Below, in pieces: positions 1 through 64,000 of a stretch of 64,000 nt of DNA (position 1 is the first letter of the stretch; every line of letters starts with the position of its first letter). This DNA is from Gemmatimonadota bacterium. Lineage in GTDB: Bacteria; Gemmatimonadota; Gemmatimonadetes; Longimicrobiales; Gaopeijiaceae. Location of the stretch: assembly GCA_034521595.1 (NCBI GenBank), contig JAXHMG010000003.1, forward strand, positions 3,039,006 through 3,103,005, written 5' to 3'. The translations under genes were made by a program, and so were the position numbers. The notes below the pieces were generated by a model. It searched no databases. It saw only the letters and a program-made list of their open reading frames with translations, and was not told where the DNA came from.

Positions 1-1
1 G

Positions 2-148
2 GGCCGCATCGGGGTCGCGCGCGTCGCGCCCTTCGAGACGGTTCCTTTTCCGCCGCCGTGGTGGCATCATGACGGACGAGGACCGCTCAACGACCTCGTT
101 CGCTGGGTCGATCTCGAAGGGGGCGGAGTCGGATTCGATGGCGATTAA
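2..148 (+). CDS. 3' end of acyl-CoA reductase (LuxC-like), truncated by window start
   Basis: Manual translation of frame 2: GRIGVARVAPFETVPFPPPWWHHDGRGPLNDLVRWVDLEG, stop TAA 146-148; PPxWxHDG..L..LVRWVD resembles LuxC-family C-termini. Confidence 0.5.
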   Translation, partial: GRIGVARVAPFETVPFPPPWWHHDGRGPLNDLVRWVDLEGGGVGFDGD

Positions 149-339
149 TCCTCTTCGGGTTGCTGCTCCGCCCTCCACACGACCATCTGCCGGCCACCGT
201 TCGGGTTTTCCTCGACTCGGACCGTAAGTGAGTCCCCTTCATCGATTCCCAGGTCGTCGCGCATATCCAGTGGAATCGTGATCCGGCCGCCCACGCCGAC
301 AGTAACGTCCGTGTAGTAGAGCGTCCGATAGATTGCCAT
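145..339 (-). CDS. AbrB/MazE/SpoVT-family DNA-binding protein
   Basis: VGVGGRITIPLDMRDDLGIDEGDSL motif; GAGGAGG RBS before ATG at 339. Confidence 0.8.
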   Translation of the reverse strand: MAIYRTLYYTDVTVGVGGRITIPLDMRDDLGIDEGDSLTVRVEENPNGGRQMVVWRAEQQPEED

Positions 340-455
340 CGAGCCTCCTCGTGTTCGCAACAGAGCCGAGTAATCTAAACAAAGTCGCATGCCTCGGGTA
401 CGGACGCCGCGCGTCCCACGCTACACGGAGCATCCCACCACACCATGACCCGTTG

Positions 456-1403
456 ATGACCGACTACGAGCTCGCCGTGCGCATGCAGGGGGTGACCAAG
501 CGCTTCGGGTCCCATAATGCCGTGTCGGACTTGGATCTGGATGTTCCGGCGGGGTCCATCTACGGCCTTCTCGGACCCAACGGATCCGGCAAGACGACGG
601 CGATCCGGATGATCATGGGGATCCTGCATCCGGATGTCGGGACCGTGAGCCTGTTCGGAAGTAACCCGGATCTCTCGCGGCGGGAACGGGTCGGCTACTT
701 ACCCGAAGAGCGGGGCGTCTATCGGAAGATGAAGGTCATGGATCTGCTCCTCTTTCTGGCCGAGATCCGTGGCATCTCCCGGGCCGAGGGACGCAGGCGC
801 GCCTCGGCGTGGTTGGACCGGCTCGATCTCGGGCCGTGGGCCGAGCGGCGGGTCGAGGATCTCTCCAAGGGTATGCAGCAGAAGGTCCAGTTCGTGGGCA
901 CCGTCATACACGAGCCGCGCCTCCTGATTCTCGACGAGCCCTTCAGCGGGCTCGACCCGATCAACCAGGACGTGCTCGAAGGCATCGTGCGGGAGCTGAG
1001 CCGAGCGGGCGTCACGATCCTCCTGTCCACGCACCTCATGGACCAGGCCGAGCGCCTGTGTGAGCGTGTCTGCTTGATCTCCAAGTCCCACAAGGTCTTG
1101 GATGACGACCTGCGCGCACTCAAGGCACGGGAGCGCCGGGGCGTCGTCGCCGTCGAGTTCACCGGACCCGACCGCTGGCTCGAGCGGCCGGAGATCGAGG
1201 CCGTGGAGTGGGTGGAGGGCACGCTCCACCTGGTCCTCTCCGATCCGGACGCCCACCAGTCCGTGTTGCGCGGGGCCATGGCCGACGGCGCGGAGATTCT
1301 GAGGTTCGATCTGGTCGAGCCCCGCCTCCACGAGATCTTCCTGCGGCACGTGGGAGCCGAGGGCCCCAGGCCGGCCGAGTCCGACCCGGGACGGGTCGCG
1401 TGA
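456..1403 (+). CDS. ABC-2 type exporter ATP-binding subunit (NatA/DUF4162-like)
   Basis: Walker A GPNGSGKT, signature LSKGMQQK, Walker B LILDEP, H-loop STH. Confidence 0.92.
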   Translation: MTDYELAVRMQGVTKRFGSHNAVSDLDLDVPAGSIYGLLGPNGSGKTTAIRMIMGILHPDVGTVSLFGSNPDLSRRERVGYLPEERGVYRKMKVMDLLLFLAEIRGISRAEGRRRASAWLDRLDLGPWAERRVEDLSKGMQQKVQFVGTVIHEPRLLILDEPFSGLDPINQDVLEGIVRELSRAGVTILLSTHLMDQAERLCERVCLISKSHKVLDDDLRALKARERRGVVAVEFTGPDRWLERPEIEAVEWVEGTLHLVLSDPDAHQSVLRGAMADGAEILRFDLVEPRLHEIFLRHVGAEGPRPAESDPGRVA

Positions 1404-2665
1404 GCGCGCGCAACGTCTGGGCGGTCGTGCGCCGCGAGTACCTGCAGCGGGTGCGGTCGCGTTGGTTCGTCGTCTCGACCGTGGGGGGGCCCGTCCTGCT
1501 CTTCGCCGTGCTCGCCGTCCCCGCCTGGTTCGCGACCTCGTCCGACGAGCCGGGACCACGCATCGCCGTGGTGGACGGGACCGACGCCCTCTACGAGCGC
1601 GTGGCCGACGACTTCACGGAGGCGGGCTACACGGTGGAGGAGGTCCGTTGGCGGAATACCGTGGTCGACACCCTCCGCCGCCGTGCCGCCGAGGGCGAGA
1701 TCGGCGGATTCGTCATGCTCGACCAGTTCACCCTCCAGTCCGGGGACGCGGTCCTCTACGTGAACCGACGTCCGACCGGACTGCAGCGAGCTGCCCTGCG
1801 CTCGGCGATCGTCCGCGCGGCCCTGGAGGTTCAACTCGAGCAACAGGGGGTCGACGTCGAAGCGATGCTCGCCGGTGGCGCGCTGGACGTGCAGATGCTT
1901 TCCCCGGAGAGCGCGCGCGAAGGCGAGCCGCGCTTCCTGATCGCCTACGTGGGCGCCTTCCTTCTCTACATGGTCATCCTCCTCCACGCCGTAGCCGTGA
2001 TGCGGGCCACGTTGGAGGAGAAGACCAGCCGCATCGTCGAGGTCATCATCTCGGCCATGGAGCCGTGGCACCTCATGTTGGGCAAGGTGCTCGGGGTGGG
2101 GGCGGTCGCGTTGACGCAGCTTCTCGCGTGGACGCTGACCGGCGCCCTGATCGTTGTGAGCGGCCTTCCCACGTTCGTGGCCGGCGGCGGGTTGCCCCCG
2201 GCCGAGCCGGGGACGGGTGGGGTGGACCTGATGTCCGCGCTTCCCGGTCCCACCCTCCTCGCGCTCTTCGGCGGGTATTTCGTCTTCGGCTTCTTCATCT
2301 ATTCGGGACTCTACGCCGCGGTCGGGGCCATGTGCAGCAGCGACGACGAGGCGCAGCAGGCGCAGCTGCCGCTGGTGATGTTCTTGATCGTCCCGATCGT
2401 GTTCGTCCTCCACGTCATCGAGAACCCTGGCGCGCCCCTGTCGGTCGCGCTGTCGCACTTCCCGCTCTTCACGCCCATCCTGATGTGGGCGCGCATCGCG
2501 GGCGGAGCGGTCCCCGCCTGGGAGATCGCCGTCTCTTTCGTTGTGATGGCCGCGGCGATCGTGGCCATCGCCTGGGTGGCCGGCCGCATCTACAAGGTCG
2601 GGATCCTCATGACGGGAAAGCGTCCGACGCTGGGTGAGCTGTGGCGGTGGGTGCGCGAAGCCTGA
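1400..2665 (+). CDS. ABC-2 type exporter permease (NatB-like)
   Basis: GTGA overlap with ATPase; REY..RVR start, EEKTSRIVEVIIS and GKVLG motifs, multiple TM helices. Confidence 0.9.
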   Translation: MSARNVWAVVRREYLQRVRSRWFVVSTVGGPVLLFAVLAVPAWFATSSDEPGPRIAVVDGTDALYERVADDFTEAGYTVEEVRWRNTVVDTLRRRAAEGEIGGFVMLDQFTLQSGDAVLYVNRRPTGLQRAALRSAIVRAALEVQLEQQGVDVEAMLAGGALDVQMLSPESAREGEPRFLIAYVGAFLLYMVILLHAVAVMRATLEEKTSRIVEVIISAMEPWHLMLGKVLGVGAVALTQLLAWTLTGALIVVSGLPTFVAGGGLPPAEPGTGGVDLMSALPGPTLLALFGGYFVFGFFIYSGLYAAVGAMCSSDDEAQQAQLPLVMFLIVPIVFVLHVIENPGAPLSVALSHFPLFTPILMWARIAGGAVPAWEIAVSFVVMAAAIVAIAWVAGRIYKVGILMTGKRPTLGELWRWVREA

Positions 2666-2685
2666 CCGGCGGGGCGCCCGCCCGG

Positions 2686-3183
2686 TCAGGGACCGCGTGC
2701 GTCCGCGGGATGTCGGACGGGAACGGTCAGCGTCACATCGGACGCCTTGGCGAGCTCGAACGTGACTTCGATGCTGTCGCCGGCCACGGGGCGCCTGACG
2801 AGCGTCTCCAGCATCCCGTGGAGGGAGCCGGGCGCGAGGTGGACCGGACTCCCGGGTGGTAGCTCGATCGCGTCCAGAGGGCGCATGCGCATGAGCCCCT
2901 CCTCTCGGGTCATCTCGTGAAGCGAGGCGTCACGCGCTACCGGGGACGCCACCGCGGCCAGGGTGTCGGGCGTCGAGGCGTGGTTCACCAGGGTGGCGTA
3001 GAGCCCGAGCCGGTCGGTGCCGAGGGGATCCAGGGCGAACGCGTCCGAGACCGTGACCGTCGGCGGGGTTCCTTCGCCCTCCGGCGTGCACGCACCGGCG
3101 ACCAAGGAGCACGCGATCACGAGGAGCCCCATGGACCGCCCGGCCACGGCCGCCGGTCCGTTTACCACGCCGGGTCCGTTCAC
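2686..3183 (-). CDS. Copper chaperone PCu(A)C family lipoprotein
   Basis: LHEM..EGLMRM..LAPGSLHGML metal motif; lipobox VAGAC; start overlaps SCO stop. Confidence 0.85.
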   Translation of the reverse strand: MNGPGVVNGPAAVAGRSMGLLVIACSLVAGACTPEGEGTPPTVTVSDAFALDPLGTDRLGLYATLVNHASTPDTLAAVASPVARDASLHEMTREEGLMRMRPLDAIELPPGSPVHLAPGSLHGMLETLVRRPVAGDSIEVTFELAKASDVTLTVPVRHPADARGP

Positions 3184-3815
3184 CAGTCGTGCGCGAGGAG
3201 GGTGCGAAGATCCGCGGCGATGGCGTCCGGGGTCGCGGAGCCTTCGTGGTAGCCGAAGCGCCCCAGAAGCTCCGGGGTGAACACGAACAGAACGTCCGGG
3301 TGCGCGACCTCGTACCATCCGGAGTCGGGCCGCTCCTGGTCGGGCAGGACGTAGCCGAGCTGCTCCGCCGCGTCGTCGACCTCCTCCTGCGTGCCGGTCA
3401 GGCCCACGAAGGTGGAATCCATGCTGCCGAGCCACTCCCCGACCCGGTCCGGCGAATCACGCGCCGGATCGAGGGTCACGAAGACGGGCAGCACTCGGGC
3501 GCGCTCCTCCGGCTCGAGCCGAGACAGCGCGCGTGCCACGCTCGACATCGTGATCGGGCAGACGTCGGGGCAGTGCGTGTACCCGAAGTAGAGCAGGGTG
3601 ACCTTGCCGCTCGCCTCGGCGCGTAGCTCGAATGGCTCGCCGTGCTGGTTCGTGAGCGTGACGACCGGCATGTCGCGTGGCTGCCTGAACTGCGTGGCGG
3701 AGATGTTCTCCGTCACGCTCGCGAGCTGGCTCCCCTCTTCGGGAGGCGCGCACGTCGCCAGCGCCAGCCAGGCTCCGGTGAGCGCGAAGAACGAAGTCAG
3801 CCGCCGCGTTCGCAC
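3180..3815 (-). CDS. SCO1/SenC family copper-binding lipoprotein
   Basis: YFGYTHCPDVCP (CxxxC), TLDPARD, distal His YEVAH. Confidence 0.92.
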   Translation of the reverse strand: MRTRRLTSFFALTGAWLALATCAPPEEGSQLASVTENISATQFRQPRDMPVVTLTNQHGEPFELRAEASGKVTLLYFGYTHCPDVCPITMSSVARALSRLEPEERARVLPVFVTLDPARDSPDRVGEWLGSMDSTFVGLTGTQEEVDDAAEQLGYVLPDQERPDSGWYEVAHPDVLFVFTPELLGRFGYHEGSATPDAIAADLRTLLAHDW

Positions 3816-3819
3816 GGGA

Positions 3820-4131
3820 TTACTCCGCTCCGTCCGCGTTCTCGGGGAGGCACGACCTCAAGAGACCCTGCAGGTGCCTGGTGTCGAAGGTGCGCGCCTT
3901 GGCCACCGCCTCCTCGTAGCTGTCCTCGATGATGATCACGGTGGTCCGAGCGGCCAGCCCCGGAGCCTCGTCGGCCGGGTCGAACCGGAGCCGCCCCCGA
4001 TAGGACGTCGGCCGATGGGGATCGTCGTCGAACTCCAGATAGGCTTCCCAGATGCGGCCTTCGTGCGTGAGGGTCGCCACGTGCAAGCCGGGCACGGAGC
4101 CGGAGGAGGATTCGTGAGGTCCGGAAGTCAT
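3820..4131 (-). CDS. Hypothetical protein
   Basis: Compact ORF with coding-like composition between transglutaminase and SCO genes; ends LLRSCLP. Confidence 0.6.
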   Translation of the reverse strand: MTSGPHESSSGSVPGLHVATLTHEGRIWEAYLEFDDDPHRPTSYRGRLRFDPADEAPGLAARTTVIIIEDSYEEAVAKARTFDTRHLQGLLRSCLPENADGAE

Positions 4132-4132
4132 G

Positions 4133-6206
4133 TCAGGACGATACGCCTTCGCGGGCTTCGCGTACACCCGTCGCCGACGGCCGGAACGTGCGGTGCCGGA
4201 GGCCCGCCCGGGCACCCGAGAGCGCGTCCCGCATCTCCCGCAACTCGGGGGCGTTGAGCGCCTCGCCGCCCCATCGTGCGCGCAGGTACAGCTCGACGAT
4301 GCGCTCGGCCGGTCCGGCGGCGTCCGGCCGCTCCGTCCTGACCCGCGCGAGGAGCTCGGTGGGGGTCACGCTCGGGGTCACTTCGAGACCCGCTCGAGCG
4401 CACGCTCGGCGCAGCTTCGCATAGAGTCGCGTCGAAGCCTCCACCGTCCGGTCGCGACGTCGCAGCAGCAGCCATCCGACGACGGCGGCGGCGAGAATCA
4501 GGATGGGAAGCAGGTAGCGGCGCATCCCCCCCTCGGCGCTCGCGGCGTTTCCGGCATCCGCTCGGTCCCGGGTTCCGGTGAGGATGCCCGACCAGCGTGA
4601 CAGAAGGCCCGACTGGTCGTCGCTCCCGTAGTCGAGCACCCACTTGCTCCAGCGGTGCTGGACCCCGTCGAAGAGGATGCGTCCCGGCCAGAACCACGAG
4701 CTCGTCGCGGTTCCCGATCCGTCGTCCGCGGGGGTGGGATCGAACGTCACCCACCCGTACTGGGGAAACCAGACCTCGACCCAGGAATGCGCCTCGTTCT
4801 GCGTCACGACGAGATAGTTGCCGAACTCGGTCCACTCTCCTCCCAGGAAGCCGTTGACGTTCCGCGCCTGGATGCCCGCCGCGCGGAGGAGGACCACCAT
4901 CGCGGTGCTGAAGTACTCGCAGTGTCCCGCCTGACGCTCGAACAGGAAGTGCTCGAGCGAGGTTTCGGACGCCGAAGCCCGGGAGCTGGCGGGTGTAGTC
5001 GAACGTCCGGAGCCACTGCTCGATGGCGCGCGCCCGGTCGTAACGGGTCTCATGCCCTTCGGTGAGCGAGTCGGCGAGCGCCTGGATCCGGGGGTCGAGC
5101 TCCGGAAGCTGGAGAAAGTACCGGTCGGACGGGCTGAAGCCCCCGTCGACGGCCCGTAGCGTTTCCGGCGAGGGGGGAAGTGACGCCGAGCGCGCCGTGT
5201 AGGTGGGTGATCCCGAGCCCCAATACACGAAGTCGCCCGCGTTGTCGACGAGCGGCTGCACGCCGTTGTCCGCTTCGACGCTGAGGGTGGGGTGGAGGGC
5301 GAACAGGACGCGGCTGTCGAGGGGCGCGCCGTAGATCCGCTGCTCCACGACCGGGCCTTGCCAGCGCTCGCGATACCAGCTTCGCGGTGCGGACGCGGGA
5401 GGAAGCGCGTCCGAGCGGGTCCAGCGAACCCCGTCGAAGTGGTCGTACGACCGCCCGCGCCACCGGAGGTTCCCCACGTTCGCCGGAGCGCCGTCCGGAA
5501 ACTCGACGCGGAGCACGATCTCGGGATTTCCCAGGATGGTCGATCCGTGTTGCCCGATCGAGACTTCATCGCTGAATCCGGCCATGGACGAGGCGAAGGT
5601 CTCACCCCGTCCCGAAAAGCCCTGGGATACACGGGGGAACGTCAGGAACACGAGCCCGGCCACGAAGAGGACCGCGACCGAGAGCATGGCCGTGGTCGTG
5701 AGGAGGCCCCGCCCCAGCGGCACCTGCCGCACGCCGTGCCGCTCCGCTCCACGGCGCAGGTGTCCCACCATGAGCGCGACCGTGGCCAGGCCGACGTAAG
5801 CCACGAATCCGACCAGGAAGAGGACGCCCGGCCGGTACGCCGTCGCGGCCAGGATCAGCGCGAACGACAGGGCGTAGAGGCGCAGATCGTTGGGTGCTTC
5901 GAGCGCTCGGAGCGACTCGGCGGCCATGAGGAGCAGGAGCAGGTCGACCACGGGGATGACCACGTCGTCCTGGATCACGAAGACGTGCACTAGCGCGCGG
6001 GCCACCAGGAGGGTGGCCAGCGGAAGCCAGAGCCGCTCCAGGCGCGCCGACCACACGGGGTCGGGGTGCCACACGAGGCTGGTGACGAGCGCGACGAGCG
6101 CCAACGCGGCCGTGAAGGGCTCGAATCCCGCGCCGCCGGAGAAGGCGAGCAAGCCGGCCATCCCCATGAGAACCGCCAGGCGGCGGTGGAGCAGCCGCAG
6201 GTTCAT
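4133..6206 (-). CDS. Transglutaminase TgpA-like membrane protein (DUF3488 + transglutaminase core), one frameshift near 4980
   Basis: N-half in ORF 4128..6440 (TM region, WRGRSYDHFDG), C-half in ORF 4133..5632 (GHCEYFS, AHSWVEV, FDPT triad); extra G near 4980 joins frames. Confidence 0.85.
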
Positions 6207-7285
6207 GCTGCTACCTCCGCCGGCCCGACCCGGAGCGTGTCGCTGAAGCCGCTGGCGCCTCGCAGCGTCACGAGCACGCAGCTCGCCCGTCCGGCCGGAG
6301 GCTCCGGCACCTCGGCATCCGCGGAGAAGTCGATCCGGGCCAGAAGGTCGAGGGCGCGCTCGAGCGTGCCGACGTCGCTCGCGGGCCCGACCACGCCCTC
6401 CGTGGTCACCAGGCCAAAGGGACGCCGCTCGGCGACGCACCGGGCCGCGAGCGTCGCCGCGATCTCGACGGCCTGTTCGGCGGCTTCACCCTCCTCGCCC
6501 CGTGTGTCGAGGCAGATCCAGCGCGTCTCGGCCGCTCCCCGCTCGTACTCCCGGACGACCGGATACTGCAGCCGGGCCGACGACTTCCAGTGGATATCGC
6601 GCGGATCGTCTCCGGTGCGGTAGCCGCGCAAGCTCCGGTACTCGCCCCGTGCGCCGCGTGCGCCCCGCGACGCTCCGCCTCCGTGTGGGGCGCGGCCGCT
6701 CCCGGGCGCGGGGTCGCGGACGGCGGCGTCCCTTCTCGGCCACACCACGATCTCCGCCGGCATGTCGAGGTCGCGTTCCTTGCGGAAGAGGCCGAACGGG
6801 AAGGATGTCGAGAGCGTGAGGGTGCGGAGCGGATAGACGCCTCGACGGACGAAGCCGTTCGTCGAGCGGACCGTGGCGCTCCCGCCCGCCGGGACGTGCG
6901 ACAGGAACGCCGGCTCCGGGAGGCCCTCCTCGACGAGCTCCACGGCCAGGGTGGGGAGACGCCGCTTGCGGTTGCGCACATGGTAGGTCAGCACGACGTC
7001 GGCCCCGACCGTGACGGCCCGGGGAACCTGGCGCTCGATCTCCAACGACCGGATCGTTTGCTCGGAGAGCCATCCGCTGACCGCGATGAAGCCGAGCATG
7101 GCCCCCAGCAGGAGGTAGAGGAGGTTGTTCCCGGTGTTGAGCGCGGCGAGCCCGACGGCCGTGGTCCCGATGGTGAAGGCGACCCCGCCGGCGGTGAAGT
7201 GGATGCGGCGCCACGCCCGGAGCCGCGCGAGGAGCGAGCGCGTCCCCTCCAAGGCTCGTCGCGGGAGATCCGCCGCGGAGCTCAC
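6203..7285 (-). CDS. DUF58 family protein
   Basis: LAALNTGNNLLYLL, FPFGLF, LRGYRTGDDPRDIHWKSSAR motifs; coupled to MoxR stop. Confidence 0.88.
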   Translation of the reverse strand: MSSAADLPRRALEGTRSLLARLRAWRRIHFTAGGVAFTIGTTAVGLAALNTGNNLLYLLLGAMLGFIAVSGWLSEQTIRSLEIERQVPRAVTVGADVVLTYHVRNRKRRLPTLAVELVEEGLPEPAFLSHVPAGGSATVRSTNGFVRRGVYPLRTLTLSTSFPFGLFRKERDLDMPAEIVVWPRRDAAVRDPAPGSGRAPHGGGASRGARGARGEYRSLRGYRTGDDPRDIHWKSSARLQYPVVREYERGAAETRWICLDTRGEEGEAAEQAVEIAATLAARCVAERRPFGLVTTEGVVGPASDVGTLERALDLLARIDFSADAEVPEPPAGRASCVLVTLRGASGFSDTLRVGPAEVAA

Positions 7286-8265
7286 ACCGGAACCTCGACC
7301 TCGTCGAGAATGCCTTCGAGCACGCGCGCGGCTTCGTCGTGACCGCCCGGCGTGCCGGGCGTGCCGCCCGCCGCCATCACCCGGTGGGCGAGACAGGGCA
7401 CGACGAGGTCCCGCAGGTCGCTCGGGATGAGGTACGTGCGCCCGCGGGTCAGCGCGTACGCCCGCGCCGCCCGGTGGAGCGCGATCCCGCCGCGCGGGCT
7501 CACGCCCATGCGGAGCCGAGGGGACGTCCGCGTCCGCTGCACGATCTCCATGAGATCGTCGAGGATGGCCGCATCGACCGTGACGTCGTCGATCCGTTTC
7601 TGGAGCTGAAGCACCTGCTCCGGCGTGAGCACCGTCCGGAGGCGCTCGAGGACCGGCTGCGCGGTGGACGACTCCGAGAGGATGCGCCGCTCGGCGTCGG
7701 CGTCCGGATACCCCACGGTGATCCGCATGAGGAACCGGTCGAGCTGGCTCTCGGGGAGCGGATACGTCCCGTGGTGCTCGAGCGGGTTCTGGGTGGCCAC
7801 CACGAGGAACGGGCGCGGGAGCTCCAACGTCTCGTCGTCGATGGTCACGCGGCCTTCCTGCATCGCCTCCAGGAGCCCGCTCTGAGTCCGCGGGGGAGCC
7901 CGGTTGATCTCGTCGGCGAGCAGGACGTTGGTGAAGATGGGCCCCGGACGAACATCGAACTCGGTCGTGCGCGGATCGTACACCGACACCCCCAGGACGT
8001 CCGACGGGAGGAGGTCGGACGTGAATTGGATGCGGCGGAAGCCCAGCCCCAGCGTCTTCGCGAGGGCGTGGGAGAGCGTGGTCTTCCCGACCCCCGGAAC
8101 GTCCTCGAAGAGAACGTGGCCTCCGGCGAGTAGGGCGGCGAGCGCGAGCTGAACGACTTCCCGTTTGCCGTGGAAGACGGTCTCCACCTCTCCGACCAGG
8201 TGGTCGAGGAGCTCCAGCGAAGGACGCGTCTCCCGCGCGGGCGCCGTCGTGACGTACTCTGGCAT
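7282..8265 (-). CDS. moxR: MoxR family AAA+ ATPase
   Basis: EDVPGVGKT, RIQFTSDLLPSD, LADEINR, ATQNP, YPLPESQLDRF. Confidence 0.93.
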   Translation of the reverse strand: MPEYVTTAPARETRPSLELLDHLVGEVETVFHGKREVVQLALAALLAGGHVLFEDVPGVGKTTLSHALAKTLGLGFRRIQFTSDLLPSDVLGVSVYDPRTTEFDVRPGPIFTNVLLADEINRAPPRTQSGLLEAMQEGRVTIDDETLELPRPFLVVATQNPLEHHGTYPLPESQLDRFLMRITVGYPDADAERRILSESSTAQPVLERLRTVLTPEQVLQLQKRIDDVTVDAAILDDLMEIVQRTRTSPRLRMGVSPRGGIALHRAARAYALTRGRTYLIPSDLRDLVVPCLAHRVMAAGGTPGTPGGHDEAARVLEGILDEVEVPV

Positions 8266-8429
8266 CAACACCTTCCACTGCGAGGAGCGTGCTGCCCGGG
8301 GGTGTATCGGACCTGTCGGGTGGGGGGATCCCGCGCGGACCCGGCGGACCCTCGCGGGCCGGGTTTTCGGAGTGAAAAAGTATAACACTCACAGGGTGAA
8401 AAAGGTTCTCACGCGGGGCCCGTGCCCGC

Positions 8430-8459
8430 TTGACCCCACCCGGTGGCATGGGGTAGGTT
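8430..8459 (+). promoter_or_regulatory. Putative sigma-70 promoter of act operon
   Basis: TTGACC-N18-TAGGTT about 120 bp upstream of actA. Confidence 0.4.
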
Positions 8460-8576
8460 GATCCCGATTTTTCGGGCATGTTCCGATTCGTCACAAGCGG
8501 ATCGAATATTGAGCGGAACATCCCTCCTTGCGCCGGCTCCCTAGGCGCTTCGCTTCGTTCAGGACCTAGCCTTCGA

Positions 8577-9131
8577 ATGAAACAGCACTGGCTGATCGGC
8601 GGCCTCGCCGGCGTGTTCGCCCTCGGCGGGCTCGCGTTCGTCCAGGGAGGAGGCACCGCGGATAGTGGTGCCGAGAGCGCCGCGGAATCCTCCGTCCAGC
8701 CCATCGCGTTTCCGCATGACGTTCATGCCGGCAGCGAGGACGGACAGGCGAACATGGACTGTCAGTTCTGCCACTTCTCGGCGGAGCGTTCCGTCGACGC
8801 GGGCATCCCGTCCGTGTCGACGTGCTGGGGCTGCCACCAGGTGGTGCAGGGCCGGAACAACCCGGAGGAGGTCGCCAAGATCCAGGAGTACGTGGAAAGC
8901 GGCGAGCCGATTCCGTGGGTGCGTATCTACAAGATCTCCGACCATGCCCACTTCCCTCACATGCGGCACGTGAACGCGGACGTCTCGTGCCAGACGTGCC
9001 ACGGTGAGGTGCAGGAGATGGGCGTACTCTCCGAACGAGACCCGGCCTGGGGTGGCGACAACATGGGCTGGTGCGTCGACTGCCATCGCGAGAACGAGGC
9101 GTCCATCGATTGCGCCGTCTGCCACTATTAG
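8577..9131 (+). CDS. actA: Alternative complex III pentaheme cytochrome c subunit
   Basis: Five CxxCH motifs (CQFCH, CWGCH, CQTCH, CVDCH, CAVCH), PIPWVRIY..HFPH, N-terminal TM helix. Confidence 0.9.
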   Translation: MKQHWLIGGLAGVFALGGLAFVQGGGTADSGAESAAESSVQPIAFPHDVHAGSEDGQANMDCQFCHFSAERSVDAGIPSVSTCWGCHQVVQGRNNPEEVAKIQEYVESGEPIPWVRIYKISDHAHFPHMRHVNADVSCQTCHGEVQEMGVLSERDPAWGGDNMGWCVDCHRENEASIDCAVCHY

Positions 9132-9156
9132 CCGCCACTCGGGCCGGATACGAACC

Positions 9157-12100
9157 ATGACTGATGGCATAAAGAGGCGCGACTTTCTCAAGGTGCTCGG
9201 GGTTTCGGGCGCCAGCGCGACACTGACCGGGTGCTCCACCGGAGACGTCGAGCGCCTGATTCCATACGTCGTGGCACCCGAGGAGATCACTCCCGGGGTG
9301 GCCACCTGGTATACGACGGCGTGCGGCGGTTGCTCCGCCGGGTGCGGGATGTGGGTCCGCACCCGCGAGGGCCGGGCCGTGAAGGTGGAAGGCAACCCCG
9401 ACCATCCGGTCTCGCAGGGCGGGCTCTGCACGCGCGGGCACGCCACGCTCCAGCACCTCTACAACCCGGACCGCTTCCCGGGCCCGATGATCCGGGAGGG
9501 CGACCGGCTTCGCCAGGGAACGTGGGACGAGGCCGAGCGCCTGCTGGCGGCCCGGATCCGCAGCCTGCCGGAAGAGCAGGGCGTGCTGTTCATCGGAGGC
9601 GATGTCGGTCCGACGCTGAGCACGCTGATCGACGACTTCATGGGCGCGGTCGGGGGAGAGCGGATCGGCTACGATGCCGTCTCCGACGCGCCGCTGCGGG
9701 AGGCCGTTCGCATCGCGTACGGCAGCACCGGCCTGCCGGAGTACGATATCGAGAGCGCGCGCCTGCTCCTCTCCTTCGGCAACGACTTCATCGAGACGGG
9801 CAGCCAGCCGGTCGCGCACCAGAGGGGGCTCGCGCGCATGAGCGGGGTGGGCGAGGACGGCTCGAAGGGCCGGTTCGTCTTCCTAGGCTCGCGCCTGTCC
9901 CTGACCGGCCTGAACGCCGACGAATGGATTCCGATCCGGGCCGGGTCGGAGGCCGCGGTGGCGCTCGGGATGGCGTCGGCCCTCGCCCGGGGAGGCGCCG
10001 CGGGTCCGTACGAGAATCTGCTGCAGGCGTATACTCCCGCCGAGGCCGCCGAGGCCTCGGGCGTGGGCGAGGACACCATTCGTGAGCTCGCGGAGCGCTT
10101 CGCGGGCGAGGAGCCGAGCCTGGCCCTCGGGCCGGGTGCGGGGGTGCATCACCGCAACGCGACCGCCGCGAACCTCGCCGTGCTCATCCTCAACGAGGTC
10201 GCCGGCAACGTCGGCCGCACCGTCCGCTACGGACGGGAGCCCGCGGGCGCCACGAGCTCCTACATGGAGATGGAGCGCGCCATCGGGCGGATGGCCGCCG
10301 GGGAGATCGGCGTCGTCATGGTGCACGGGACGAACCCCGCGTACTCCCTTCCGGAAGGGGCGGGGTTCGCCGACGCCTTCGGGCAGGTCCCCTACAAGGT
10401 GTCGTTCGCGTCCGCGCCGGACGAGACGACCGAGGTGGCGGATCTGGTGTTGCCGGACCGTCACTTCCTCGAGGCGTGGGGCGACACCGCCGCTCGCTCG
10501 GGGGTGACGACCATCCAGCAGCCCGTCATGCAGAACGTGCCCCACTTCGACAGCAAGCAAGCGGGCGACGTGCTCCTCGCGGTGGGGGGGCACCTCGAGC
10601 AGGACTTCGGGGCCAGCACGTTCTACGAGTACCTACGGGCCGCGCATCGGGCGGCGCACGATCCCGCCGACGGCGACTTCGAGCGCGCGTGGCGGGCGGC
10701 GCTCCGCCGCGGCGTCGTGGAGCGCCCGGACGGAGCCGGCACGGTGCCACAGCTCCGGGCGCCGGACGCCGCGCTGACCTTCGACGTGCCCTCGTTCGAC
10801 GGTGATGGCGACCTGACGCTGATGGTGCACCCCTCGTCGCGCTTCGGCGGCGGCGAGTTCTCGAACAGCCCCTGGTTGCTCGAGCTCCCCGACCCGGTGT
10901 CGAAGATCACGTGGCACTCCTGGCTCGAGATCCATCCCACCACGGCCGAGGCGCGCGGCATCCGGGAAGGCGACATCGTCACCGTCACCTCGCCGCACGG
11001 AGAGGTGCAAGTTCCGGCCTGGCTCTACCCGGGCATCCGGGAAGACACGGTGGCGCTCGCCATGGGCGGAGGCCACACGAACATGGGCCGCTGGGCGACC
11101 GGCCAGGGCGTCAACGCGGTGCGCCTCCTTCCCGCTTCGGCGGAGCAGCCGTCCGGGACCCTCGTCACGGTCGCCACGACCGTCACGGTCACCCCGACCG
11201 GCGAGCGCCGCCTGCTCGCGAGCATCGAGGGCTCGGACGACCAGCACGACCGGCCCATCGCCCCGGCGGTCGCGTTGGCCGAGCTGGGACACGCCGCCGA
11301 CGAGCACGCCGAGGAAGATGCGCACCACGGCGAGCTTCAGGAGCTCCAGGGCGTCGGCGGCTTCGTGCCGGTGCCCGGTGAGGACGGCGCGCCGCAGGCC
11401 TTCCCGCTCGAAGGCTCCCGCCACGGCGAGTACGCCGACGCGCAGGAAGGCCCGCGTTGGGCCATGGCCATCGACCTCGACAAGTGCACCGGCTGCAGCG
11501 CCTGCGTCACGGCGTGCCAGTCCGAGAACAACGTCCCGTGGGTCGGCGAGGACCAGATCCAGATGGGCCGGGAGATGAGCTGGATCCGGCTCGAGCGCTT
11601 CTACGAGCACATCGACGCCACGCAGGCGAGCCATCTCGACGTGCGCTTCCTGCCCATGCTGTGCCAGCACTGCGGCAACGCGCCGTGCGAGCCGGTCTGC
11701 CCCGTATTCGCCACCTACCACACGCCCGAAGGGGTCAACGCGCAGGTCTACAACCGTTGCGTGGGCACGCGGTACTGCGCCAACAACTGCCCGTACAAGG
11801 TCCGCGTCTTCAACTGGTATCGGTTCACGGACGACGTGCCCGAGCCCATGAACTGGCAGTGGAATCCGGACGTGACCGTGCGCGACAACGGGGTCATGGA
11901 GAAGTGCAGCTTCTGCATGCAGCGGATCCGGGACGCGGAGAACCGCGCGGCGCTCGAAGAGGGACGGGAGGTCCGGGACGGCGAGATCGTGCCGGCCTGC
12001 GAGCAGAGCTGCCCGGCCGAGGCGATCGTTTTCGGCAACATCCGTGACCCCGATTCACGGGTGGCTCAGGTCGTCGCGAACGAGCGGACCTACAAGGTCC

Positions 12101-12183
12101 TCGACGAGTTCATCAACACCCAGCCTGCCGTGAACTACCTGAAGAAGGTCACGTTCCACGAAGTGACCGGGGGCCACGAGTAA
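9157..12183 (+). CDS. actB: Alternative complex III subunit B (molybdopterin-oxidoreductase-like domain fused to Fe-S domain)
   Basis: Tat signal RRDFLK with lipobox LTGC; KVEGNPDHP; C-terminal CTGCSACVTAC, CQHC..PCEPVCP, CVGTRYCANNCP, CSFC..ACEQSCP. Confidence 0.92.
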   Translation: MTDGIKRRDFLKVLGVSGASATLTGCSTGDVERLIPYVVAPEEITPGVATWYTTACGGCSAGCGMWVRTREGRAVKVEGNPDHPVSQGGLCTRGHATLQHLYNPDRFPGPMIREGDRLRQGTWDEAERLLAARIRSLPEEQGVLFIGGDVGPTLSTLIDDFMGAVGGERIGYDAVSDAPLREAVRIAYGSTGLPEYDIESARLLLSFGNDFIETGSQPVAHQRGLARMSGVGEDGSKGRFVFLGSRLSLTGLNADEWIPIRAGSEAAVALGMASALARGGAAGPYENLLQAYTPAEAAEASGVGEDTIRELAERFAGEEPSLALGPGAGVHHRNATAANLAVLILNEVAGNVGRTVRYGREPAGATSSYMEMERAIGRMAAGEIGVVMVHGTNPAYSLPEGAGFADAFGQVPYKVSFASAPDETTEVADLVLPDRHFLEAWGDTAARSGVTTIQQPVMQNVPHFDSKQAGDVLLAVGGHLEQDFGASTFYEYLRAAHRAAHDPADGDFERAWRAALRRGVVERPDGAGTVPQLRAPDAALTFDVPSFDGDGDLTLMVHPSSRFGGGEFSNSPWLLELPDPVSKITWHSWLEIHPTTAEARGIREGDIVTVTSPHGEVQVPAWLYPGIREDTVALAMGGGHTNMGRWATGQGVNAVRLLPASAEQPSGTLVTVATTVTVTPTGERRLLASIEGSDDQHDRPIAPAVALAELGHAADEHAEEDAHHGELQELQGVGGFVPVPGEDGAPQAFPLEGSRHGEYADAQEGPRWAMAIDLDKCTGCSACVTACQSENNVPWVGEDQIQMGREMSWIRLERFYEHIDATQASHLDVRFLPMLCQHCGNAPCEPVCPVFATYHTPEGVNAQVYNRCVGTRYCANNCPYKVRVFNWYRFTDDVPEPMNWQWNPDVTVRDNGVMEKCSFCMQRIRDAENRAALEEGREVRDGEIVPACEQSCPAEAIVFGNIRDPDSRVAQVVANERTYKVLDEFINTQPAVNYLKKVTFHEVTGGHE

Positions 12184-13550
12184 TGGCCGTCGGAACCACC
12201 GAGCGCGGCGCGCTCACGCATCCGGACGTCGAGCGGCTCGACGACGTCAACCGCGATGTCCTCAAGATGCTCTCCGCCCCCGGCAAGGGGTGGTGGGCGC
12301 TGTTCGCCCTGTGCATCGCCGGGGTCGGCCTCTTCTTCGTCTCCTGGATCTATCAAATGGTTCGGGGGATCGGGGTTTCGGGGCTCAACTCGCCGGTCGG
12401 CTGGGGTGTCTACATCACCACCTTCGTCTTTTGGGTGGGTATCGCCCACTCGGGGACGCTCATCTCGGCGATCCTGTTCCTCTTCAGGGCGCCGTGGCGA
12501 CAGTCGATCTACCGCGCGGCGGAGGCGATGACCGTCTTCGCGGTCATGACCGCGGGGCTCTTCCCGCTCATTCACGTGGGTCGGCTGTGGCACGCGTACT
12601 GGCTCGTGCCCTACCCGAACTCCCGCTTCCTCTGGCCGAACTTCAAGTCGCCCCTGGTCTGGGACGTCTTCGCGGTCACCACGTATTTCACCGTGTCCGC
12701 GGTCTTCTTCTACCTGGGCACCATCCCGGACGTGGCCGCGGCGCGCGACCGCGCGACCGGACTCCGCAAGAAGCTCTACTCCGTCATCTCGATGGGGTGG
12801 CAGGGCACGGACCGGCAGTGGCACCACTTCGGGAAGGCCTACATCTTCCTGGCCGCCCTCGCGACCCCGCTCGTGCTCTCCGTGCACTCGGTCGTCTCCT
12901 GGGACTTCGCCATGGGGATCGTGCCCGGCTGGCACGCCACGATCTTCGCGCCGTACTTCGTGGCGGGCGCCATCTTCTCCGGGGTCGCGATGGTGATCAC
13001 CCTCACCGTGCCGCTCCGCAAGATCTTCGGGCTCGAGGCGTACCTCACGACCAAGCACTTCGATGCGATGGCGAAGCTGTGCCTGCTCACGTCGCTCATC
13101 GTGCTGTACGCCTATCTGACCGAGTTCTTCATGGCCTGGTACAGCGGTGAGGAGATCGAGCGGACCGCCTTCTGGAACCGTCTGTTCGGACAGTACTGGT
13201 GGGCTAGCTGGACCATGCTGGTGTGTAACGGGCTCGTGCCGATCATGCTCTGGTTCAAGCGGGTGCGGCATTCGATTCCGGCGCTCTTCGTCATCTCGAT
13301 CTTCATCAACATCGGGATGTGGTTCGAGCGCTTCGTCATCGTCGTCGTTTCGCTTTCGCACGAGTTCGAGCCGTTCGCCTGGGGCGCGTACCGACCGTCG
13401 CTCACCGAGATGGGGATCATGGTCGGGAGCTTCTTCTGGTTCGGCTTCTGGTTCCTGCTCTTCACCCGGTTGCTTCCGCCCGTCGCCATTCAGGAGCTGA
13501 AGGAAGTCCTGCCGGCGCCCAACCGGAAGCAGGAAAAGGAGGCTCACTGA
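12183..13550 (+). CDS. actC: Alternative complex III subunit C (NrfD/PsrC family)
   Basis: WGVYITTFVFWVGIAHSGTLISAIL, RAAEAMT, SVHSVVSWDFA, WFERFVI. Confidence 0.94.
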   Translation: MAVGTTERGALTHPDVERLDDVNRDVLKMLSAPGKGWWALFALCIAGVGLFFVSWIYQMVRGIGVSGLNSPVGWGVYITTFVFWVGIAHSGTLISAILFLFRAPWRQSIYRAAEAMTVFAVMTAGLFPLIHVGRLWHAYWLVPYPNSRFLWPNFKSPLVWDVFAVTTYFTVSAVFFYLGTIPDVAAARDRATGLRKKLYSVISMGWQGTDRQWHHFGKAYIFLAALATPLVLSVHSVVSWDFAMGIVPGWHATIFAPYFVAGAIFSGVAMVITLTVPLRKIFGLEAYLTTKHFDAMAKLCLLTSLIVLYAYLTEFFMAWYSGEEIERTAFWNRLFGQYWWASWTMLVCNGLVPIMLWFKRVRHSIPALFVISIFINIGMWFERFVIVVVSLSHEFEPFAWGAYRPSLTEMGIMVGSFFWFGFWFLLFTRLLPPVAIQELKEVLPAPNRKQEKEAH

Positions 13551-14074
13551 TGAGTGAGGGGAAGCAGGGGTTGCTCGCGTCGTTCGAGTACCTCGACAGC
13601 ACGGTGGACACGATCGAGGGGCTCAAGAAGGCGGGCTTCGAGGACCTCAAGGCGTTCGCGCCGTACCCGGAGCACCACATCGAGGACGCGCTCGGCTACG
13701 GCCAGAGCCCGGTCCGGGTGTGGACGCTGGTGGGCGGCCTGACCGGCACCGCGACCGGCTTCGCGTTCACGACCTGGACGTCCATGGACTGGCCGCTGGT
13801 CGTCGGGGGCAAGCCGATCGTCTCCATTCCCGCCTATGTCGTGATCGCGTTCGAGATGACCGTGCTGTTCGGGGCGCTCGCTACGGTCATCGGGCTCTTC
13901 GTGCTCTCCCGGCTTCCCAACTTCAAGCCGGCCGTCGTCTACGATCCGGAGTTCACCGCCGGACGCTTCGGCGTCTACGTGGAGGCTCCGGCTGAACGCC
14001 TCGAGGAGGCGCGCAGGATCATGAACGAGCAGGAACCGGTGGAGCTGCGGGAAGGGGAGGCGGCCCATGCGTAA
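13550..14074 (+). CDS. actD: Alternative complex III subunit D (DUF3341)
   Basis: FAPYP, WPLVVGGKP, IAFEMTVLFGA; position after actC. Confidence 0.9.
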   Translation: MSEGKQGLLASFEYLDSTVDTIEGLKKAGFEDLKAFAPYPEHHIEDALGYGQSPVRVWTLVGGLTGTATGFAFTTWTSMDWPLVVGGKPIVSIPAYVVIAFEMTVLFGALATVIGLFVLSRLPNFKPAVVYDPEFTAGRFGVYVEAPAERLEEARRIMNEQEPVELREGEAAHA

Positions 14075-14672
14075 GGCGATGACGGCGGTCTGCGTTCTGG
14101 CCGTGCTCGTGAGCTCGGGCTGCAAGCCGCTCGACGACGCGATGGTCGCGGTGTTCGGGCGCAGCATGCGGGACCAGCGCAGCTTCGATCCCTACGAGAA
14201 CACTCGCCCGCCACCCGAGAACTCGGTCGCCTTCTCGTTCGGCACCGTGCCCGCGCGGGACGGCGAGGTGAACCTCGGGCAGCCCGAGGGGGTGGACGTA
14301 CCCCACTTCACGCAGAACGACCTCGGGACGCCCGGCGTGGGCAACGAGGTCATCCAGGGGCTCGAGAACCCCATCGACCCGAACGACGAGGAAGCCCTGG
14401 CGCGCGGGCAGGAGCTCTACGAGCGCTACTGCATCGTGTGTCACGGCCCCGACGGCATCGGCGCCAACGCGTACATCGCGGAGCAGCACCCCATCCTCCC
14501 GCAGTACAACATCTCGGGTGAGCCGGCCGTGAATTACAGCGATCAGTACATCTACGCGATGATCCGGGTCGGGCGAGCCCTCATGCCGGGGCTCGGGAGC
14601 CGCATCACCCACTTCGACCGCTGGAAGGTCGTGAACTACGTGAGAACGCTTCAGGCGCAGGCGGACGACTAA
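14067..14672 (+). CDS. actE: Alternative complex III subunit E, monoheme cytochrome c lipoprotein
   Basis: Lipobox SSGC, MRDQ..DPYE, CIVCH, GRALMP. Confidence 0.88.
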   Translation: MRKAMTAVCVLAVLVSSGCKPLDDAMVAVFGRSMRDQRSFDPYENTRPPPENSVAFSFGTVPARDGEVNLGQPEGVDVPHFTQNDLGTPGVGNEVIQGLENPIDPNDEEALARGQELYERYCIVCHGPDGIGANAYIAEQHPILPQYNISGEPAVNYSDQYIYAMIRVGRALMPGLGSRITHFDRWKVVNYVRTLQAQADD

Positions 14673-14675
14673 CCC

Positions 14676-15977
14676 ATGGCGCACATCCACGTACCCTCGG
14701 ACATCCCGGTCCGCTACCTCCCCCGGTCGAAGTCGGCATCGCGCCTCGCGGGCACGCTCTTCGTCGTCGGGCTGCTGGCGTTCGTCATCCGGCTCGGCCA
14801 GAATCCGGACGAGGCCTGGATCAGCTACGTCTCGAACTGGCTGTTCTTCACCAGCATCGCGATGGGCGGGGTCCTCTTCGCCGTCGCCACCTGGATCGTC
14901 AAGGCCAAGTGGAACTGGTCCATGCGCCGCGTGAGCCAGGCGTTCGCGGCGTTCCTTCCGGCGTCGTTCGTGCTCCTGTTGCCCATGCTCGGCCTCGGGG
15001 AGAGCTATTTCCCCTGGATCGAGGCGATGGTCGACGATCCGATCGTCCAGGAGAAGGCGGCCTACCTGAACATGCCGTTCCTCATCTCGCGGAACGTGAT
15101 CGGGCTCCTCCTCCTCTTCGGGCTCGGCATCTACTTCGTCTACCTCGCCGTTCGGCCCGACCTGGGGCTCGTCGAGGGCGCCGAGGAAGACGATCCCGTA
15201 CGCGCTTCGTGGAGGGAGCGGCTCACCCTGGGGTGGACCGGGCAGGAGCAGGAGGAGGTCACGAGCTATCGCCGGATGACGACGATGGCGCCCGCCATCG
15301 TGCTCATCTACGCGGTGGTCATGAGCATCGTGAGCTTCGACTGGGCCATGTCGCTCGAGCCGCACTGGTTCAGCACGATGTTCGGCGCCTGGTTCTTCAT
15401 GGGCGCGTTCTGGGGCGGCATCGCCGCGACCGCGCTCTGGAGCCTCTACCTGCGGACGCGGCACAAGGACTTCGCCAACCACATCGGGCTGCAGCAGCGG
15501 CACGACATCGGTAAGCTGACCTTCGCGTTCACGGTGTTCTGGACCTACCTGTTCTTCTCCCAGTACATCGTGATCTGGTACGGGAAGCTCCCGTGGGAGC
15601 AGGCCTGGATCATCAATCGCTCCGGCGAGGAATGGGGCGGTTTCTCCGTTCTCGTGATCGTGCTGTGCTTCCTGGTGCCGTTCGTCGGTCTGATCGGACG
15701 CAAGGCGAAGATGAAGCCGAAGCTGCTCGCCTTCTTCGCCTCGGTGATCATGGTCGGGCTGTGGCTCGAGCGGTACGGCCTCATCGCGCCGTCGCTCCAT
15801 CACGAAGGGGACCCGATCTTCTCGATCTGGCATCCCCTCATCGGGTTGATGTTCCTCGGCCTCTACATCGGCTCCGTGCGCTGGTTCCTGAGCACCTTCC
15901 CGGCCATGCAGATCTGGCAGCCGATGGTGGATCCGGAGTCGGTCGAAGCGGAGGTGCCGGCGCCGGCGGGACGCTGA
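14676..15977 (+). CDS. actF: Alternative complex III subunit F
   Basis: FDWAMSLEPHWFSTMFG, HDIGKL, FWTYLFFSQYIVIWYG. Confidence 0.9.
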   Translation: MAHIHVPSDIPVRYLPRSKSASRLAGTLFVVGLLAFVIRLGQNPDEAWISYVSNWLFFTSIAMGGVLFAVATWIVKAKWNWSMRRVSQAFAAFLPASFVLLLPMLGLGESYFPWIEAMVDDPIVQEKAAYLNMPFLISRNVIGLLLLFGLGIYFVYLAVRPDLGLVEGAEEDDPVRASWRERLTLGWTGQEQEEVTSYRRMTTMAPAIVLIYAVVMSIVSFDWAMSLEPHWFSTMFGAWFFMGAFWGGIAATALWSLYLRTRHKDFANHIGLQQRHDIGKLTFAFTVFWTYLFFSQYIVIWYGKLPWEQAWIINRSGEEWGGFSVLVIVLCFLVPFVGLIGRKAKMKPKLLAFFASVIMVGLWLERYGLIAPSLHHEGDPIFSIWHPLIGLMFLGLYIGSVRWFLSTFPAMQIWQPMVDPESVEAEVPAPAGR

Positions 15978-15988
15978 GCGCGGGGCCT

Positions 15989-16819
15989 TCAGCCCGTATA
16001 CAGGTCCGCGGCCGCGCGCGCCGACGTCACGATCCCGCGGATCATGGCCGACGAGAGGCCGTGGTGCTCCATCTCGTTGAGACCGGTGATGGTGCAGCCG
16101 CGCGGCGTCGTGACCCGGTCGATCTCACCCTCCGGATGCGCGCCGTCGCGGAGCGCCAGGGACGCCGCGCCCTTCGCGGTCTGGGCCGCCAGCAGCGCCG
16201 CGTCCTCCGGATGGAAGCCGATCTCGATGCCGCCCTGGGCGGCCGCGCGCACGGTTCGCAGGAAGAACGCGATGCCGCACGCGCACAGCGCCGTCGCCGG
16301 GACGATCATCTCTTCCGGGATGACCAGCGTTCGCCCGACCACGCCGAAGAGCTCTTCGGCCTCCTGAAGCAGCTCGTCCCGCCCTCCTTCCTCGACGGCG
16401 AGGCAGGTCATGGACTCGCCGATGAGGACGGCCGTGTTCGGCATCGCGCGCACGACCGGCACGGGCTTGCCGCATGCGTCCTGGATGGCCTGGATGGACG
16501 CTCCCGAGACGACCGAGACGACCCGATGTCGCTCGGGGTCGAGCTCCGGCCCGATCTCCTCGAGCAGTCCGGCGAGCTGCTGCGGCTGCACGGCGATCAC
16601 GATCAGCCTCGCCCCACGCACCGCGGCCTTGTTGTCGTCGGTGACCACGTAGCCCTGCGCTTCGAGGGGCGCGAGCTTCTCGGTCTGCCGCCGGGTGAGC
16701 GCGATGCGCTCGGGCGTGAACATGCCGGCGCCCGCCCATCCGCGCGCGAGCACCGCGCCGAGGTTGCCTCCGCCAAGGATCGCTACGTCATAGGGTCGCT
16801 TCATCTCGGTTTCGCTCAC
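15989..16819 (-). CDS. proC: Pyrroline-5-carboxylate reductase
   Basis: GGGNLG, VVRAMPNT, VTTPRGCTITGL. Confidence 0.93.
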   Translation of the reverse strand: MSETEMKRPYDVAILGGGNLGAVLARGWAGAGMFTPERIALTRRQTEKLAPLEAQGYVVTDDNKAAVRGARLIVIAVQPQQLAGLLEEIGPELDPERHRVVSVVSGASIQAIQDACGKPVPVVRAMPNTAVLIGESMTCLAVEEGGRDELLQEAEELFGVVGRTLVIPEEMIVPATALCACGIAFFLRTVRAAAQGGIEIGFHPEDAALLAAQTAKGAASLALRDGAHPEGEIDRVTTPRGCTITGLNEMEHHGLSSAMIRGIVTSARAAADLYTG

Positions 16820-16964
16820 CTTCGTACCTTCCGAATTGGGCGCGGTCCCGAGGACCGCGGCGTGCGATGGATTCCCGGTCGATGCCCGCCCGCATGCCCT
16901 CTCGCGCGGGTGGCGGGGGAAGGGCTAACGTAATGCCTCTGGGAACGTTTCCGGAGTAACTACG

Positions 16965-17465
16965 ATGGACACCATGGAGCCCAAGCGCCGCCCACTCTCG
17001 TGGTCCCTCGTTCTGCTGGCCCCGGTTCTGGCGGCGGCTGGGTGTTTCTACGACGGACCGACCGACGTCGAGGAAGTGGAGTTCGAGGTGATCGAGGAGG
17101 TGACCTTCGATTCCAGTCTCGGCATCGATCTCGCCCGGATGATTCGACTCCCGACGGGTATCTACATCGAGGACCTCTCGGTCGGCGAGGGCCCGGGGGT
17201 CGAATTCGGTGACTTGGTGGAGATCGTCTACACGGGATACCTGCGGGACGGCGTGGAGTACCTTCCGGAAGACACGATCGACTTCCAGATCGGGGGCGAG
17301 GTCGTGCCCGAAGGGGTTCACCTCGCCATGATCGGCCAGCAGGCCGGCGGGGAGCGCCTGATGGTCATCCCCCCGGAGCACGGCTACGGTGCCCGCGGCT
17401 ACCAGAACGTGCCGGCGGGCTCGATCCTGATCTTCGAAGTGGAGCTGGTGGGGATCAACCAGTAG
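16965..17465 (+). CDS. FKBP-type peptidyl-prolyl isomerase lipoprotein
   Basis: YTGYLRDG, GGERLMVIPPEHGYG, VPAGSILIFEVEL; lipobox AAGC. Confidence 0.9.
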   Translation: MDTMEPKRRPLSWSLVLLAPVLAAAGCFYDGPTDVEEVEFEVIEEVTFDSSLGIDLARMIRLPTGIYIEDLSVGEGPGVEFGDLVEIVYTGYLRDGVEYLPEDTIDFQIGGEVVPEGVHLAMIGQQAGGERLMVIPPEHGYGARGYQNVPAGSILIFEVELVGINQ

Positions 17466-17616
17466 GTCCCACGCTGCACGCTCGCCCTGTGGCGTTCGGC
17501 CGGTTCTCCACTAACTTTGTACAATGCTTGCGCGTCTTGTGCGCAACGCACGCCGCCATGGCCGGACCGCGAAGGATCGGTCCGGCCCCGTCCCTGGGTG
17601 GAGGATCCCCGATCCG

Positions 17617-18282
17617 ATGAACACGTTGTCGTTAGGTCGCCGTAGCCTCGTCGTCGCAGCTCTCGTGGGCGCGCTCGCCCTGCAAGGCTGTTCCTCGAAC
17701 CTCCGCACCGGGGCGTTGGGTGGCGCGGCCGCGGGCGCCGTGGTGGGCGGCATCGCGAGCGGAACGGCTCGCGGGGCCATCATCGGCGCCGCCGTGGGTG
17801 GCGCGGCCGGTACCGCCATCGGCGCCGTCATGGACCGCCAGGCCGAAGACCTCCAGGACAAGCTCCCGAACGCGCAGGTGGAGCGGGTCGGCGAGGGCAT
17901 CGCCGTGACCTTCGATTCGGGGATCCTCTTCGACATCGACTCGTCCGATCTGCGCACGGAAGCGCAGCAGAACCTGAGGGATCTCGTGGCGTCGCTCGAG
18001 GAGTACGACGGGACGGAAGTCCTCGTCGTCGGGCACACCGACTCCACGGGTGCGGCCTCGTATAACCAGGGGCTCTCGGAGCGGCGTGCCTCGTCCGCGC
18101 GGACGTTCCTCGTCGGAGCCGGCCTGGACGCCGGCCGGGTGCGTGCGGTCGGCATGGGCGAGAACGAGCCCATCGCGTCGAACGAGACCACCGCGGGCCG
18201 CCAGGAGAACCGGCGGGTCGAAGTCGCGATCTTCGCCAGCGAGGAGATGCAGCAGGAGATGCTCCGCCGCCACGGCGGTTGA
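17617..18282 (+). CDS. OmpA-family lipoprotein with glycine zipper (YiaD-like)
   Basis: LQGC lipobox, Gly-zipper, GHTDSTG, NQGLSERRA, NRRVEV. Confidence 0.92.
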   Translation: MNTLSLGRRSLVVAALVGALALQGCSSNLRTGALGGAAAGAVVGGIASGTARGAIIGAAVGGAAGTAIGAVMDRQAEDLQDKLPNAQVERVGEGIAVTFDSGILFDIDSSDLRTEAQQNLRDLVASLEEYDGTEVLVVGHTDSTGAASYNQGLSERRASSARTFLVGAGLDAGRVRAVGMGENEPIASNETTAGRQENRRVEVAIFASEEMQQEMLRRHGG

Positions 18283-18974
18283 TGCAGGGGGCCTCCAGCG
18301 ACGCGCGGATCGAGGCGGCGCTGGAGGCGCGCCTGCCGTCGGGGGCTTCGGCCGCGGTCTGGCCGCGCTCCCATGTAGAAGTGCCGGAGCTCGGGCCGCG
18401 AGAAGCCGGGGCGGTGCGCCGGGCGGTGCCTCGGCGCCGAGCCGAGTTCGCCCGCGGCCGCCACTGCGCCCGTGAAGCGCTTCACCGGGCCGGATGGAGC
18501 GGCGGGTTCGTGGAGATCCCCGTGGGCGATGCGCGCCAACCGTTGTGGCCGGACGGCTTCACGGGCTCCATCACGCACTGTGACGGGCTGGTCGCAGCCG
18601 TGGCGGCGCCCGTCCAGCCACACGTCGTCTCTCTCGGCTTGGATGCCGAGGTAGCGCGTCCGCTGCCCGAGGAGGTGCGCGCCCAGGTCCTGACCCCCGA
18701 GGAGCGGACGCTCGGCGGCGCGGTGACGCCGACGCTGGTGTTCAGCGCCAAGGAGGCCATTCACAAGGCGCTCTTTCCGGTGACCGGAATCTGGCTGGAT
18801 TTCCTGGACGTGACCCTGAGCTTGGATCAGGAGCAGTCCGCGTTTTCCGCGGCCCGAGCGCCCGACGCGTCCATGAGCACACCGCTGACGGAGCGGCTCC
18901 GTGGCCGGTACCGGATCGGAGACGGGCTCGTGTTGGCCCTGGCGTGGCTCCCGGATGCCGGGACCGGGACGTAG
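18282..18974 (+). CDS. 4'-phosphopantetheinyl transferase (EntD/Sfp superfamily)
   Basis: RRAEFARGR..AREAL, PLWPDGFTGSITH, LGLDAE, FSAKEAIHKA. Confidence 0.9.
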   Translation: MQGASSDARIEAALEARLPSGASAAVWPRSHVEVPELGPREAGAVRRAVPRRRAEFARGRHCAREALHRAGWSGGFVEIPVGDARQPLWPDGFTGSITHCDGLVAAVAAPVQPHVVSLGLDAEVARPLPEEVRAQVLTPEERTLGGAVTPTLVFSAKEAIHKALFPVTGIWLDFLDVTLSLDQEQSAFSAARAPDASMSTPLTERLRGRYRIGDGLVLALAWLPDAGTGT

Positions 18975-19107
18975 CCGGCATGTTGCGAATTGCCATGAAA
19001 CTCGCAATTCCGACCCCAAGGAGACCCCGGCGAAGGTCCTTGCCGCCGCCGGTCCATGCCCGTTAAGTGACCGTGTCACAGCGGCTTGAGCGAATGTCGC
19101 AGGGTCG

Positions 19108-19123
19108 GGGCTCGGCGCTTGCA
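19108..19123 (+). promoter_or_regulatory. Putative sigma-54 (-24/-12) promoter of minor pilin operon
   Basis: GG-CTCGGCGCTT-GC-A: GG-N10-GC with TTGCA, about 70 bp before the first pilin ATG. Confidence 0.5.
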
Positions 19124-19193
19124 CGTTTCGGCTGTCCAAAGCCCCCCACTTCGACGAAGGACCCGCCGACTCCAACGCGTGCTCTCTCCATTG

Positions 19194-19661
19194 ATGACCT
19201 CTCACCGATACCTCGCCCGCCGGCCGCGACTCGGCTTCACCATGGTGGAGCTGCTGTTCGTGCTGGTCATCGTATCCGTGGTCGCCGCGATCGGGCTCCC
19301 GCGCTTTTCGGATTGGCTGGCCTACCATCGCGTCGAAAATGCTGCGCGTGTCGTCGCGGGAGACTTCGAGAACGCGCTGGCGCTCGCCGGTCGCCAGAGC
19401 ACTCCCGTCCGCGTCGCGTACGACGCCACCGACATGGAGCTCCGGGTGACGGACCGCGCCACGGGAACAGTCCTGCACCGGCGTCGGCTCGGTGGGGGCT
19501 CGGAGTTCCCGGTCGGCTCGGCGACTTTCACCGGTGCCCCGGTGGACGTCTATCCGAGCCGCGAAGTGTCGGCTCCGATCTCGGTGACGCTCGTCGCCGG
19601 CGAGCACTCCCGCCGCGTCCACATGTCGAGTGCGGGTTTCATCCGGATCGTGAGCTCATGA
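19194..19661 (+). CDS. Type IV minor pilin, FimT/FimU/GspH-like
   Basis: Prepilin motif G/FTMVELLFVLVIV. Confidence 0.88.
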   Translation: MTSHRYLARRPRLGFTMVELLFVLVIVSVVAAIGLPRFSDWLAYHRVENAARVVAGDFENALALAGRQSTPVRVAYDATDMELRVTDRATGTVLHRRRLGGGSEFPVGSATFTGAPVDVYPSREVSAPISVTLVAGEHSRRVHMSSAGFIRIVSS

Positions 19662-20077
19662 GCGCCGCGACTCCCCGCGGGCAGGCCGGCTTCTCGCTCG
19701 TGGAGGCCTTGGTGGCCATCGTGCTGGTCAGTGTCGTGGTGCTCGGCCTGGCCCCCGTGATGTTCGATGCGGCGTCGAGGCAGGCGGTGGATTCGGGCGG
19801 CGCGGAGCGTGACGCGATTCTCTTGGGCGAAGCGAATCGCCTTTCGACGCTCCCCGTCCAGGCCCTCGCCGGCGAGGCAGGTTGCCGGACGCTCCCTCCC
19901 CAGGCTCACAACTATGAGCACGACCTGTGCGTCACTGTCCAGCCGATGGGGGGCGCCCAAGTTCGAGTCGGCGTGTCCGTAACGCCCGACGCCGACCTCG
20001 TGCAGGCGGACTCGGTGGTTCTTTACCGCAGGGCCGGAGGCCAGGGGAATCCGTTCAACACCGGGGGGTCACCATGA
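19658..20077 (+). CDS. Type IV minor pilin, PilV-like
   Basis: Prepilin motif G/FSLVEALVAIVLV. Confidence 0.85.
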   Translation: MSAATPRGQAGFSLVEALVAIVLVSVVVLGLAPVMFDAASRQAVDSGGAERDAILLGEANRLSTLPVQALAGEAGCRTLPPQAHNYEHDLCVTVQPMGGAQVRVGVSVTPDADLVQADSVVLYRRAGGQGNPFNTGGSP

Positions 20078-20937
20078 GGTCGGAACCGCGGCCCGAGCGA
20101 GGTAAGACTGCACGGGCGAGACACGGAATGACGCTCGTCGAGATGCTGGTCGGCCTCGTCGTCAGTGGGATCATGCTGGGAGCGCTCGTGGGACTGTTCA
20201 TCAATCAGTCCCAACTGACCGGCGACCGAGCTTCCCGCCGGGTGGCTCGCGACGTCGTCCGGAGTGGGTCCCAGATTCTGTCGGCGGACATACGGCGCCT
20301 CGAGAGCTCGGGCGGGGTCGAGGCCGCGTCGGCCGATTCCGTGACGCTGCGCGTTCCGCTCGCCATCGGCCTCGTGTGCGGAAGCTCGGGCGGCGGCAGT
20401 CCGTCGACGACCGTCAGCCTCCTGCCCACGGATTCGGTGCGGTATGCCACGGCGGCGGTCTCGGGGTTCGCCTGGCGTAGCCAGGCCGGTGCCTATACCT
20501 ACATGCCGACGACGGGGCTCGGCTCCGGCACCGCGAGCACGTGCTCCTCGGCGTCCGTCAGCACCCTGTCGGGAGGCCGGGTGGTGGAGCTCACGGCGGG
20601 GAGCGGAGCGATTCCGGCCGGGGCTCCAGCGTTGCTGTACGAGCGCATCCGTTACGCGTTCACTGATACGGGGTCGGGCGTGGCCCTCGTCCGGACCCTC
20701 GTCGAATCGGGAGACCGGGAGGTCCTCGTGACGAACTTCAGCGACGGCGGGACCCGCTTCCGCTTCTTCGTGGGGTCGAGCGGGACCGCACAGGATGCGC
20801 CGCCGGCCGACCTGAGCGACCTGACCGGCCTCGAGCTCGTGCTCGAGGGACAGGGTGACCGACCGAGGGTGTCGGACGGAGCTGTGGCGACCGTGCCGTT
20901 GACGGTGCCCGTTTACTTCAAGAACCAGATGAACTGA
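20074..20937 (+). CDS. Type IV minor pilin, PilW-like
   Basis: Prepilin motif G/MTLVEMLVGLVV; ends YFKN. Confidence 0.85.
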   Translation: MRSEPRPERGKTARARHGMTLVEMLVGLVVSGIMLGALVGLFINQSQLTGDRASRRVARDVVRSGSQILSADIRRLESSGGVEAASADSVTLRVPLAIGLVCGSSGGGSPSTTVSLLPTDSVRYATAAVSGFAWRSQAGAYTYMPTTGLGSGTASTCSSASVSTLSGGRVVELTAGSGAIPAGAPALLYERIRYAFTDTGSGVALVRTLVESGDREVLVTNFSDGGTRFRFFVGSSGTAQDAPPADLSDLTGLELVLEGQGDRPRVSDGAVATVPLTVPVYFKNQMN

Positions 20938-20938
20938 C

Positions 20939-22018
20939 ATGCCTCACGACGGAGCCGGAACGATGAAACACACGCAGAGCCGGGCCGGGTTCGCCTTGCC
21001 CATGGCGATTTTCCTGCTCCTGGTCACGACGGGAGCCGTCATGACGACTCTGGCGCAGACGTCGACCGAGCGTCGCGTCTCGGACAGCGGCGCGACGGGT
21101 GAGCGGGCGCTGGTCCTCGCGGAGTCCGGCCTGGCACGGCTCGACGAGCTCGGATTCGACTTCGCCTCTTCGGTTCAGGACTCCGCCCGCATCACCATGT
21201 CGGACGGGTTCGCCGACGTCGTCATGGAGCGCGTGCGGGCACCGACGAGCACCGAGCGCGCCGTGTTCGTCGTGCGCGCCCGCGGCGTGCAGACTCAGGG
21301 CGGCTGGTCCGACGCCCCGAATGCGGTGCGCACCGTCGTTCGACTCGGCGAGTGGGTCGAGGGAACCATGCAGGTGCACGCCGGATGGACGAGCCTCACC
21401 GGTCTCCGGAAGAACGGGAACGCGGGCTCGCTGAGCGGAATCGATCAGTGCGGCGTCCAATCGCCGGTGGCGGGCGTGGCCGTGCCGGATTCGCCCGGCT
21501 ACAGCGGACACAGCGGGCCGGTGAGTGGCAGCCCGCCGATCAAGAGTATCGGCTCGACGCCCGGGAACGCGGCGGCCCAAGTCCACATCGACTGGGCCGG
21601 GATCGTCGACGGCAGCGCGCTCGAGCCGGACTACGTCTATCCCGACGACGGATGGCCGAGTGACTTCGACGACTGGCCGGTCATCTACGTGGACAATCCG
21701 GGCAGCGGCTTCTCCCTTCCCGACAGCGGGCGCGGAACCCTCATCGTGCGCGGCGACCTCACCATCTCGGGCAGTCGGAGCTGGGACGGCATCGTACTGG
21801 TGGGCGGAGAGCTGACCTCGAACGGCAACAACAGGGTGCGTGGCGCGACGATCACGGGTCTGAACGTGAAGCTGGGCGAGACACCGGGCGAGAGCGACGT
21901 CGGAAACGGGAACAAGTCCTACGTCTACAACTCCTGCAACGTTCAGGACGCCATGCAGAGCCAGGCATCGCTCAGGATCCTGGACAACACCTGGCTCGAT
22001 ACATGGGCGCAGTACTGA
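20939..22018 (+). CDS. PilX-like minor pilin with extended C-terminal domain
   Basis: G/FALPMAIFLL (no Glu5, as in PilX), ALVLAESGL; C-terminal GRGTLIVRGDLTISG..WDGIVLVGG. Confidence 0.8.
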   Translation: MPHDGAGTMKHTQSRAGFALPMAIFLLLVTTGAVMTTLAQTSTERRVSDSGATGERALVLAESGLARLDELGFDFASSVQDSARITMSDGFADVVMERVRAPTSTERAVFVVRARGVQTQGGWSDAPNAVRTVVRLGEWVEGTMQVHAGWTSLTGLRKNGNAGSLSGIDQCGVQSPVAGVAVPDSPGYSGHSGPVSGSPPIKSIGSTPGNAAAQVHIDWAGIVDGSALEPDYVYPDDGWPSDFDDWPVIYVDNPGSGFSLPDSGRGTLIVRGDLTISGSRSWDGIVLVGGELTSNGNNRVRGATITGLNVKLGETPGESDVGNGNKSYVYNSCNVQDAMQSQASLRILDNTWLDTWAQY

Positions 22019-22054
22019 TCGCCGAGGGCGACAGCCCGGATTCGGGGAGGTAGC

Positions 22055-22417
22055 GTGAAGGTATTGATCGCGGACGACGACCCGACCACTCTCCAGTATC
22101 TGGCCACCGGGCTACGGGGCAAGGGCTTTGAGGTCGATACCGCGGCCGACGCGATGCAGGCCGTCATGAAGGCCGTTCGCTCAGGGCCGGACGTGGTCCT
22201 CCTCGACATCAAGATGCCGGGTGGGACCGGCGTCACGGCGCTCCAACGGATCAAGAAGTCCGCCAAGACCGCGAGTGTCCCGGTGATCGCGATCACCGGC
22301 AGCCCGACCGACCAGATCCGTCGAGAGGTCCTCGACCTCGGTGCCGTCGATTGTCTGGAGAAGCCCATCGATGTGGACGAGATCGCCGCGATGATGGAGC
22401 AGATCGCCGACGGGTGA
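22055..22417 (+). CDS. Single-domain response regulator receiver protein
   Basis: VLIADDD, VLLDIKMPG, AITG, LEKP. Confidence 0.9.
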   Translation: MKVLIADDDPTTLQYLATGLRGKGFEVDTAADAMQAVMKAVRSGPDVVLLDIKMPGGTGVTALQRIKKSAKTASVPVIAITGSPTDQIRREVLDLGAVDCLEKPIDVDEIAAMMEQIADG

Positions 22418-24380
22418 GCCGTCGATACGCTCCGAGTGATCCACGCCCGGGACCAGCTCGTCGATCCGGGCTTCCAGCCGCTCACGCATGGCTTCCACCT
22501 CTGCCCGTTGGGCCGCCACGCGGTCGAGGATTTGCGTCTCGGCGGTTTCCACCCGGCTTCGTGCGTCCTGCACGAGGGGCTGGATCCGGCTGTCGACCTC
22601 TTCGCGGAGCCGGGCTTCGGCCGCTTCGATCTCCCGGCCGAGCTCGCGGCGGAGGCTCTCGGCCACGGCCGAGCCGATGTTGGACTGCACCGAGAGCGAG
22701 GGGTCGGAGAGGCTGCCCGAGAGGCCCATGGTGAGGCTCACCTGGTCGAGACCGCTCACCGCGCGCCAGAGAAAGTCACGGGCCCATTCGGCCGATCCCG
22801 TCCGGAGGTCGTCGGCGGAGGTGCCGGAGAGCGACTGGGCCAGGGTGCGTGGCGCGTCGTCGTCCGTGTCGGAGGCGGCGGCTCCGGCCCGGAGCCAGGA
22901 GATGTCGTCGGAGCTCCAGTGCATGCGCGCGTCGATCTCGTCTCCGACGCGGCGGAGGTCGAACGCCGCGTTTCCGAGCCCGAGGTCGACGCGGGCGTCG
23001 AAGGCGTCGAGGTCGAGCGCGGGGAGTCCGATGCCGTCCAGGGTGAGCGAGACCGAGTCGCGGATCGTCTCCGTGGTGTGGTCGAGCACGGCCGCCAGGC
23101 TGAGCCCTTCGGGTCCCTGGGCGCTCTCGGCCCGCCCGGCCAATAGCTCGATCGGACGACCCACCAGGCTGGGCTGGGAGGTGAGGTTGCGCAGGTTTGC
23201 GGTGTACTGCCCGGCCGCCGGGCCGTCCCCGGCGATCTCCAGGCCCAGCTCGCCACGCTCCAGCAGGAACGAGGGGTACGTGGCGCGGCCCGGGAACTCC
23301 ACGGTCGTGCCCTCGGCGCGGGCGCGCTTGGGGCCGGGACGGTTGCGCGGGTCGAGTCCCGGCGGAAGGAAGCCTTCGGCCTTCTGTGCCCAGTAGAGCA
23401 CGGGCTTGAGCCAGGTCAGCGCCGTGCCGCCGAAGAGGGCGGGCGAGATGTCGGGCGCGTCCAGCGACGGCAGGTCGAGCAAGCCCCGGGCGTAGGCGAG
23501 ATCCCGAGCCCTGAGCTCCTGGAACTCCCCGGCCGCGGAGCGGAGTGACCCGACGCCGGCACGGACGTCGTCGTCGAGCGCGGCGATCTCCTCTTCGAGA
23601 TCGGTCAGTCGATCCAGGGCATTGCGGCCGTCGCGGACCAGCCCCGGGACCCGAGTGGCGTTGAGGGGCGTGAGGCTGAAGTCCTCGAGCCGCTGGACCA
23701 CCGCCCGCAGCGAGTCGATACGCGGCCGGGGGTCGAGGCTTTCGAGCCGGTCCTGCCAGCCGCTACGGAGCGAGTCCGCCCGGTCCACCAGTGCGCGCGC
23801 GTGCTGGACCGTGCGAAGGCTGTCGGTGGAGATCGCGTCCGTGCGCACCACGGTCGAGAGCCCGTCGAGGCTGAGCGGCGGCAGGTCGATCTGGTTCGCC
23901 CAGGCATCGACCTCCCGGAAGAGCGCGCCCGACTCGGGGTCGGGGTTCTCGAGGGCCCCGGAGGTCTCGCGCGGCGTGTTGAAGCGCACGCCGGTCACCA
24001 CGAGGTCCTGCACGACCACCTTTTTCGACAGGAGCGGCTCGAGCAGCAGGTCGACCAGGATCTCGTCGGCCTCGAAGAGGTTCGTCATCGGGGCGTTCGG
24101 GTTCGTGACCTGGAGGCCGTTCAGCCGCACGCTGCCGTCCGTGGGGCGCACGTCCGCCGCGTCGAGGTCGACCGCCGCACCCGACGATGGACGCGCCCGT
24201 GGCTTCCACGCCTCGCTCGACGAGGCTGTCCGCCCAGAGCCAATAGCCCACCCCCAGCAGAAGGAGGACCACCAGGAACACCACGAGGCCCGGTGGCCGC
24301 AGGATATGGGACTTCCGGCGCTTGCGGGCCGGGGCCGCGGATGCGGATTCCGGAGTGGTCGTGTTCGGTCGGTCGCTCAT
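22181..24380 (-). CDS. TIGR03545-family protein, frameshift near 24181; true 3' end uncertain
   Basis: N-part MSDRP..ATGASIVG joins ORF 22181..24151 (LQVTNP..PMTNLFEA..LEPLLSKK..RETSGAL); follows TIGR03546-like gene. Confidence 0.72.
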
Positions 24381-24904
24381 CAGCCCCCCGGCCGGAAGAG
24401 GCGGTAGGCGTTGTACAGCTTCGAGGCACGGAGCGCCCGGAAGAACCTCGCGTCCTTGTAGCGCTCGTAGATGGTGGCCCGGTAACGCGCCACGCCGAAG
24501 CGGGCCAGGAAGTAGATCGGCACCGAGAGCACGATCCATCCGACGAAGCTACCGACCACGATGGTGTTCGTCGGGTTGGCGAGCGCCAGGACGGGCGTGT
24601 TGTAGGCGGCGGCCCAGACGTCACGAAGTCCGCCCGCGTCGAGAAGAAGGGCTCGTCCGACCCGGTCGAACACCGGGTCGAGCAGAAAGCCGACGGGCGT
24701 GAAGATCATCCAGCCGAGGAGCGCGCCGGGCACCGAGACGCGAAAGAAGAGGATGGCGGCGACGACGAGCACGTTGTGCAGGTTGAGGAGCGGGGTGAGG
24801 CCGAGGCAGGCCCCGACCGCCATGCCCGCGGCCACCTGCCCCGGAGTCCCTTCCGAGTTGAGCGCCTTCACGAGGCTCTGGACGAGCTTGATGATCCAAT
24901 ACAT
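24380..24904 (-). CDS. TIGR03546-family membrane protein
   Basis: LVKALNSEGTPGQVAAG..LGLTP..YNTP..NTIVVGS. Confidence 0.8.
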   Translation of the reverse strand: MYWIIKLVQSLVKALNSEGTPGQVAAGMAVGACLGLTPLLNLHNVLVVAAILFFRVSVPGALLGWMIFTPVGFLLDPVFDRVGRALLLDAGGLRDVWAAAYNTPVLALANPTNTIVVGSFVGWIVLSVPIYFLARFGVARYRATIYERYKDARFFRALRASKLYNAYRLFRPGG

Positions 24905-24955
24905 GCGTGAAAGCTACCGCCCGTCGCCTGCCGGTGCACGGGGTGGCGACGTTCG

Positions 24956-25600
24956 TCAGCTCCGGGCCAGCACCCGCTCGAGGAACTCCACGAAGCGCCG
25001 GGCGACCCACGAGGGCGTGAGCTCCTCGACGGGTGTTTGCCCCAGCACGGTGAAGCGGTCGAGCGAGGCTCCGGTCGCCTCCAGAGCGATCACCTGGGCG
25101 CCGGGGCCGCCGGTCCCGTCGAGCGGGTCGGCCGGCCCGCGCTCGAACCCCAGACGGATCTCGAAGCCGGACCGCTCGCTCCCGGACGGCGCGAGCCCGG
25201 CGAGCGGGCCTCGGTCGGGCTGGAAGCGTACGATCAGCGCGGGCTGATCGTCGTCCAGCCGGTCGTCCAGCGAGACGTCGTGACCCCGTTCGGCCAAGCG
25301 GGCCGTCGCCGAGCGCAGCTCCGGAAGAGCAACCCGGTGGAGCGTGTCGAGCGCGGTCTCTTTATGTCGGGTCGGTTCTCGAGCGTCCTCGGCCGGCGTG
25401 CTGACGGGTGTCGGAGCCGGTCCTTCGCTCCCCCGAGTGCGGCCTGCGGGTGGGAACGAAGCATTCGGTGCCGGTCGCGGCGGCACCGACCAGCGACGTC
25501 CCGACCCTGGTTCCCGTCCGGAGCGCGATGTGTCGGGCTCCGGATTGTCCGCGGTCAGCGGATCGAACGGGTCGAAGGCGTCGGGCGGGTTGCCGGGCAT
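24956..25600 (-). CDS. Hypothetical protein (Pro-rich N-terminus, C-terminal domain paralogous to upstream gene)
   Basis: ORF track; similarity by eye to 25606..26079. Confidence 0.6.
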   Translation of the reverse strand: MPGNPPDAFDPFDPLTADNPEPDTSRSGREPGSGRRWSVPPRPAPNASFPPAGRTRGSEGPAPTPVSTPAEDAREPTRHKETALDTLHRVALPELRSATARLAERGHDVSLDDRLDDDQPALIVRFQPDRGPLAGLAPSGSERSGFEIRLGFERGPADPLDGTGGPGAQVIALEATGASLDRFTVLGQTPVEELTPSWVARRFVEFLERVLARS

Positions 25601-25605
25601 GGTCG

Positions 25606-26079
25606 TCAGGACAGGTCGAGAACTTCACGGACGAAGGTCAGGAGCTGCTCACGCACCCAGATCTCGTCGAACTCCTCGGCGCTCACCACCGCTTGGTCGC
25701 GCGTCGACGACAAGCCCTCTTCGCTCCAGCGCTTCGCGATCACCTCGTCCGAGCCTTCCTCGCCCCACGTCAGCTCGAGCGTCGTGCGGCCCGGCTTCTC
25801 GTCGTCGAGCGGGCTGGCCTTCGGGTAGAGGTGGATGCGCACGTTCGGCGGATAGGCGTCCAGGAGCTCCTGGTACACGACCCCGTGCCCCGCCTGCTGC
25901 AGCCGCTCGGCCACGTCGCGCGTGTGCTGGAGCGCACAGGCACGCAGATAATCCGCGCCGCGCTTGCGGTCCTCTTCGAGCACCAGCGCCTTCTGGACCA
26001 GGCGTCGGGTTTCGTCCTGTTTACGCTGCTCGTATTCGCTGAGCAGGGTTTCGAGCTGATCGCCGGGGGCGTCGAGCAT
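25606..26079 (-). CDS. Hypothetical protein
   Basis: ORF with coding-like composition; AT-rich promoter-like region upstream. Confidence 0.7.
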   Translation of the reverse strand: MLDAPGDQLETLLSEYEQRKQDETRRLVQKALVLEEDRKRGADYLRACALQHTRDVAERLQQAGHGVVYQELLDAYPPNVRIHLYPKASPLDDEKPGRTTLELTWGEEGSDEVIAKRWSEEGLSSTRDQAVVSAEEFDEIWVREQLLTFVREVLDLS

Positions 26080-26377
26080 GGGTTGCGTCGCGGGTGGGGT
26101 GGATAAAACGGTGCAAAATGCCCTACCTACCTACAAAATGCCTGGCCGTATGTGCGCACACTACCGTTTCGGGGCGCGTGTCCAGGCGGTTGAGCACCTC
26201 GCTCAAAAGCAAGGGTCGTGCCCGGGGCGAGCCGTGACGGCGCGGGGTGCGCACGATCCCGGCGCCCCGGGCCCGTGCGTGCCTCCGGAGCCTCGCGGGT
26301 CGGTGGCGCCCGGTGTGGCACACGTGCCTCGGTGTGTCGGACCGGAGTCTCGGCCGGCACCAACCCCGTTACGGGAC

Positions 26378-28834
26378 TCATGGCGCAACCGTGATCGTCC
26401 GGCTCGAGAGGTCGGCGATTTGTCCGAACCCTTCCACCGTCACCGTGATCGTCGCCTCGCCCTCGCCCTCGATCGAGAGCTCGACGCCACCGCCGTCGAC
26501 GGTTTCCGGCGAGGCGTGCTCTCCCACGGGGATCGACACCACGACCGAGCCCGTACCGTCCGGAAATTCGTTCGTCACGAGGCTGAGCACCTGTGGGTCG
26601 CTGCTCTCGATGTAGGCGCTCACACCCGCCCCCTGTTCCGCGAGGGGGTTCACGGCCCTGGGCACGAAGAAGCCCGAGCCGCTGTCGTAGCCGGCCTCCA
26701 CCCGGAACGGTTGGTTCGGGTCCGTCGGCCCGTAGCGGTCGTCCAGGTCGGTGAGCACCGCGACCGGCTCGACCACGCTCACGTCCAAGGTGTCGGCGAC
26801 GAACCTCGGCTCCGAGGCGATGACGCTGAGCTGTCCGGCCTGCGCGAACGGGTCGCCCTGGATCCAGAACGGGACGTCGAGCACGCTGTCCGGCACGGCG
26901 AGGTCGAGGGAGCTCGTGCCGGGGGTGAGCGAGTCCGGTGCGAAGAGCACCCGTTCGGGATCAGTGCTCGTGATGGTCATGGTCGAGCCTCCGTGCGCCC
27001 ACGAGTCCCCGAGATAGAGGACCGCCGGAGCCTGCAGCGAAGCCGGGAGCGCTCCCGAGTAGAAGATGACGAGCTCGGGTGCGCCGACCTCGACGAGCTG
27101 GCTCGCGTTCATCTGCCCGAACCCGGGAATCGAGACGCTCGCCTCTGCCGAGCCGATGTCCACCGGGTCGAGCGCGAACCCACCCTCGTCCAGGGAGAAC
27201 CCGGTGTAGGCGCTCGTCGGTGAGATCTCGGCCGTCACGGACGCCCCGGCGCCTCCGACCGTGGTCGGGAGCAACACGCTCGGATTGTCGCTGCTCAGGG
27301 TGACCTCGAGCGGCTCCGCACCGGCACGCACGGCCTGAGTGACGGGCCCGTCCGGAGTGTTCGCGCCCACACCCGCGTACACGATGTTGAGTCCGGTCAG
27401 CGTGTCGGGAGCCGGATGAACGCCGTAGAGGCTCACCACCGTCTCGACCACCGCGACATGAACCGTATCGGGCGTGAACCCTTCGGCCGAGGCCACCACG
27501 GGGACGGTGTCCCGGACGCCTTCGAGGCCGTGCGGGTGGAAGAAGAAGAGCGGAAAGCCGTCCGGTACGTCGTACGTCGTCGTCGCGGTTCCTTCCACTT
27601 CGACATCGGGCGGCGAGACGAGCAGGGCGTCCGGATCGAGGCTCTCGATGGTGACGGTGGTGCCTCCGTGGGTCGTATCGCTGAGCTCACCGGAGTAGAA
27701 CGCCTGCAGCCCCGCGCCCACCGGCAGCTCCGACGTGATCAGGATGTCACCATCGCCCGTGAACGGCTCCACGACGTCGACCTCTGCGAACGCGACGTTG
27801 TTCTCCACCTCCGGGTCCTCGAACTCCACCGGGAGCACGAGCCTCGCCTCGTTCTGCAACGTCGTGCCGGCCGTGCCGTCGTCGACCGTGACCGTCAGGG
27901 AGAGCGTGTCCAACGCTCCGGCGGGAAGGAGCTCGAACGACCAGAGGGGCGTGGCGGCGTCCGGGTCGAAGACGCCCGCCGTGGCCTCGAACGACTCGAG
28001 GGAGACACCGTCGGGAAGGTGCTCCTCCACGACCAGACCCTCGACGTCGGTTCCACCGCCGTTGAAGACCAGCACGGTGAAGTCGACGGTGTCTCCTTCC
28101 TCGACCTGGGTCGCCGAGACCGTCTTGAACACGGCGGGATCACCCGGCGCCGGAAGGACCTCCAGGGTCGTCGTATCGCTGTGCGCGCCCGCCGCCGCCA
28201 CGATCTCCGTGATCCCCGGCGCGACCGCGGTCACCACGGAGTCGCTCACCACCGCGACCTCCTCCTCGAGCGAGACCCAGAAGACCTCGGGCGCGTCTTC
28301 GTCGGTCGAGCTCACTTCCGCGGTGAGGGCCGCCGACGTGCCCTCGAGAAGCTGCCCCGGCACCTCGCCGATCGTGACGCCGGTCACGTGGAGGTTGGCG
28401 AGCGGCCCGCGCACGATGTCCACGTCGGCCGGCTCCACCGAGGCGCCGGACTCGAGCGTCATCGGGTCGGTGATCCCGGAGAACTCGACGACCTCCGTGC
28501 CTCCCGAGGCGTGGATCAGGCTCAGCTCGACGACCACCTCCGCCGACGAGCTCGCGAGCGGCACGTCGATGTCGATCTCCCAGGACTCTGCCTCCGGATC
28601 CACGTCGAAGCGCGCTTCCGTGAGGACCGTGCCGTCGCCCTCGGCCCCGGTCGCCTCGCGCACGACGGCGCGGATGCGGTTGATGGGTAGGGCGGTCTCG
28701 TCGGCCGCGCCGGGAATGATGGCGGGCTGGATCGGGAGCCGGAGGCTCGTGTCCGAGGACGGTCCGGTCGCGGGCTCGCCGACGCAGGTAGCGAGGGCGA
28801 GCGCCAAGGCGGTGGTGAGGAATCGACGCCGCAT
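26378..28834 (-). CDS. Surface lipoprotein with Ig-like (Big_2) and DUF11 domains
   Basis: Lipobox LATC; WVSLEEEVAVVS..VTAVAPGITEI (Big_2); KTVS..EGDTVDFTVLVFNGG..LPDGV (DUF11); very acidic. Confidence 0.75.
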   Translation of the reverse strand: MRRRFLTTALALALATCVGEPATGPSSDTSLRLPIQPAIIPGAADETALPINRIRAVVREATGAEGDGTVLTEARFDVDPEAESWEIDIDVPLASSSAEVVVELSLIHASGGTEVVEFSGITDPMTLESGASVEPADVDIVRGPLANLHVTGVTIGEVPGQLLEGTSAALTAEVSSTDEDAPEVFWVSLEEEVAVVSDSVVTAVAPGITEIVAAAGAHSDTTTLEVLPAPGDPAVFKTVSATQVEEGDTVDFTVLVFNGGGTDVEGLVVEEHLPDGVSLESFEATAGVFDPDAATPLWSFELLPAGALDTLSLTVTVDDGTAGTTLQNEARLVLPVEFEDPEVENNVAFAEVDVVEPFTGDGDILITSELPVGAGLQAFYSGELSDTTHGGTTVTIESLDPDALLVSPPDVEVEGTATTTYDVPDGFPLFFFHPHGLEGVRDTVPVVASAEGFTPDTVHVAVVETVVSLYGVHPAPDTLTGLNIVYAGVGANTPDGPVTQAVRAGAEPLEVTLSSDNPSVLLPTTVGGAGASVTAEISPTSAYTGFSLDEGGFALDPVDIGSAEASVSIPGFGQMNASQLVEVGAPELVIFYSGALPASLQAPAVLYLGDSWAHGGSTMTITSTDPERVLFAPDSLTPGTSSLDLAVPDSVLDVPFWIQGDPFAQAGQLSVIASEPRFVADTLDVSVVEPVAVLTDLDDRYGPTDPNQPFRVEAGYDSGSGFFVPRAVNPLAEQGAGVSAYIESSDPQVLSLVTNEFPDGTGSVVVSIPVGEHASPETVDGGGVELSIEGEGEATITVTVEGFGQIADLSSRTITVAP

Positions 28835-28837
28835 GGG

Positions 28838-29385
28838 TCAGCTCCGTCCGATGATGCCCACGCCTTCCGAGCCCTTCGACTCGCCGGCCATGGCTCTGGC
28901 GATCTGTCCGGCCCATACGAGTGCCGCGCGGGCCATCAGGAAGAACGCGAGGGGATATACCACGCTCTGGAACGAGGTCTTGATGACGGCCTTGATCAGG
29001 CCCGGACGCGCCGGGCTCTCGGACACCGCGGCCAGCGCGACCGGCACGTTGGTCCAGTAGAGGATGGCGGCGGCGATCATCGCCGTGCCGAGCAGGACCG
29101 CCAGCACCACGCCCAGCGACACGCAAAGGCCAGGCTCCGGTCCCACTGGGCCAGCCAGAGCTGGATCAATCGCGAGGCCGAACGAGCACGCTCGAGGAAC
29201 CCGTTGAAGCTGGCCGTGACCGTGCCGAAGACCCATTCCCGGTTCCCGAAATCGGTCGGAATCCAGGTCAGCACGTTGTCGGCGCCGGCAACCGCGAGTG
29301 AACAGCAGTCCCATGCCACCGATGAGCGACCAGAGCCGCCCGGGTGCGACCGGCGGATGCGGCGAAGGAGTGGACGATCGGACAT
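28838..29385 (-). CDS. Membrane protein, frameshifted
   Basis: Hydrophobic segments split over frames; WIPTDFGNREWVFGTV motif. Confidence 0.5.
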
Positions 29386-29469
29386 GACGCGACGCCGGAG
29401 CATGGAGTGGACAGTGCGAGTGGAGCGTCCGGACAAGCTAGGCGCACACCGACGCGACTGCGACAGACG

Positions 29470-29506
29470 AAAAAAGCGGGCCGGACCCTCGAGGGTCCGG
29501 CCCGCT
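29470..29506 (-). terminator. Intrinsic terminator after the PEP-CTERM gene
   Basis: Perfect 32-bp palindrome AGCGGGCCGGACCCTCGAGGGTCCGGCCCGCT ending in T6 on the minus strand. Confidence 0.85.
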
Positions 29507-29534
29507 CATGCGGTGCACCGACGTCCGGTAGGCG

Positions 29535-30338
29535 TCAAGCCATCGGGTTCAACCCCGACTCGTGGCGGCGTCGGAGATGGACCAACCCGAGGCCCCCGAG
29601 ACCCATGGCGAACAGCAGCCATGTGGTGGGCTCGGGAACCCTGACCGGCTCGCAGTTGAGCTTTCCACCGCCCGTGATGCACTGGAGGGAATCGTCGTCA
29701 CCCTCGACCGCTCTGGCCGAAGACGAGCAGCTCGCAGGTGGCGACGATCCCACGTCGCCGGTCGATGTCGAACGTCGATGGTGATCCCGAGTCCGGCGTT
29801 CGCGTTCGGCGTCGTTGCGCGAAGCTGTCGTACCGCAGGGATTCAGCCACACGTCGTTGCCGCCGGCCGGAAGCAGGTCGAGGTCGCATCCGCCCGCGAT
29901 CCCGTTGTCGACACCGTTCCCGTTGTGCGCGGCGAGGTCGAGCACGACGCCGCCTGCGTTGTTCGGGTTCCCGAGCTGCCACGGCGTCGCCGAGCCCTCG
30001 GTGGGTCCGCTCATCTCGAGGGAGCCGCCGATCGCATTCGCCGCGATGCCGCCACCCCGCCGGTAGTTCTGGTGAAAGAAGCCGACCTTCGTGAAGACCG
30101 TACCTTCGTAGGAGTCGTTCATCCCCGAGAGGTTCCAGACCTTCATGGTCACGGCCGACTGGTCGTCGACGCGTCGGCCGTGCCGACCGTCAGCGAACAC
30201 CGAGGCGCAGGTGTCGAACGAGGTGCTGTTGCCGCCGCAGACGAGCCAATCCTTCGCCTGCTGGGCTTCGGACGCGGTCGGGGCGGCGAACAACGCCAGC
30301 GCCGCGAGCGCGCCCCAGGTCCAGATGAGCTTCTTCAT
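29535..30338 (-). CDS. PEP-CTERM sorting domain protein
   Basis: Signal peptide (..TASEA), C-terminal VPEPTTWLLFAMGLGGLGLVHLRRRH; probable compensating indels around 29720-29830. Confidence 0.9.
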   Translation of the reverse strand: MKKLIWTWGALAALALFAAPTASEAQQAKDWLVCGGNSTSFDTCASVFADGRHGRRVDDQSAVTMKVWNLSGMNDSYEGTVFTKVGFFHQNYRRGGGIAANAIGGSLEMSGPTEGSATPWQLGNPNNAGGVVLDLAAHNGNGVDNGIAGGCDLDLLPAGGNDVWLNPCGTTASRNDAERERRTRDHHRRSTSTGDVGSSPPASCSSSARAVEGDDDSLQCITGGGKLNCEPVRVPEPTTWLLFAMGLGGLGLVHLRRRHESGLNPMA

Positions 30339-30394
30339 GTTGCGTCCCGTTGTGAGAGCCGAGCCAGCCGTGGTGCACCGGACCCGGACACAAT

Positions 30395-30410
30395 TGCAAC
30401 CTCCGTGCCC
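30395..30410 (-). promoter_or_regulatory. Sigma-54 (-24/-12) promoter of the PEP-CTERM gene
   Basis: Minus strand GGGCACGGAGGTTGCA matches TGGCACGNNNNTTGCW apart from the first base. Confidence 0.75.
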
Positions 30411-30472
30411 GCGCTGGATCCCCTGAAAACGGCGGATTTCCGGGGTCCGACGGATGCGAGCGGCCGGCGTGT

Positions 30473-30490
30473 TGTGGGTCGTGCGCCACA
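30473..30490. promoter_or_regulatory. Candidate enhancer-binding-protein site
   Basis: Dyad TGTGG-N8-CCACA (TGT-N12-ACA) about 60 bp upstream of the -24 element. Confidence 0.4.
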
Positions 30491-30529
30491 GGTTGTTGCG
30501 GTGTATCCACCACGCGGACGGCGCCGGCG

Positions 30530-31570
30530 TCAGGGCTCGAGGCCGAACTCCGAGGCGGAGCGGACCAGGAGCCGCCAGCGCACGTTCCCGCTCCCGTCGT
30601 CGTACGGCGCGAGGAGGCCGACGGCCTGTGAGACGACGTCTTCCTCGTCCGGCTGGACGGGAAAGCCGAGGAACGCTCGCAGCACGACCTCGACCGGTCC
30701 GCTGCCGTCGTCGGCGGTGAAGTGGAAGTCTCCGGTCGCCTCGACGGTCATCGTGTCCGACACCTCCGCGGAGCGGATGCGCACGAGCGCGGCGTCGAGC
30801 GGGCCGCCGCCAGCGGTCGCGGCGTCTCCGGTCGAGATCTCTCGGGGGACCGGGACGCGGGCCTGCGGGATGAGGATGATGGGCGTGACGTCGTCGAGGG
30901 CGGGCCGTCCGTCCCGCCTCGCGGTGCGGCCGAGGAAGCGCACCGAGTCGCCCACGGCGACCGCCGGGGTGCGGCCCACGTCCGTCGCCTGCAGGTAGGC
31001 CTCCTCGCCCTCCAGGAAGACCCGCCCGTCGCTGAACGACTGGCGCGGGTTGAGCGCGATGCCGCTGGTGAACACCCGCCGGCCGGGCTCGGCCTCGCGG
31101 ACCTCCTCGATCGGGAGCTCCGGATAGGTCGCGCCGAGGACGACCTCGTTGGCGGTGTCCATCGTGACCTGGAAGGGCTCCGCCTCATCGACGGCGAGCA
31201 GCGAGTCGCCGAGCACGTCCTCGGCGAGGGTCACCGTGTAGGTGCCGACCGGGACTTCCTCGAACACGAAGAGGCCTTCGGCGTCGGTCTCGGTCTCGAT
31301 GACGCTCGTCCCTCCGGCGGCGGCGGTGAGCACCACGGAGGCGTCCGCGACGGGGTCGTCGGGCCCGTCCGCGGTCTCGTTTCCGTTCAGGTCGAGGTAG
31401 GCCTGCCCGGCCACGGCGCCGCTCGCGGAGATCTCGAGACGCTCGACGTCGGTCGCGTCCGTGCAGGCGCCGAGCGCCACGGCCAGGATGGCGCACGTCC
31501 AGAAGCCGCCCCCCGCTCGTCCGAGCGCGCTCCGCCACCGCTCCATCGCGTCCATCGCGCGCGCCCTCAT
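30530..31570 (-). CDS. Lipoprotein with SdrD-B/Cna-like domain and probable OB-fold domains
   Basis: Lipobox LGAC; AYLDLNGN..TETDAEGLFVFEEVPVGTYTV; LDAALVRI; ATGA overlap with receptor stop. Confidence 0.72.
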   Translation of the reverse strand: MRARAMDAMERWRSALGRAGGGFWTCAILAVALGACTDATDVERLEISASGAVAGQAYLDLNGNETADGPDDPVADASVVLTAAAGGTSVIETETDAEGLFVFEEVPVGTYTVTLAEDVLGDSLLAVDEAEPFQVTMDTANEVVLGATYPELPIEEVREAEPGRRVFTSGIALNPRQSFSDGRVFLEGEEAYLQATDVGRTPAVAVGDSVRFLGRTARRDGRPALDDVTPIILIPQARVPVPREISTGDAATAGGGPLDAALVRIRSAEVSDTMTVEATGDFHFTADDGSGPVEVVLRAFLGFPVQPDEEDVVSQAVGLLAPYDDGSGNVRWRLLVRSASEFGLEP

Positions 31571-34500
31571 CCGCCGATCCTCAGACCGACGCGGAGCATG
31601 CGGCCGCGGCTCGTCGGCACGACGACCCGTCCGAAGTCCGGGTTGAGCTCGAGGGGGATCGTCACCCGCTCGCCCCCGCCCGAGACCGTGAGGTCGGCGT
31701 CGGGGTCGACCCGCAGGAGCGCTTCGTCGATGATGCCCTGCTCGGATTCGATCAGGTTGAGTCCCTCCACGAAGAGTCCGGCGTTCTGTCCGCCGAGGCT
31801 GCCCAGACCGAGCCGGATGCGCACCGACAGGTCGTGGCTCGCCGGGCCGCGGCACGAGTTCCGCACGGCGAACCCGCCGGATTGGTTGCGCAGGCACTTC
31901 CAGTCCGCATGGAGCGTGCCGAGCTCGTCGGGCTGCGGTACGAACGGGACGTCGTTCTCGAACGAGCCGTCCCCGTTGGCGTCCGTGCCCCGCCGGTACC
32001 GGGGGGTGAACGGGCGGCCGGAGGCGTAGCGGTAGGTCGCGGCGACGGTGGTTCCGGGCCACGAGGGCACCCGCAGGACCGCCGACGCGGTCACGCGGTC
32101 GGGGACGTCGTAGTCCGACCGGGCTTCCGCCCAGTCGCCGACGTGGTCGGGGAGCAGCGGGTCGAGCTCGGCGTCGGCCGAGGCGCGCGCGGCCCCGATC
32201 CAGTTGTCGATCGTCTCGGAGCGCGTGAACGCGCCGTAGAGGTCGAGTCGGTCGCTCCGGTATTCGAGGCCCGCCGTCACGGCCCGGTGCTCCGACCAAC
32301 CGTCGGGGTCGAGCGCCCACACGCTCCCGAACTCCGGGAAGCGGCGGGCGTCGTCGCCGGTCGCGGTCACGAGCGCGCCGTTTTTGGCGAGCGTGCCGTA
32401 GACGTCCTGCGCCGCCTGATTCCTCGCGGTCGGTGCGGTGGGGAGGTTGAGGTCGCGCCGGCGCATCAGGAAGTCGGTGCGGCGGAAGTTGCCCTCGACG
32501 TGCACGGAGAGACCGCCCGCGATCTCGCGGACCACGCCGGCGCTCGCGCGGAGCGAGCGCGGGGGCCGGGCGTCGGGCCCGAGAAGCGCGAGGGTCGGGA
32601 GCTCGCTCGCCGTCCCGGGGATGGTTCCCTCCGGCCAGGCCAGCCCGGAGCCCATGTGGCGGGCGGTCTCCACGCCGCCGTCGAGCGCGAACGCCTCGAA
32701 CAGGTTCCGGGGGTCGATGTCGCCGAAGTGGAGCGAGCCGACGCCGAACAGCCGCGTGCGTCCGTCGGCCGCGGGATCCCAGGAGATGGAGCCGCGTCCG
32801 CCGATCCTCGGAAAGCTGGAGGGATACTGGTCGTTCGCGAGGCCGGAGGTCTCGAGCCAGGCCTCGGCGAGCGCGGGCCCGTCGGCGGGGATCCGCTCGT
32901 ATTCGCCCCGGGCGCCCACCGAGAGCTCCAGGCCGGGCGAAGGGGTCACGTCGTACTGCGCGAAGGCGCCGAACTCGCGCGTCGTGAACGACGCCTCGGC
33001 CGCGTCCGCGCTCCGCGCGAACCCGCGTCCGTCGAGCAGCGCCGCGGCGTCGCTGAACAGGAAGTCGCCGGCGCCCCAGGTGGTGGTCCGCATGTCGTGG
33101 CGGGCCGCGCGGGCCGAAAGGCCGCCCTTCACCGCGCCGGACGCGCCGAGGTCGAGCCGCGCCATGGGGATGAAGATCGCGTCGGTGCGCGAGGTCTCGG
33201 CCGGCACTCCGGGGATGGCGCCGAGCGTGATGCCCGGCTCGGCGAGGTAGGCCGACGGCAGGTCGGGCACCGCGGAGGTGAACGTCCGGTCGCTCCCGGA
33301 CACCCCGCCGCGCAGCTCGAGGGTGAGCCCGGGGCGGATCCGACTCAGGAAGCTGCTCACCAGGGAGAACTCGGTGGAGGTCTCGTCGACCCCCGCGGCG
33401 GGCGCGGGGAGCGGGCCGGCTCCGTCGAAGGTGCGCTCCGAGTAGGTGAGCGCGCCGCGGAAGAAGACGCGGCTCTCGTCGCTCGGCTGCGTATAGAACC
33501 GTCCGAGCCCCGAGAACCGCGAGATGCGCTCGACGGAGGGGGCGGCCAGCGAGATCAGCGTCTCCGGATCGAGGCCGTCGAGCTCGTCCTGGAGCTCCGG
33601 TCCCACGCGGGGCGCGAGCGGGCTCTCGTGCTGGATCGCCTCGGAGGCGATCAGGAGCTGTGTCGTGTCCTGCTTGATGTCGAAGGCCGCCCGGCCCCCG
33701 GCCTGGTACGACAGCAGGTCGGGCGTGGCGTCGAGGTCGAGCTCGTCGGACGACCAGAGCGGCCGGCCGCTCCACGATCCTTCCATCTCGGCGCCCGGAC
33801 CCGCCACCCCCGACCGGGTGGAGAGCGTCGCGTAGCCGCCCGCCGCGCCCGTCCACTCCACGTCCGAGGCGTTGTGGAAGGCCGTCACGGAGGAGATGAG
33901 CGTGCGCGGGAAGAACGCGTCGGCGAGGTGCTCCGAGCGCCGGGTCGGGTGCTCCGCCCGGTAGACCGGGAGGCCGTCGGCCACGAGCACCGTCATGGAG
34001 CTCGGGAGCCCCTGGCTGCCGAGCGCGTCGTCGAAGGTGGAGGAGCGGGCGACGATGCCCCCGAGGTCCTCGAAGCGGTAGGGAAGCAGGTCCACGTCGG
34101 CGCCGGCGAGGCGGAGCCCGCCCGGACGGGTCCGGTTGGCGGTGGTGCTCCCGATCGCGACCGTGTCGATGGCCGTGACCGGCGGGGTCGCCATCTGCAC
34201 CGTGAGCGGAATCCGCACCACGTCGCCCCCGGCCAGCTCGAGCGTGCGCGCCACCAGCGGCGCGTAGCCGATGGCTTCCGCGCGGATCTCGTACGTGCCC
34301 GGCGCGGCGAGCGGGAAGGCGTAGGTCCCGTCGTTGCCCGTCACGGCCTCCCGCGTCGTGCCGCCCGCGACGGCCTCGAGCGTGACCACCGTGCGCGGAA
34401 CCGGCTGTCCGGAGCCGTCCGTGACCACGCCGCTCACCGAAGCGGAGATCACGGACTGGCCCGCGAGGGGGGCGGAGCCCAGGGCGCCGCACAGCACCAC

Positions 34501-34635
34501 GACGGCGCACGCCGGCGCGATGCGCGACGCCAGGGCGGGTCGGATTCTCGATTGCAAGGCGATGGCTCGGATGGCTCGGGGTGGGGTGGTCGGTCCGAGA
34601 GGCGGATAAGAAACATACGGCGGAGCGAGCGCCAT
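31567..34635 (-). CDS. TonB-dependent receptor (Oar-like) with carboxypeptidase-regulatory domain; start uncertain (34557 TTG alternative)
   Basis: VSGVVTDGSGQPV..GTYEIRAEAIGY; FAQY..LELSVGAR, PRIG..WD, DANGDG..ND, C-terminal RMLRVGLRI strand. Confidence 0.82.
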   Translation of the reverse strand: MALAPPYVSYPPLGPTTPPRAIRAIALQSRIRPALASRIAPACAVVVLCGALGSAPLAGQSVISASVSGVVTDGSGQPVPRTVVTLEAVAGGTTREAVTGNDGTYAFPLAAPGTYEIRAEAIGYAPLVARTLELAGGDVVRIPLTVQMATPPVTAIDTVAIGSTTANRTRPGGLRLAGADVDLLPYRFEDLGGIVARSSTFDDALGSQGLPSSMTVLVADGLPVYRAEHPTRRSEHLADAFFPRTLISSVTAFHNASDVEWTGAAGGYATLSTRSGVAGPGAEMEGSWSGRPLWSSDELDLDATPDLLSYQAGGRAAFDIKQDTTQLLIASEAIQHESPLAPRVGPELQDELDGLDPETLISLAAPSVERISRFSGLGRFYTQPSDESRVFFRGALTYSERTFDGAGPLPAPAAGVDETSTEFSLVSSFLSRIRPGLTLELRGGVSGSDRTFTSAVPDLPSAYLAEPGITLGAIPGVPAETSRTDAIFIPMARLDLGASGAVKGGLSARAARHDMRTTTWGAGDFLFSDAAALLDGRGFARSADAAEASFTTREFGAFAQYDVTPSPGLELSVGARGEYERIPADGPALAEAWLETSGLANDQYPSSFPRIGGRGSISWDPAADGRTRLFGVGSLHFGDIDPRNLFEAFALDGGVETARHMGSGLAWPEGTIPGTASELPTLALLGPDARPPRSLRASAGVVREIAGGLSVHVEGNFRRTDFLMRRRDLNLPTAPTARNQAAQDVYGTLAKNGALVTATGDDARRFPEFGSVWALDPDGWSEHRAVTAGLEYRSDRLDLYGAFTRSETIDNWIGAARASADAELDPLLPDHVGDWAEARSDYDVPDRVTASAVLRVPSWPGTTVAATYRYASGRPFTPRYRRGTDANGDGSFENDVPFVPQPDELGTLHADWKCLRNQSGGFAVRNSCRGPASHDLSVRIRLGLGSLGGQNAGLFVEGLNLIESEQGIIDEALLRVDPDADLTVSGGGERVTIPLELNPDFGRVVVPTSRGRMLRVGLRIGG

Positions 34636-34741
34636 GCCACCATGCTTGACCCGGGCACCGGCGTCAACGATGATCCCGCGCGCGCCCCGGACCACCATGT
34701 GCCGGGGCCTCGTTCGTCCCCGCCACACGCGACGCGATCCC

Positions 34742-35965
34742 TTGGCCCGCATCCTCGTCACCGACGGTGAGCAGCGCTCGAGCCTGGCGGCGGTCCGCTC
34801 GCTCGGCCGGGCCGGACACGAGGTGCTCGTGTGCTCGGCCCGGCGGCGTCCGTTGGCCGGCGCGTCGCGGTACGCACGGAGCGTGCACCGGGTGAGCGAT
34901 CCGCTCGAGGGGCCCGACGCGTTCCGAGGCGAGGTCGCGGCGGTCGTCGAGCAGGAGGGCGTCGACGTCCTGCTGCCGATGACCGACATCTCGGTGCCGC
35001 TCCTCCTCCCGCTCCGCGAGCGCATCCCCGGGCTCCTGCTCCCGTTCCCCGAGGCGTCGGTCTACGAAGGGATCTCCGACAAGCGCAACCTGATGGAGGT
35101 CGCGGGCGCCGCCGGCGTGCCGGTGCCGCGGCAGATGGTGGTGGAGACCCGGGAGGCGGGCGCGTCGATGGGGCCCGAAGCACCGTTCGAGCCCCACACG
35201 CCCGTCGTGCTCAAGCCCGCCCGGTCCGCCGTGGTGCGTGCCGGCGGCGTCCAGCGCTTCGGCGTGCGCATGCTCGACCGCGCCGGCGACCTGGAGGCCG
35301 CGCTACGCGGGTTCCCGGACGAGGCGTTCCCCGTGCTCGTCCAGGAGCGGATCACCGGACCCGGGCTGGGCGCGTTCGTGCTCGCGGAAGGCGGGCGCAC
35401 GCTCGCGACCTTCGGACACCGGCGCATCCGCGAGAAGCCGCCCACGGGCGGCGTGAGCGTCTACCGGGAAGCCGTCCCCCTCCGCGCTGACGTCCGCGCG
35501 CACGCCGAGACGATCCTGGAGGCCTTCGGATGGACCGGCGTGGCGATGGTCGAGTTCAAGGAGGACGCCGCCACCGGCACGCCCTACCTCATGGAGGTGA
35601 ACGGCCGCTTCTGGGGCTCGCTCCAGCTCGCCGTCGATGCCGGGGTGGACTTCCCGAGGATGCTGGTGGAGCTGGCGCTGGAGGAGGGCGGGGCCTCCGA
35701 GGGGCCGGGCGGGCAGGCGGCGGAGCCCCGCTCGGGCGTCCGCAGCCGCTGGCTCTGGGGCGACGTGGACCACCTGCTCTGGATCCTGCTCCGTGGACGC
35801 AAGGCGCGCGTCGCGCATCCCACGCTGCCCACGTCCCTCCAGGCGCTCGGCCGCTTCCTCGTGCCGTGGCGGCCCGGCGACCGGTTCGAGGTCCTGCGCC
35901 TCTCCGATCCCGGTCCGTTCCTGCGGGAGTCGGTGCAGTGGGTCGGGGGGGTGTTGGGGCGGTGA
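34742..35965 (+). CDS. ATP-grasp domain ligase (EPS-locus associated)
   Basis: ILVTDG..AAVRSLGRAG, PVVLKP, VLVQERITG, RIREKPPTGGVS, VAMVEFK, LMEVNGRFWGSLQLA. Confidence 0.88.
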   Translation: MARILVTDGEQRSSLAAVRSLGRAGHEVLVCSARRRPLAGASRYARSVHRVSDPLEGPDAFRGEVAAVVEQEGVDVLLPMTDISVPLLLPLRERIPGLLLPFPEASVYEGISDKRNLMEVAGAAGVPVPRQMVVETREAGASMGPEAPFEPHTPVVLKPARSAVVRAGGVQRFGVRMLDRAGDLEAALRGFPDEAFPVLVQERITGPGLGAFVLAEGGRTLATFGHRRIREKPPTGGVSVYREAVPLRADVRAHAETILEAFGWTGVAMVEFKEDAATGTPYLMEVNGRFWGSLQLAVDAGVDFPRMLVELALEEGGASEGPGGQAAEPRSGVRSRWLWGDVDHLLWILLRGRKARVAHPTLPTSLQALGRFLVPWRPGDRFEVLRLSDPGPFLRESVQWVGGVLGR

Positions 35966-36018
35966 AGTGGCTCAGCTAGCCCTCCAGCGGTCGTGCGCCC
36001 TCCTCTGCACGACGCACG

Positions 36019-36044
36019 GCATCAAATGGTGTATATTATGATGC
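36019..36044. promoter_or_regulatory. Inverted repeat over -10 box, likely vapBC operator
   Basis: GCATCA-N14-TGATGC enclosing TATATTAT upstream of vapB. Confidence 0.5.
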
Positions 36045-36071
36045 ACACGAGGCTTGCAGAGGAGATCCGAC

Positions 36072-36270
36072 ATGCGCACCACCATTAACCTGGATGAGGA
36101 CCTCCTGCAGGAGGCGCAGAGGCTCTCGGGCACCGAGGGGCGTACCGCGTTGATTCGGGAAGGCCTCAAGGCGCTCATCGAGCGAGAGTCGGCGCGTCGG
36201 CTGGCGAGGCTTGGTGGAAGTGATCCGGACCTCGGACGTACCGCCGCGCCGGAGGCCGTCGCCCCGGTGA
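36072..36270 (+). CDS. vapB: VapB-type antitoxin (1-nt frameshift near 36234)
   Basis: MRTTINLDEDLL..ALIREGLKALIERESARRLARLGGSDPDL; removing one G gives DVPPRRRPSPR* overlapping the next ATG. Confidence 0.8.
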
Positions 36271-36410
36271 TGCTGGTGGATACGTCGATGTACACCTGCT
36301 TGCGTCGACTGCGTTCAGCGGGTGACCTGGCGCCTGTGGAGCCGGGTCGGCCGTCTAGCGGAGGTTGCGTCGGAGTTGGGGCTCGCCTTCGACCGTCCAG
36401 GAGGGATGAA
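36270..36410 (+). pseudogene. vapC: vapC PIN toxin with most of the gene internally deleted
   Basis: Starts MLVDTS; overlapping frames read GYVDVHLLAST and LWSRVGRLAEVASELGLAF, the PIN C-terminus. Confidence 0.7.
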
Positions 36411-36422
36411 GGCCGGTGGATT

Positions 36423-36520
36423 CAGCGCCCGCGCCACCTCTTCCACGCACCGCTCGATCCGCTCGGACGTGGGTCGAACTCCTGGCGCGGCTTGCCGCCG
36501 CCGAACCTCCGGCGCCCGGC
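36423..36520 (-). pseudogene. Remnant of LMW-PTP 3' end
   Basis: 39 bp identical to 53438-53476 and similar to 53512; encodes GKPR.EFD..RIERCVEEVARAL. Confidence 0.75.
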
Positions 36521-37129
36521 CCTTGATGCAAGACGCTCGCCTCAGCGAAGACAGCTTCGGGTTCCGCTCATTTGCTGGGCGTCGTCGAGTCTGGATGACA
36601 CCCACCCACCTTGCACCCTTCCTCCTGGCGAGCGGCCTGCAGTAGGAGGCCGATCTGGAGGTCAACGCCGGCGCATCAGGGTCATCGAGCCGGGGGAAGA
36701 GCTCGATCCGGAGCCTTGGGCTCGGCTCGAGGTGTACGCCGAGGGTGAGGTTGGTTTGATGGGCATCGACGTTCGGAGACTGATCTCGAGCGGCATGCCG
36801 GTCAACGACGCTCTGTTCACCATCGATCATGGTCCGCCTCCTGCGGGGAGGTGCTCGTCTCAGACGTTCACGGACGGATGCGGCTCGTACGCGCGGCGCC
36901 TGACGGCACTTTGTGGGTCGGAACGAGCAACGAGGATGGTCGGGGCGAGCCTCGCCCGGCGGAGACGTTATGTTGCGCCTTCATCCGCCCCCCGACGTGA
37001 GCGAACCTTAGCGCTGGCCTGAACGCTCGGTCCGCTATTTGCGACTTCAAGGATTGACGGCGCCTCGTTTCGTCGAGCGTTTCCGGTGTTCCCCAGAATT
37101 CGATCGCCACTGCTAGCAGGTCATTGTCG

Positions 37130-40100
37130 ATGAACCCCACCGCCTCGAGCGCACCCGCGCTCACGTCCATGCAATTGGGCATGCTCTACCACCATCTGGT
37201 GGACGGAGGCCCGGGGGCTCGATATCCTCCAGCTCGTCGTGGAGCTGCCTCACCGAGGTCGATTCGGAGCGGCTCCGCCGGGCCTGGCAGGTCGTGATCG
37301 ACCGACACGAGATGCTGCGCGCGAGCGTGGAGCGGGATGGCCGTAACCAGGCCTCCTGGAAGATCCACGAGACGGCTCCCCTTCCGTTCGAGATGCTCGA
37401 CTGGGAGGCAACGGCCGAGCACGAAGTCGAGGCGCGCTTCGAGTCATTCCTGCAAGATGACCGGGCGCGGGGCTTTCGACTCGATGATCCGCCGCTCACC
37501 CGTGTGACGCTCATGCGTTTGGCCGACGATCGATACCGGTGCGTTGCGACCGTGCCGCATATCGTTCTGGATGCCGGATCTTTCGTGCGTGTGCTCGACG
37601 AGGTGTTGCGTGTCTACGACGCCGAAGGCGTCCCGGACCTACCGCCGGCCCGCTCCTACACGACCTATCTCGACTGGCGCGCGAATCACGACGTGGAGGG
37701 CGCGGAAGCGTTCTGGAAGGACCTTCTACAGGGGTACCGCACGCCGATCGACGTGTCGGCCGGCGGGACCGAGGACGGCGGGACCCTCGAGATCTCTCGT
37801 GAGCTGCCGGAGGGCGTGACACGCCGCCTGACGGAGTTGGCGGAGCCCACGGGCGTGCGGTTGAGCGCCACCGTGCTCGCGGCCTGGTCGATGGTCCTCG
37901 CGAAGCTGGCTGGAGAGGACGACGTGGTCTTCGGGCAGACCCGCTCCGGGCGCCCGGGCACGGTCGAGGGCGCCGACGAGATGGTCGGCCTCTTCATCAA
38001 CACCGTTCCGACCCGGGCTCGACCTGCCGCCCGGCGTCCGCTCCGCGAGCTGCTCACCGAGATCCGTGAGCAGCAGGTCGGTGCTCCGGCCGTACGAGCA
38101 CACACCGCTGCCCGACATCCAGGCGTGGTGCGATCTCCCGCGGAATACCCCGCTCTTCCAGAGCATCGTCGTCTTCGACCGGGAGACGCTCGGCAGCCGC
38201 GTACGGGCGCTCGGAGGAGCATGGAGCGGCCGGGACGCTCACCTGCGCGAGAGGTTGGGGTCCGATCTGACGGTGCATGTGTACGGGGAGGATCCGATGC
38301 AGGTCGTGGCGGTCGCCGATGAGCGGAAGTTTGGAGCCGAGCGGGTTCGTACGATGCTCGATGCGCTCGAGGCCGTTCTCCACCAGATGGCAGAGCGCCC
38401 GGACGCGACGGTGGGCGATGACTCCCTGCTCCCTGCCGAACGTCGTGAGGAGGTCCTTCGAAGCTGGAACGCCACCGAGCACCCGCTGCCTCCCGCCAGG
38501 CGACCGTCCATGGACAGTTCCGGGAGCGCGCGGCGAAGGCCGCGGGGCGCCCGGCGCTTCGGGAAGGTGCCGTCCGCCTCACGTATGAGGAGCTCGATGG
38601 GCGCTCCAACAGCCTCGCCCGCCACCTGGTCGGCCTCGGTGTCGAGCCCGGAACGGTGGTGGGCTTGGTCGCCGAGCGCTCGGTAGACACGATCGTCGGG
38701 ATGCTCGGGATTCTGAAGGCGGGAGGGGCATATGTGCCTATCGACCCCTCGTTCCCGCAGGACCGAGTGGCGTTCATGATGGAGGACTCAGGGGTCGAGA
38801 TCCTGCTGTCGCCCCGGGCGCGGTTGGCGGACCTGCCGGAGCACGGCGCGCGAATCGTCCACCTCGATGGGGACGGACGGGCCTTCCGGGAAGACGACGC
38901 GGCGATCGACGCCAGGGGCGGACCCGAGGATCTGGCCTACGTGATGTACACGTCGGGCTCCACGGGTCGGCCGAAAGGGGTCGCGGTGGAACACCGCAAC
39001 GTCACCGCCTTCTTCACGGCAATGGATCAGCATCTCGGCACGGACCCGGGTGTCTGGTTGTCGGTCACCACGCTGTCCTTCGACATCTCCGTGCTCGAGT
39101 TGCTCTGGACGCTCACCCGCGGCTTCGAGGTCGTGCTGTACGACGACGAAAGATCCGTGCGACCCTCGGTGCCCGCCGGCGCTGCTTCACCCGCGACTAC
39201 CGAGTCGGCGGCGAAGCGCCATCGACTTCAGCCTCTTCGTACTTTTCCCGCCGACGGAGGCGCGGATCCCGACCGCAGGTACGAGCTCCTCATGGAAGGA
39301 GCGCGCTTCGCGGACCGGCATGGACTCAAGGCCGTATGGACGCCCGAGCGCCACTTCCACGCGTTCGGCGGCCTGTACCCGAATCCCGCGGTGACGGGAG
39401 CGGCCGTGGCGGCGGTCACCAGCCAGGTCGAGATCCGCTCCGGCAGCGTGGTGCTGCCGCTCCACCATCCGGCACGGGTGGCCGAGGAGTGGGGCGTGGT
39501 GGACAACATCTCGGGCGGCCGGGTCGGCGTCTCCTTTGCGTCCGGATGGCAGTCGGACGACTTCTGCCTCCGGCCGGACAACTACGAGAACCGGAAGGAG
39601 TACCTCTACGAGGCCATCGACACGGTGCGCCGGCTCTGGCGGGGCGAGACCCTCAGCTTTCCCGGCCCGAAGGGCGATGTCGAGGTGCGGACCCTCCCCA
39701 GGCCGGTGCAGGACGAGCTTTCCGGTCTGGGCGAGCCACGGCTGGCAGCGTCGACTCCTTCGAGTCGGCCGGCCGAGCGGGGGCGAACCTCCTGACGCAC
39801 CTGCTCGGACAATCGGTGGACGAGGTCACCGAGAAGATTCAGGTGTACCGCAATGCGCGCCGCGAGGCCGGCCACGAAGGGCCGGGCGTGGTGTCCGTCA
39901 TGCTCCACACTTTCGTGGGTGAGGACGACGATGCGGTGCGCGAGCGTGTGCGGGAGCCCATGAAGGCCTACCTGAGGACGGCCGTGGGCCTCATGAAGAA
40001 CTTCCAGCAGGCGTGGGAGATCTACCGCGACCGGTCGCGGCACAAGGATCGGGCCGAGGGCGGATTCGAGAGCCTGTCCGAGGAAGACATGGACTCGCTT

Positions 40101-41523
40101 CTGGATTTCGCGTTCGAGCGGTACTACGAGACGAGCGGGCTCTTCGGGTCAGCGGATCGGTGCCTGGAGCGAGTGGATCAGCTTCGGGAGGCGGGTGTCG
40201 ACGAGGTGGCATGCCTCATCGACTTCGGCGTCGATACGTCGACGACCCTCCAGCACCTCGATCAGCTCGCGCAGCTCCGGGACCGGGCGAAGCAGCAGGA
40301 AGTCGACGGGGAGGGCGGAGCCGCGGGGGCGCCGTTGAGCTTCGCCGATCAGGTTCGCCGTTACGGCGTGACGCACCTGCAGTCGACGCCCTCCCGCATG
40401 CGGATGTTCCTCGCGGAGCCGGAGGGTAGAGGGCGCTCGAGCGCATCGACACGTTGCTGGTTGGAGGAGAGGCCTTCCGGGTCCCATGGCCGAAGAGCTG
40501 CTGGGTGCCGTGAAGGGGTCGCGTGCTGAACGTCTATGGACCGACGGAGACGACGATCTGGTCTTCGCTTCGAGAGGTGTCTCCGGAGGACGCGCGCGAG
40601 GCGGTCGTGCCGATTGGCCGACCCTTGGCGAACACCAGGCTGTACGTGGTCGACGGGGACCTGAGCCCCGTGCCGCCCGGGGTGCCGGGAGAGCTGTTGA
40701 TCGGCGGAGCCGGCGTCGTGCGCGGATATCTGGACCGTCCCGACCTGACCGCCGGAGCGCTCCGTCCGGATCCCTTCCGCGAAGAGAGAGCGCCCGGGTG
40801 TGCCGCACCGGCGACCTCGTGCGGCAGCGAGCGGACGGGACAGTGGACTTTCTCGGAAGGATCGACCACCAGGTCAAGGTCCGGGGGCACAGGATCGAGC
40901 TCGGTGAGATCGATGCGGTGCTCGTCGGCCACCCCGACGTGGAAACTGCTGTGACCGTGGTCCGGGAGCATGGCCCGGGAGACCTCCGGCTCGTGGCGTA
41001 CTACGTATCCGCACGGAGCTCGAGCGAGCTCGAGCCCGAGCTTCGGGAGCGCATCGGGCGGTCCCTCCCCGAGGTGATGGTGCCGTCCACCATGGTGCGT
41101 CTCGACGAGATGCCCATGACGCCGAACGGCAAGATCGATCGCAAGGCCCTTCCCGAGCCCACGGCCGCAGGCCGTGCCAAGACCGTCACGGGTGCAGGTG
41201 CCACGCCCCGTAACGAGTTGGAACAACGGATCATCGACATTTGGAAGGAGGAGCTCGGCGTGGAGCGCCTGAGCATTGACGAGAACTTCTTCGATGCAGG
41301 GGGTCATTCCTCTGGCGGCGTGCAGGTTCGAGTCGCGCACTGCAGGACGCGCTCGGGCGGCGCATCCACTTCACCGACCTGTTCCGGTTTTCGACGGTCC
41401 GCGGCCTCGCCGACCACCTCGGAGACGGTGCGGAGGTGTCAGCGGCGGACAAGGGTGTCGACCGTGCGGAGATGAGGCGCCGGGCCGCGCCGGGGACGCA
41501 CGTCCACGGGGGGGTCGCGATGA
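37130..41523 (+). CDS. NRPS C-A(LLM monooxygenase)-PCP, multiple frameshifts
   Basis: C: MQLGMLY, RHEMLR, PHIVLDAG, MVGLFINTVP; A: LKAGGAYVPID, YTSGSTGRPKG, FDIS, NVYGPTETT, RTGDL, RIELGEI, NGKIDR; LLM: VWTPERHFHAFGGLYPNP; PCP: NFFDAGGHS. Confidence 0.88.
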
Positions 41524-44500
41524 CGAGGGCGGACGTTCCCGAGGGCGCCATCGCCATCGTCGGCATGGCGGGCCGGTTCCCCGGCGCGCAGGATGTCGAC
41601 GAGTTCTGGGAGAATATCCGCGAGGGACGTGAGAGCATCGCCCGCCTCTCGGAGGGAGAGCTGGAGGCCGCCGGCGTCAGCCGGTCCGCGCTCGACGACC
41701 CGCGCTATGTGAAGGCCGAAGCGGTCCTCGACCGGATGGAGTACCTCGACGCCGGCTTCTTCGGGATGAGTCCGAAGGATGCGGCGATCATGGACCCCCA
41801 AGTCCGGCACATCCTCGAGTGTGCGTGGCACGCCATGGAGCATGCCGGACACACGCCCGAACGCTTCGGCGGAAGCATCGGTGTCTTCGCCGGGTGTGGG
41901 GTGAGCTCGTACTTCTGGCCGAAACGTCCTCGCCAACGACGAGCTCCGGGACTCCGTGGGGTTCTTTCTCCTTCGGCATACGGGGAACGACAAGGATTTC
42001 CTTTCCACCCGGATCTCCTACAAGCTCAATCTGACCGGACCCAGCGTCGGCGTGCAGACGGCATGCTCGACTTCGCTCGTCGCCCGTACACTACGCCTGC
42101 CAGAGCCTCCTGAGCTGGGAGTGCGACATGGCGCTCGCGGGGGGCGTGACGATCAATCAGCCCCACGGCCGGGGCTACGTCTCACCAGGGAGGGGGAGAT
42201 CCTCTCTCCGGACGGGCACTGCCGTTCCTTCGACCACCGTGCTGAAGGGACGGTCTTCGGGAGTGGTGCCGGCGTCGTCGTGCTCCGACGTCTCGAGGAG
42301 CGCGATCGAGGACGGGGACACCATCCATGCGGTGATTCGTGGCTCCGCGGGTGAACAACGATGGCTCGGGGAAGGTGAGCTACCTCGCGCCCAGCGTGGA
42401 CGGACAGGCGAAGGCCATCGCGGAGGCCGTCTCGGTGGCCGGAGTCGACGCGGAGACCATTGGTCTCGTCGAAGGCCACGGGACCGCGACGCCCATCGGT
42501 GATCCCATCGAGGTGGCGGCGCTGACGCAGGCGTTCGGTACGCAAACAGACCAGGCGGAGTACTGCGCCCTCGGCTCGGTGAAGTCGAATGTCGGGCACC
42601 TCGACACCGCGGCGGGCGTCGCGAGCCTCATCAAGGCGGTCCAGGCGATCAAGCACGGCGAGGTGCCGCCCACCGTGCACTTCGAGGCGCCGAATCCACA
42701 GATCGACCTCCCTTCGACGCCGTTCTTCATCAACGACCAGACCATCCCTTGGCCCTCGGTCGGGGAGAAGCGAAGGGCGGGCGTGCCTTCGCTCGGCGTG
42801 GGCGGCACGAACGCGCACGTCATTGTCGAGGAAGCGCCCGCACCGCGGCCGTCGGGACAGGGGACGGAGCTGGCATCTCCTGCCCATCTCGGGCCGTTCG
42901 AGAGGCGTGCTCGAGGCCGCCTCCCGCAACCTCGTGGAGCATCTCGAGACCCACTCCGACGTCTCGCTTGCCGACATCTCGTACACCCTCCGTCGCGGAC
43001 GACGCGAGTTCGACCATCGGCGTGCGGTGGTATGCGCATCGCCGGATGAGGCCATCGAGGTGCTGGCCACCGGCCAGGGCGAGCGCCTCGTGGAGGGGGT
43101 GGCCAAGGCGAAGGGCAGGGAGGTGGCGTTCCTGTTCGCGGGGGTGGTGCGCAGTACCCGGAAATGGGTCGCGCGCTATACAGAGCGAGCCGGTGTACCG
43201 GGAAGCGGTCGACCGCCTGCTCGGCTCGTTCGAGCGCGATGCGGACTTCGATCTACGATCCCTTCTGTTCCCCGAGGCGGGCTCCGAGGAGGAGGCCGAC
43301 CGGTTGCTTCAGCGGCCGTCTCGCGCGCTTCCTGCGCTCTTCATCACCCAGTACGCGCAAGCTCGGCTCTGGATGTCCTCGGGTATCGAACCCGTCTCGA
43401 TGATCGGGCACTCCATGGGTGAGTACACGGCCGCCTGCTCGCCGGGGTGTTCGCTCCCGAAGAGGCGCTCTCGCTGGTGAGTCTCCGGGAAGGCTGTCGA
43501 GACGCTGCCTCCGGGTGCGATGACGGGTGTGAACGTGGCCGTCGAAGACGTGGACGTACCTCGGTGACGCGCTCTCGATCGCCGCGGTGGATGCTCCCGA
43601 GCTGACGTTGGTGGCCGGCCCGGTCGAGGCCGTGGAAGCGCTCGAAGCGCGACTCCAGGAGCGGGAGATCGACTTCCGCCGGGTCCATATCGACGTCGCC
43701 GCGCATTCGTCCATGCTCGATCCCATCCTGGAAGAGTTCGGGGCGCATGTCGGGCGGATGAAGCTGTCGGAGCCCGAGCGGCCCTTCATCTCGAACCTCT
43801 CGGGTGCGCCGGTGCAGCCTGGCGAAGTCGCACCGACCCGGACTACTGGGTTCGTCACCTCCGAGCAGAGCCGTGCGCTTCTCTTCAGGCCTGTCCTCCC
43901 TCCTGGGTTCGGAGGCCCGGTGCTCCTCGAAGTGGGCCCCGGACGCACCCTGGCGACGATGGCCAAGCTGCATCCGGATCGCTCGCCGGAGCAGCCCATC
44001 GTTCACTCGTTGCCCCGATCCGGACGAGATGGCCGACGCCCAGGCGTTCATGCTCACGGCCCTGGGCGGCCTGTGGGTAGAAGGCGTGGAGCCGGATTGG
44101 GACACGTTCGATGAAGGCTTCGCCAATCGGCGGGTCCCCCTCCCGGGGTACCCGTTCGAGCGGGAGCCGTATTTCATCGATGCACCGGTGAGCGAGGAGC
44201 GACCTGGCGCGGACGTGGATACGGAGGATGCGGCGCCCGGGTCGGACCGGGAGGACGACGTATCCCGTTGGTTCCACCGGCGCTCATGGAAGAAGGTCTC
44301 CCCGGCGAGCGCTCGCGACATGGCGCGAGAGCGGGTTCTGCTGCTGGCCGACGACGGGGGAAGGGCGCGGCCATCGGTGCCGAGCTCGAAGCCCGTGGCT
44401 GTGAGGTGGTCCGCGTGCGAGCGGGCCGAGACGTTCCGCGAGCTCGAAGAGGGTCAGGGCTATGCGCTGTCCCCGGGCGCGCTACAGGACTGGAAAGAGC

Positions 44501-47353
44501 TCGCGCGCGCGCTGCACGGCGCGGGGGCCATGCCCAGCGTCGTCGTGCATGCGTGGTGCTTCGGTGACACCGACCCGATGCAGTCGGCGGACGACCTCGA
44601 AGCGCGCGCGTTCTACGCTCCGCTTCGCCTCCTGCAGGCGTTCGAGGACGTGACGGCCGGGCACGAGGATGGAGGTCGTGGCCGTGGCAAGCACCGGAGA
44701 GCCGTTGCACGCATTGCTTCTCGGGCCCGTGCGCGTCGCTCCCCGTAGAGCTTCCCTCCGTCCGCACGCGTCTCATCGACGTGGCTCCGGAGACGGACGT
44801 CACTCGCGTTGCGGACGAGATCGCCGCGCGGCACGTCTCAGCGGGTCATCGCGCTCCGGGAGGAAGGACGGTTCGAAGAAGACGTTCGAACGAGTGGACC
44901 TCCCGGTCGGCTCCGGCGAAGGGGTGCCGGTCCGTGAGGGCGGGACGTACCTCATTACCGGAGGCCTGGGCGGCATCGGGCTGGTGATCGCGCGGGCGCT
45001 CGCATCCCGGGGCCATGCGCGCCTTGCCCTCGTGAAGCCGGAGCGGTCTACCCGACGGCGAAGCGCGCTCGGCCTGGCTGCGCGACCATCCGGCGGACGA
45101 CAAGACCTCCAGGGCGATCCGCGAGGTGCAGACGTTGGAGGCGATGGGGGCCGAGGTGGCCGTGTTCGCCGCGGATCTCACGGACTCCGACGCGACCAAC
45201 GCCCTGGCGGAGTCGGTGCTCGAGCGTTTCGGGACGATCGACGGGGTCATCCACGCCGCCGGTGTGCTGGACGACGGTCCGCTCCTGGCCCGGGAGGACG
45301 AGCAGATCCGTGCCGTGCTCGACCCCGAAGGTGCCGGGTGCTGCAGGCTCCTGGAGGAGGCGCTGGAGGCCGCCGGCATCGATCCCGACTTCTTCGCCGT
45401 GTTCTCGTCGAGCAGCGCCGTCATCGGTGCGGCGGGTCAGGTGGACTACACGGCCGCGAACGCCGCCCTCGACGCGTTCGCGGAAGGACGAAGCCGCGAC
45501 GGACGCGGACGCACGATCTCCGTGGCGTGGGGGCCGTGGCGGGACGTGGGGATGGCCGCCGAGCTGTCCGGCACCGAGCGATACAGCGAGGACGTTCTCG
45601 CCGGGGAAGCGGAGAGTGCGAGCGTCGAACATCCGGTGTTCGACATGCGTGTGGATGAAGATGAGGCTGTCGCCTTCCGGGCACATTTCCAGGTCGGACG
45701 CCACTGGATGCTCGACGAGCACAAGGTCCGTGGCGATGGCTGGGTGCTTCCCGGAGCCGGGTACGTGGAGTTGGTGCGCTCCGCGTACCACGAGGCTCCT
45801 CGGCACGGATCCCGGAGAAGATCTCGGATCTCGTGTTCCTCAAGCCGTTCGGCGTGACCGAGGAGGCCTCGAGGGAGCTCGAAGTGCGGGTGAAGCCCGA
45901 CGGGTCGGGCGCCTACGATGTGCTCGTGCGCGGCCGACGCCCCGGCGAAGACGCGTGGACCGAGCACGCCACGGCCCGCGCGACCGGACGCATCGAAGAC
46001 GAGCACGAGCCTCTGCCCGAGCTGGATCGCGTGCGTGCGCGGCTCCCCTCCCCGTCGGCGAACGGGCATACCGAGCACCCATCATGGACTTCGGTCCGCG
46101 CTGGACGAACGTGAACGCGTCCAGCGCCATCGGCAGAGAGGCCCTGCTCAGCCTCTCGCTCCCGGCTGAGTTCAGGGCCGACCTGGAGTCCTTCCGGCTC
46201 CACCCCGCGCTGCTCGATAAGGCGACCGCCGGAGCCCAACACCTGTTCGAGGAGCTCGGCACCGGTGAGGGCGCCCTCGTGCCCGTCGGGTACGGAGCGG
46301 TGCGGATGATGGGCGCCTTCCAGCCGGAGATGGCCAGCCACGTCACGCTGAAGGAGATCGACGAGGCCGGAACCTTCGCCAGCTTCGACGTCCTCGTCTA
46401 CGACCGAGAGGGAGCCCCGCTGGCGGCGATCCGTGACTTCAGCATGATGCGGGTGACCCAGGAGCAGCTCTCTCATGCGCCGCCCGAGACGGAAGCTCCG
46501 GGCTGGTCGAGAAACGCCGTCGGACCCAAGGACGGTGCGGAAGCGTTCCTTCGGATCGTCGACAGCGGCCTTTCCGGGCATGTGCTGGTCAGCCCCAGGC
46601 CCATCGCCGCGCTCGTCCGGGAAGCGAGCGAGGCGACGGCGAGCGTGGCTTCCCGCAAGAAGCCCCGCAAGGCCAGCTCCCAGGTAGACGTTCGGCCCGT
46701 GGAAGAAGCTCTGGAGGAACACGATGCCGTGGCCGAGGCGGCCGTGCTCGCGGCCTCCGACGTGGACGGCGGTGTGAGACTGGTGGCCTTCGTGGCGTTC
46801 GGTTCCGGAGAGCACGCGACGGTCAGCGAGATTCGCCGCCACGTCCGTGGGCGCGTCGCGTCCGAGCTCGTGCCCAAGAACTTCGTGGAGCTCGCCGAGT
46901 TGCCTCGGGACGCGGAGGGAAGGCTGCTCCGTGCCGAGCTCCGAGACCCGTTCGCGGAGGTCGACGATTACGTGGCCCCACGCACCCCGACGGAGGAAGC
47001 CCTTGCCGCGATCTGGAAGGATCTCCTGGGGCTCGATCGGGTCAGCGTCCATGACAACTTCCTGGATGTCGGAGGACACTCGCTCGTGGGCATCCGCGCC
47101 ATCGCTCGGACCGAGAAGGAGACCGGTGTGCGCCTTAACGCGAATCAGCTCACGCTACAAGACGTTGGCTCAGCTCGCCGATGGCATCGAGAAGGAAGGC
47201 GGTGGCGCGGCTGCGGCGGACGGGCCACCGGAAGAGGAGCGGACCCTCGCCGAACCGGTGCCCGCGGGATCGGCGTTCGAGGACGAAGAGTCAGCTTCCA
47301 GCGACGAGGGGGGCTTCCTGTCCCGCGTCAAGAAAGCCATCGTGGGACGATGA
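41520..47353 (+). CDS. Type I PKS KS-AT-KR(DH)-carrier domain, multiple frameshifts
   Basis: AIVGMAGRFPG, VQTACSTS, EGHGTAT, KSNVGHLD; AT GHSMGE and AAHS; KR GGLGGIG, GQVDYTAAN; DH WMLDEH..VLPG, HPALLD; carrier NFLDVGGHSL. Confidence 0.88.
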
Positions 47354-48120
47354 ATCCATTTTATTTCGGTCCTTCCGACCGACCGCTATACGGTGTGTTC
47401 AGCCAAGCGCGTGGCGTGTCCACCCGTCCTCGGGCGGTGCTGCTATGCTACCCCGTGCTGGGCGAGTACCTGAGGGCGCACCGGGCGTTCAGGCAGCTCA
47501 ACAACCTTCTGAATCGGGAGGGGATGAGCGTGCTGCGGTTCGACTACTCCTGTACCGGCGACTCGGCCGGGGCGGGAGAAGACGCCCGCCTCGACGCCTG
47601 GATCGACGATATCGGGTGGGCTGCCGACGAGCTGAAGGACATGGTGGGGCTCGACGAGCTGTCCGTGGTTGGACTGCGATTCGGCGGAACGCTGGCGGTC
47701 CTGGCCGCGGAGAAGCGACCGGATGTCCGGCGGCTCGTGCTCTGGGACCCCATCGTCTCGGGTGCGGACTTCGTGCGGCAAGCGATCGGTAACCGCCCGG
47801 TTCCGCCCGACGAGACGGTGGGCGTGGAGGGCGTGCCGCTGACCCCGGCCCTGCGCTCCGATATCGAGCAGGTCGATCTGGTCGACGTGGCGGGGACTCG
47901 AGATCGCGTGACCGACATCGTCGTCTCGGAGAGTGACTCGACCTACGGACAGCTACTGGAACGGCGTCGTACCGACGGGGAGGAGGTTTCCCTGGAGGTC
48001 GTGCCGTCGTCGGGGAGCTGGACCAAGGCGGATCCGTTCGGGTCGGCTTACATTCCCGAGCAGATCATTCGTACTATCGTGGACCGGCTGAGTGGAAAGC
48101 GGGCAGGAGTGGCTTCATGA
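47350..48120 (+). CDS. Alpha/beta hydrolase-fold protein, similar to exosortase A-associated hydrolase 2
   Basis: AVLLCYP, VLRFDYSCTGDSAG, VGLRFGG, LVLWDPIVSG; ATGA overlap with PKS. Confidence 0.8.
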   Translation: MNPFYFGPSDRPLYGVFSQARGVSTRPRAVLLCYPVLGEYLRAHRAFRQLNNLLNREGMSVLRFDYSCTGDSAGAGEDARLDAWIDDIGWAADELKDMVGLDELSVVGLRFGGTLAVLAAEKRPDVRRLVLWDPIVSGADFVRQAIGNRPVPPDETVGVEGVPLTPALRSDIEQVDLVDVAGTRDRVTDIVVSESDSTYGQLLERRRTDGEEVSLEVVPSSGSWTKADPFGSAYIPEQIIRTIVDRLSGKRAGVAS

Positions 48121-48646
48121 GAGAGCGTGCGTTGACATTCGGGCCGGACGGGATCCTGGTGGGCGTGCTCACCGAGCCCGTGCCGGACCGTGCCGTGTCC
48201 AGGCGCTCCGGCCCACGTCATACTGAACTCGGGCATTCTGCACCGCGTGGGCGCGAGCCGCATCTACGCTCTAGATCGCGCGTGGCCTCGCCGAACGGGG
48301 CTTCACCACGCTGCGCTTCGACTTCTCCGGTGTGGGTGATTCCGGGGTCCGTCGTGACTCGTTGCCCATCGAGGAGCGCTTCGTGAGGGAGACGCGCGAG
48401 GCGATGGACTACCTCGGCGGCGTCAAGGACATCGATCGATTCATATTGGGCGGCCTCTGCTCGGGGGCTGACGGTGCGTTCTGGACTGCGCTAGAGGATC
48501 ACCGGACCGTGGGTGTCTGGCAGATCGATCCGTTCACGTACCACACGCCGGGGTATTACCTCCGTCTCTACGGACCCAAGCTGCTCGACCCGAGGGCGTG
48601 GTTCCATTCCATCCGGGTACGACTTCCCGAGCGGTGCGAACGGTGA
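48117..48646 (+). pseudogene. Alpha/beta hydrolase similar to exosortase A-associated hydrolase 1, frameshifted and 3'-truncated
   Basis: LVGVLTEP, LNSGILHRVG, LRFDFSGVGDS, GGLCSGAD; ends after SIRVRLP. Confidence 0.72.
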
Positions 48647-48660
48647 TGAAGGAGCGTCCA

Positions 48661-48865
48661 GTGGGATCGCTCGCCGAGCGTGAGCCGGAGATGGCGCGCC
48701 GGAGCAAGGCGGTGCTGGAGGAAGGGTACCGGTACGACGCCAGCCTCTTCCCGGTGACGCAGCATCCGACGTACGGATATCCCGACGCTCCGCCCGATCC
48801 TCATCCTGCCCTACGGACTCGTGCGGTCGGGCCTACGCCAGGCCGAGCGGCGCGGCGCTCCCGGC
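48661..48865 (+). pseudogene. Remnant of polysaccharide deacetylase, paralogous to 58128..58967
   Basis: LAEREPEM / RRSKAVLE / EGYRYDASLFPVTQHPTYGYPDA / LPYGLVRSGLRQA blocks joined with intervening parts missing. Confidence 0.75.
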
Positions 48866-48983
48866 CGGCTGGCCATCACATTGCGGTCGGCGTGCGTTGC
48901 AGAGTTCGCGATAAGCTGCGAGATTGGCCGGCGGCTCTCCTCTTCCATCTCGCGACGACACCTCGTCGTTCAAGGGAACGACC

Positions 48984-50378
48984 TTGCAGCTCGAATTCGT
49001 AAATCATGCCGGCTTCCTGGTGGAGACCAATGACGTCGTCCTCCTGTGCGATCCCTGGATCGAGGGCTCTGCCTTCAACGGAGGCTGGGAGTTGCTGGCA
49101 CCGACCGCGCTCCGCGACGAGGACCTCCACCGCGTCACGCACATCTGGTTTTCGCACGAGCATCCGGATCATTTCAGCCCCGCTGACCTGAAGCGGATTC
49201 CCGAAGAGATTCGTAGCCGGATCACGGTGCTTTTTCAGGCGACCGAGGACCGCAAGCTAGCACGGTTCTGCGAAAAATTCGGATTCGCAGAGGTCCGGGA
49301 GATGCAGCCCCACACCTGGTATCCGCTCAACGGATCCGTCGAGATGCTCTGCAACCCACTGCCGACGGAGTGGGATGCGGATTCGTGGATGTGCCTGCGC
49401 GACGGCGATCGGACTCTCTTGAACATCAACGACTGTGGGGTGGACGAACCCGGGATCGCCCAGCAGATCAAGGATGAGGTCGGCGCAGTCGATGTGCTGA
49501 TGACCCAGTTCTCATACGCGGCGTGGACGGGAAACCCCGAGGACTCGCAGCAGCGGGGCGAAGTGGCGAAAGGAATCCTCGAGAACATCCGACTCCAGAT
49601 CGAGGTGATCCAACCCCGTCGGGTGATCCCGTTCGCCAGCTTCATCTGGTTCTCGAGCCGGGCGGCCTACCACCTCAACGCGGACGTGAACCGGATCGAC
49701 CGGGTGGTGGACTTCATCGATGCTCAGACCGAAGCCGAAGCCGTGGTGCTGTACCCCGGAGATCGTTGGAACGTAGGGGAGGAGCATGACACCCAACGCA
49801 GCGTTTCACGGTATCTCCAAGATTACGAAAATATTCCCTCGATCGAGGCGCTGCCGATTCCTCGCACCGTGCCGGAGACGGAGCTGTTCGAGGCGTCCGA
49901 GAGCTATGTGGCCCGACTTCGTGAGGCGGTAAGTCCGCTCCTCATTCGCCTCGATCAAGCTGTCGACGCGGGCAAGGAGCTCGGGACCACGGGGCGATTC
50001 CTTCGGCTTTTCAGGAATCCCGAGCCTGGTCTGATCCATGTCGAAGATCTCGACCGGGTCTACGCGTTCGATCCCGTTCGTGGTCTTCGACCCGTCGAGG
50101 TCTCCGCTGAGGCATGCCACATTCGCACCGATTCGGACTCGCTGCTGTTCGCGCTGAAGTTCCTGTGGGGTGGTGAGAGCCTGCTGATCAATGGACGGTT
50201 CGTCGAGTTGAGGGCCGACGGGGAAGACAGGCTCGGCGCGACCGCTGACAGAGTGTTCCGCCAGTTCAGGCTGGGTCGTAGTCTGGACCTGGGGCGGGAC
50301 CTGAGTTGGACTGCGGCCGTGCGCTCCGCCGGACGGCGCCTCCAGGACCTGTTCCCTGGATTCGAAGCGAGGACCTGA
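48984..50378 (+). CDS. Metallo-beta-lactamase fold protein (UlaG / CMP-NeuAc hydroxylase-like)
   Basis: FVNHA, LCDPW..GSAF..GW, SHEHPDH, LNIND, QFSYA, IPFAS. Confidence 0.82.
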   Translation: MQLEFVNHAGFLVETNDVVLLCDPWIEGSAFNGGWELLAPTALRDEDLHRVTHIWFSHEHPDHFSPADLKRIPEEIRSRITVLFQATEDRKLARFCEKFGFAEVREMQPHTWYPLNGSVEMLCNPLPTEWDADSWMCLRDGDRTLLNINDCGVDEPGIAQQIKDEVGAVDVLMTQFSYAAWTGNPEDSQQRGEVAKGILENIRLQIEVIQPRRVIPFASFIWFSSRAAYHLNADVNRIDRVVDFIDAQTEAEAVVLYPGDRWNVGEEHDTQRSVSRYLQDYENIPSIEALPIPRTVPETELFEASESYVARLREAVSPLLIRLDQAVDAGKELGTTGRFLRLFRNPEPGLIHVEDLDRVYAFDPVRGLRPVEVSAEACHIRTDSDSLLFALKFLWGGESLLINGRFVELRADGEDRLGATADRVFRQFRLGRSLDLGRDLSWTAAVRSAGRRLQDLFPGFEART

Positions 50379-50529
50379 GCGGGCGCTACGGCCTTACCGC
50401 GTGCCACCTGATCCTGACTCGCGCAGGAGCGCCCGGGCTCCTTCCAGGCCCTTCGCCAGGCCGACACCCATGAAAAGCCCGACTGCGGCGCCCAGCGGCT
50501 CGAGCCCGCGTCCTCGACTGACCGGCGTC

Positions 50530-50932
50530 CTATGTCGTTGCCGCCAACTGGGCCAGGGAGCGGAAAAAGAAGTCCCGGGGATCGAGGGCGCGGCCGCTCC
50601 GCTCTTCGACCTCGACGGTCGCCCGAATCGACAGGAGCGAATGCCCGCCCAACTCGAAGAAGTTGTCGTGGCGTCCGACCCGCTCCACTTCGAGCAGATC
50701 CCGCCATACGTCGGCGATCACCGATTCGAACCCGGGCCGGGGCGCCTCATAGCCTCGCTCCGCCAACCGTCGGCGGATCTCCCCCGCGAGGAGCGACCTT
50801 CCTGGATTGAAGCTCACGTAGGCGACCAGCCGGTGATCGCCTTCGGCCCCTTTCGCCTCGACCACGGCCTGGCGCACCTCTTCGAATCGCTCCAGCGCAG
50901 TCTCGATTTCGCCCAGTTCGATTCTGAATCCG
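50530..50932 (-). pseudogene. Fragment of NRPS A-domain C-terminus plus PCP
   Basis: GFRIELGEIETAL..RLVAYV, then VWRDLL..NFFELGGHSLL; A9-A10 segment missing. Confidence 0.72.
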
Positions 50933-50943
50933 GCATGAAGGGG

Positions 50944-51739
50944 AGAGAGGCCTTGCTCGGGCTTTCACTCCCGGCTGAGTTCAGGGCCGACCTGGAGTCC
51001 TTCCGGCTCCACCCCGCGCTGCTCGATAAGGCGACCGCCGGAGCCCAACACCTGTTCGAGGAGCTCGGCACCGGCGAGGGCGCCCTCGTGCCCGTCGGGT
51101 ACGGAGCGGTGCGGATGATGGGCGCCTTCCAGCCGGAGATGACCAGCCACGTCACGCTGAAGGAGATCGACGAGGCCGGAACCTTCGCCGGCTTCGACGT
51201 CCTCATCTACGACCGAGAGGGAGCCCCGCTGGCGGCGATCCGTGACTTCAGCATGATGCGGGTGACCCAGGAGTAGCTCTGCCATGCGCCGCCCTCGTCC
51301 AGGAAGCGAGCGAGGCGGTCGCGGGCTCCGAGACCCGTTTGCGGAGGTCGACGATTACGTGGCCCCACGCACCCCGACGGAGGAAGCCCTGGCCGTGATC
51401 TGGAAGGATCTCCTGGGGCTTGATCGGGTCAGCGTCCATGACAACTTTTTGGATGTCGGAGGACACTCGCTCGTGGGCATACGCGCCATCGCTCGGACCG
51501 AGAAGGAGACCGGCGTGTGCGCCTTAACGCGAATCAACTCACGCTACAGACGTTGGCTCAGCTCGCCGATGGCATCGAGAAGCAAGGCGGTGGCGCGGCT
51601 GCGGCGGACGGGTCACCGGAAGAGGCGCGGACCCCCGCCGAACCGGTGCCCGCGGGATCGGCGTCCGAGGACGACGAGTCAGCTTGCAGCGACGAGGGGC
51701 TCCCTGTCCCGCGTCGAGAAAGCCATCGTGGGACGATGA
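50944..51739 (+). repeat. Partial duplicate of PKS 3' region (DH end and carrier domain) with internal deletions and a premature TAG
   Basis: 50968-51273 nearly identical to 46159-46464; 51325-51739 matches 46938-47353. Confidence 0.85.
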
Positions 51740-52520
51740 ATCCATTTCTACTTCGGTCCTTCCGACCGGGCGCTGTACGGTGTGTTCAGCCAAGCGCGTG
51801 GCGCTGTCCCCCCTGCCTCGGGCGGTGCTGCTATGCTACCGCCGTGCTGGGCGAGTACCTGAGGGCGCACCAGGGCGCTCAGGCAGCTCGACCAACCTGC
51901 TGAATCGGGCGGGGGGCACCGTCAGCGCGCCGCGGTCCGACTGCGATCGTGGACCGGGGCGACTCGGCCGGACCGGGTGAGGATGCCCGCCTCGAGACCT
52001 GGGTCGACGATGTCGGTTGGGCTGCGGACGAGCTCCGGGACATGGTCGGAGTGGACGAGATCTCGGTCGTCGGGCTCCGGTTCGGTGCTGCGATCGCCGT
52101 GCTGGCTGCTCAGAGCCGGGCCGACGTACGTCGCTTGGTTCTCTGGGACCCGACCGTCTCGGGGGCGCGATTCATCTCGGAGGCAACGGGCGAGCAGGTC
52201 TTTCAAGGTGAGGAAACCGTAGGGGTGGAAGGGATTCCGCTGACGCCTGCACTCCGCTCGGAGATCGAGCAGGTCGATCTCCGGACACTGGACGGGGTAG
52301 CGGGGCGCGCGACCGATATCGTCGTTTCCGGGGGAGACGCGAGATGCACGAGGAATTCCAGCAGAAGCTGAAAGGTGCCGGTGAAGACGTAACCCTCGAA
52401 GTGGTGCCGTCGTCCGGAAGCTGGACCGAAGCTGACCCGTTCGGGTCGGCGTACATTCCCGAACAAATCATTCGAACGATCGTGGAACGAGTAAGCGAAT
52501 CCTCGGGAGTGACGTCATTG
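51736..52520 (+). pseudogene. Second, diverged copy of the GLRFG hydrolase, frameshifted
   Basis: WAADELRDMVG..VGLRFGA..LVLWDP..VPSSGSWTEADPFGSAYIPEQIIR. Confidence 0.72.
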
Positions 52521-53365
52521 AAGAGCGAGCTTTGACCTTCGGGCCCGAAGGCATCCTGGTCGGTGTCCTGACCGAGCCGGACCCCGACAAGGCCATTCCA
52601 AATGCGCCCGGACACCTCATCCTCAACTCCGGGATCCTGCATCGGGTCGGCGCGAGCCGCATCTATGTCCAGATCGCACGGGCACTTGCCGACCAGGGTT
52701 CACGACGCTTCGGTTCCAGCTTCTCCAGGAATCGGTGATCCCGGAACCAGGCGGGATTCCGTCGCCATCGAAGAGCGGTTCGTCCAGGAGACTCAGGAAG
52801 CGATGGACTATCTGTGTGTTTCGCGCGCGAAGGACATGCAGGCGGGGTTGGTGCTCGGGGGACCCGCTCCGGCGCAGACGGAGCGTTCTGGACCGCGCTG
52901 CAGCGGATGACCGGACGGTGGGGGTCTGGCAGATCGATCCCGTTCACGTCTTCCACTCCGGGGTACTACCTGCGTCGCTACGGGCCCAAGCTACTCGATC
53001 CCAGGGCGTGGCTCCATTCGATCCGGGTGCGACTGCCGGGGGCCAAGAATCAGCTCGAAGGGGGGTCGGAGGTGTTCGTGGAGCCGGAGTATCGAAGGGT
53101 CTCACCGCCGAAGAGGGTCGTGAGCGAGGGGCTCGCCCAACTACTCGAGCGGGGCGTGTCGCTGTACTTCTTCCTGAGCGGAGATTCCGGCGCGAACTTC
53201 CCGGGTCGGTACGCGGATCTCTTTCCGAGGATCGCGGCTCGACGACCGCGCGACCATCCGATTCGTGGCCTACGCCTCGCGCGCCGTCACGGTACTGGAG
53301 CACCAAGGCTTCGTGAGCGAGCGACTGGCCCAGTGGATGTCCGCGCACTGGCGTGGCGCCCGTGA
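52517..53365 (+). pseudogene. Second, full-length copy of the hydrolase 1-like gene, frameshifted
   Basis: LTFGPEGILVGVLTEP, ILNSGILHRVGASR, SGADGAFW, PKLLDPRAWLHSIRVRLP plus further C-terminus. Confidence 0.7.
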
Positions 53366-53428
53366 AGTGGCATCCACGAGCGCGCCGTAGTTCCCGTCAT
53401 TCGGCTACCGGTGTACTGCCTCGACACC

Positions 53429-53980
53429 CTACCCCTCCAGCGCCCGCGCCACCTCTTCCACGCACCGCTCGATCCGTCCGAAGGTGCGGTCGAACTCCTC
53501 GCGCGGCTTGCCCCAGGGATCGATGATGGCGCGCTTACCCGTCCACACCGGGTCGAAGTCGCCGAGCCGGAACACCCGTCCGGGCGGCATGCCGCCGAAG
53601 CGGCGGAGCCGGCGCACGTTGCCGCGGTCGAAGAGGAACACCACGTCCGTGGCCGCGAGGAGCTCCGGGGTGAGGGTCTTCGAGCAGTGGTCGGCGTGAT
53701 CGACGCCCCGCGCCCGGGCAACGTCCTGCGCGAGCTCGGGCGGCGCGCGGTCGGGGCCGATGAAGCCGGCGGAGTCCACCCGCACGCCCGGCAGCCGCTC
53801 GGCGAGCACGCGCGCGCCGTACGGGCTCCGGCAGACGTTGCCGAGGCAGAGGAAGAGCACGGACTCGGGCGCGAGCTCGGCCAGCCGGGTGGAGGCGCGT
53901 GCCTTGCGGCTGGGGTGCAGCTTACCGTCGAGCGCGTCACGGGCCGCGACGAGGCGGCTTCGGAGATGGTGGATGGGCAT
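53429..53980 (-). CDS. Low-molecular-weight protein tyrosine phosphatase (Wzb-like)
   Basis: P-loop FLCLGNVCRSP, VDSAG, IIDPW. Confidence 0.9.
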   Translation of the reverse strand: MPIHHLRSRLVAARDALDGKLHPSRKARASTRLAELAPESVLFLCLGNVCRSPYGARVLAERLPGVRVDSAGFIGPDRAPPELAQDVARARGVDHADHCSKTLTPELLAATDVVFLFDRGNVRRLRRFGGMPPGRVFRLGDFDPVWTGKRAIIDPWGKPREEFDRTFGRIERCVEEVARALEG

Positions 53981-54159
53981 GGCGGTTATTGTATAGAGGT
54001 TAGAGGAAATGGGGTACTCGGGCCTCGCTTAGGCTTCAGCTTCCGAAGTCCCCCCCCCGGCGCACGTTGAGGGATCCGTTCTCGACCCATCACCATTTTC
54101 TGACCACCGCACGGCGGACCCCGGCAGGACCGCCCGATCCCCTCAAAGGATGCTCCTTC

Positions 54160-55154
54160 GTGAACACGTCAGAGATGCTTTCGCAGCCACCTCGAAGAGG
54201 GGCGGCAATCATCATCCCGGCCCGCAATGAAGCGAAACATATCGGGAAGTGCTGAGGGCTTGTCCAGGCTCCAGTACTCCGCCGGCGAGGTGAAATGGGT
54301 CGTCGTGGACAACGGCTCCACGGACCGGACTCCGGAGATCGCGAAAGCTGGGGGAGCGAGGGTTCTGTACAGCGATGCACCGCGAGTGGGGGGTGTGAGG
54401 AACGCGGGCGTCAAAGCGTCGGATGGGGCGATCGTGGGCTTCCTGGACGCGGACTGCGTCGTGTCCTCCGAGTGGCTTCCGGGGCCGGGAGCGCGCGCGC
54501 TGGCTGACGATTCGGTCGGCGCTGTGGGAGGAGTGTACCTGGAGAACCCCTCCTAAATCGGGTGGAGCGTGCCTGGCCGGCGCCACCGCCCCACGAGCCT
54601 GCGGAAGTGCGGGACCTCCCGGCGGGAGTATCCTGACGCGGAGGGACGTGTTCGAAGAGGTCGGAGGGTTCGACGAGAGCTTGTCCGCCGGGGAAGACGA
54701 CGATCTCTGCCCGGAGGGTGCGGGAGGCCGGCTACCGGGTCCCCTGTTCTTCCGGAGTGTCATGTGATCCACCTAGGGTATCCGTCGACGCTCCGTGGGA
54801 TCGCCCGTCGTCAGGTCTGGCACGGTTCCAACCAACTGGACGTGGCCAACTCCATATTCGAGATCCAACTGCTCCTCGCGCACGTGTTCCTCGTCGGCGT
54901 CGTGCTCATCGGGCTGGCGATCTTTACCGCTCCATGGGGGATCATTTCCGGGTTGGTGCTCCTACTGCTACCGGCGGTTGCGCTCGGCGGCCCGGTAAGC
55001 GATGGGCCGACCCGAGGCGGCTCGCCGACGCTTCGCCCAGTTGATTCTGATCGGGTTGTTCTTCTATGCGGGACGGGCGATCGGGCTCGTCAAGAATTAC
55101 ACCCGCCGGCTTACCGGAGGTCTGGCTGCTGGGGGCGCCGCGCAGTCGCCCTGA
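54160..55154 (+). pseudogene. Glycosyltransferase family 2, frameshifted
   Basis: IIIPARNE, VVDNGSTDRT, RNAG, FLDADC, VGGFDE..GEDDDLC across frames. Confidence 0.78.
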
Positions 55155-55391
55155 CCACTGGAACAGGACGCCGACCCACCGAGCCGAAGGGGGGGACGCA
55201 ATCCGAGTCGTCGCCAGCTCAGGCGCGTGACAGCTTGTTTCGGATCGTGGTCCTGACGAGCTCCAGGAGCACTTGGGGAGGGAATCGGTGGATCCGGGCC
55301 AGGGTGTACCGATAGAGGTGGCGCCGCTGGACTCTCAACTGACGCGCGTACTCGGACTCGTATCTCGTCGTCCGCATAAGTTTCCAAAACG

Positions 55392-56313
55392 TCATCCGAA
55401 AGAACGGGCATCTCGGATGGATCGGGTGCCGGGAGGTAGTCCTTTCCGATCATGAACGACTGTTGTAGCCGCTACCACCGCGACTTCTGCACCCAGTTGG
55501 CAGGTCAGCATCGCTGACCGTCTCATGGCGGGAAGCCAGAGCTGGTTGCTTACGAAGTTGCCGCCGAGGCTGAACGCGACCACCCCGTCGGGCCATTCGG
55601 ACGACGGGCCTCCGGGACGTGGGGATGGTGGCCGAGTATCACGCTGGCTCCTGCTTCAACAAGCGATCGCGCCAGGTGCTTCTCTTGTTCCGATGGTTTC
55701 GGGACGAATTCCAGTCCCCAGTGAAGGGAGACGATTACATGGTCCACTTCGGACGCGAGTCGGGCGACACGTCCCCCCGGATCTGCTTCGGGGACCCGCG
55801 AGCGAACAAGATGTCATGCGATCCGTATTGGGGCAGGTCTGAGGTTGTACGCCAGGAATCCGTGGGAGCCGGCTTCCGCTGCACCGACGGTCTCAGGTCG
55901 GGCGCACCAGGGCGGGTTCCCCGGAAGCCCGCATGTTCGGATTCCCGCGCTGGATAGGGCATCGAACGTATCTTCAAACGCTGCCCGGACCCACGCTGTA
56001 TCGGCATGATTATCGGCCGCGCTCAGGATCGTGAACCCGGCGTCCGCCAATCCGCGGGCTAGAACGGGATCTCCTCTCGATCTGATCCCGATGACGCACG
56101 CGCCGTTCGGTTCGATCGGGGGGAGAGCACCGTTTCGAGGTTCCCGAAGACGAGGTCCGCGCCCGAGAGGATATGCTCTGAGGCGCGGGAGCGGATCCGG
56201 TCGTCCCCATCCGTAGCGGCTGCAAATCCAAATCCCACCGTCGTGGTGGTGTCCCCAAGCATCAGGTCCCCTACGGCTACGAGCCGGGTGGACGGGGTGA
56301 GGGAAGCCGTCAC
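55392..56313 (-). pseudogene. CapA/PgsA family metallophosphoesterase, frameshifted; 3' end uncertain
   Basis: AVGDLMLG, GNLET, SAADNH, VSLHWGLEF, AGASVILGHHPHV, FSLG.NF. Confidence 0.75.
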
Positions 56314-57713
56314 TTCTCTCTCCCCCGCTGGGCCATCCAGTCGTTCCGGACCAACCGAAGCTTGCCCGACGGCGCACGCTCCACTTCATCGACCCGCCGC
56401 ACATCGGCCCGCATCCCCTCGAGTCGATCCGCCACGAACCGCTGCACCGTCTGCTCGAGCTCCTCCGAGGAGTCGGTGCTTCTGCGACGAGACGGATTTC
56501 GAGGCCGGTCGGCGTGGGTCTGCACAATCTGGAATTGGTCGAACCCCCCCGACCTCCCGGTGGAGATCCGCGAGGAGATACTTGGCGCGGGTACCATGCC
56601 AACGGCGTCCCGCTGGCGTTTCGATCATGTCGTATACCCCGGCCCCGAACCTTCTCCAGCGTGGGCCGCGGACGACCGCAGGGGCAGCGTTCCGGGCCTG
56701 CCGTGGCGGAGTCCCGGATGCGGTAGCGAATCGAGGGGCATGGAGAGGTTGTTGAGGTCGGTGACGACCACCTCCCCGTCCTCGCCGGGTCCGACCCGGC
56801 GACCGTCCTCGCCCAGGATCTCCACGAAGACGCTCTCCGAACATCACATGGAGGAGTCCCTCCTCGCAGGAGTAGGCGATGGCTCCGGTTTCGCCGCAGC
56901 CATATTCGGTCTGGACCAGGCGCGCCGAACACCTCGACGAGGCGCTTGCGCGTTGGCGTTCGTCCAGGGGCACCTGGCCAGTACACACGATGGATTCGCA
57001 GGCCCAGAGCCGTTCCGTCGATGCCTTCTGCGGACAGAAACTCCGCGAATAGATCGAGGAACGACGTGTAGCCATACAGCCAGCGGGGCTGGAAGCGTCG
57101 GCACTGGTTCCAATACCGTCGCAGATCTTCCGGCTCGAGATTAACGAATGCGCTGAAACGGATGCGTCGCAGTCCGCGAGATTCGACATTGAGGAGCGCA
57201 ACCTTCCCTTTCGCGTGAGCGGGGTGCCCCAGAATTGGCCGACCCGGACTGGCCGGGCTCGACGCCGAACCATCCGATACGCTGAGCCAGGAGACAGCGC
57301 GCTCCCATCGACAGGCCCTTCGCGTCTTTCGGACTTCTGCCGGCTCTGCGGGTGGATCCGCCGGTTCGGCTTCGCTGAGGTGCGTCCTGGAGCGGTCGTT
57401 CGAAGCTGGTCAGCGTGGTGCTGCCAGCGCGCGCTTCTTCGAGGAGCGGCAGGGTGGAGAGCCGTTCGATGGGGGTCTCCTTCGGATGCACCCATCTCCT
57501 CCCAGATATCACGGTAGAGCGGCGGCGCACGCTCCGCCTGTTTCCGGGAGCTCGCGGGAGCGCGTCCGCTGGCGCTCCCCTCAGGTTCTCCGGCGAGGCG
57601 GTCACCTCGAAGCTCCCTGAGCTGCGCGGAGGCGCTGGAGCACTCCAGTCTCACCGCGCCATGCAAGTGCGGCCCTGATAGACGGTTCTGGCGTAAAGGC
57701 TGTTCAGCGACAT
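56310..57713 (-). pseudogene. Phenylacetate-CoA ligase/CapK-like adenylate-forming enzyme, frameshifted
   Basis: TGGST, EYGCGETGAIAYSC, GEVVVTDLNNLSMP, IRYRI, PSGKLRLV. Confidence 0.72.
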
Positions 57714-58127
57714 CCACACCTTCCTGGTCCAGGCCACGGTCTCAACGACCCGCTCCCGGAGCATTCCTCTGCGGCTCCGCTCGCCGAGGAGGACGGTAGT
57801 GGTGGCCTCGGGGCCTGGGAAGGGGGAAGGTTCGGCGGCAGCGCCAGAAGGGTGGTGAGGAGAGGCGCTCCAGCGCTGAGTCTATCTGCGGAGCCGGTCG
57901 CATCGAACAGTCGGATCAGCAGACTGTCGCGTAACCTAGCGGATGACCGGCGCAACCTATACGATGGACGTCCGAATCGGTTTGACAACGCCCACCACGT
58001 GATCGAGACTCGGCTCAGCGACCACCCCCCCTGCTTCTTCGCGGGCAGGGTGCGAGCCCGGTACCTGCAAGGGTATCGGGCTCAGCTTTTTTCGCCCTCG
58101 CGATGGGTCAGGGGAGGAGGGTAGGCC

Positions 58128-58967
58128 ATGACCGCACACCACTTCACCGTCGACGTCGAGGAGTACTTCCACCCCACGGCGCTCGCACCGCATTACCCCA
58201 TGGACATCTGGGACGGCCTCGAGCGGCGCTCGCCCGGGGTGATCGACCGGCTGCTGGAGTTCCTCGAGGACCGGGACGTGCTCGGGACCTTCTTCGTCGT
58301 CGGGTGGCTGGCCGAGCGCGAGCCGGAGATGGTGAAGCGGATCGCGCGGGCCGGGCACGAGGTCGCCTCGCACAGTTGGGAGCACGAGCTCGTGGGCCGG
58401 CTCGGACCTGACGGGTTCCGCGACTCGCTGCGGCGGAGCAAGGACGTGCTGGAGACGCTGAGCGGCGCGCCCGTGCTGGGCTACCGCGCGCCGAGCTTCT
58501 CGATCGTGCCGGGGCTCGAGTGGGCGTTCGACGTGCTGCTCGAAGAGGGCTACCGCTACGACGCGAGCCTCTTCCCGGTCTCGCAGCACCCCACGTACGG
58601 CTATCCGGACGCCGAGCCCGATCCCTACTGGGTGGAGCGGCCGTCCGGGCGGCTGGCGGAGTTCCCGGCCACGACGGCCCGCCTTCTGGGCCAGACGCTG
58701 CCGGCGTCGGGGGGCGCATACTTCCGGGTGCTCCCGTACGGGCTCGTCCGCCGGGGGCTCCGGCAGGCCGGCGCACGCCGCGCTCCGGGCATGTTCTACA
58801 TCCACCCCTGGGAGATGGACGACTGGGTGCCCGACGTGGACGCGCCCCGGCTCCAGATGGTGCGCACGTTCGCCGGACGCAGGCGCACGTGGCGCCGCCT
58901 CGACCGGATGTTCGGGGACTTCGCGTTCAGGCCGATCCGGACGACGTTGGAGGAGATGCCCGGGTAG
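58128..58967 (+). CDS. XrtA/PEP-CTERM system polysaccharide deacetylase (DUF3473)
   Basis: FTVDVEEYF, TFFVVGW, HEVASHS, GYRAPSFS, GGAYFR, YIHPWE. Confidence 0.9.
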   Translation: MTAHHFTVDVEEYFHPTALAPHYPMDIWDGLERRSPGVIDRLLEFLEDRDVLGTFFVVGWLAEREPEMVKRIARAGHEVASHSWEHELVGRLGPDGFRDSLRRSKDVLETLSGAPVLGYRAPSFSIVPGLEWAFDVLLEEGYRYDASLFPVSQHPTYGYPDAEPDPYWVERPSGRLAEFPATTARLLGQTLPASGGAYFRVLPYGLVRRGLRQAGARRAPGMFYIHPWEMDDWVPDVDAPRLQMVRTFAGRRRTWRRLDRMFGDFAFRPIRTTLEEMPG

Positions 58968-60207
58968 CGAGCTCGTCGCCGGCCCACCGGAGCGCCCACG
59001 CGGCGGCGTAGCCGAGGGCCAGCCCGCTCAGGGCGCCGAAGGGCTCGAGCAGCCAGTCGAAGCTCAGGCGGGTCGACGCCACCGCGAACGCGATGAGGCC
59101 GGAGGCGACGGCCGCGTTGAGCACCGCGCCGCGGGCCGAGGGCGCCAGGAGCCCGAGCGGGAGGAAGAGGGTGAAGAGGACGCCGAAGTCCGCGAGCGCC
59201 CGCATCCACCGGGGCGCGCTCGCGGGATAGAGGAGGAGGCTCCAGAGCCGTCCCGTCGTGAACCCGAGCCCGCAGACCTCGCGCTCGTCCACCGCCAGGC
59301 AGCGGTCGGATCCGGCGCGCCGCGCCGACACCCGCATGGTGTCGCCTTCCGCGACAGGGGCGAGGATGTCCCATGCGACGAGCTCGGGCCGGTCGAGGTG
59401 CCAGTCCTGGGCCCGCAGCCGCTCCCGGAGCAGGAGGTGCTCCCGGTACGCACCGAGGTAGAGGATCTCGTCCTGCCGTCCGTCGTAGATGCTGAGCACG
59501 GAGGTGATCCAGCCGGGGCGCGGGCCCTTTTCGACGGTCCCGACGAGCGTCCAGTCGTCGCGCATCGCTTCGCGGGCGCGTAGTGAGTCCGGGAGCTTGC
59601 CGCTCGGGAACGGGTGTCCGTTGAACCGCGCGTCGAGGACCGTGCCCGGGTAGCGCGTGCCCGGTCCGAAGTACGGCGTCCACTGCCCCCAGTACGCCTC
59701 GTCGGTGGGGGAGGGGGCCACGAGCCACCCGCCGAGGAGGACCAGCCCTCCGGCCACCACCGCGGCGGCGGTCCCGACGGCGGGCCCGGGACGCGCGCCG
59801 CGGCCGAGCGCCGCGAGCAGCGTGTACAGGAGGGCGCCCGCCAGCGCACCGGATCCGTTCGCCACGAGGTCGGCGAGGGTCGAGAAGCGGCCGGGCAGGA
59901 ACAGTTGGGCCATCTCGATGCCCGCGGACAGCCCGGCGCCGAGCAGGAAGGTGCGCCACACCCCCAGCCGGCGGGCCGCGAGCAGCCCGAGCGGCACGAA
60001 CATCGCCACGTTGAGCAGGAGGTCGGCGCCGCCCCGGTCCCCGCAGAGCAGGCACCACATGAACGGCTCGGGCCCCGGCCGCCGGAAGCTCGGCGTCGGG
60101 GTGAGCGTGACGAGATAGAGGGTGGGGAACCAGAGGTACGCGAGCGCCCTCGGCCAGTACTCGTGGCCGATCGCGAGGAGCCTCGGGAGCGTGCGGGGTT
60201 CGGGCAT
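58927..60207 (-). CDS. VanZ-family membrane protein with extracytoplasmic beta domain
   Basis: DLLLNVAMFVPLG, IEMAQLFLPGRFSTLADLVANGSG. Confidence 0.78.
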   Translation of the reverse strand: MPEPRTLPRLLAIGHEYWPRALAYLWFPTLYLVTLTPTPSFRRPGPEPFMWCLLCGDRGGADLLLNVAMFVPLGLLAARRLGVWRTFLLGAGLSAGIEMAQLFLPGRFSTLADLVANGSGALAGALLYTLLAALGRGARPGPAVGTAAAVVAGGLVLLGGWLVAPSPTDEAYWGQWTPYFGPGTRYPGTVLDARFNGHPFPSGKLPDSLRAREAMRDDWTLVGTVEKGPRPGWITSVLSIYDGRQDEILYLGAYREHLLLRERLRAQDWHLDRPELVAWDILAPVAEGDTMRVSARRAGSDRCLAVDEREVCGLGFTTGRLWSLLLYPASAPRWMRALADFGVLFTLFLPLGLLAPSARGAVLNAAVASGLIAFAVASTRLSFDWLLEPFGALSGLALGYAAAWALRWAGDELATRASPPTSSGSA

Positions 60208-60240
60208 GAACGTCTTGTCGGTGGGTCCGCTCCGGCTAGG

Positions 60241-61353
60241 TTGGAGACGCGCGGAACCCGATGGACCATCCTCAAGCGCGGGAGCACTACGATCCACGCC
60301 TCGGCCCCTTCGAGCAACGGCGACCCCTCGCTCTCCGTCACGCCCTTCAGCGGATCGGCCGCCGAATGGGACGCGGTCGTCGGGACGTTGGAGGGGAGCA
60401 CGTTCTGCCACCTGGCCGGATGGCGCCCCGTCATGGAGGACGCGCTGGGCCACGAAGCCTGGTGGTGGTCGGCGGTGGACGAGGCGGGCGCCTGCCACGG
60501 GGTCTTGCCGCTCGTGCGGGTGAAGAGCCTGCTGTTCGGCGACTACCTGCTCTCGATGCCGTTCCTGAGCTACGGAGGACCGATCGGCTCCGAAGCAGCG
60601 CGCGGCGCGCTGGCCGAGCACGCCGTGGCGGAGGCCGGGCGTCTGGGCGTCGACCTGCTCGAGCTGCGCGACCGGCGCCCCGTCCCCGGCGAGCTCGCCA
60701 CCTCGGAGCGCAAGATCACCGTGCTCAAGGCGCTTCCGGACTCGACCGACGCGCTCTGGGAGGACGGGCTCAAGGCGAAGGTCCGCAGCCAGGTGCGCAA
60801 GCCCATGAAGGAGGGGCTCGAGGCCCGGACCGGCCCGGACTTCGTCGACGCCTTCTACGACATCTTCGCCGTCACCATGCGCGACCTGGGCACGCCGGTG
60901 CTGCCCAAGCGGTTCTTCGAGGCCCTCGGCGAGCACCTCGGCGAGCACCTGATCTACTGCGTCGTGGAGCACGAGGGCACGCCCGTCGCGGCCGGCTGCG
61001 GGTTCCTGTGGAACGGCGAGTTCGAGATCACCTGGGCGGGCGCGCTCCGCGAATACAACCGCATGGCGCCGAACATGCTGCTCTACTGGGCGCTGATGGA
61101 GGAGTCGGTCCGGAGGGGGGCGGACACGTTCAACTTCGGGCGCTGCACGCCGGGCTCCGGGACGCACCGGTTCAAGAAGCAGTGGGGCACGGAGGACCAT
61201 CCGTTGCCGTGGGCCCAGTGGTCGCCCGACGGCGTCGCGGCCACCCCGAACCCCGAGAGCGCCAAGTTCCGGCTGGCCACGCAGGTGTGGCAGAAGCTCC
61301 CGGTCGGGGTGACGAACGCGGTGGGGCCGGTGCTGGCGCGGTCCCTGCCGTGA
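60241..61353 (+). CDS. FemAB-family XrtA/PEP-CTERM system-associated protein (GNAT); start uncertain
   Basis: GVLPL..SLLFG..SMPFLSYGG, LELR, MRDLGTP, PNMLLYW, FNFGR, FKKQWG. Confidence 0.85.
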   Translation: METRGTRWTILKRGSTTIHASAPSSNGDPSLSVTPFSGSAAEWDAVVGTLEGSTFCHLAGWRPVMEDALGHEAWWWSAVDEAGACHGVLPLVRVKSLLFGDYLLSMPFLSYGGPIGSEAARGALAEHAVAEAGRLGVDLLELRDRRPVPGELATSERKITVLKALPDSTDALWEDGLKAKVRSQVRKPMKEGLEARTGPDFVDAFYDIFAVTMRDLGTPVLPKRFFEALGEHLGEHLIYCVVEHEGTPVAAGCGFLWNGEFEITWAGALREYNRMAPNMLLYWALMEESVRRGADTFNFGRCTPGSGTHRFKKQWGTEDHPLPWAQWSPDGVAATPNPESAKFRLATQVWQKLPVGVTNAVGPVLARSLP

Positions 61354-62558
61354 TCCGCAGGCAGCTCCCGGCGTACTCGCCGGTGCTCCCTTCGCGGCTG
61401 GTGGGCGCCGTGCCTCGATGCGCTCCGCTCACCCGCACGGACCCGTCTGTCCTATCTCTCGAGCAGCACCTCCTCGAGCGCTACGCCGCGGACCGGGCCG
61501 TCCTCACCGGGAGCGGCACCCAGGCGCTCCAGCTCGCGCTCGAGCGGTGCAAGCGCGCGCTCGGCGACGACGTGGTCGTCGCGCTGCCCGCCTACTCCTG
61601 CTACGACCTGGTCACCGCCGCGGTCGGCGCGGAGGTGCGGGTGACGTTCTACGACATCGACCCCGTGAGCCTCGCGCCCGACGAGGAGAGCCTCCGGGAG
61701 GCGCTCGCTGCCGGGGCCGGAGTGGTCGTGGCGGGCAACCTGTACGGCTTCCCGTTGGACTGGGACGCGCTGCGCGCGGTGTGCGACCCCCAGGGGGTGA
61801 TCGTGGTGGAGGACGCGGCCCAGGGGCTCGGCAGCCGGTGGAAGGACAAGGAGGCGGGCGGGCTCGGTGACCTGTCCGTCCTGTCCTTCGGACGCGGGAA
61901 AGGGTGGAACGGGGGCGGGGGCGGAGCGTTGCTGGTGCGGGACGGCGGGCGGCCCGCCCCGGAGCCCGAAGTCTCGGAGGCCGCCCCGGCCACCGCCGGG
62001 CTCGAGGCGGTCGTCCTGTCCCTGGCCATGTGGGCCCTCGGCCGTCCGGAGCTCTACCGCCTTCCTTCGCTGATCCCGGGGCTCGAGCTGGGGGCGACGG
62101 TCTACCACGAGCCGGAGCCGGTGCAGGCGATGCATCCGGTTTCGGCGGCGATCGCCCGCCGGCATGCCGGGCCTTCCCGGGATGCGGGTGCGGTCCGTGC
62201 GGCCTGGGCCGAGCGCTGGCACGGCGCGGTCGCGGGCGGGGAGGGCGGCGGTCGTGCGCTCACGCCGTGCGTCCCGCTCGCCGGCGGCGCTTCCGGCTGG
62301 CTCCGCTGTCCGGTGCTCGCGTCGAGCGCGGAGGCGAGGGAGGAGCGGGTGGCGGAAGCCGGGGACATGGGCGCCGCACGGGGCTATCCCACGGCTCTGC
62401 CGCGGCTGCCGCAGGCCGCCGCGCTGCACGCGTCGGGCCGTACGGCCGTTCCCGGTGCCGAGCGACTCGCCGCCACCCTGCTCACGCTCCCCACCCACCC
62501 GCGCGTCTCGGACGCGGATCTGGAGGCGTTCGCCTCCGTGGCGGCCAAGGCGTCATGA
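61350..62558 (+). CDS. DegT/DnrJ/EryC1/StrS-family PLP protein (sugar aminotransferase-like)
   Basis: SGTQALQLAL, VALPAYSC, VEDAAQG, LSFGRGKG..GGGG, LLTLPTHP. Confidence 0.82.
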   Translation: MIRRQLPAYSPVLPSRLVGAVPRCAPLTRTDPSVLSLEQHLLERYAADRAVLTGSGTQALQLALERCKRALGDDVVVALPAYSCYDLVTAAVGAEVRVTFYDIDPVSLAPDEESLREALAAGAGVVVAGNLYGFPLDWDALRAVCDPQGVIVVEDAAQGLGSRWKDKEAGGLGDLSVLSFGRGKGWNGGGGGALLVRDGGRPAPEPEVSEAAPATAGLEAVVLSLAMWALGRPELYRLPSLIPGLELGATVYHEPEPVQAMHPVSAAIARRHAGPSRDAGAVRAAWAERWHGAVAGGEGGGRALTPCVPLAGGASGWLRCPVLASSAEAREERVAEAGDMGAARGYPTALPRLPQAAALHASGRTAVPGAERLAATLLTLPTHPRVSDADLEAFASVAAKAS

Positions 62559-64000
62559 GCCCGCGCATGTGGGTCGGCGTGTCCCTGGGGGCGGTGCTCG
62601 CCGCGCTGTGGCCCACGCTCCTGAGCTTCCACGACGTGTGGACGAGCTATACCTACTCGCACGGCTACCTGGTCGCCGGGCTCTCGGCCTGGCTCCTGTG
62701 GCGGGCTCGGGCGAGGCTGTGGGAAGGGGACGCGGGGCGGAACCTCGCCCTCCCGATCCTCCTCGCCCTCGGTCTGCTGTGGCTCGCCGCCACGGTCATG
62801 CAGCTCCGCGTCGTGCACCAGGGCGTGCTGCCGCTCGCCGTCGCGGCGTGGGCGCTCGGGGTCGCGGGCCCGCCGGGGTTCCGGGCGGTGCTCCCCGCCA
62901 CCTCGCTCTTCCTGTTCGCCGTCCCGTTCTGGGAGGTCTTCATCGGGCCGCTCCAGCAGCTCACGATCCTGGTGAGCGGCAACGTGGTCCGGCTGTTCGG
63001 GATCCAGGCCGAGATCTCGGGCGAGCTCGTCCGCATCCCCAGCGGGACGTTCGAAGTCGCCGGCACGTGCGCGGGGCTGAACTTCTTCATCGTCGGCACC
63101 TTTCTCGGCACGGCGTACGCCTACCTCTTCCTGAATCGCTGGCGCTCCCGGCTGGCGATGGTCGCGCTCGCCGCCGCGACCGCGGTGGTCGCGAACTGGG
63201 TCCGGGTGACCGGACTGGTGGTCATCGGGCACGTCACCGAGATGACGCACGATCTCCTCCAGAGCCACCAGACGTACGGTTGGGTGATCTTCTCGGTCGC
63301 CTTCGTGCTGCTCTTCTGGCTCATGAGAGGCCTCGAGCGGCGTGACCGGAAGCGGGGCCAGGGGGACGACCTCGTGCGTGCCCGGCCCGGACCGTTGCCC
63401 GAGGAAGGCGTGGTGCGCCGCCGCGCGCTCCTGGCGTGCGGCGCGCTGTTGGTGGGCCCGCTCATCTACTTCGTGGTGGGGGCCCTGCCCGCCCGAGCCG
63501 GCGCGTCACCCGCTCCGGAAGCCACGGAGGCCATGGACCCGTGGCGCGTCGCTCCGTCCGACGCCCGGCCGTTCGACTGGCGGCCCGAGTTCGGGGGCGC
63601 GGGCGTCGAGCACGCCTGGGTCTGGACGAACGGGACGGTCGAGATCTACCACGACCGCCTGGTCTATCCCGAGCAGCGGCAGGGCGCGGAGCTGATCGGA
63701 GGCCCCAACCGGATCGCCGAGGCTTCGGCCATCGCGGCCGAGCGGCCGACCTGGCTGCGCGACCTCGACCGCACGGTCCGCGAAGCCCTGATCATGACCC
63801 CCGAGGGGCCGGTGCTGGTCTGGTACTGGTACCGCGTCGGCGGCGTCGAGACGGTGTCACCGGCCTGGGCCAAGCTGCTCGAGCTCTGGGGGTTCGTCCG
63901 GCGGAGGCCGGTCGCCGAGCTCGAGGCGCTCAGCGTGGCGTGCGGGACGGATGGGTGCGAGGAGGACGCTGCGGCGTTGCGGGAGTTGATGGAAGTGGGG
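62555..64000 (+). CDS. Exosortase (XrtA-like) fused to EpsI domain, runs off window end
   Basis: Manual translation from ATG 62555 (not in ORF track): YSHGYLV, FEVAGTCAGL (Cys), ANWVRV (Arg), SHQTYGW (His), then QRQGAELIG and VWYWYRVGG. Confidence 0.88.
   Translation, partial: MSPRMWVGVSLGAVLAALWPTLLSFHDVWTSYTYSHGYLVAGLSAWLLWRARARLWEGDAGRNLALPILLALGLLWLAATVMQLRVVHQGVLPLAVAAWALGVAGPPGFRAVLPATSLFLFAVPFWEVFIGPLQQLTILVSGNVVRLFGIQAEISGELVRIPSGTFEVAGTCAGLNFFIVGTFLGTAYAYLFLNRWRSRLAMVALAAATAVVANWVRVTGLVVIGHVTEMTHDLLQSHQTYGWVIFSVAFVLLFWLMRGLERRDRKRGQGDDLVRARPGPLPEEGVVRRRALLACGALLVGPLIYFVVGALPARAGASPAPEATEAMDPWRVAPSDARPFDWRPEFGGAGVEHAWVWTNGTVEIYHDRLVYPEQRQGAELIGGPNRIAEASAIAAERPTWLRDLDRTVREALIMTPEGPVLVWYWYRVGGVETVSPAWAKLLELWGFVRRRPVAELEALSVACGTDGCEEDAAALRELMEVG

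Follow-up and report, generated by a model that had tools for sequence, protein, structure and literature searches.

The window analysed here, a stretch of 64,000 nucleotides from a Gemmatimonadota bacterium, contains a copy of a conserved NRPS-PKS cassette that lacks a thioesterase, and in which a pair of hydrolase-fold proteins would hand the product to an acceptor of a polysaccharide pathway. We give this reading a probability of roughly one half. As judged from sequence comparison, NRPS-PKS-hydrolase 2-hydrolase 1 is a conserved cassette, undescribed and uncharacterised, at five Gemmatimonadota loci, and transfer of its product to a glycan is plausible.

The NRPS gene (37130-41523, plus strand) encodes the domains C-A-PCP, with an LLM monooxygenase embedded in the A domain. 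The Pfam domains are Condensation, AMP-binding split by Bac_luciferase, AMP-binding_C and PP-binding, and the protein is a member of TIGR04020 (253.5 bits, cut-off 244.45). An intact orthologue of 1461 aa aligns colinearly with it across 37130-41520, with identity at 1118 of 1449 aligned positions. The PKS gene (41520-47353, plus strand) encodes KS-AT-KR-DH-vestigial A subdomain-PCP, with KS, AT, KR, DH and carrier domains matched in Pfam, and over 41520-47350 shares 1405 of 1921 aligned residues with the 1944-aa PKS of the closest related locus, L001. The DH domain and the vestigial A subdomain ahead of the carrier were absent from the list of the original prediction; among the 120 PKS relatives listed, about 78 extend over the DH-A subdomain-PCP end. 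A scan of 126 + 143 frames at E ≤ 1e-4 gave no thioesterase (PF00975), in agreement with the one-module NRPS and one-module PKS without thioesterase that had been proposed. ATGA overlaps at 41520-41523, 47350-47353 and 48117-48120 translationally couple NRPS, PKS, hydrolase 2 and hydrolase 1 in turn, as predicted, and the expected absence of an exporter is borne out by a profile scan of the frames in 36-58 kb, in which no transporter family was matched.

Using a residue numbering that we take to be applicable, the A-domain code is DIL(Q)LGVIWK and the domain reads as glycine-type, consistent with the glycine-derived unit put forward originally. The known MOX modules of the myxothiazol/melithiazol type are terminal and cleave glycine to leave an amide, whereas the module in the window is the first and feeds a PKS. 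The likeness to these MOX-bearing Gly A domains lies in the insertion of the LLM between motifs A4 and A5, the match to TIGR04020 and a comparable code, DILQLGMIWK being quoted for four monooxygenase-bearing Gly A domains in PMC12283262.

The PKS, hydrolase 2 and hydrolase 1 are found together in 5/5 related loci that are long enough to judge (L001-L005; hydrolase 2 of L005 is given by a tblastn span alone, and L006, at only 1.7 kb, was left uncounted), and the LLM-NRPS is also present in all four loci that extend upstream. The proposal that the NRPS-PKS and the hydrolases belong together as one unit is supported in the related Gemmatimonadota. As assembled, the NRPS and PKS genes of the window contain 39 frameshifts in 10.2 kb (14 and 25 respectively; 27 insertions and 12 deletions), and a further 14 are found in the second copy of the hydrolase pair. 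If these were real, the cluster would be a decaying one with no product in the source organism, and a truncated hydrolase 1, several gene fragments and an in-frame stop in the nearby CapA gene could be taken in the same way. Across 3370 aligned codons (73-77% identity), however, the NRPS and PKS show no in-frame stop. Insertions exceed deletions and few frameshifts fall at homopolymers (18% vs 8% in the control), a pattern of read errors rather than of decay. The catalytic motifs are kept and the KS matches its intact orthologue at up to 94 of 100 residues. It would seem most likely that the frameshifts are sequencing noise, and a pseudogene cluster appears very improbable.

Hydrolase 2 (copy A, 47350-48120, plus strand) is intact, with the motif GLRFG and without a nucleophile, and is identical to its L001 counterpart at 171 of 261 residues with no frameshift. 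Hydrolase 1 (copy A, 48117-48630, plus strand; GLCSG) is present for the first ~165 codons only, with two frameshifts there and a third at 48635. Its identity to the L001 protein is 80-90% per block over residues 1-160 and 85.5% over 1-165, then about 30%, similarity ending after about 48630; the His motif was searched for in this copy and not found. Further downstream on the plus strand lie hydrolase 2 copy B (51736-52544; GLRFG, eight frameshifts) and hydrolase 1 copy B (52517-53387; six frameshifts), which is full length compared with L001. The hydrolases had been regarded as markers of exosortase A loci. The adjacent arrangement and the GLR.G and GLC motifs are indeed those of the exosortase A hydrolases TIGR03100/TIGR03101, the families that NCBIfam ranks first for both proteins, in the window as at every related locus. 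Membership was nevertheless rejected, as the scores of 26-100 bits fall well short of the cut-offs, 168 and 203 (73.3 against 202.75 for hydrolase 2 copy A with TIGR03101), making the proteins relatives rather than members, and in the window the pair comes after an NRPS-PKS.

The two hydrolases are predicted to act as one unit, given their ATGA overlap, their occurrence as one fused protein in 10 of the 11 proteobacterial genera covered and a heterodimer model. In a 603-aa protein of Azospirillum the N-terminal half resembles hydrolase 2 (39%, E 4e-24) and the C-terminal half hydrolase 1 (35%, E 9e-24). Hydrolase 1 has a conserved His besides the Cys at the nucleophile elbow, and in 11/11 proteobacterial genera the elbow residue is Cys in the hydrolase 1 half and Arg or Gly in the hydrolase 2 half. 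Modelling of the L001 pair as a complex gave a score of 0.91 in each of three runs, with at least 85% of contacts shared between runs and a partner pLDDT of at least 81; the best of three controls scored 0.00. Among 157 solved complexes 116 attained 0.91, whereas only 2 of 215 mismatched pairs did so; this calibration is only rough, as our own alignments had 6 rows.

The structures nearest to both hydrolases are ordinary esterases and lipases, so that plain hydrolysis is equally compatible. The pair might then set the product free as a small molecule (a short N-acyl-glycine-derived enoyl acid or amide), and the EPS genes nearby would reflect either shared regulation that serves life on surfaces or in biofilms, or coincidence. 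MBL-fold thioesterases are known from fungal PKS pathways, and release could also fall to the MBL-fold protein encoded at 48984-50375 (plus strand). With 85% identity to its L001 counterpart this gene is conserved better than any other in the block, though it is present in only two of the six cassette copies, those of the window and L001. A nucleophile that is always Cys beside a partner that is always non-catalytic would be odd for a simple thioesterase, and the block has no exporter.

The genomic surroundings also bear on the choice between a glycan acceptor and a free product. EPS-type genes adjoin the cassette at three of the five Gemmatimonadota loci (L002, L004 and L005), as they do in the window. 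In a survey limited to plasmids and chromids, with one record per genus and no background control for EPS-gene frequency, they also neighbour the hydrolase pair in seven of 11 proteobacterial genera. A carrier protein with a loading enzyme adjoins the pair in five of the 11, two more being ambiguous. In Variovorax, the NRPS-PKS, PPTase, hydrolase 2 and hydrolase 1 genes immediately precede Wza/Wzc/glycosyltransferase genes of the same orientation, and such recurrence of the pair inside same-strand EPS operons of distant phyla argues against a free product. On the other hand, EPS genes were not found within 10 kb downstream at L001, where a second NRPS set is seen, nor in 10 kb at L003, and are missing at 4/11 proteobacterial loci; one proteobacterial locus shows only a GH2. 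Release as a free molecule is, in our view, a rather unlikely explanation. The linkage to exosortase genes that was also predicted was not supported: such genes occur in 0/5 Gemmatimonadota and 0/11 proteobacterial flanks (10-14 kb).

In the window itself most of the neighbours that had been listed were supported by family matches. Upstream is an intact ATP-grasp gene (34742-35962, plus strand; PF15632, GC3 0.94), which aligns without frameshift, at 271 of 399 identical residues, with the ATP-grasp located after hydrolase 1 at L001. Downstream are an intact LMW phosphotyrosine phosphatase gene (53432-54028, minus strand; PF01451, GC3 0.915), a family 2 glycosyltransferase split across two frames (54164-54764, plus), the CapA/PGA_cap gene (55553-56077, minus), interrupted by a stop at 55814-55816, an XrtA system polysaccharide deacetylase (58125-58967, plus; TIGR03006, 283.2 vs 276.2), a 370-aa FemAB family XrtA/PEP-CTERM-associated protein (60241-61353, plus; TIGR03019, 308 vs 260.35), a DegT-type aminotransferase (61374-62555, plus) and an exosortase A (XrtA) fused to an EpsI domain (62573-64000, plus, running off the window; TIGR03109, 208.1 vs 208, and TIGR02914). 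The PaaK-like gene is weaker: a possible adenylate-forming gene with approximate limits (56400-57409, minus) has one match, to NF045666 at 21.6 bits (E 1e-4). A PEP-CTERM protein with a C-terminal VPEP...RRR motif (29535-30338, minus; TIGR02595, 22.1, cut-off 16) is a candidate exosortase substrate. XrtA loci have companion ligase and decarboxylase families, which were not found in the window.

The adjacency of the cassette to these genes may be recent, secondary or artefactual, since the block differs from its flanks in composition and quality and has fragments at its left border and inside. GC3 is 0.75-0.85 in the block, matching the L001 cassette, vs 0.90-0.95 in the flanks, and the indel noise is confined to 36-58 kb and ends at the block borders; the ATP-grasp gene is free of frameshifts, and four ORFs in other parts of the window (731-1164 codons) are uninterrupted. 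At the left border are a VapB-like antitoxin remnant (36042-36320, plus; PF09957, E 1.4e-14, frame residues 11-56), for which no PIN partner was found, and a 75-bp stretch repeating the phosphatase gene's 3' end (36423-36496, 92% identical to 53438-53512 by self-blastn), a direct repeat that brackets 36.5-53.4 kb. Next comes a remnant of a glucose/sorbosone dehydrogenase gene, its final ~57-60 codons (36818-36997, plus; tblastn, 67% to residues 254-309 of the L001 protein, whose gene precedes the NRPS there). Inside the block are an 88-bp piece resembling the XrtA deacetylase gene (48713-48800, 83% identical to 58537-58624 by self-blastn), an inverted NRPS-type A subdomain-PCP fragment (50539-50931, minus; PP-binding on the minus strand, tblastn) and a second copy of the tail, DH piece-PCP-hydrolase 2-hydrolase 1, at 50929-53387 (79% identity). 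The latter opens with a DH piece and PCP without the A subdomain (50929-51736, plus), the DH piece being 96% identical to 46132-46485. The duplicated tail, the fragments and the deviant GC3 show that the window copy has been rearranged, inserted here or misassembled.

Were the whole of 36-58 kb wrongly joined in from a relative of lower GC and lower coverage, or a recently inserted island, the proximity to XrtA would be uninformative. The L001 genome would fit this, as its FemAB orthologue (78%) lies on a contig equal in length to that of L001 but is absent from the 10 kb that follow the cassette. A single insertion does not, however, explain the intact, high-GC3 phosphatase gene between two low-GC stretches, and the L005 cassette is likewise accompanied by ATP-grasp and LMW-PTP genes. 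Identity to the L001 genome is alike for the flanking FemAB gene and the cassette, and the tail copies differ mostly at third codon positions (93/244 vs 37/245 and 30/246), which indicates real diverged genes and not noise. We consider a non-biological or non-ancestral position of the block unlikely.

Several of the closest known systems are found in Proteobacteria. In Variovorax paradoxus VAI-C (CP063167.1) a hybrid NRPS-PKS, again with no thioesterase domain at E ≤ 1e-5, is followed by hydrolase 2 and hydrolase 1 (GMCSG) as two unfused genes, and an EPS export/synthesis operon comes immediately after. The modules there differ (A-PCP-KS-AT-ACP-aminotransferase, then C-A-PCP-C-PCP, without an LLM domain) and the hydrolase 1 is only 28% identical. 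EPS loci of Shinella and Roseateles combine a fused hydrolase, with Cys in one half and no nucleophile in the other, with an ACP, an AMP-binding enzyme that loads the carrier, a PLP enzyme and an ATP-grasp, among glycosyltransferase and flippase genes; in those loci the ligase is free-standing, the ACP small and condensation or ketosynthase chemistry absent. In Azospirillum and Mycetohabitans (ACP-ACAD-aa:[ACP] ligase-DUF1839-GH2-fused hydrolase) the same fused pair lies downstream of a carrier protein and adjoins a glycoside hydrolase, but the loader is tRNA-synthetase-like and not an NRPS, and no EPS synthesis operon was found within 12 kb. The Cupriavidus locus shares some of these genes and has an EPS synthesis operon. 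Ligases of this kind load the carrier protein with Gly or Ala, according to PMC9437257. Acyl-amino-acid chemistry encoded inside exosortase loci has a precedent mentioned in PMC4897644, reportedly a single GNAT-like enzyme using acyl-ACP and not an assembly line.

In the proposed scheme, the N-terminal C domain would acylate glycine on the PCP and the embedded monooxygenase would then oxidise the glycyl unit. The PKS would add one malonate, followed by reduction and dehydration, leaving the chain on the terminal PCP. The hydrolase heterodimer would move it onto the Cys of hydrolase 1 and from there to an acceptor, which may be a sugar, a lipid-linked repeat unit or the polymer, rather than simply to water; no acceptor-specific transferase was identified. 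By analogy, the sets of ACP, adenylating enzyme and fused hydrolase in proteobacterial EPS loci are simpler counterparts of this elaborate cassette. Since distant bacteria also have the hydrolase pair beside polysaccharide genes, the product of the cassette may decorate a sugar polymer.

All stop-to-stop frames of at least 70 codons between 34 and 64 kb of the window (126 on the plus strand and 143 on the minus strand, 269 in all) were searched against Pfam, and selected frames only against NCBIfam; the 64 kb have about 69% G+C and not a single N. An ATP-grasp gene (34742-35962, plus strand) is followed by a remnant of a VapB-type antitoxin, its N terminus (36042-36320, plus strand), for which no PIN-domain partner was found and which marks the left edge of a block of lower GC content. 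Next on the plus strand come an NRPS (37130-41523; Condensation, an AMP-binding domain into which a luciferase-like monooxygenase is inserted, AMP-binding_C and PP-binding), a PKS (41520-47353; KS, AT, KR, DH, a piece of AMP-binding_C and PP-binding) and two alpha/beta-hydrolase genes (copy A, 47350-48630), which among the NCBIfam families best match exosortase-A-associated hydrolase 2 and hydrolase 1. ATGA overlaps join these four genes, which we call the cassette, at all three junctions. An MBL-fold gene follows, then a second DH piece with PP-binding and a second hydrolase 2-hydrolase 1 pair (copy B, 51736-53387), all on the plus strand. Beyond this pair lie an LMW-PTP gene (minus strand), a GT2 gene spread over two frames, an interrupted PGA_cap gene (minus strand) and a DegT gene between the FemAB gene and the gene for exosortase A (XrtA), which is fused to EpsI and within which the window ends. 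No transporter family was found by Pfam on either strand of 36-58 kb, and the thioesterase family PF00975 had zero matches in the 269 frames at E <= 1e-4. The original prediction of an NRPS and a PKS with ATGA overlaps and XrtA neighbours, lacking both thioesterase and transporter, is thus borne out in part, in its gene content; its 'PaaK-like' gene is backed by one 21.6-bit match.

The protein most similar to the A-LLM fragment of the NRPS (1461 aa, 82% identical) is encoded on a Longimicrobiales MAG contig of 1,018,088 bp, referred to as L001, where the NRPS (1461 aa) and the PKS (1944 aa) are both intact. Frameshift-aware alignment of the L001 proteins to the window gave 1118 identical residues of 1449 aligned and 14 frameshifts for the NRPS, and 1405 of 1921 and 25 for the PKS, with zero in-frame stops in either. 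The ATP-grasp control and hydrolase 2 of copy A had no frameshift, the MBL gene had one, at its extreme end, and the copy B hydrolases had 8 and 6. Insertions outnumber deletions in the NRPS and PKS (27 vs 12), runs of at least four equal bases occur at 18% of frameshift sites vs 8% of control positions, and elsewhere in the window four open reading frames of 731-1164 codons are unbroken. Since many indels go with high identity, kept motifs and no nonsense codons, the frameshifts are probably read errors limited to this stretch and not signs of decaying genes. True pseudogene decay, which would have to account for 39 frameshifts without one in-frame stop, was set aside.

The same stretch looks rearranged. 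Self-comparison revealed repeats between 46132-46485 and 50941-51294 (96%) and between 46935-48624 and 51322-53034 (80%), as well as a 75-bp copy of the 3' end of the PTP gene at 36423-36496 and a deacetylase-like piece of 88 bp at 48713-48800. At 50539-50931 the window has an A subdomain-PCP fragment in inverted orientation, and just before the NRPS a glucose/sorbosone dehydrogenase gene, whole at that place in L001, is reduced to its final 57 codons. Over some 160 residues hydrolase 1 of copy A is 80-90% identical to its L001 counterpart when compared block by block (85.5% overall); identity then drops to about 30%, and the His motif of this copy was not found. The tail copies A and B differ mostly at third codon positions (93/244 vs 37/245 and 30/246 at the others), so they are real, diverged genes.

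GC3 is 0.84 in the NRPS and PKS, 0.78 in hydrolase 2 of copy A, 0.76 in the MBL gene and 0.75-0.79 in copy B, close to the L001 values (0.83, 0.85, 0.78 and 0.78), and it is 0.92-0.95 in the ATP-grasp, PTP, deacetylase, FemAB and XrtA genes. The idea that copy B is a native high-GC remnant and copy A the incomer was rejected, as the GC3 of copy B is like that of copy A. Together, the shifts in composition and quality set 36.0-53.4 kb and 54.1-58.1 kb apart from the flanks, and the block is either an island, or a region that was rearranged, or the product of a misjoin, so that the local arrangement in the window may be secondary or artefactual. A recent foreign origin of the block is countered by two observations: the flanking FemAB shares 78% identity with a protein apparently of the L001 genome, against 73-77% for the cassette, and in another related locus, L005, the cassette is likewise accompanied by ATP-grasp and PTP genes. 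Taken together with the relatives of FemAB and the NRPS, an operon resembling Alternative Complex III (8457-15974, plus strand; multihaem cytochrome, molybdopterin/FeS subunit, NrfD, ActD and cytochrome c) fits a Longimicrobiales-like Gemmatimonadota genome. A TIGR03545 family protein (22184-24376, minus strand; 168 bits vs a cut-off of 173) adjoins a DUF2062 protein (24383-24913, minus strand).

In the NRPS the Condensation, adenylation and peptidyl carrier domains are in the order of a module. The motifs PHIVLDAG, SGSTGRPK, FDISVL, NVYGPTE and PNGK are present in the window, and the serine motif of the PCP was seen in the orthologue only. The inserted monooxygenase belongs to the MupA/Atu3671 LLM family (TIGR04020), its first fragment alone scoring 253.5 bits vs a cut-off of 244.45 and a second frame 204.3. 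The code of the adenylation domain, whose positions we take to follow GrsA numbering, reads DIL(Q)LGVIWK at the recognisable positions in window and orthologue alike. The LLM-bearing glycine modules known from myxobacterial pathways are terminal and amide-forming; the window module resembles them but stands first. For four monooxygenase-carrying glycine domains DILQLGMIWK is given in a survey (PMC12283262), and assembly-line monooxygenases of the TIGR04020 type are described as alpha-hydroxylases or Baeyer-Villiger-type oxidases (PMC8739492). The A-LLM part is also 55-60% identical to a large family of formyltransferase-A(LLM)-PCP proteins of about 1550 aa (P0026-P0120 in the match list) from Methylibium, Rhizobacter, Piscinibacter, Caldimonas and others. 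A gene for an Sfp/PptT-type 4'-phosphopantetheinyl transferase 19 kb upstream (18066-18971, plus strand; PF17837 and PF01648, with the PptT model at 109.5 bits, under its cut-off) may code for the enzyme that activates the carrier domains.

The PKS has the KS, AT, KR, DH and PP-binding domains of a type I modular enzyme. GHSMGE, the Rossmann motif of the KR and the carrier motif GGHSL can be read in the window, and the KS motifs TACSTS, HGTAT and NIGH in the L001 orthologue, where the KS, AT, KR (with LDD) and DH motifs look functional. The L001 PKS has no thioesterase either, and the Pfam domains precomputed for the L001 NRPS (P0001) include none. In the L001 PKS the A subdomain is without the A10 lysine and the carrier motif is the NRPS-type GGHSL. 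Every PKS in the related loci ends in DH-AMP-binding_C-PP-binding, and about 78 of the 120 listed relatives of this end cover at least 88% of it; the taxa named among them are Longimicrobiales, Gemmatimonadales, Gemmatimonadaceae and Verrucomicrobiales. Relatives of 2960-2990 aa (P0169, P0190 and others) have a complete C-A-PCP module after the DH, so the vestigial A subdomain of the 1944-aa PKS looks like the remnant of an NRPS module. An origin of this end from an exosortase-associated ligase and ACP was unsupported, the top NCBIfam matches being NRPS families.

One scan of genome contigs gave six related Gemmatimonadota loci (L001-L006, of which L006 spans 1.7 kb only). The PKS, hydrolase 2 and hydrolase 1 occur together in all five loci long enough to judge, with hydrolase 2 of L005 seen as a tblastn span alone, and the C-A(LLM)-PCP NRPS in all four that reach upstream, L002 and L005 having an extra loading module. 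Downstream of hydrolase 1, L002 has genes for GSDH, GT2, a PgaB-like deacetylase, an asparagine synthase-like amidotransferase and GT4; L004 for a priming sugar transferase, a sigma-54 response regulator and a kinase; L005 for an amidotransferase, GDSL, ATP-grasp, LMW-PTP and GT4; and L003 unrelated genes. Exopolysaccharide (EPS)-type genes thus adjoin the cassette in 3/5 loci. L001 has an MBL gene between its two hydrolase genes, then an ATP-grasp gene and a convergent second NRPS set (15912-22004, minus strand; TubC-type docking domain-C-A-PCP and a further module) with a hydrolase 2/hydrolase 1 pair of its own, so that within one genome the pair serves synthases of more than one type.

The window does hold an exosortase A locus. 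XrtA (TIGR03109, 208.1 bits vs a cut-off of 208), the XrtA deacetylase (TIGR03006, 283.2 vs 276.2), the FemAB-type protein (TIGR03019, 308 vs 260.35) and a PEP-CTERM protein encoded at 29535-30338 on the minus strand (TIGR02595, 22.1 vs 16) all score above the cut-offs, making the XrtA core genes members of their NCBIfam families. Directly past the stop of the PEP-CTERM gene is a perfect 32-bp palindrome (29475-29506), probably a terminator. The order deacetylase-FemAB-DegT is the same as in the annotated locus on the D. vulgaris plasmid pDV; the export, chain-length, tyrosine kinase and ATPase genes that lie by the deacetylase in pDV were found nowhere in 1-58 kb, the window ending within XrtA. 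The pDV locus differs in being without hydrolase 1/2 genes, and none were found in the plasmid XrtA locus of Chelatococcus. No exosortase gene was found near the cassette in any of the five related loci, though the flanks stop 7.6-10 kb past hydrolase 1 and XrtA is 9.2 kb from the cassette in the window, so that this absence is weak evidence. In these flanks all XrtA-specific families scored under cut-off, and a pattern search of L001-L006 found no PEP-CTERM motifs. The linkage that had been expected to be conserved is kept for NRPS, PKS and hydrolases and in part for EPS genes, and within these short flanks it was not seen for exosortase.

The hydrolases had been named as markers of exosortase A loci, an assignment that fails on their scores. 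For hydr1_PEP (TIGR03100, cut-off 168.45) the window fragments reached 36.9 and 25.6 bits and intact relatives 65-91; for hydr2_PEP (TIGR03101, cut-off 202.75) the values were 73.3 and 56 in the window and 77-100 in relatives. By these profile scores they are relatives, not members, of the two families. Across the cassette copies the nucleophile elbow of hydrolase 2 is an invariant GLR(F/L/I)G, and hydrolase 1 has GLCSGAD and a conserved His. A thioesterase-like structure was sought for hydrolase 1 by PDB sequence search and by Foldseek with a model of pLDDT 72.9, and only generic esterases and lipases were returned (TM ~0.6). Modelled as a complex, hydrolase 2 and hydrolase 1 of L001 scored 0.91 in each of three runs and the best of three controls 0.00; this mark was attained by 116/157 solved complexes and 2/215 mismatched pairs, a calibration that is only roughly valid here, our own six-row alignments having been used. 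Contacts agree to at least 85% between runs, the partner pLDDT is at least 81, and the interface takes in hydrolase 1 residues 252-256, adjoining the conserved His251. The model supports binding of hydrolase 1 to hydrolase 2.

A tblastn search of a plasmid collection with L001 hydrolase 1 gave 54 records from 11 genera, of which we surveyed one per genus, the first listed or, for Azospirillum, a previously chosen record; four without a gene table were annotated by Pfam. In 10/11 genera the hydrolases are fused as a protein of about 600 residues. The Azospirillum fusion was checked explicitly (39% identity with hydrolase 2 for the N half and 35% with hydrolase 1 for the C half) and the others were confirmed by blastp or motifs. 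In all 11 genera the elbow residue is Cys in the hydrolase 1 part and Arg or Gly, never Ser or Cys, in the hydrolase 2 part. Seven (Variovorax, Rhizobium, Shinella, B. gladioli, Roseateles, Methylobacterium and Cupriavidus) have EPS synthesis genes no more than 12 kb away; in five (Azospirillum, Variovorax, Shinella, Roseateles and Mycetohabitans) the hydrolases are next to a carrier protein and its loading enzyme, and a further two are ambiguous. None of the 11 loci has an exosortase.

The settings vary. In Variovorax paradoxus VAI-C a hybrid NRPS-PKS (A-PCP-KS-AT-ACP-aminotransferase, then C-A-PCP-C-PCP), a PPTase, hydrolase 2 and hydrolase 1 are encoded directly 5' of genes for Wza, Wzc, a sugar transferase, a glycosyltransferase and a flippase, all on a single strand. 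The Shinella EPS locus has the fused hydrolase with an ACP, an AMP-binding enzyme, a PLP enzyme and a 'sugar-transfer associated' ATP-grasp. Azospirillum brasilense Sp7 (8272-15938 of locus L007) and Mycetohabitans rhizoxinica (4950-12948 of L016) share a set of ACP, acyl-CoA dehydrogenase-like gene, amino acid-[ACP] ligase, DUF1839, GH2 and fused hydrolase, for which no product was found in the literature searched; according to a review, amino acid-[ACP] ligases of that type load Gly or Ala onto carrier proteins (PMC9437257). In Caballeronia sp. NK8 (13287-14136 of L012) three hypothetical genes of 85 codons each stand in tandem after the fused hydrolase, with no EPS or carrier genes nearby.

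The original prediction had been an assembly line belonging to an EPS/exosortase locus. On gene neighbourhoods it is supported in part: comparisons across two phyla back its tie to glycan synthesis, and the tie to exosortase itself is not supported (0/5 and 0/11 loci in the flanks covered). In the mechanism we propose, an acyl or aminoacyl donor would be condensed onto PCP-bound glycine, the glycyl unit oxidised, and one malonate added, with reduction and dehydration to follow, leaving the chain held on the terminal PCP. In place of the missing thioesterase, hydrolase 1 would accept the chain on its Cys, and hydrolase 2 would be its partner without a catalytic role. The chain might simply go to water, and such plain hydrolysis is compatible with the esterase-like nearest structures and with those loci that lack EPS genes; the repeated placement of the pair inside EPS operons favours an acceptor within the EPS pathway. 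Transfer to such an acceptor leads to our boldest, tentative reading, with a probability of around 0.35: that the Cys-hydrolase/pseudo-hydrolase pair, whether two proteins or one, is an off-loading enzyme of wide occurrence that moves carrier-bound aminoacyl, acyl or NRPS-PKS chains onto exopolysaccharide precursors.

We know of no function assigned to exosortase-associated hydrolases 1 and 2. In the literature searched, which largely did not include subscription journals, there was no account of the cassette, of NRPS-PKS in exosortase loci, of the function of the hydrolase pair or of Gemmatimonadota NRPS/PKS-exopolysaccharide clusters. The words hydrolase, ligase, acyl carrier and FemAB are absent from the main text of Haft 2006 (PMC1569441), and in PMC4897644 acyl-amino-acid synthesis by N-acyl amino acid synthases is cited as linked to exosortase loci. 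The parts are familiar; what is undescribed is that they recur in combination, with a synthase lacking a thioesterase, or a simple loader, beside a Cys-hydrolase/pseudo-hydrolase pair in a polysaccharide locus.

The window copy, too noisy and rearranged as a test object, has its main value as the lead that exposed the pattern, and cultured, non-pathogenic carriers of the pair exist in Variovorax paradoxus VAI-C, Shinella and Azospirillum brasilense Sp7. Should the pair indeed pass carrier-bound chains on to sugars, it would join assembly-line natural products with exopolysaccharide synthesis, usually separate fields. Exosortase-associated hydrolases 1 and 2 would gain a role, and gene families that mark exosortase and EPS loci without explanation a function; Gemmatimonadota, Variovorax and others would make exopolysaccharides decorated by assembly-line products.
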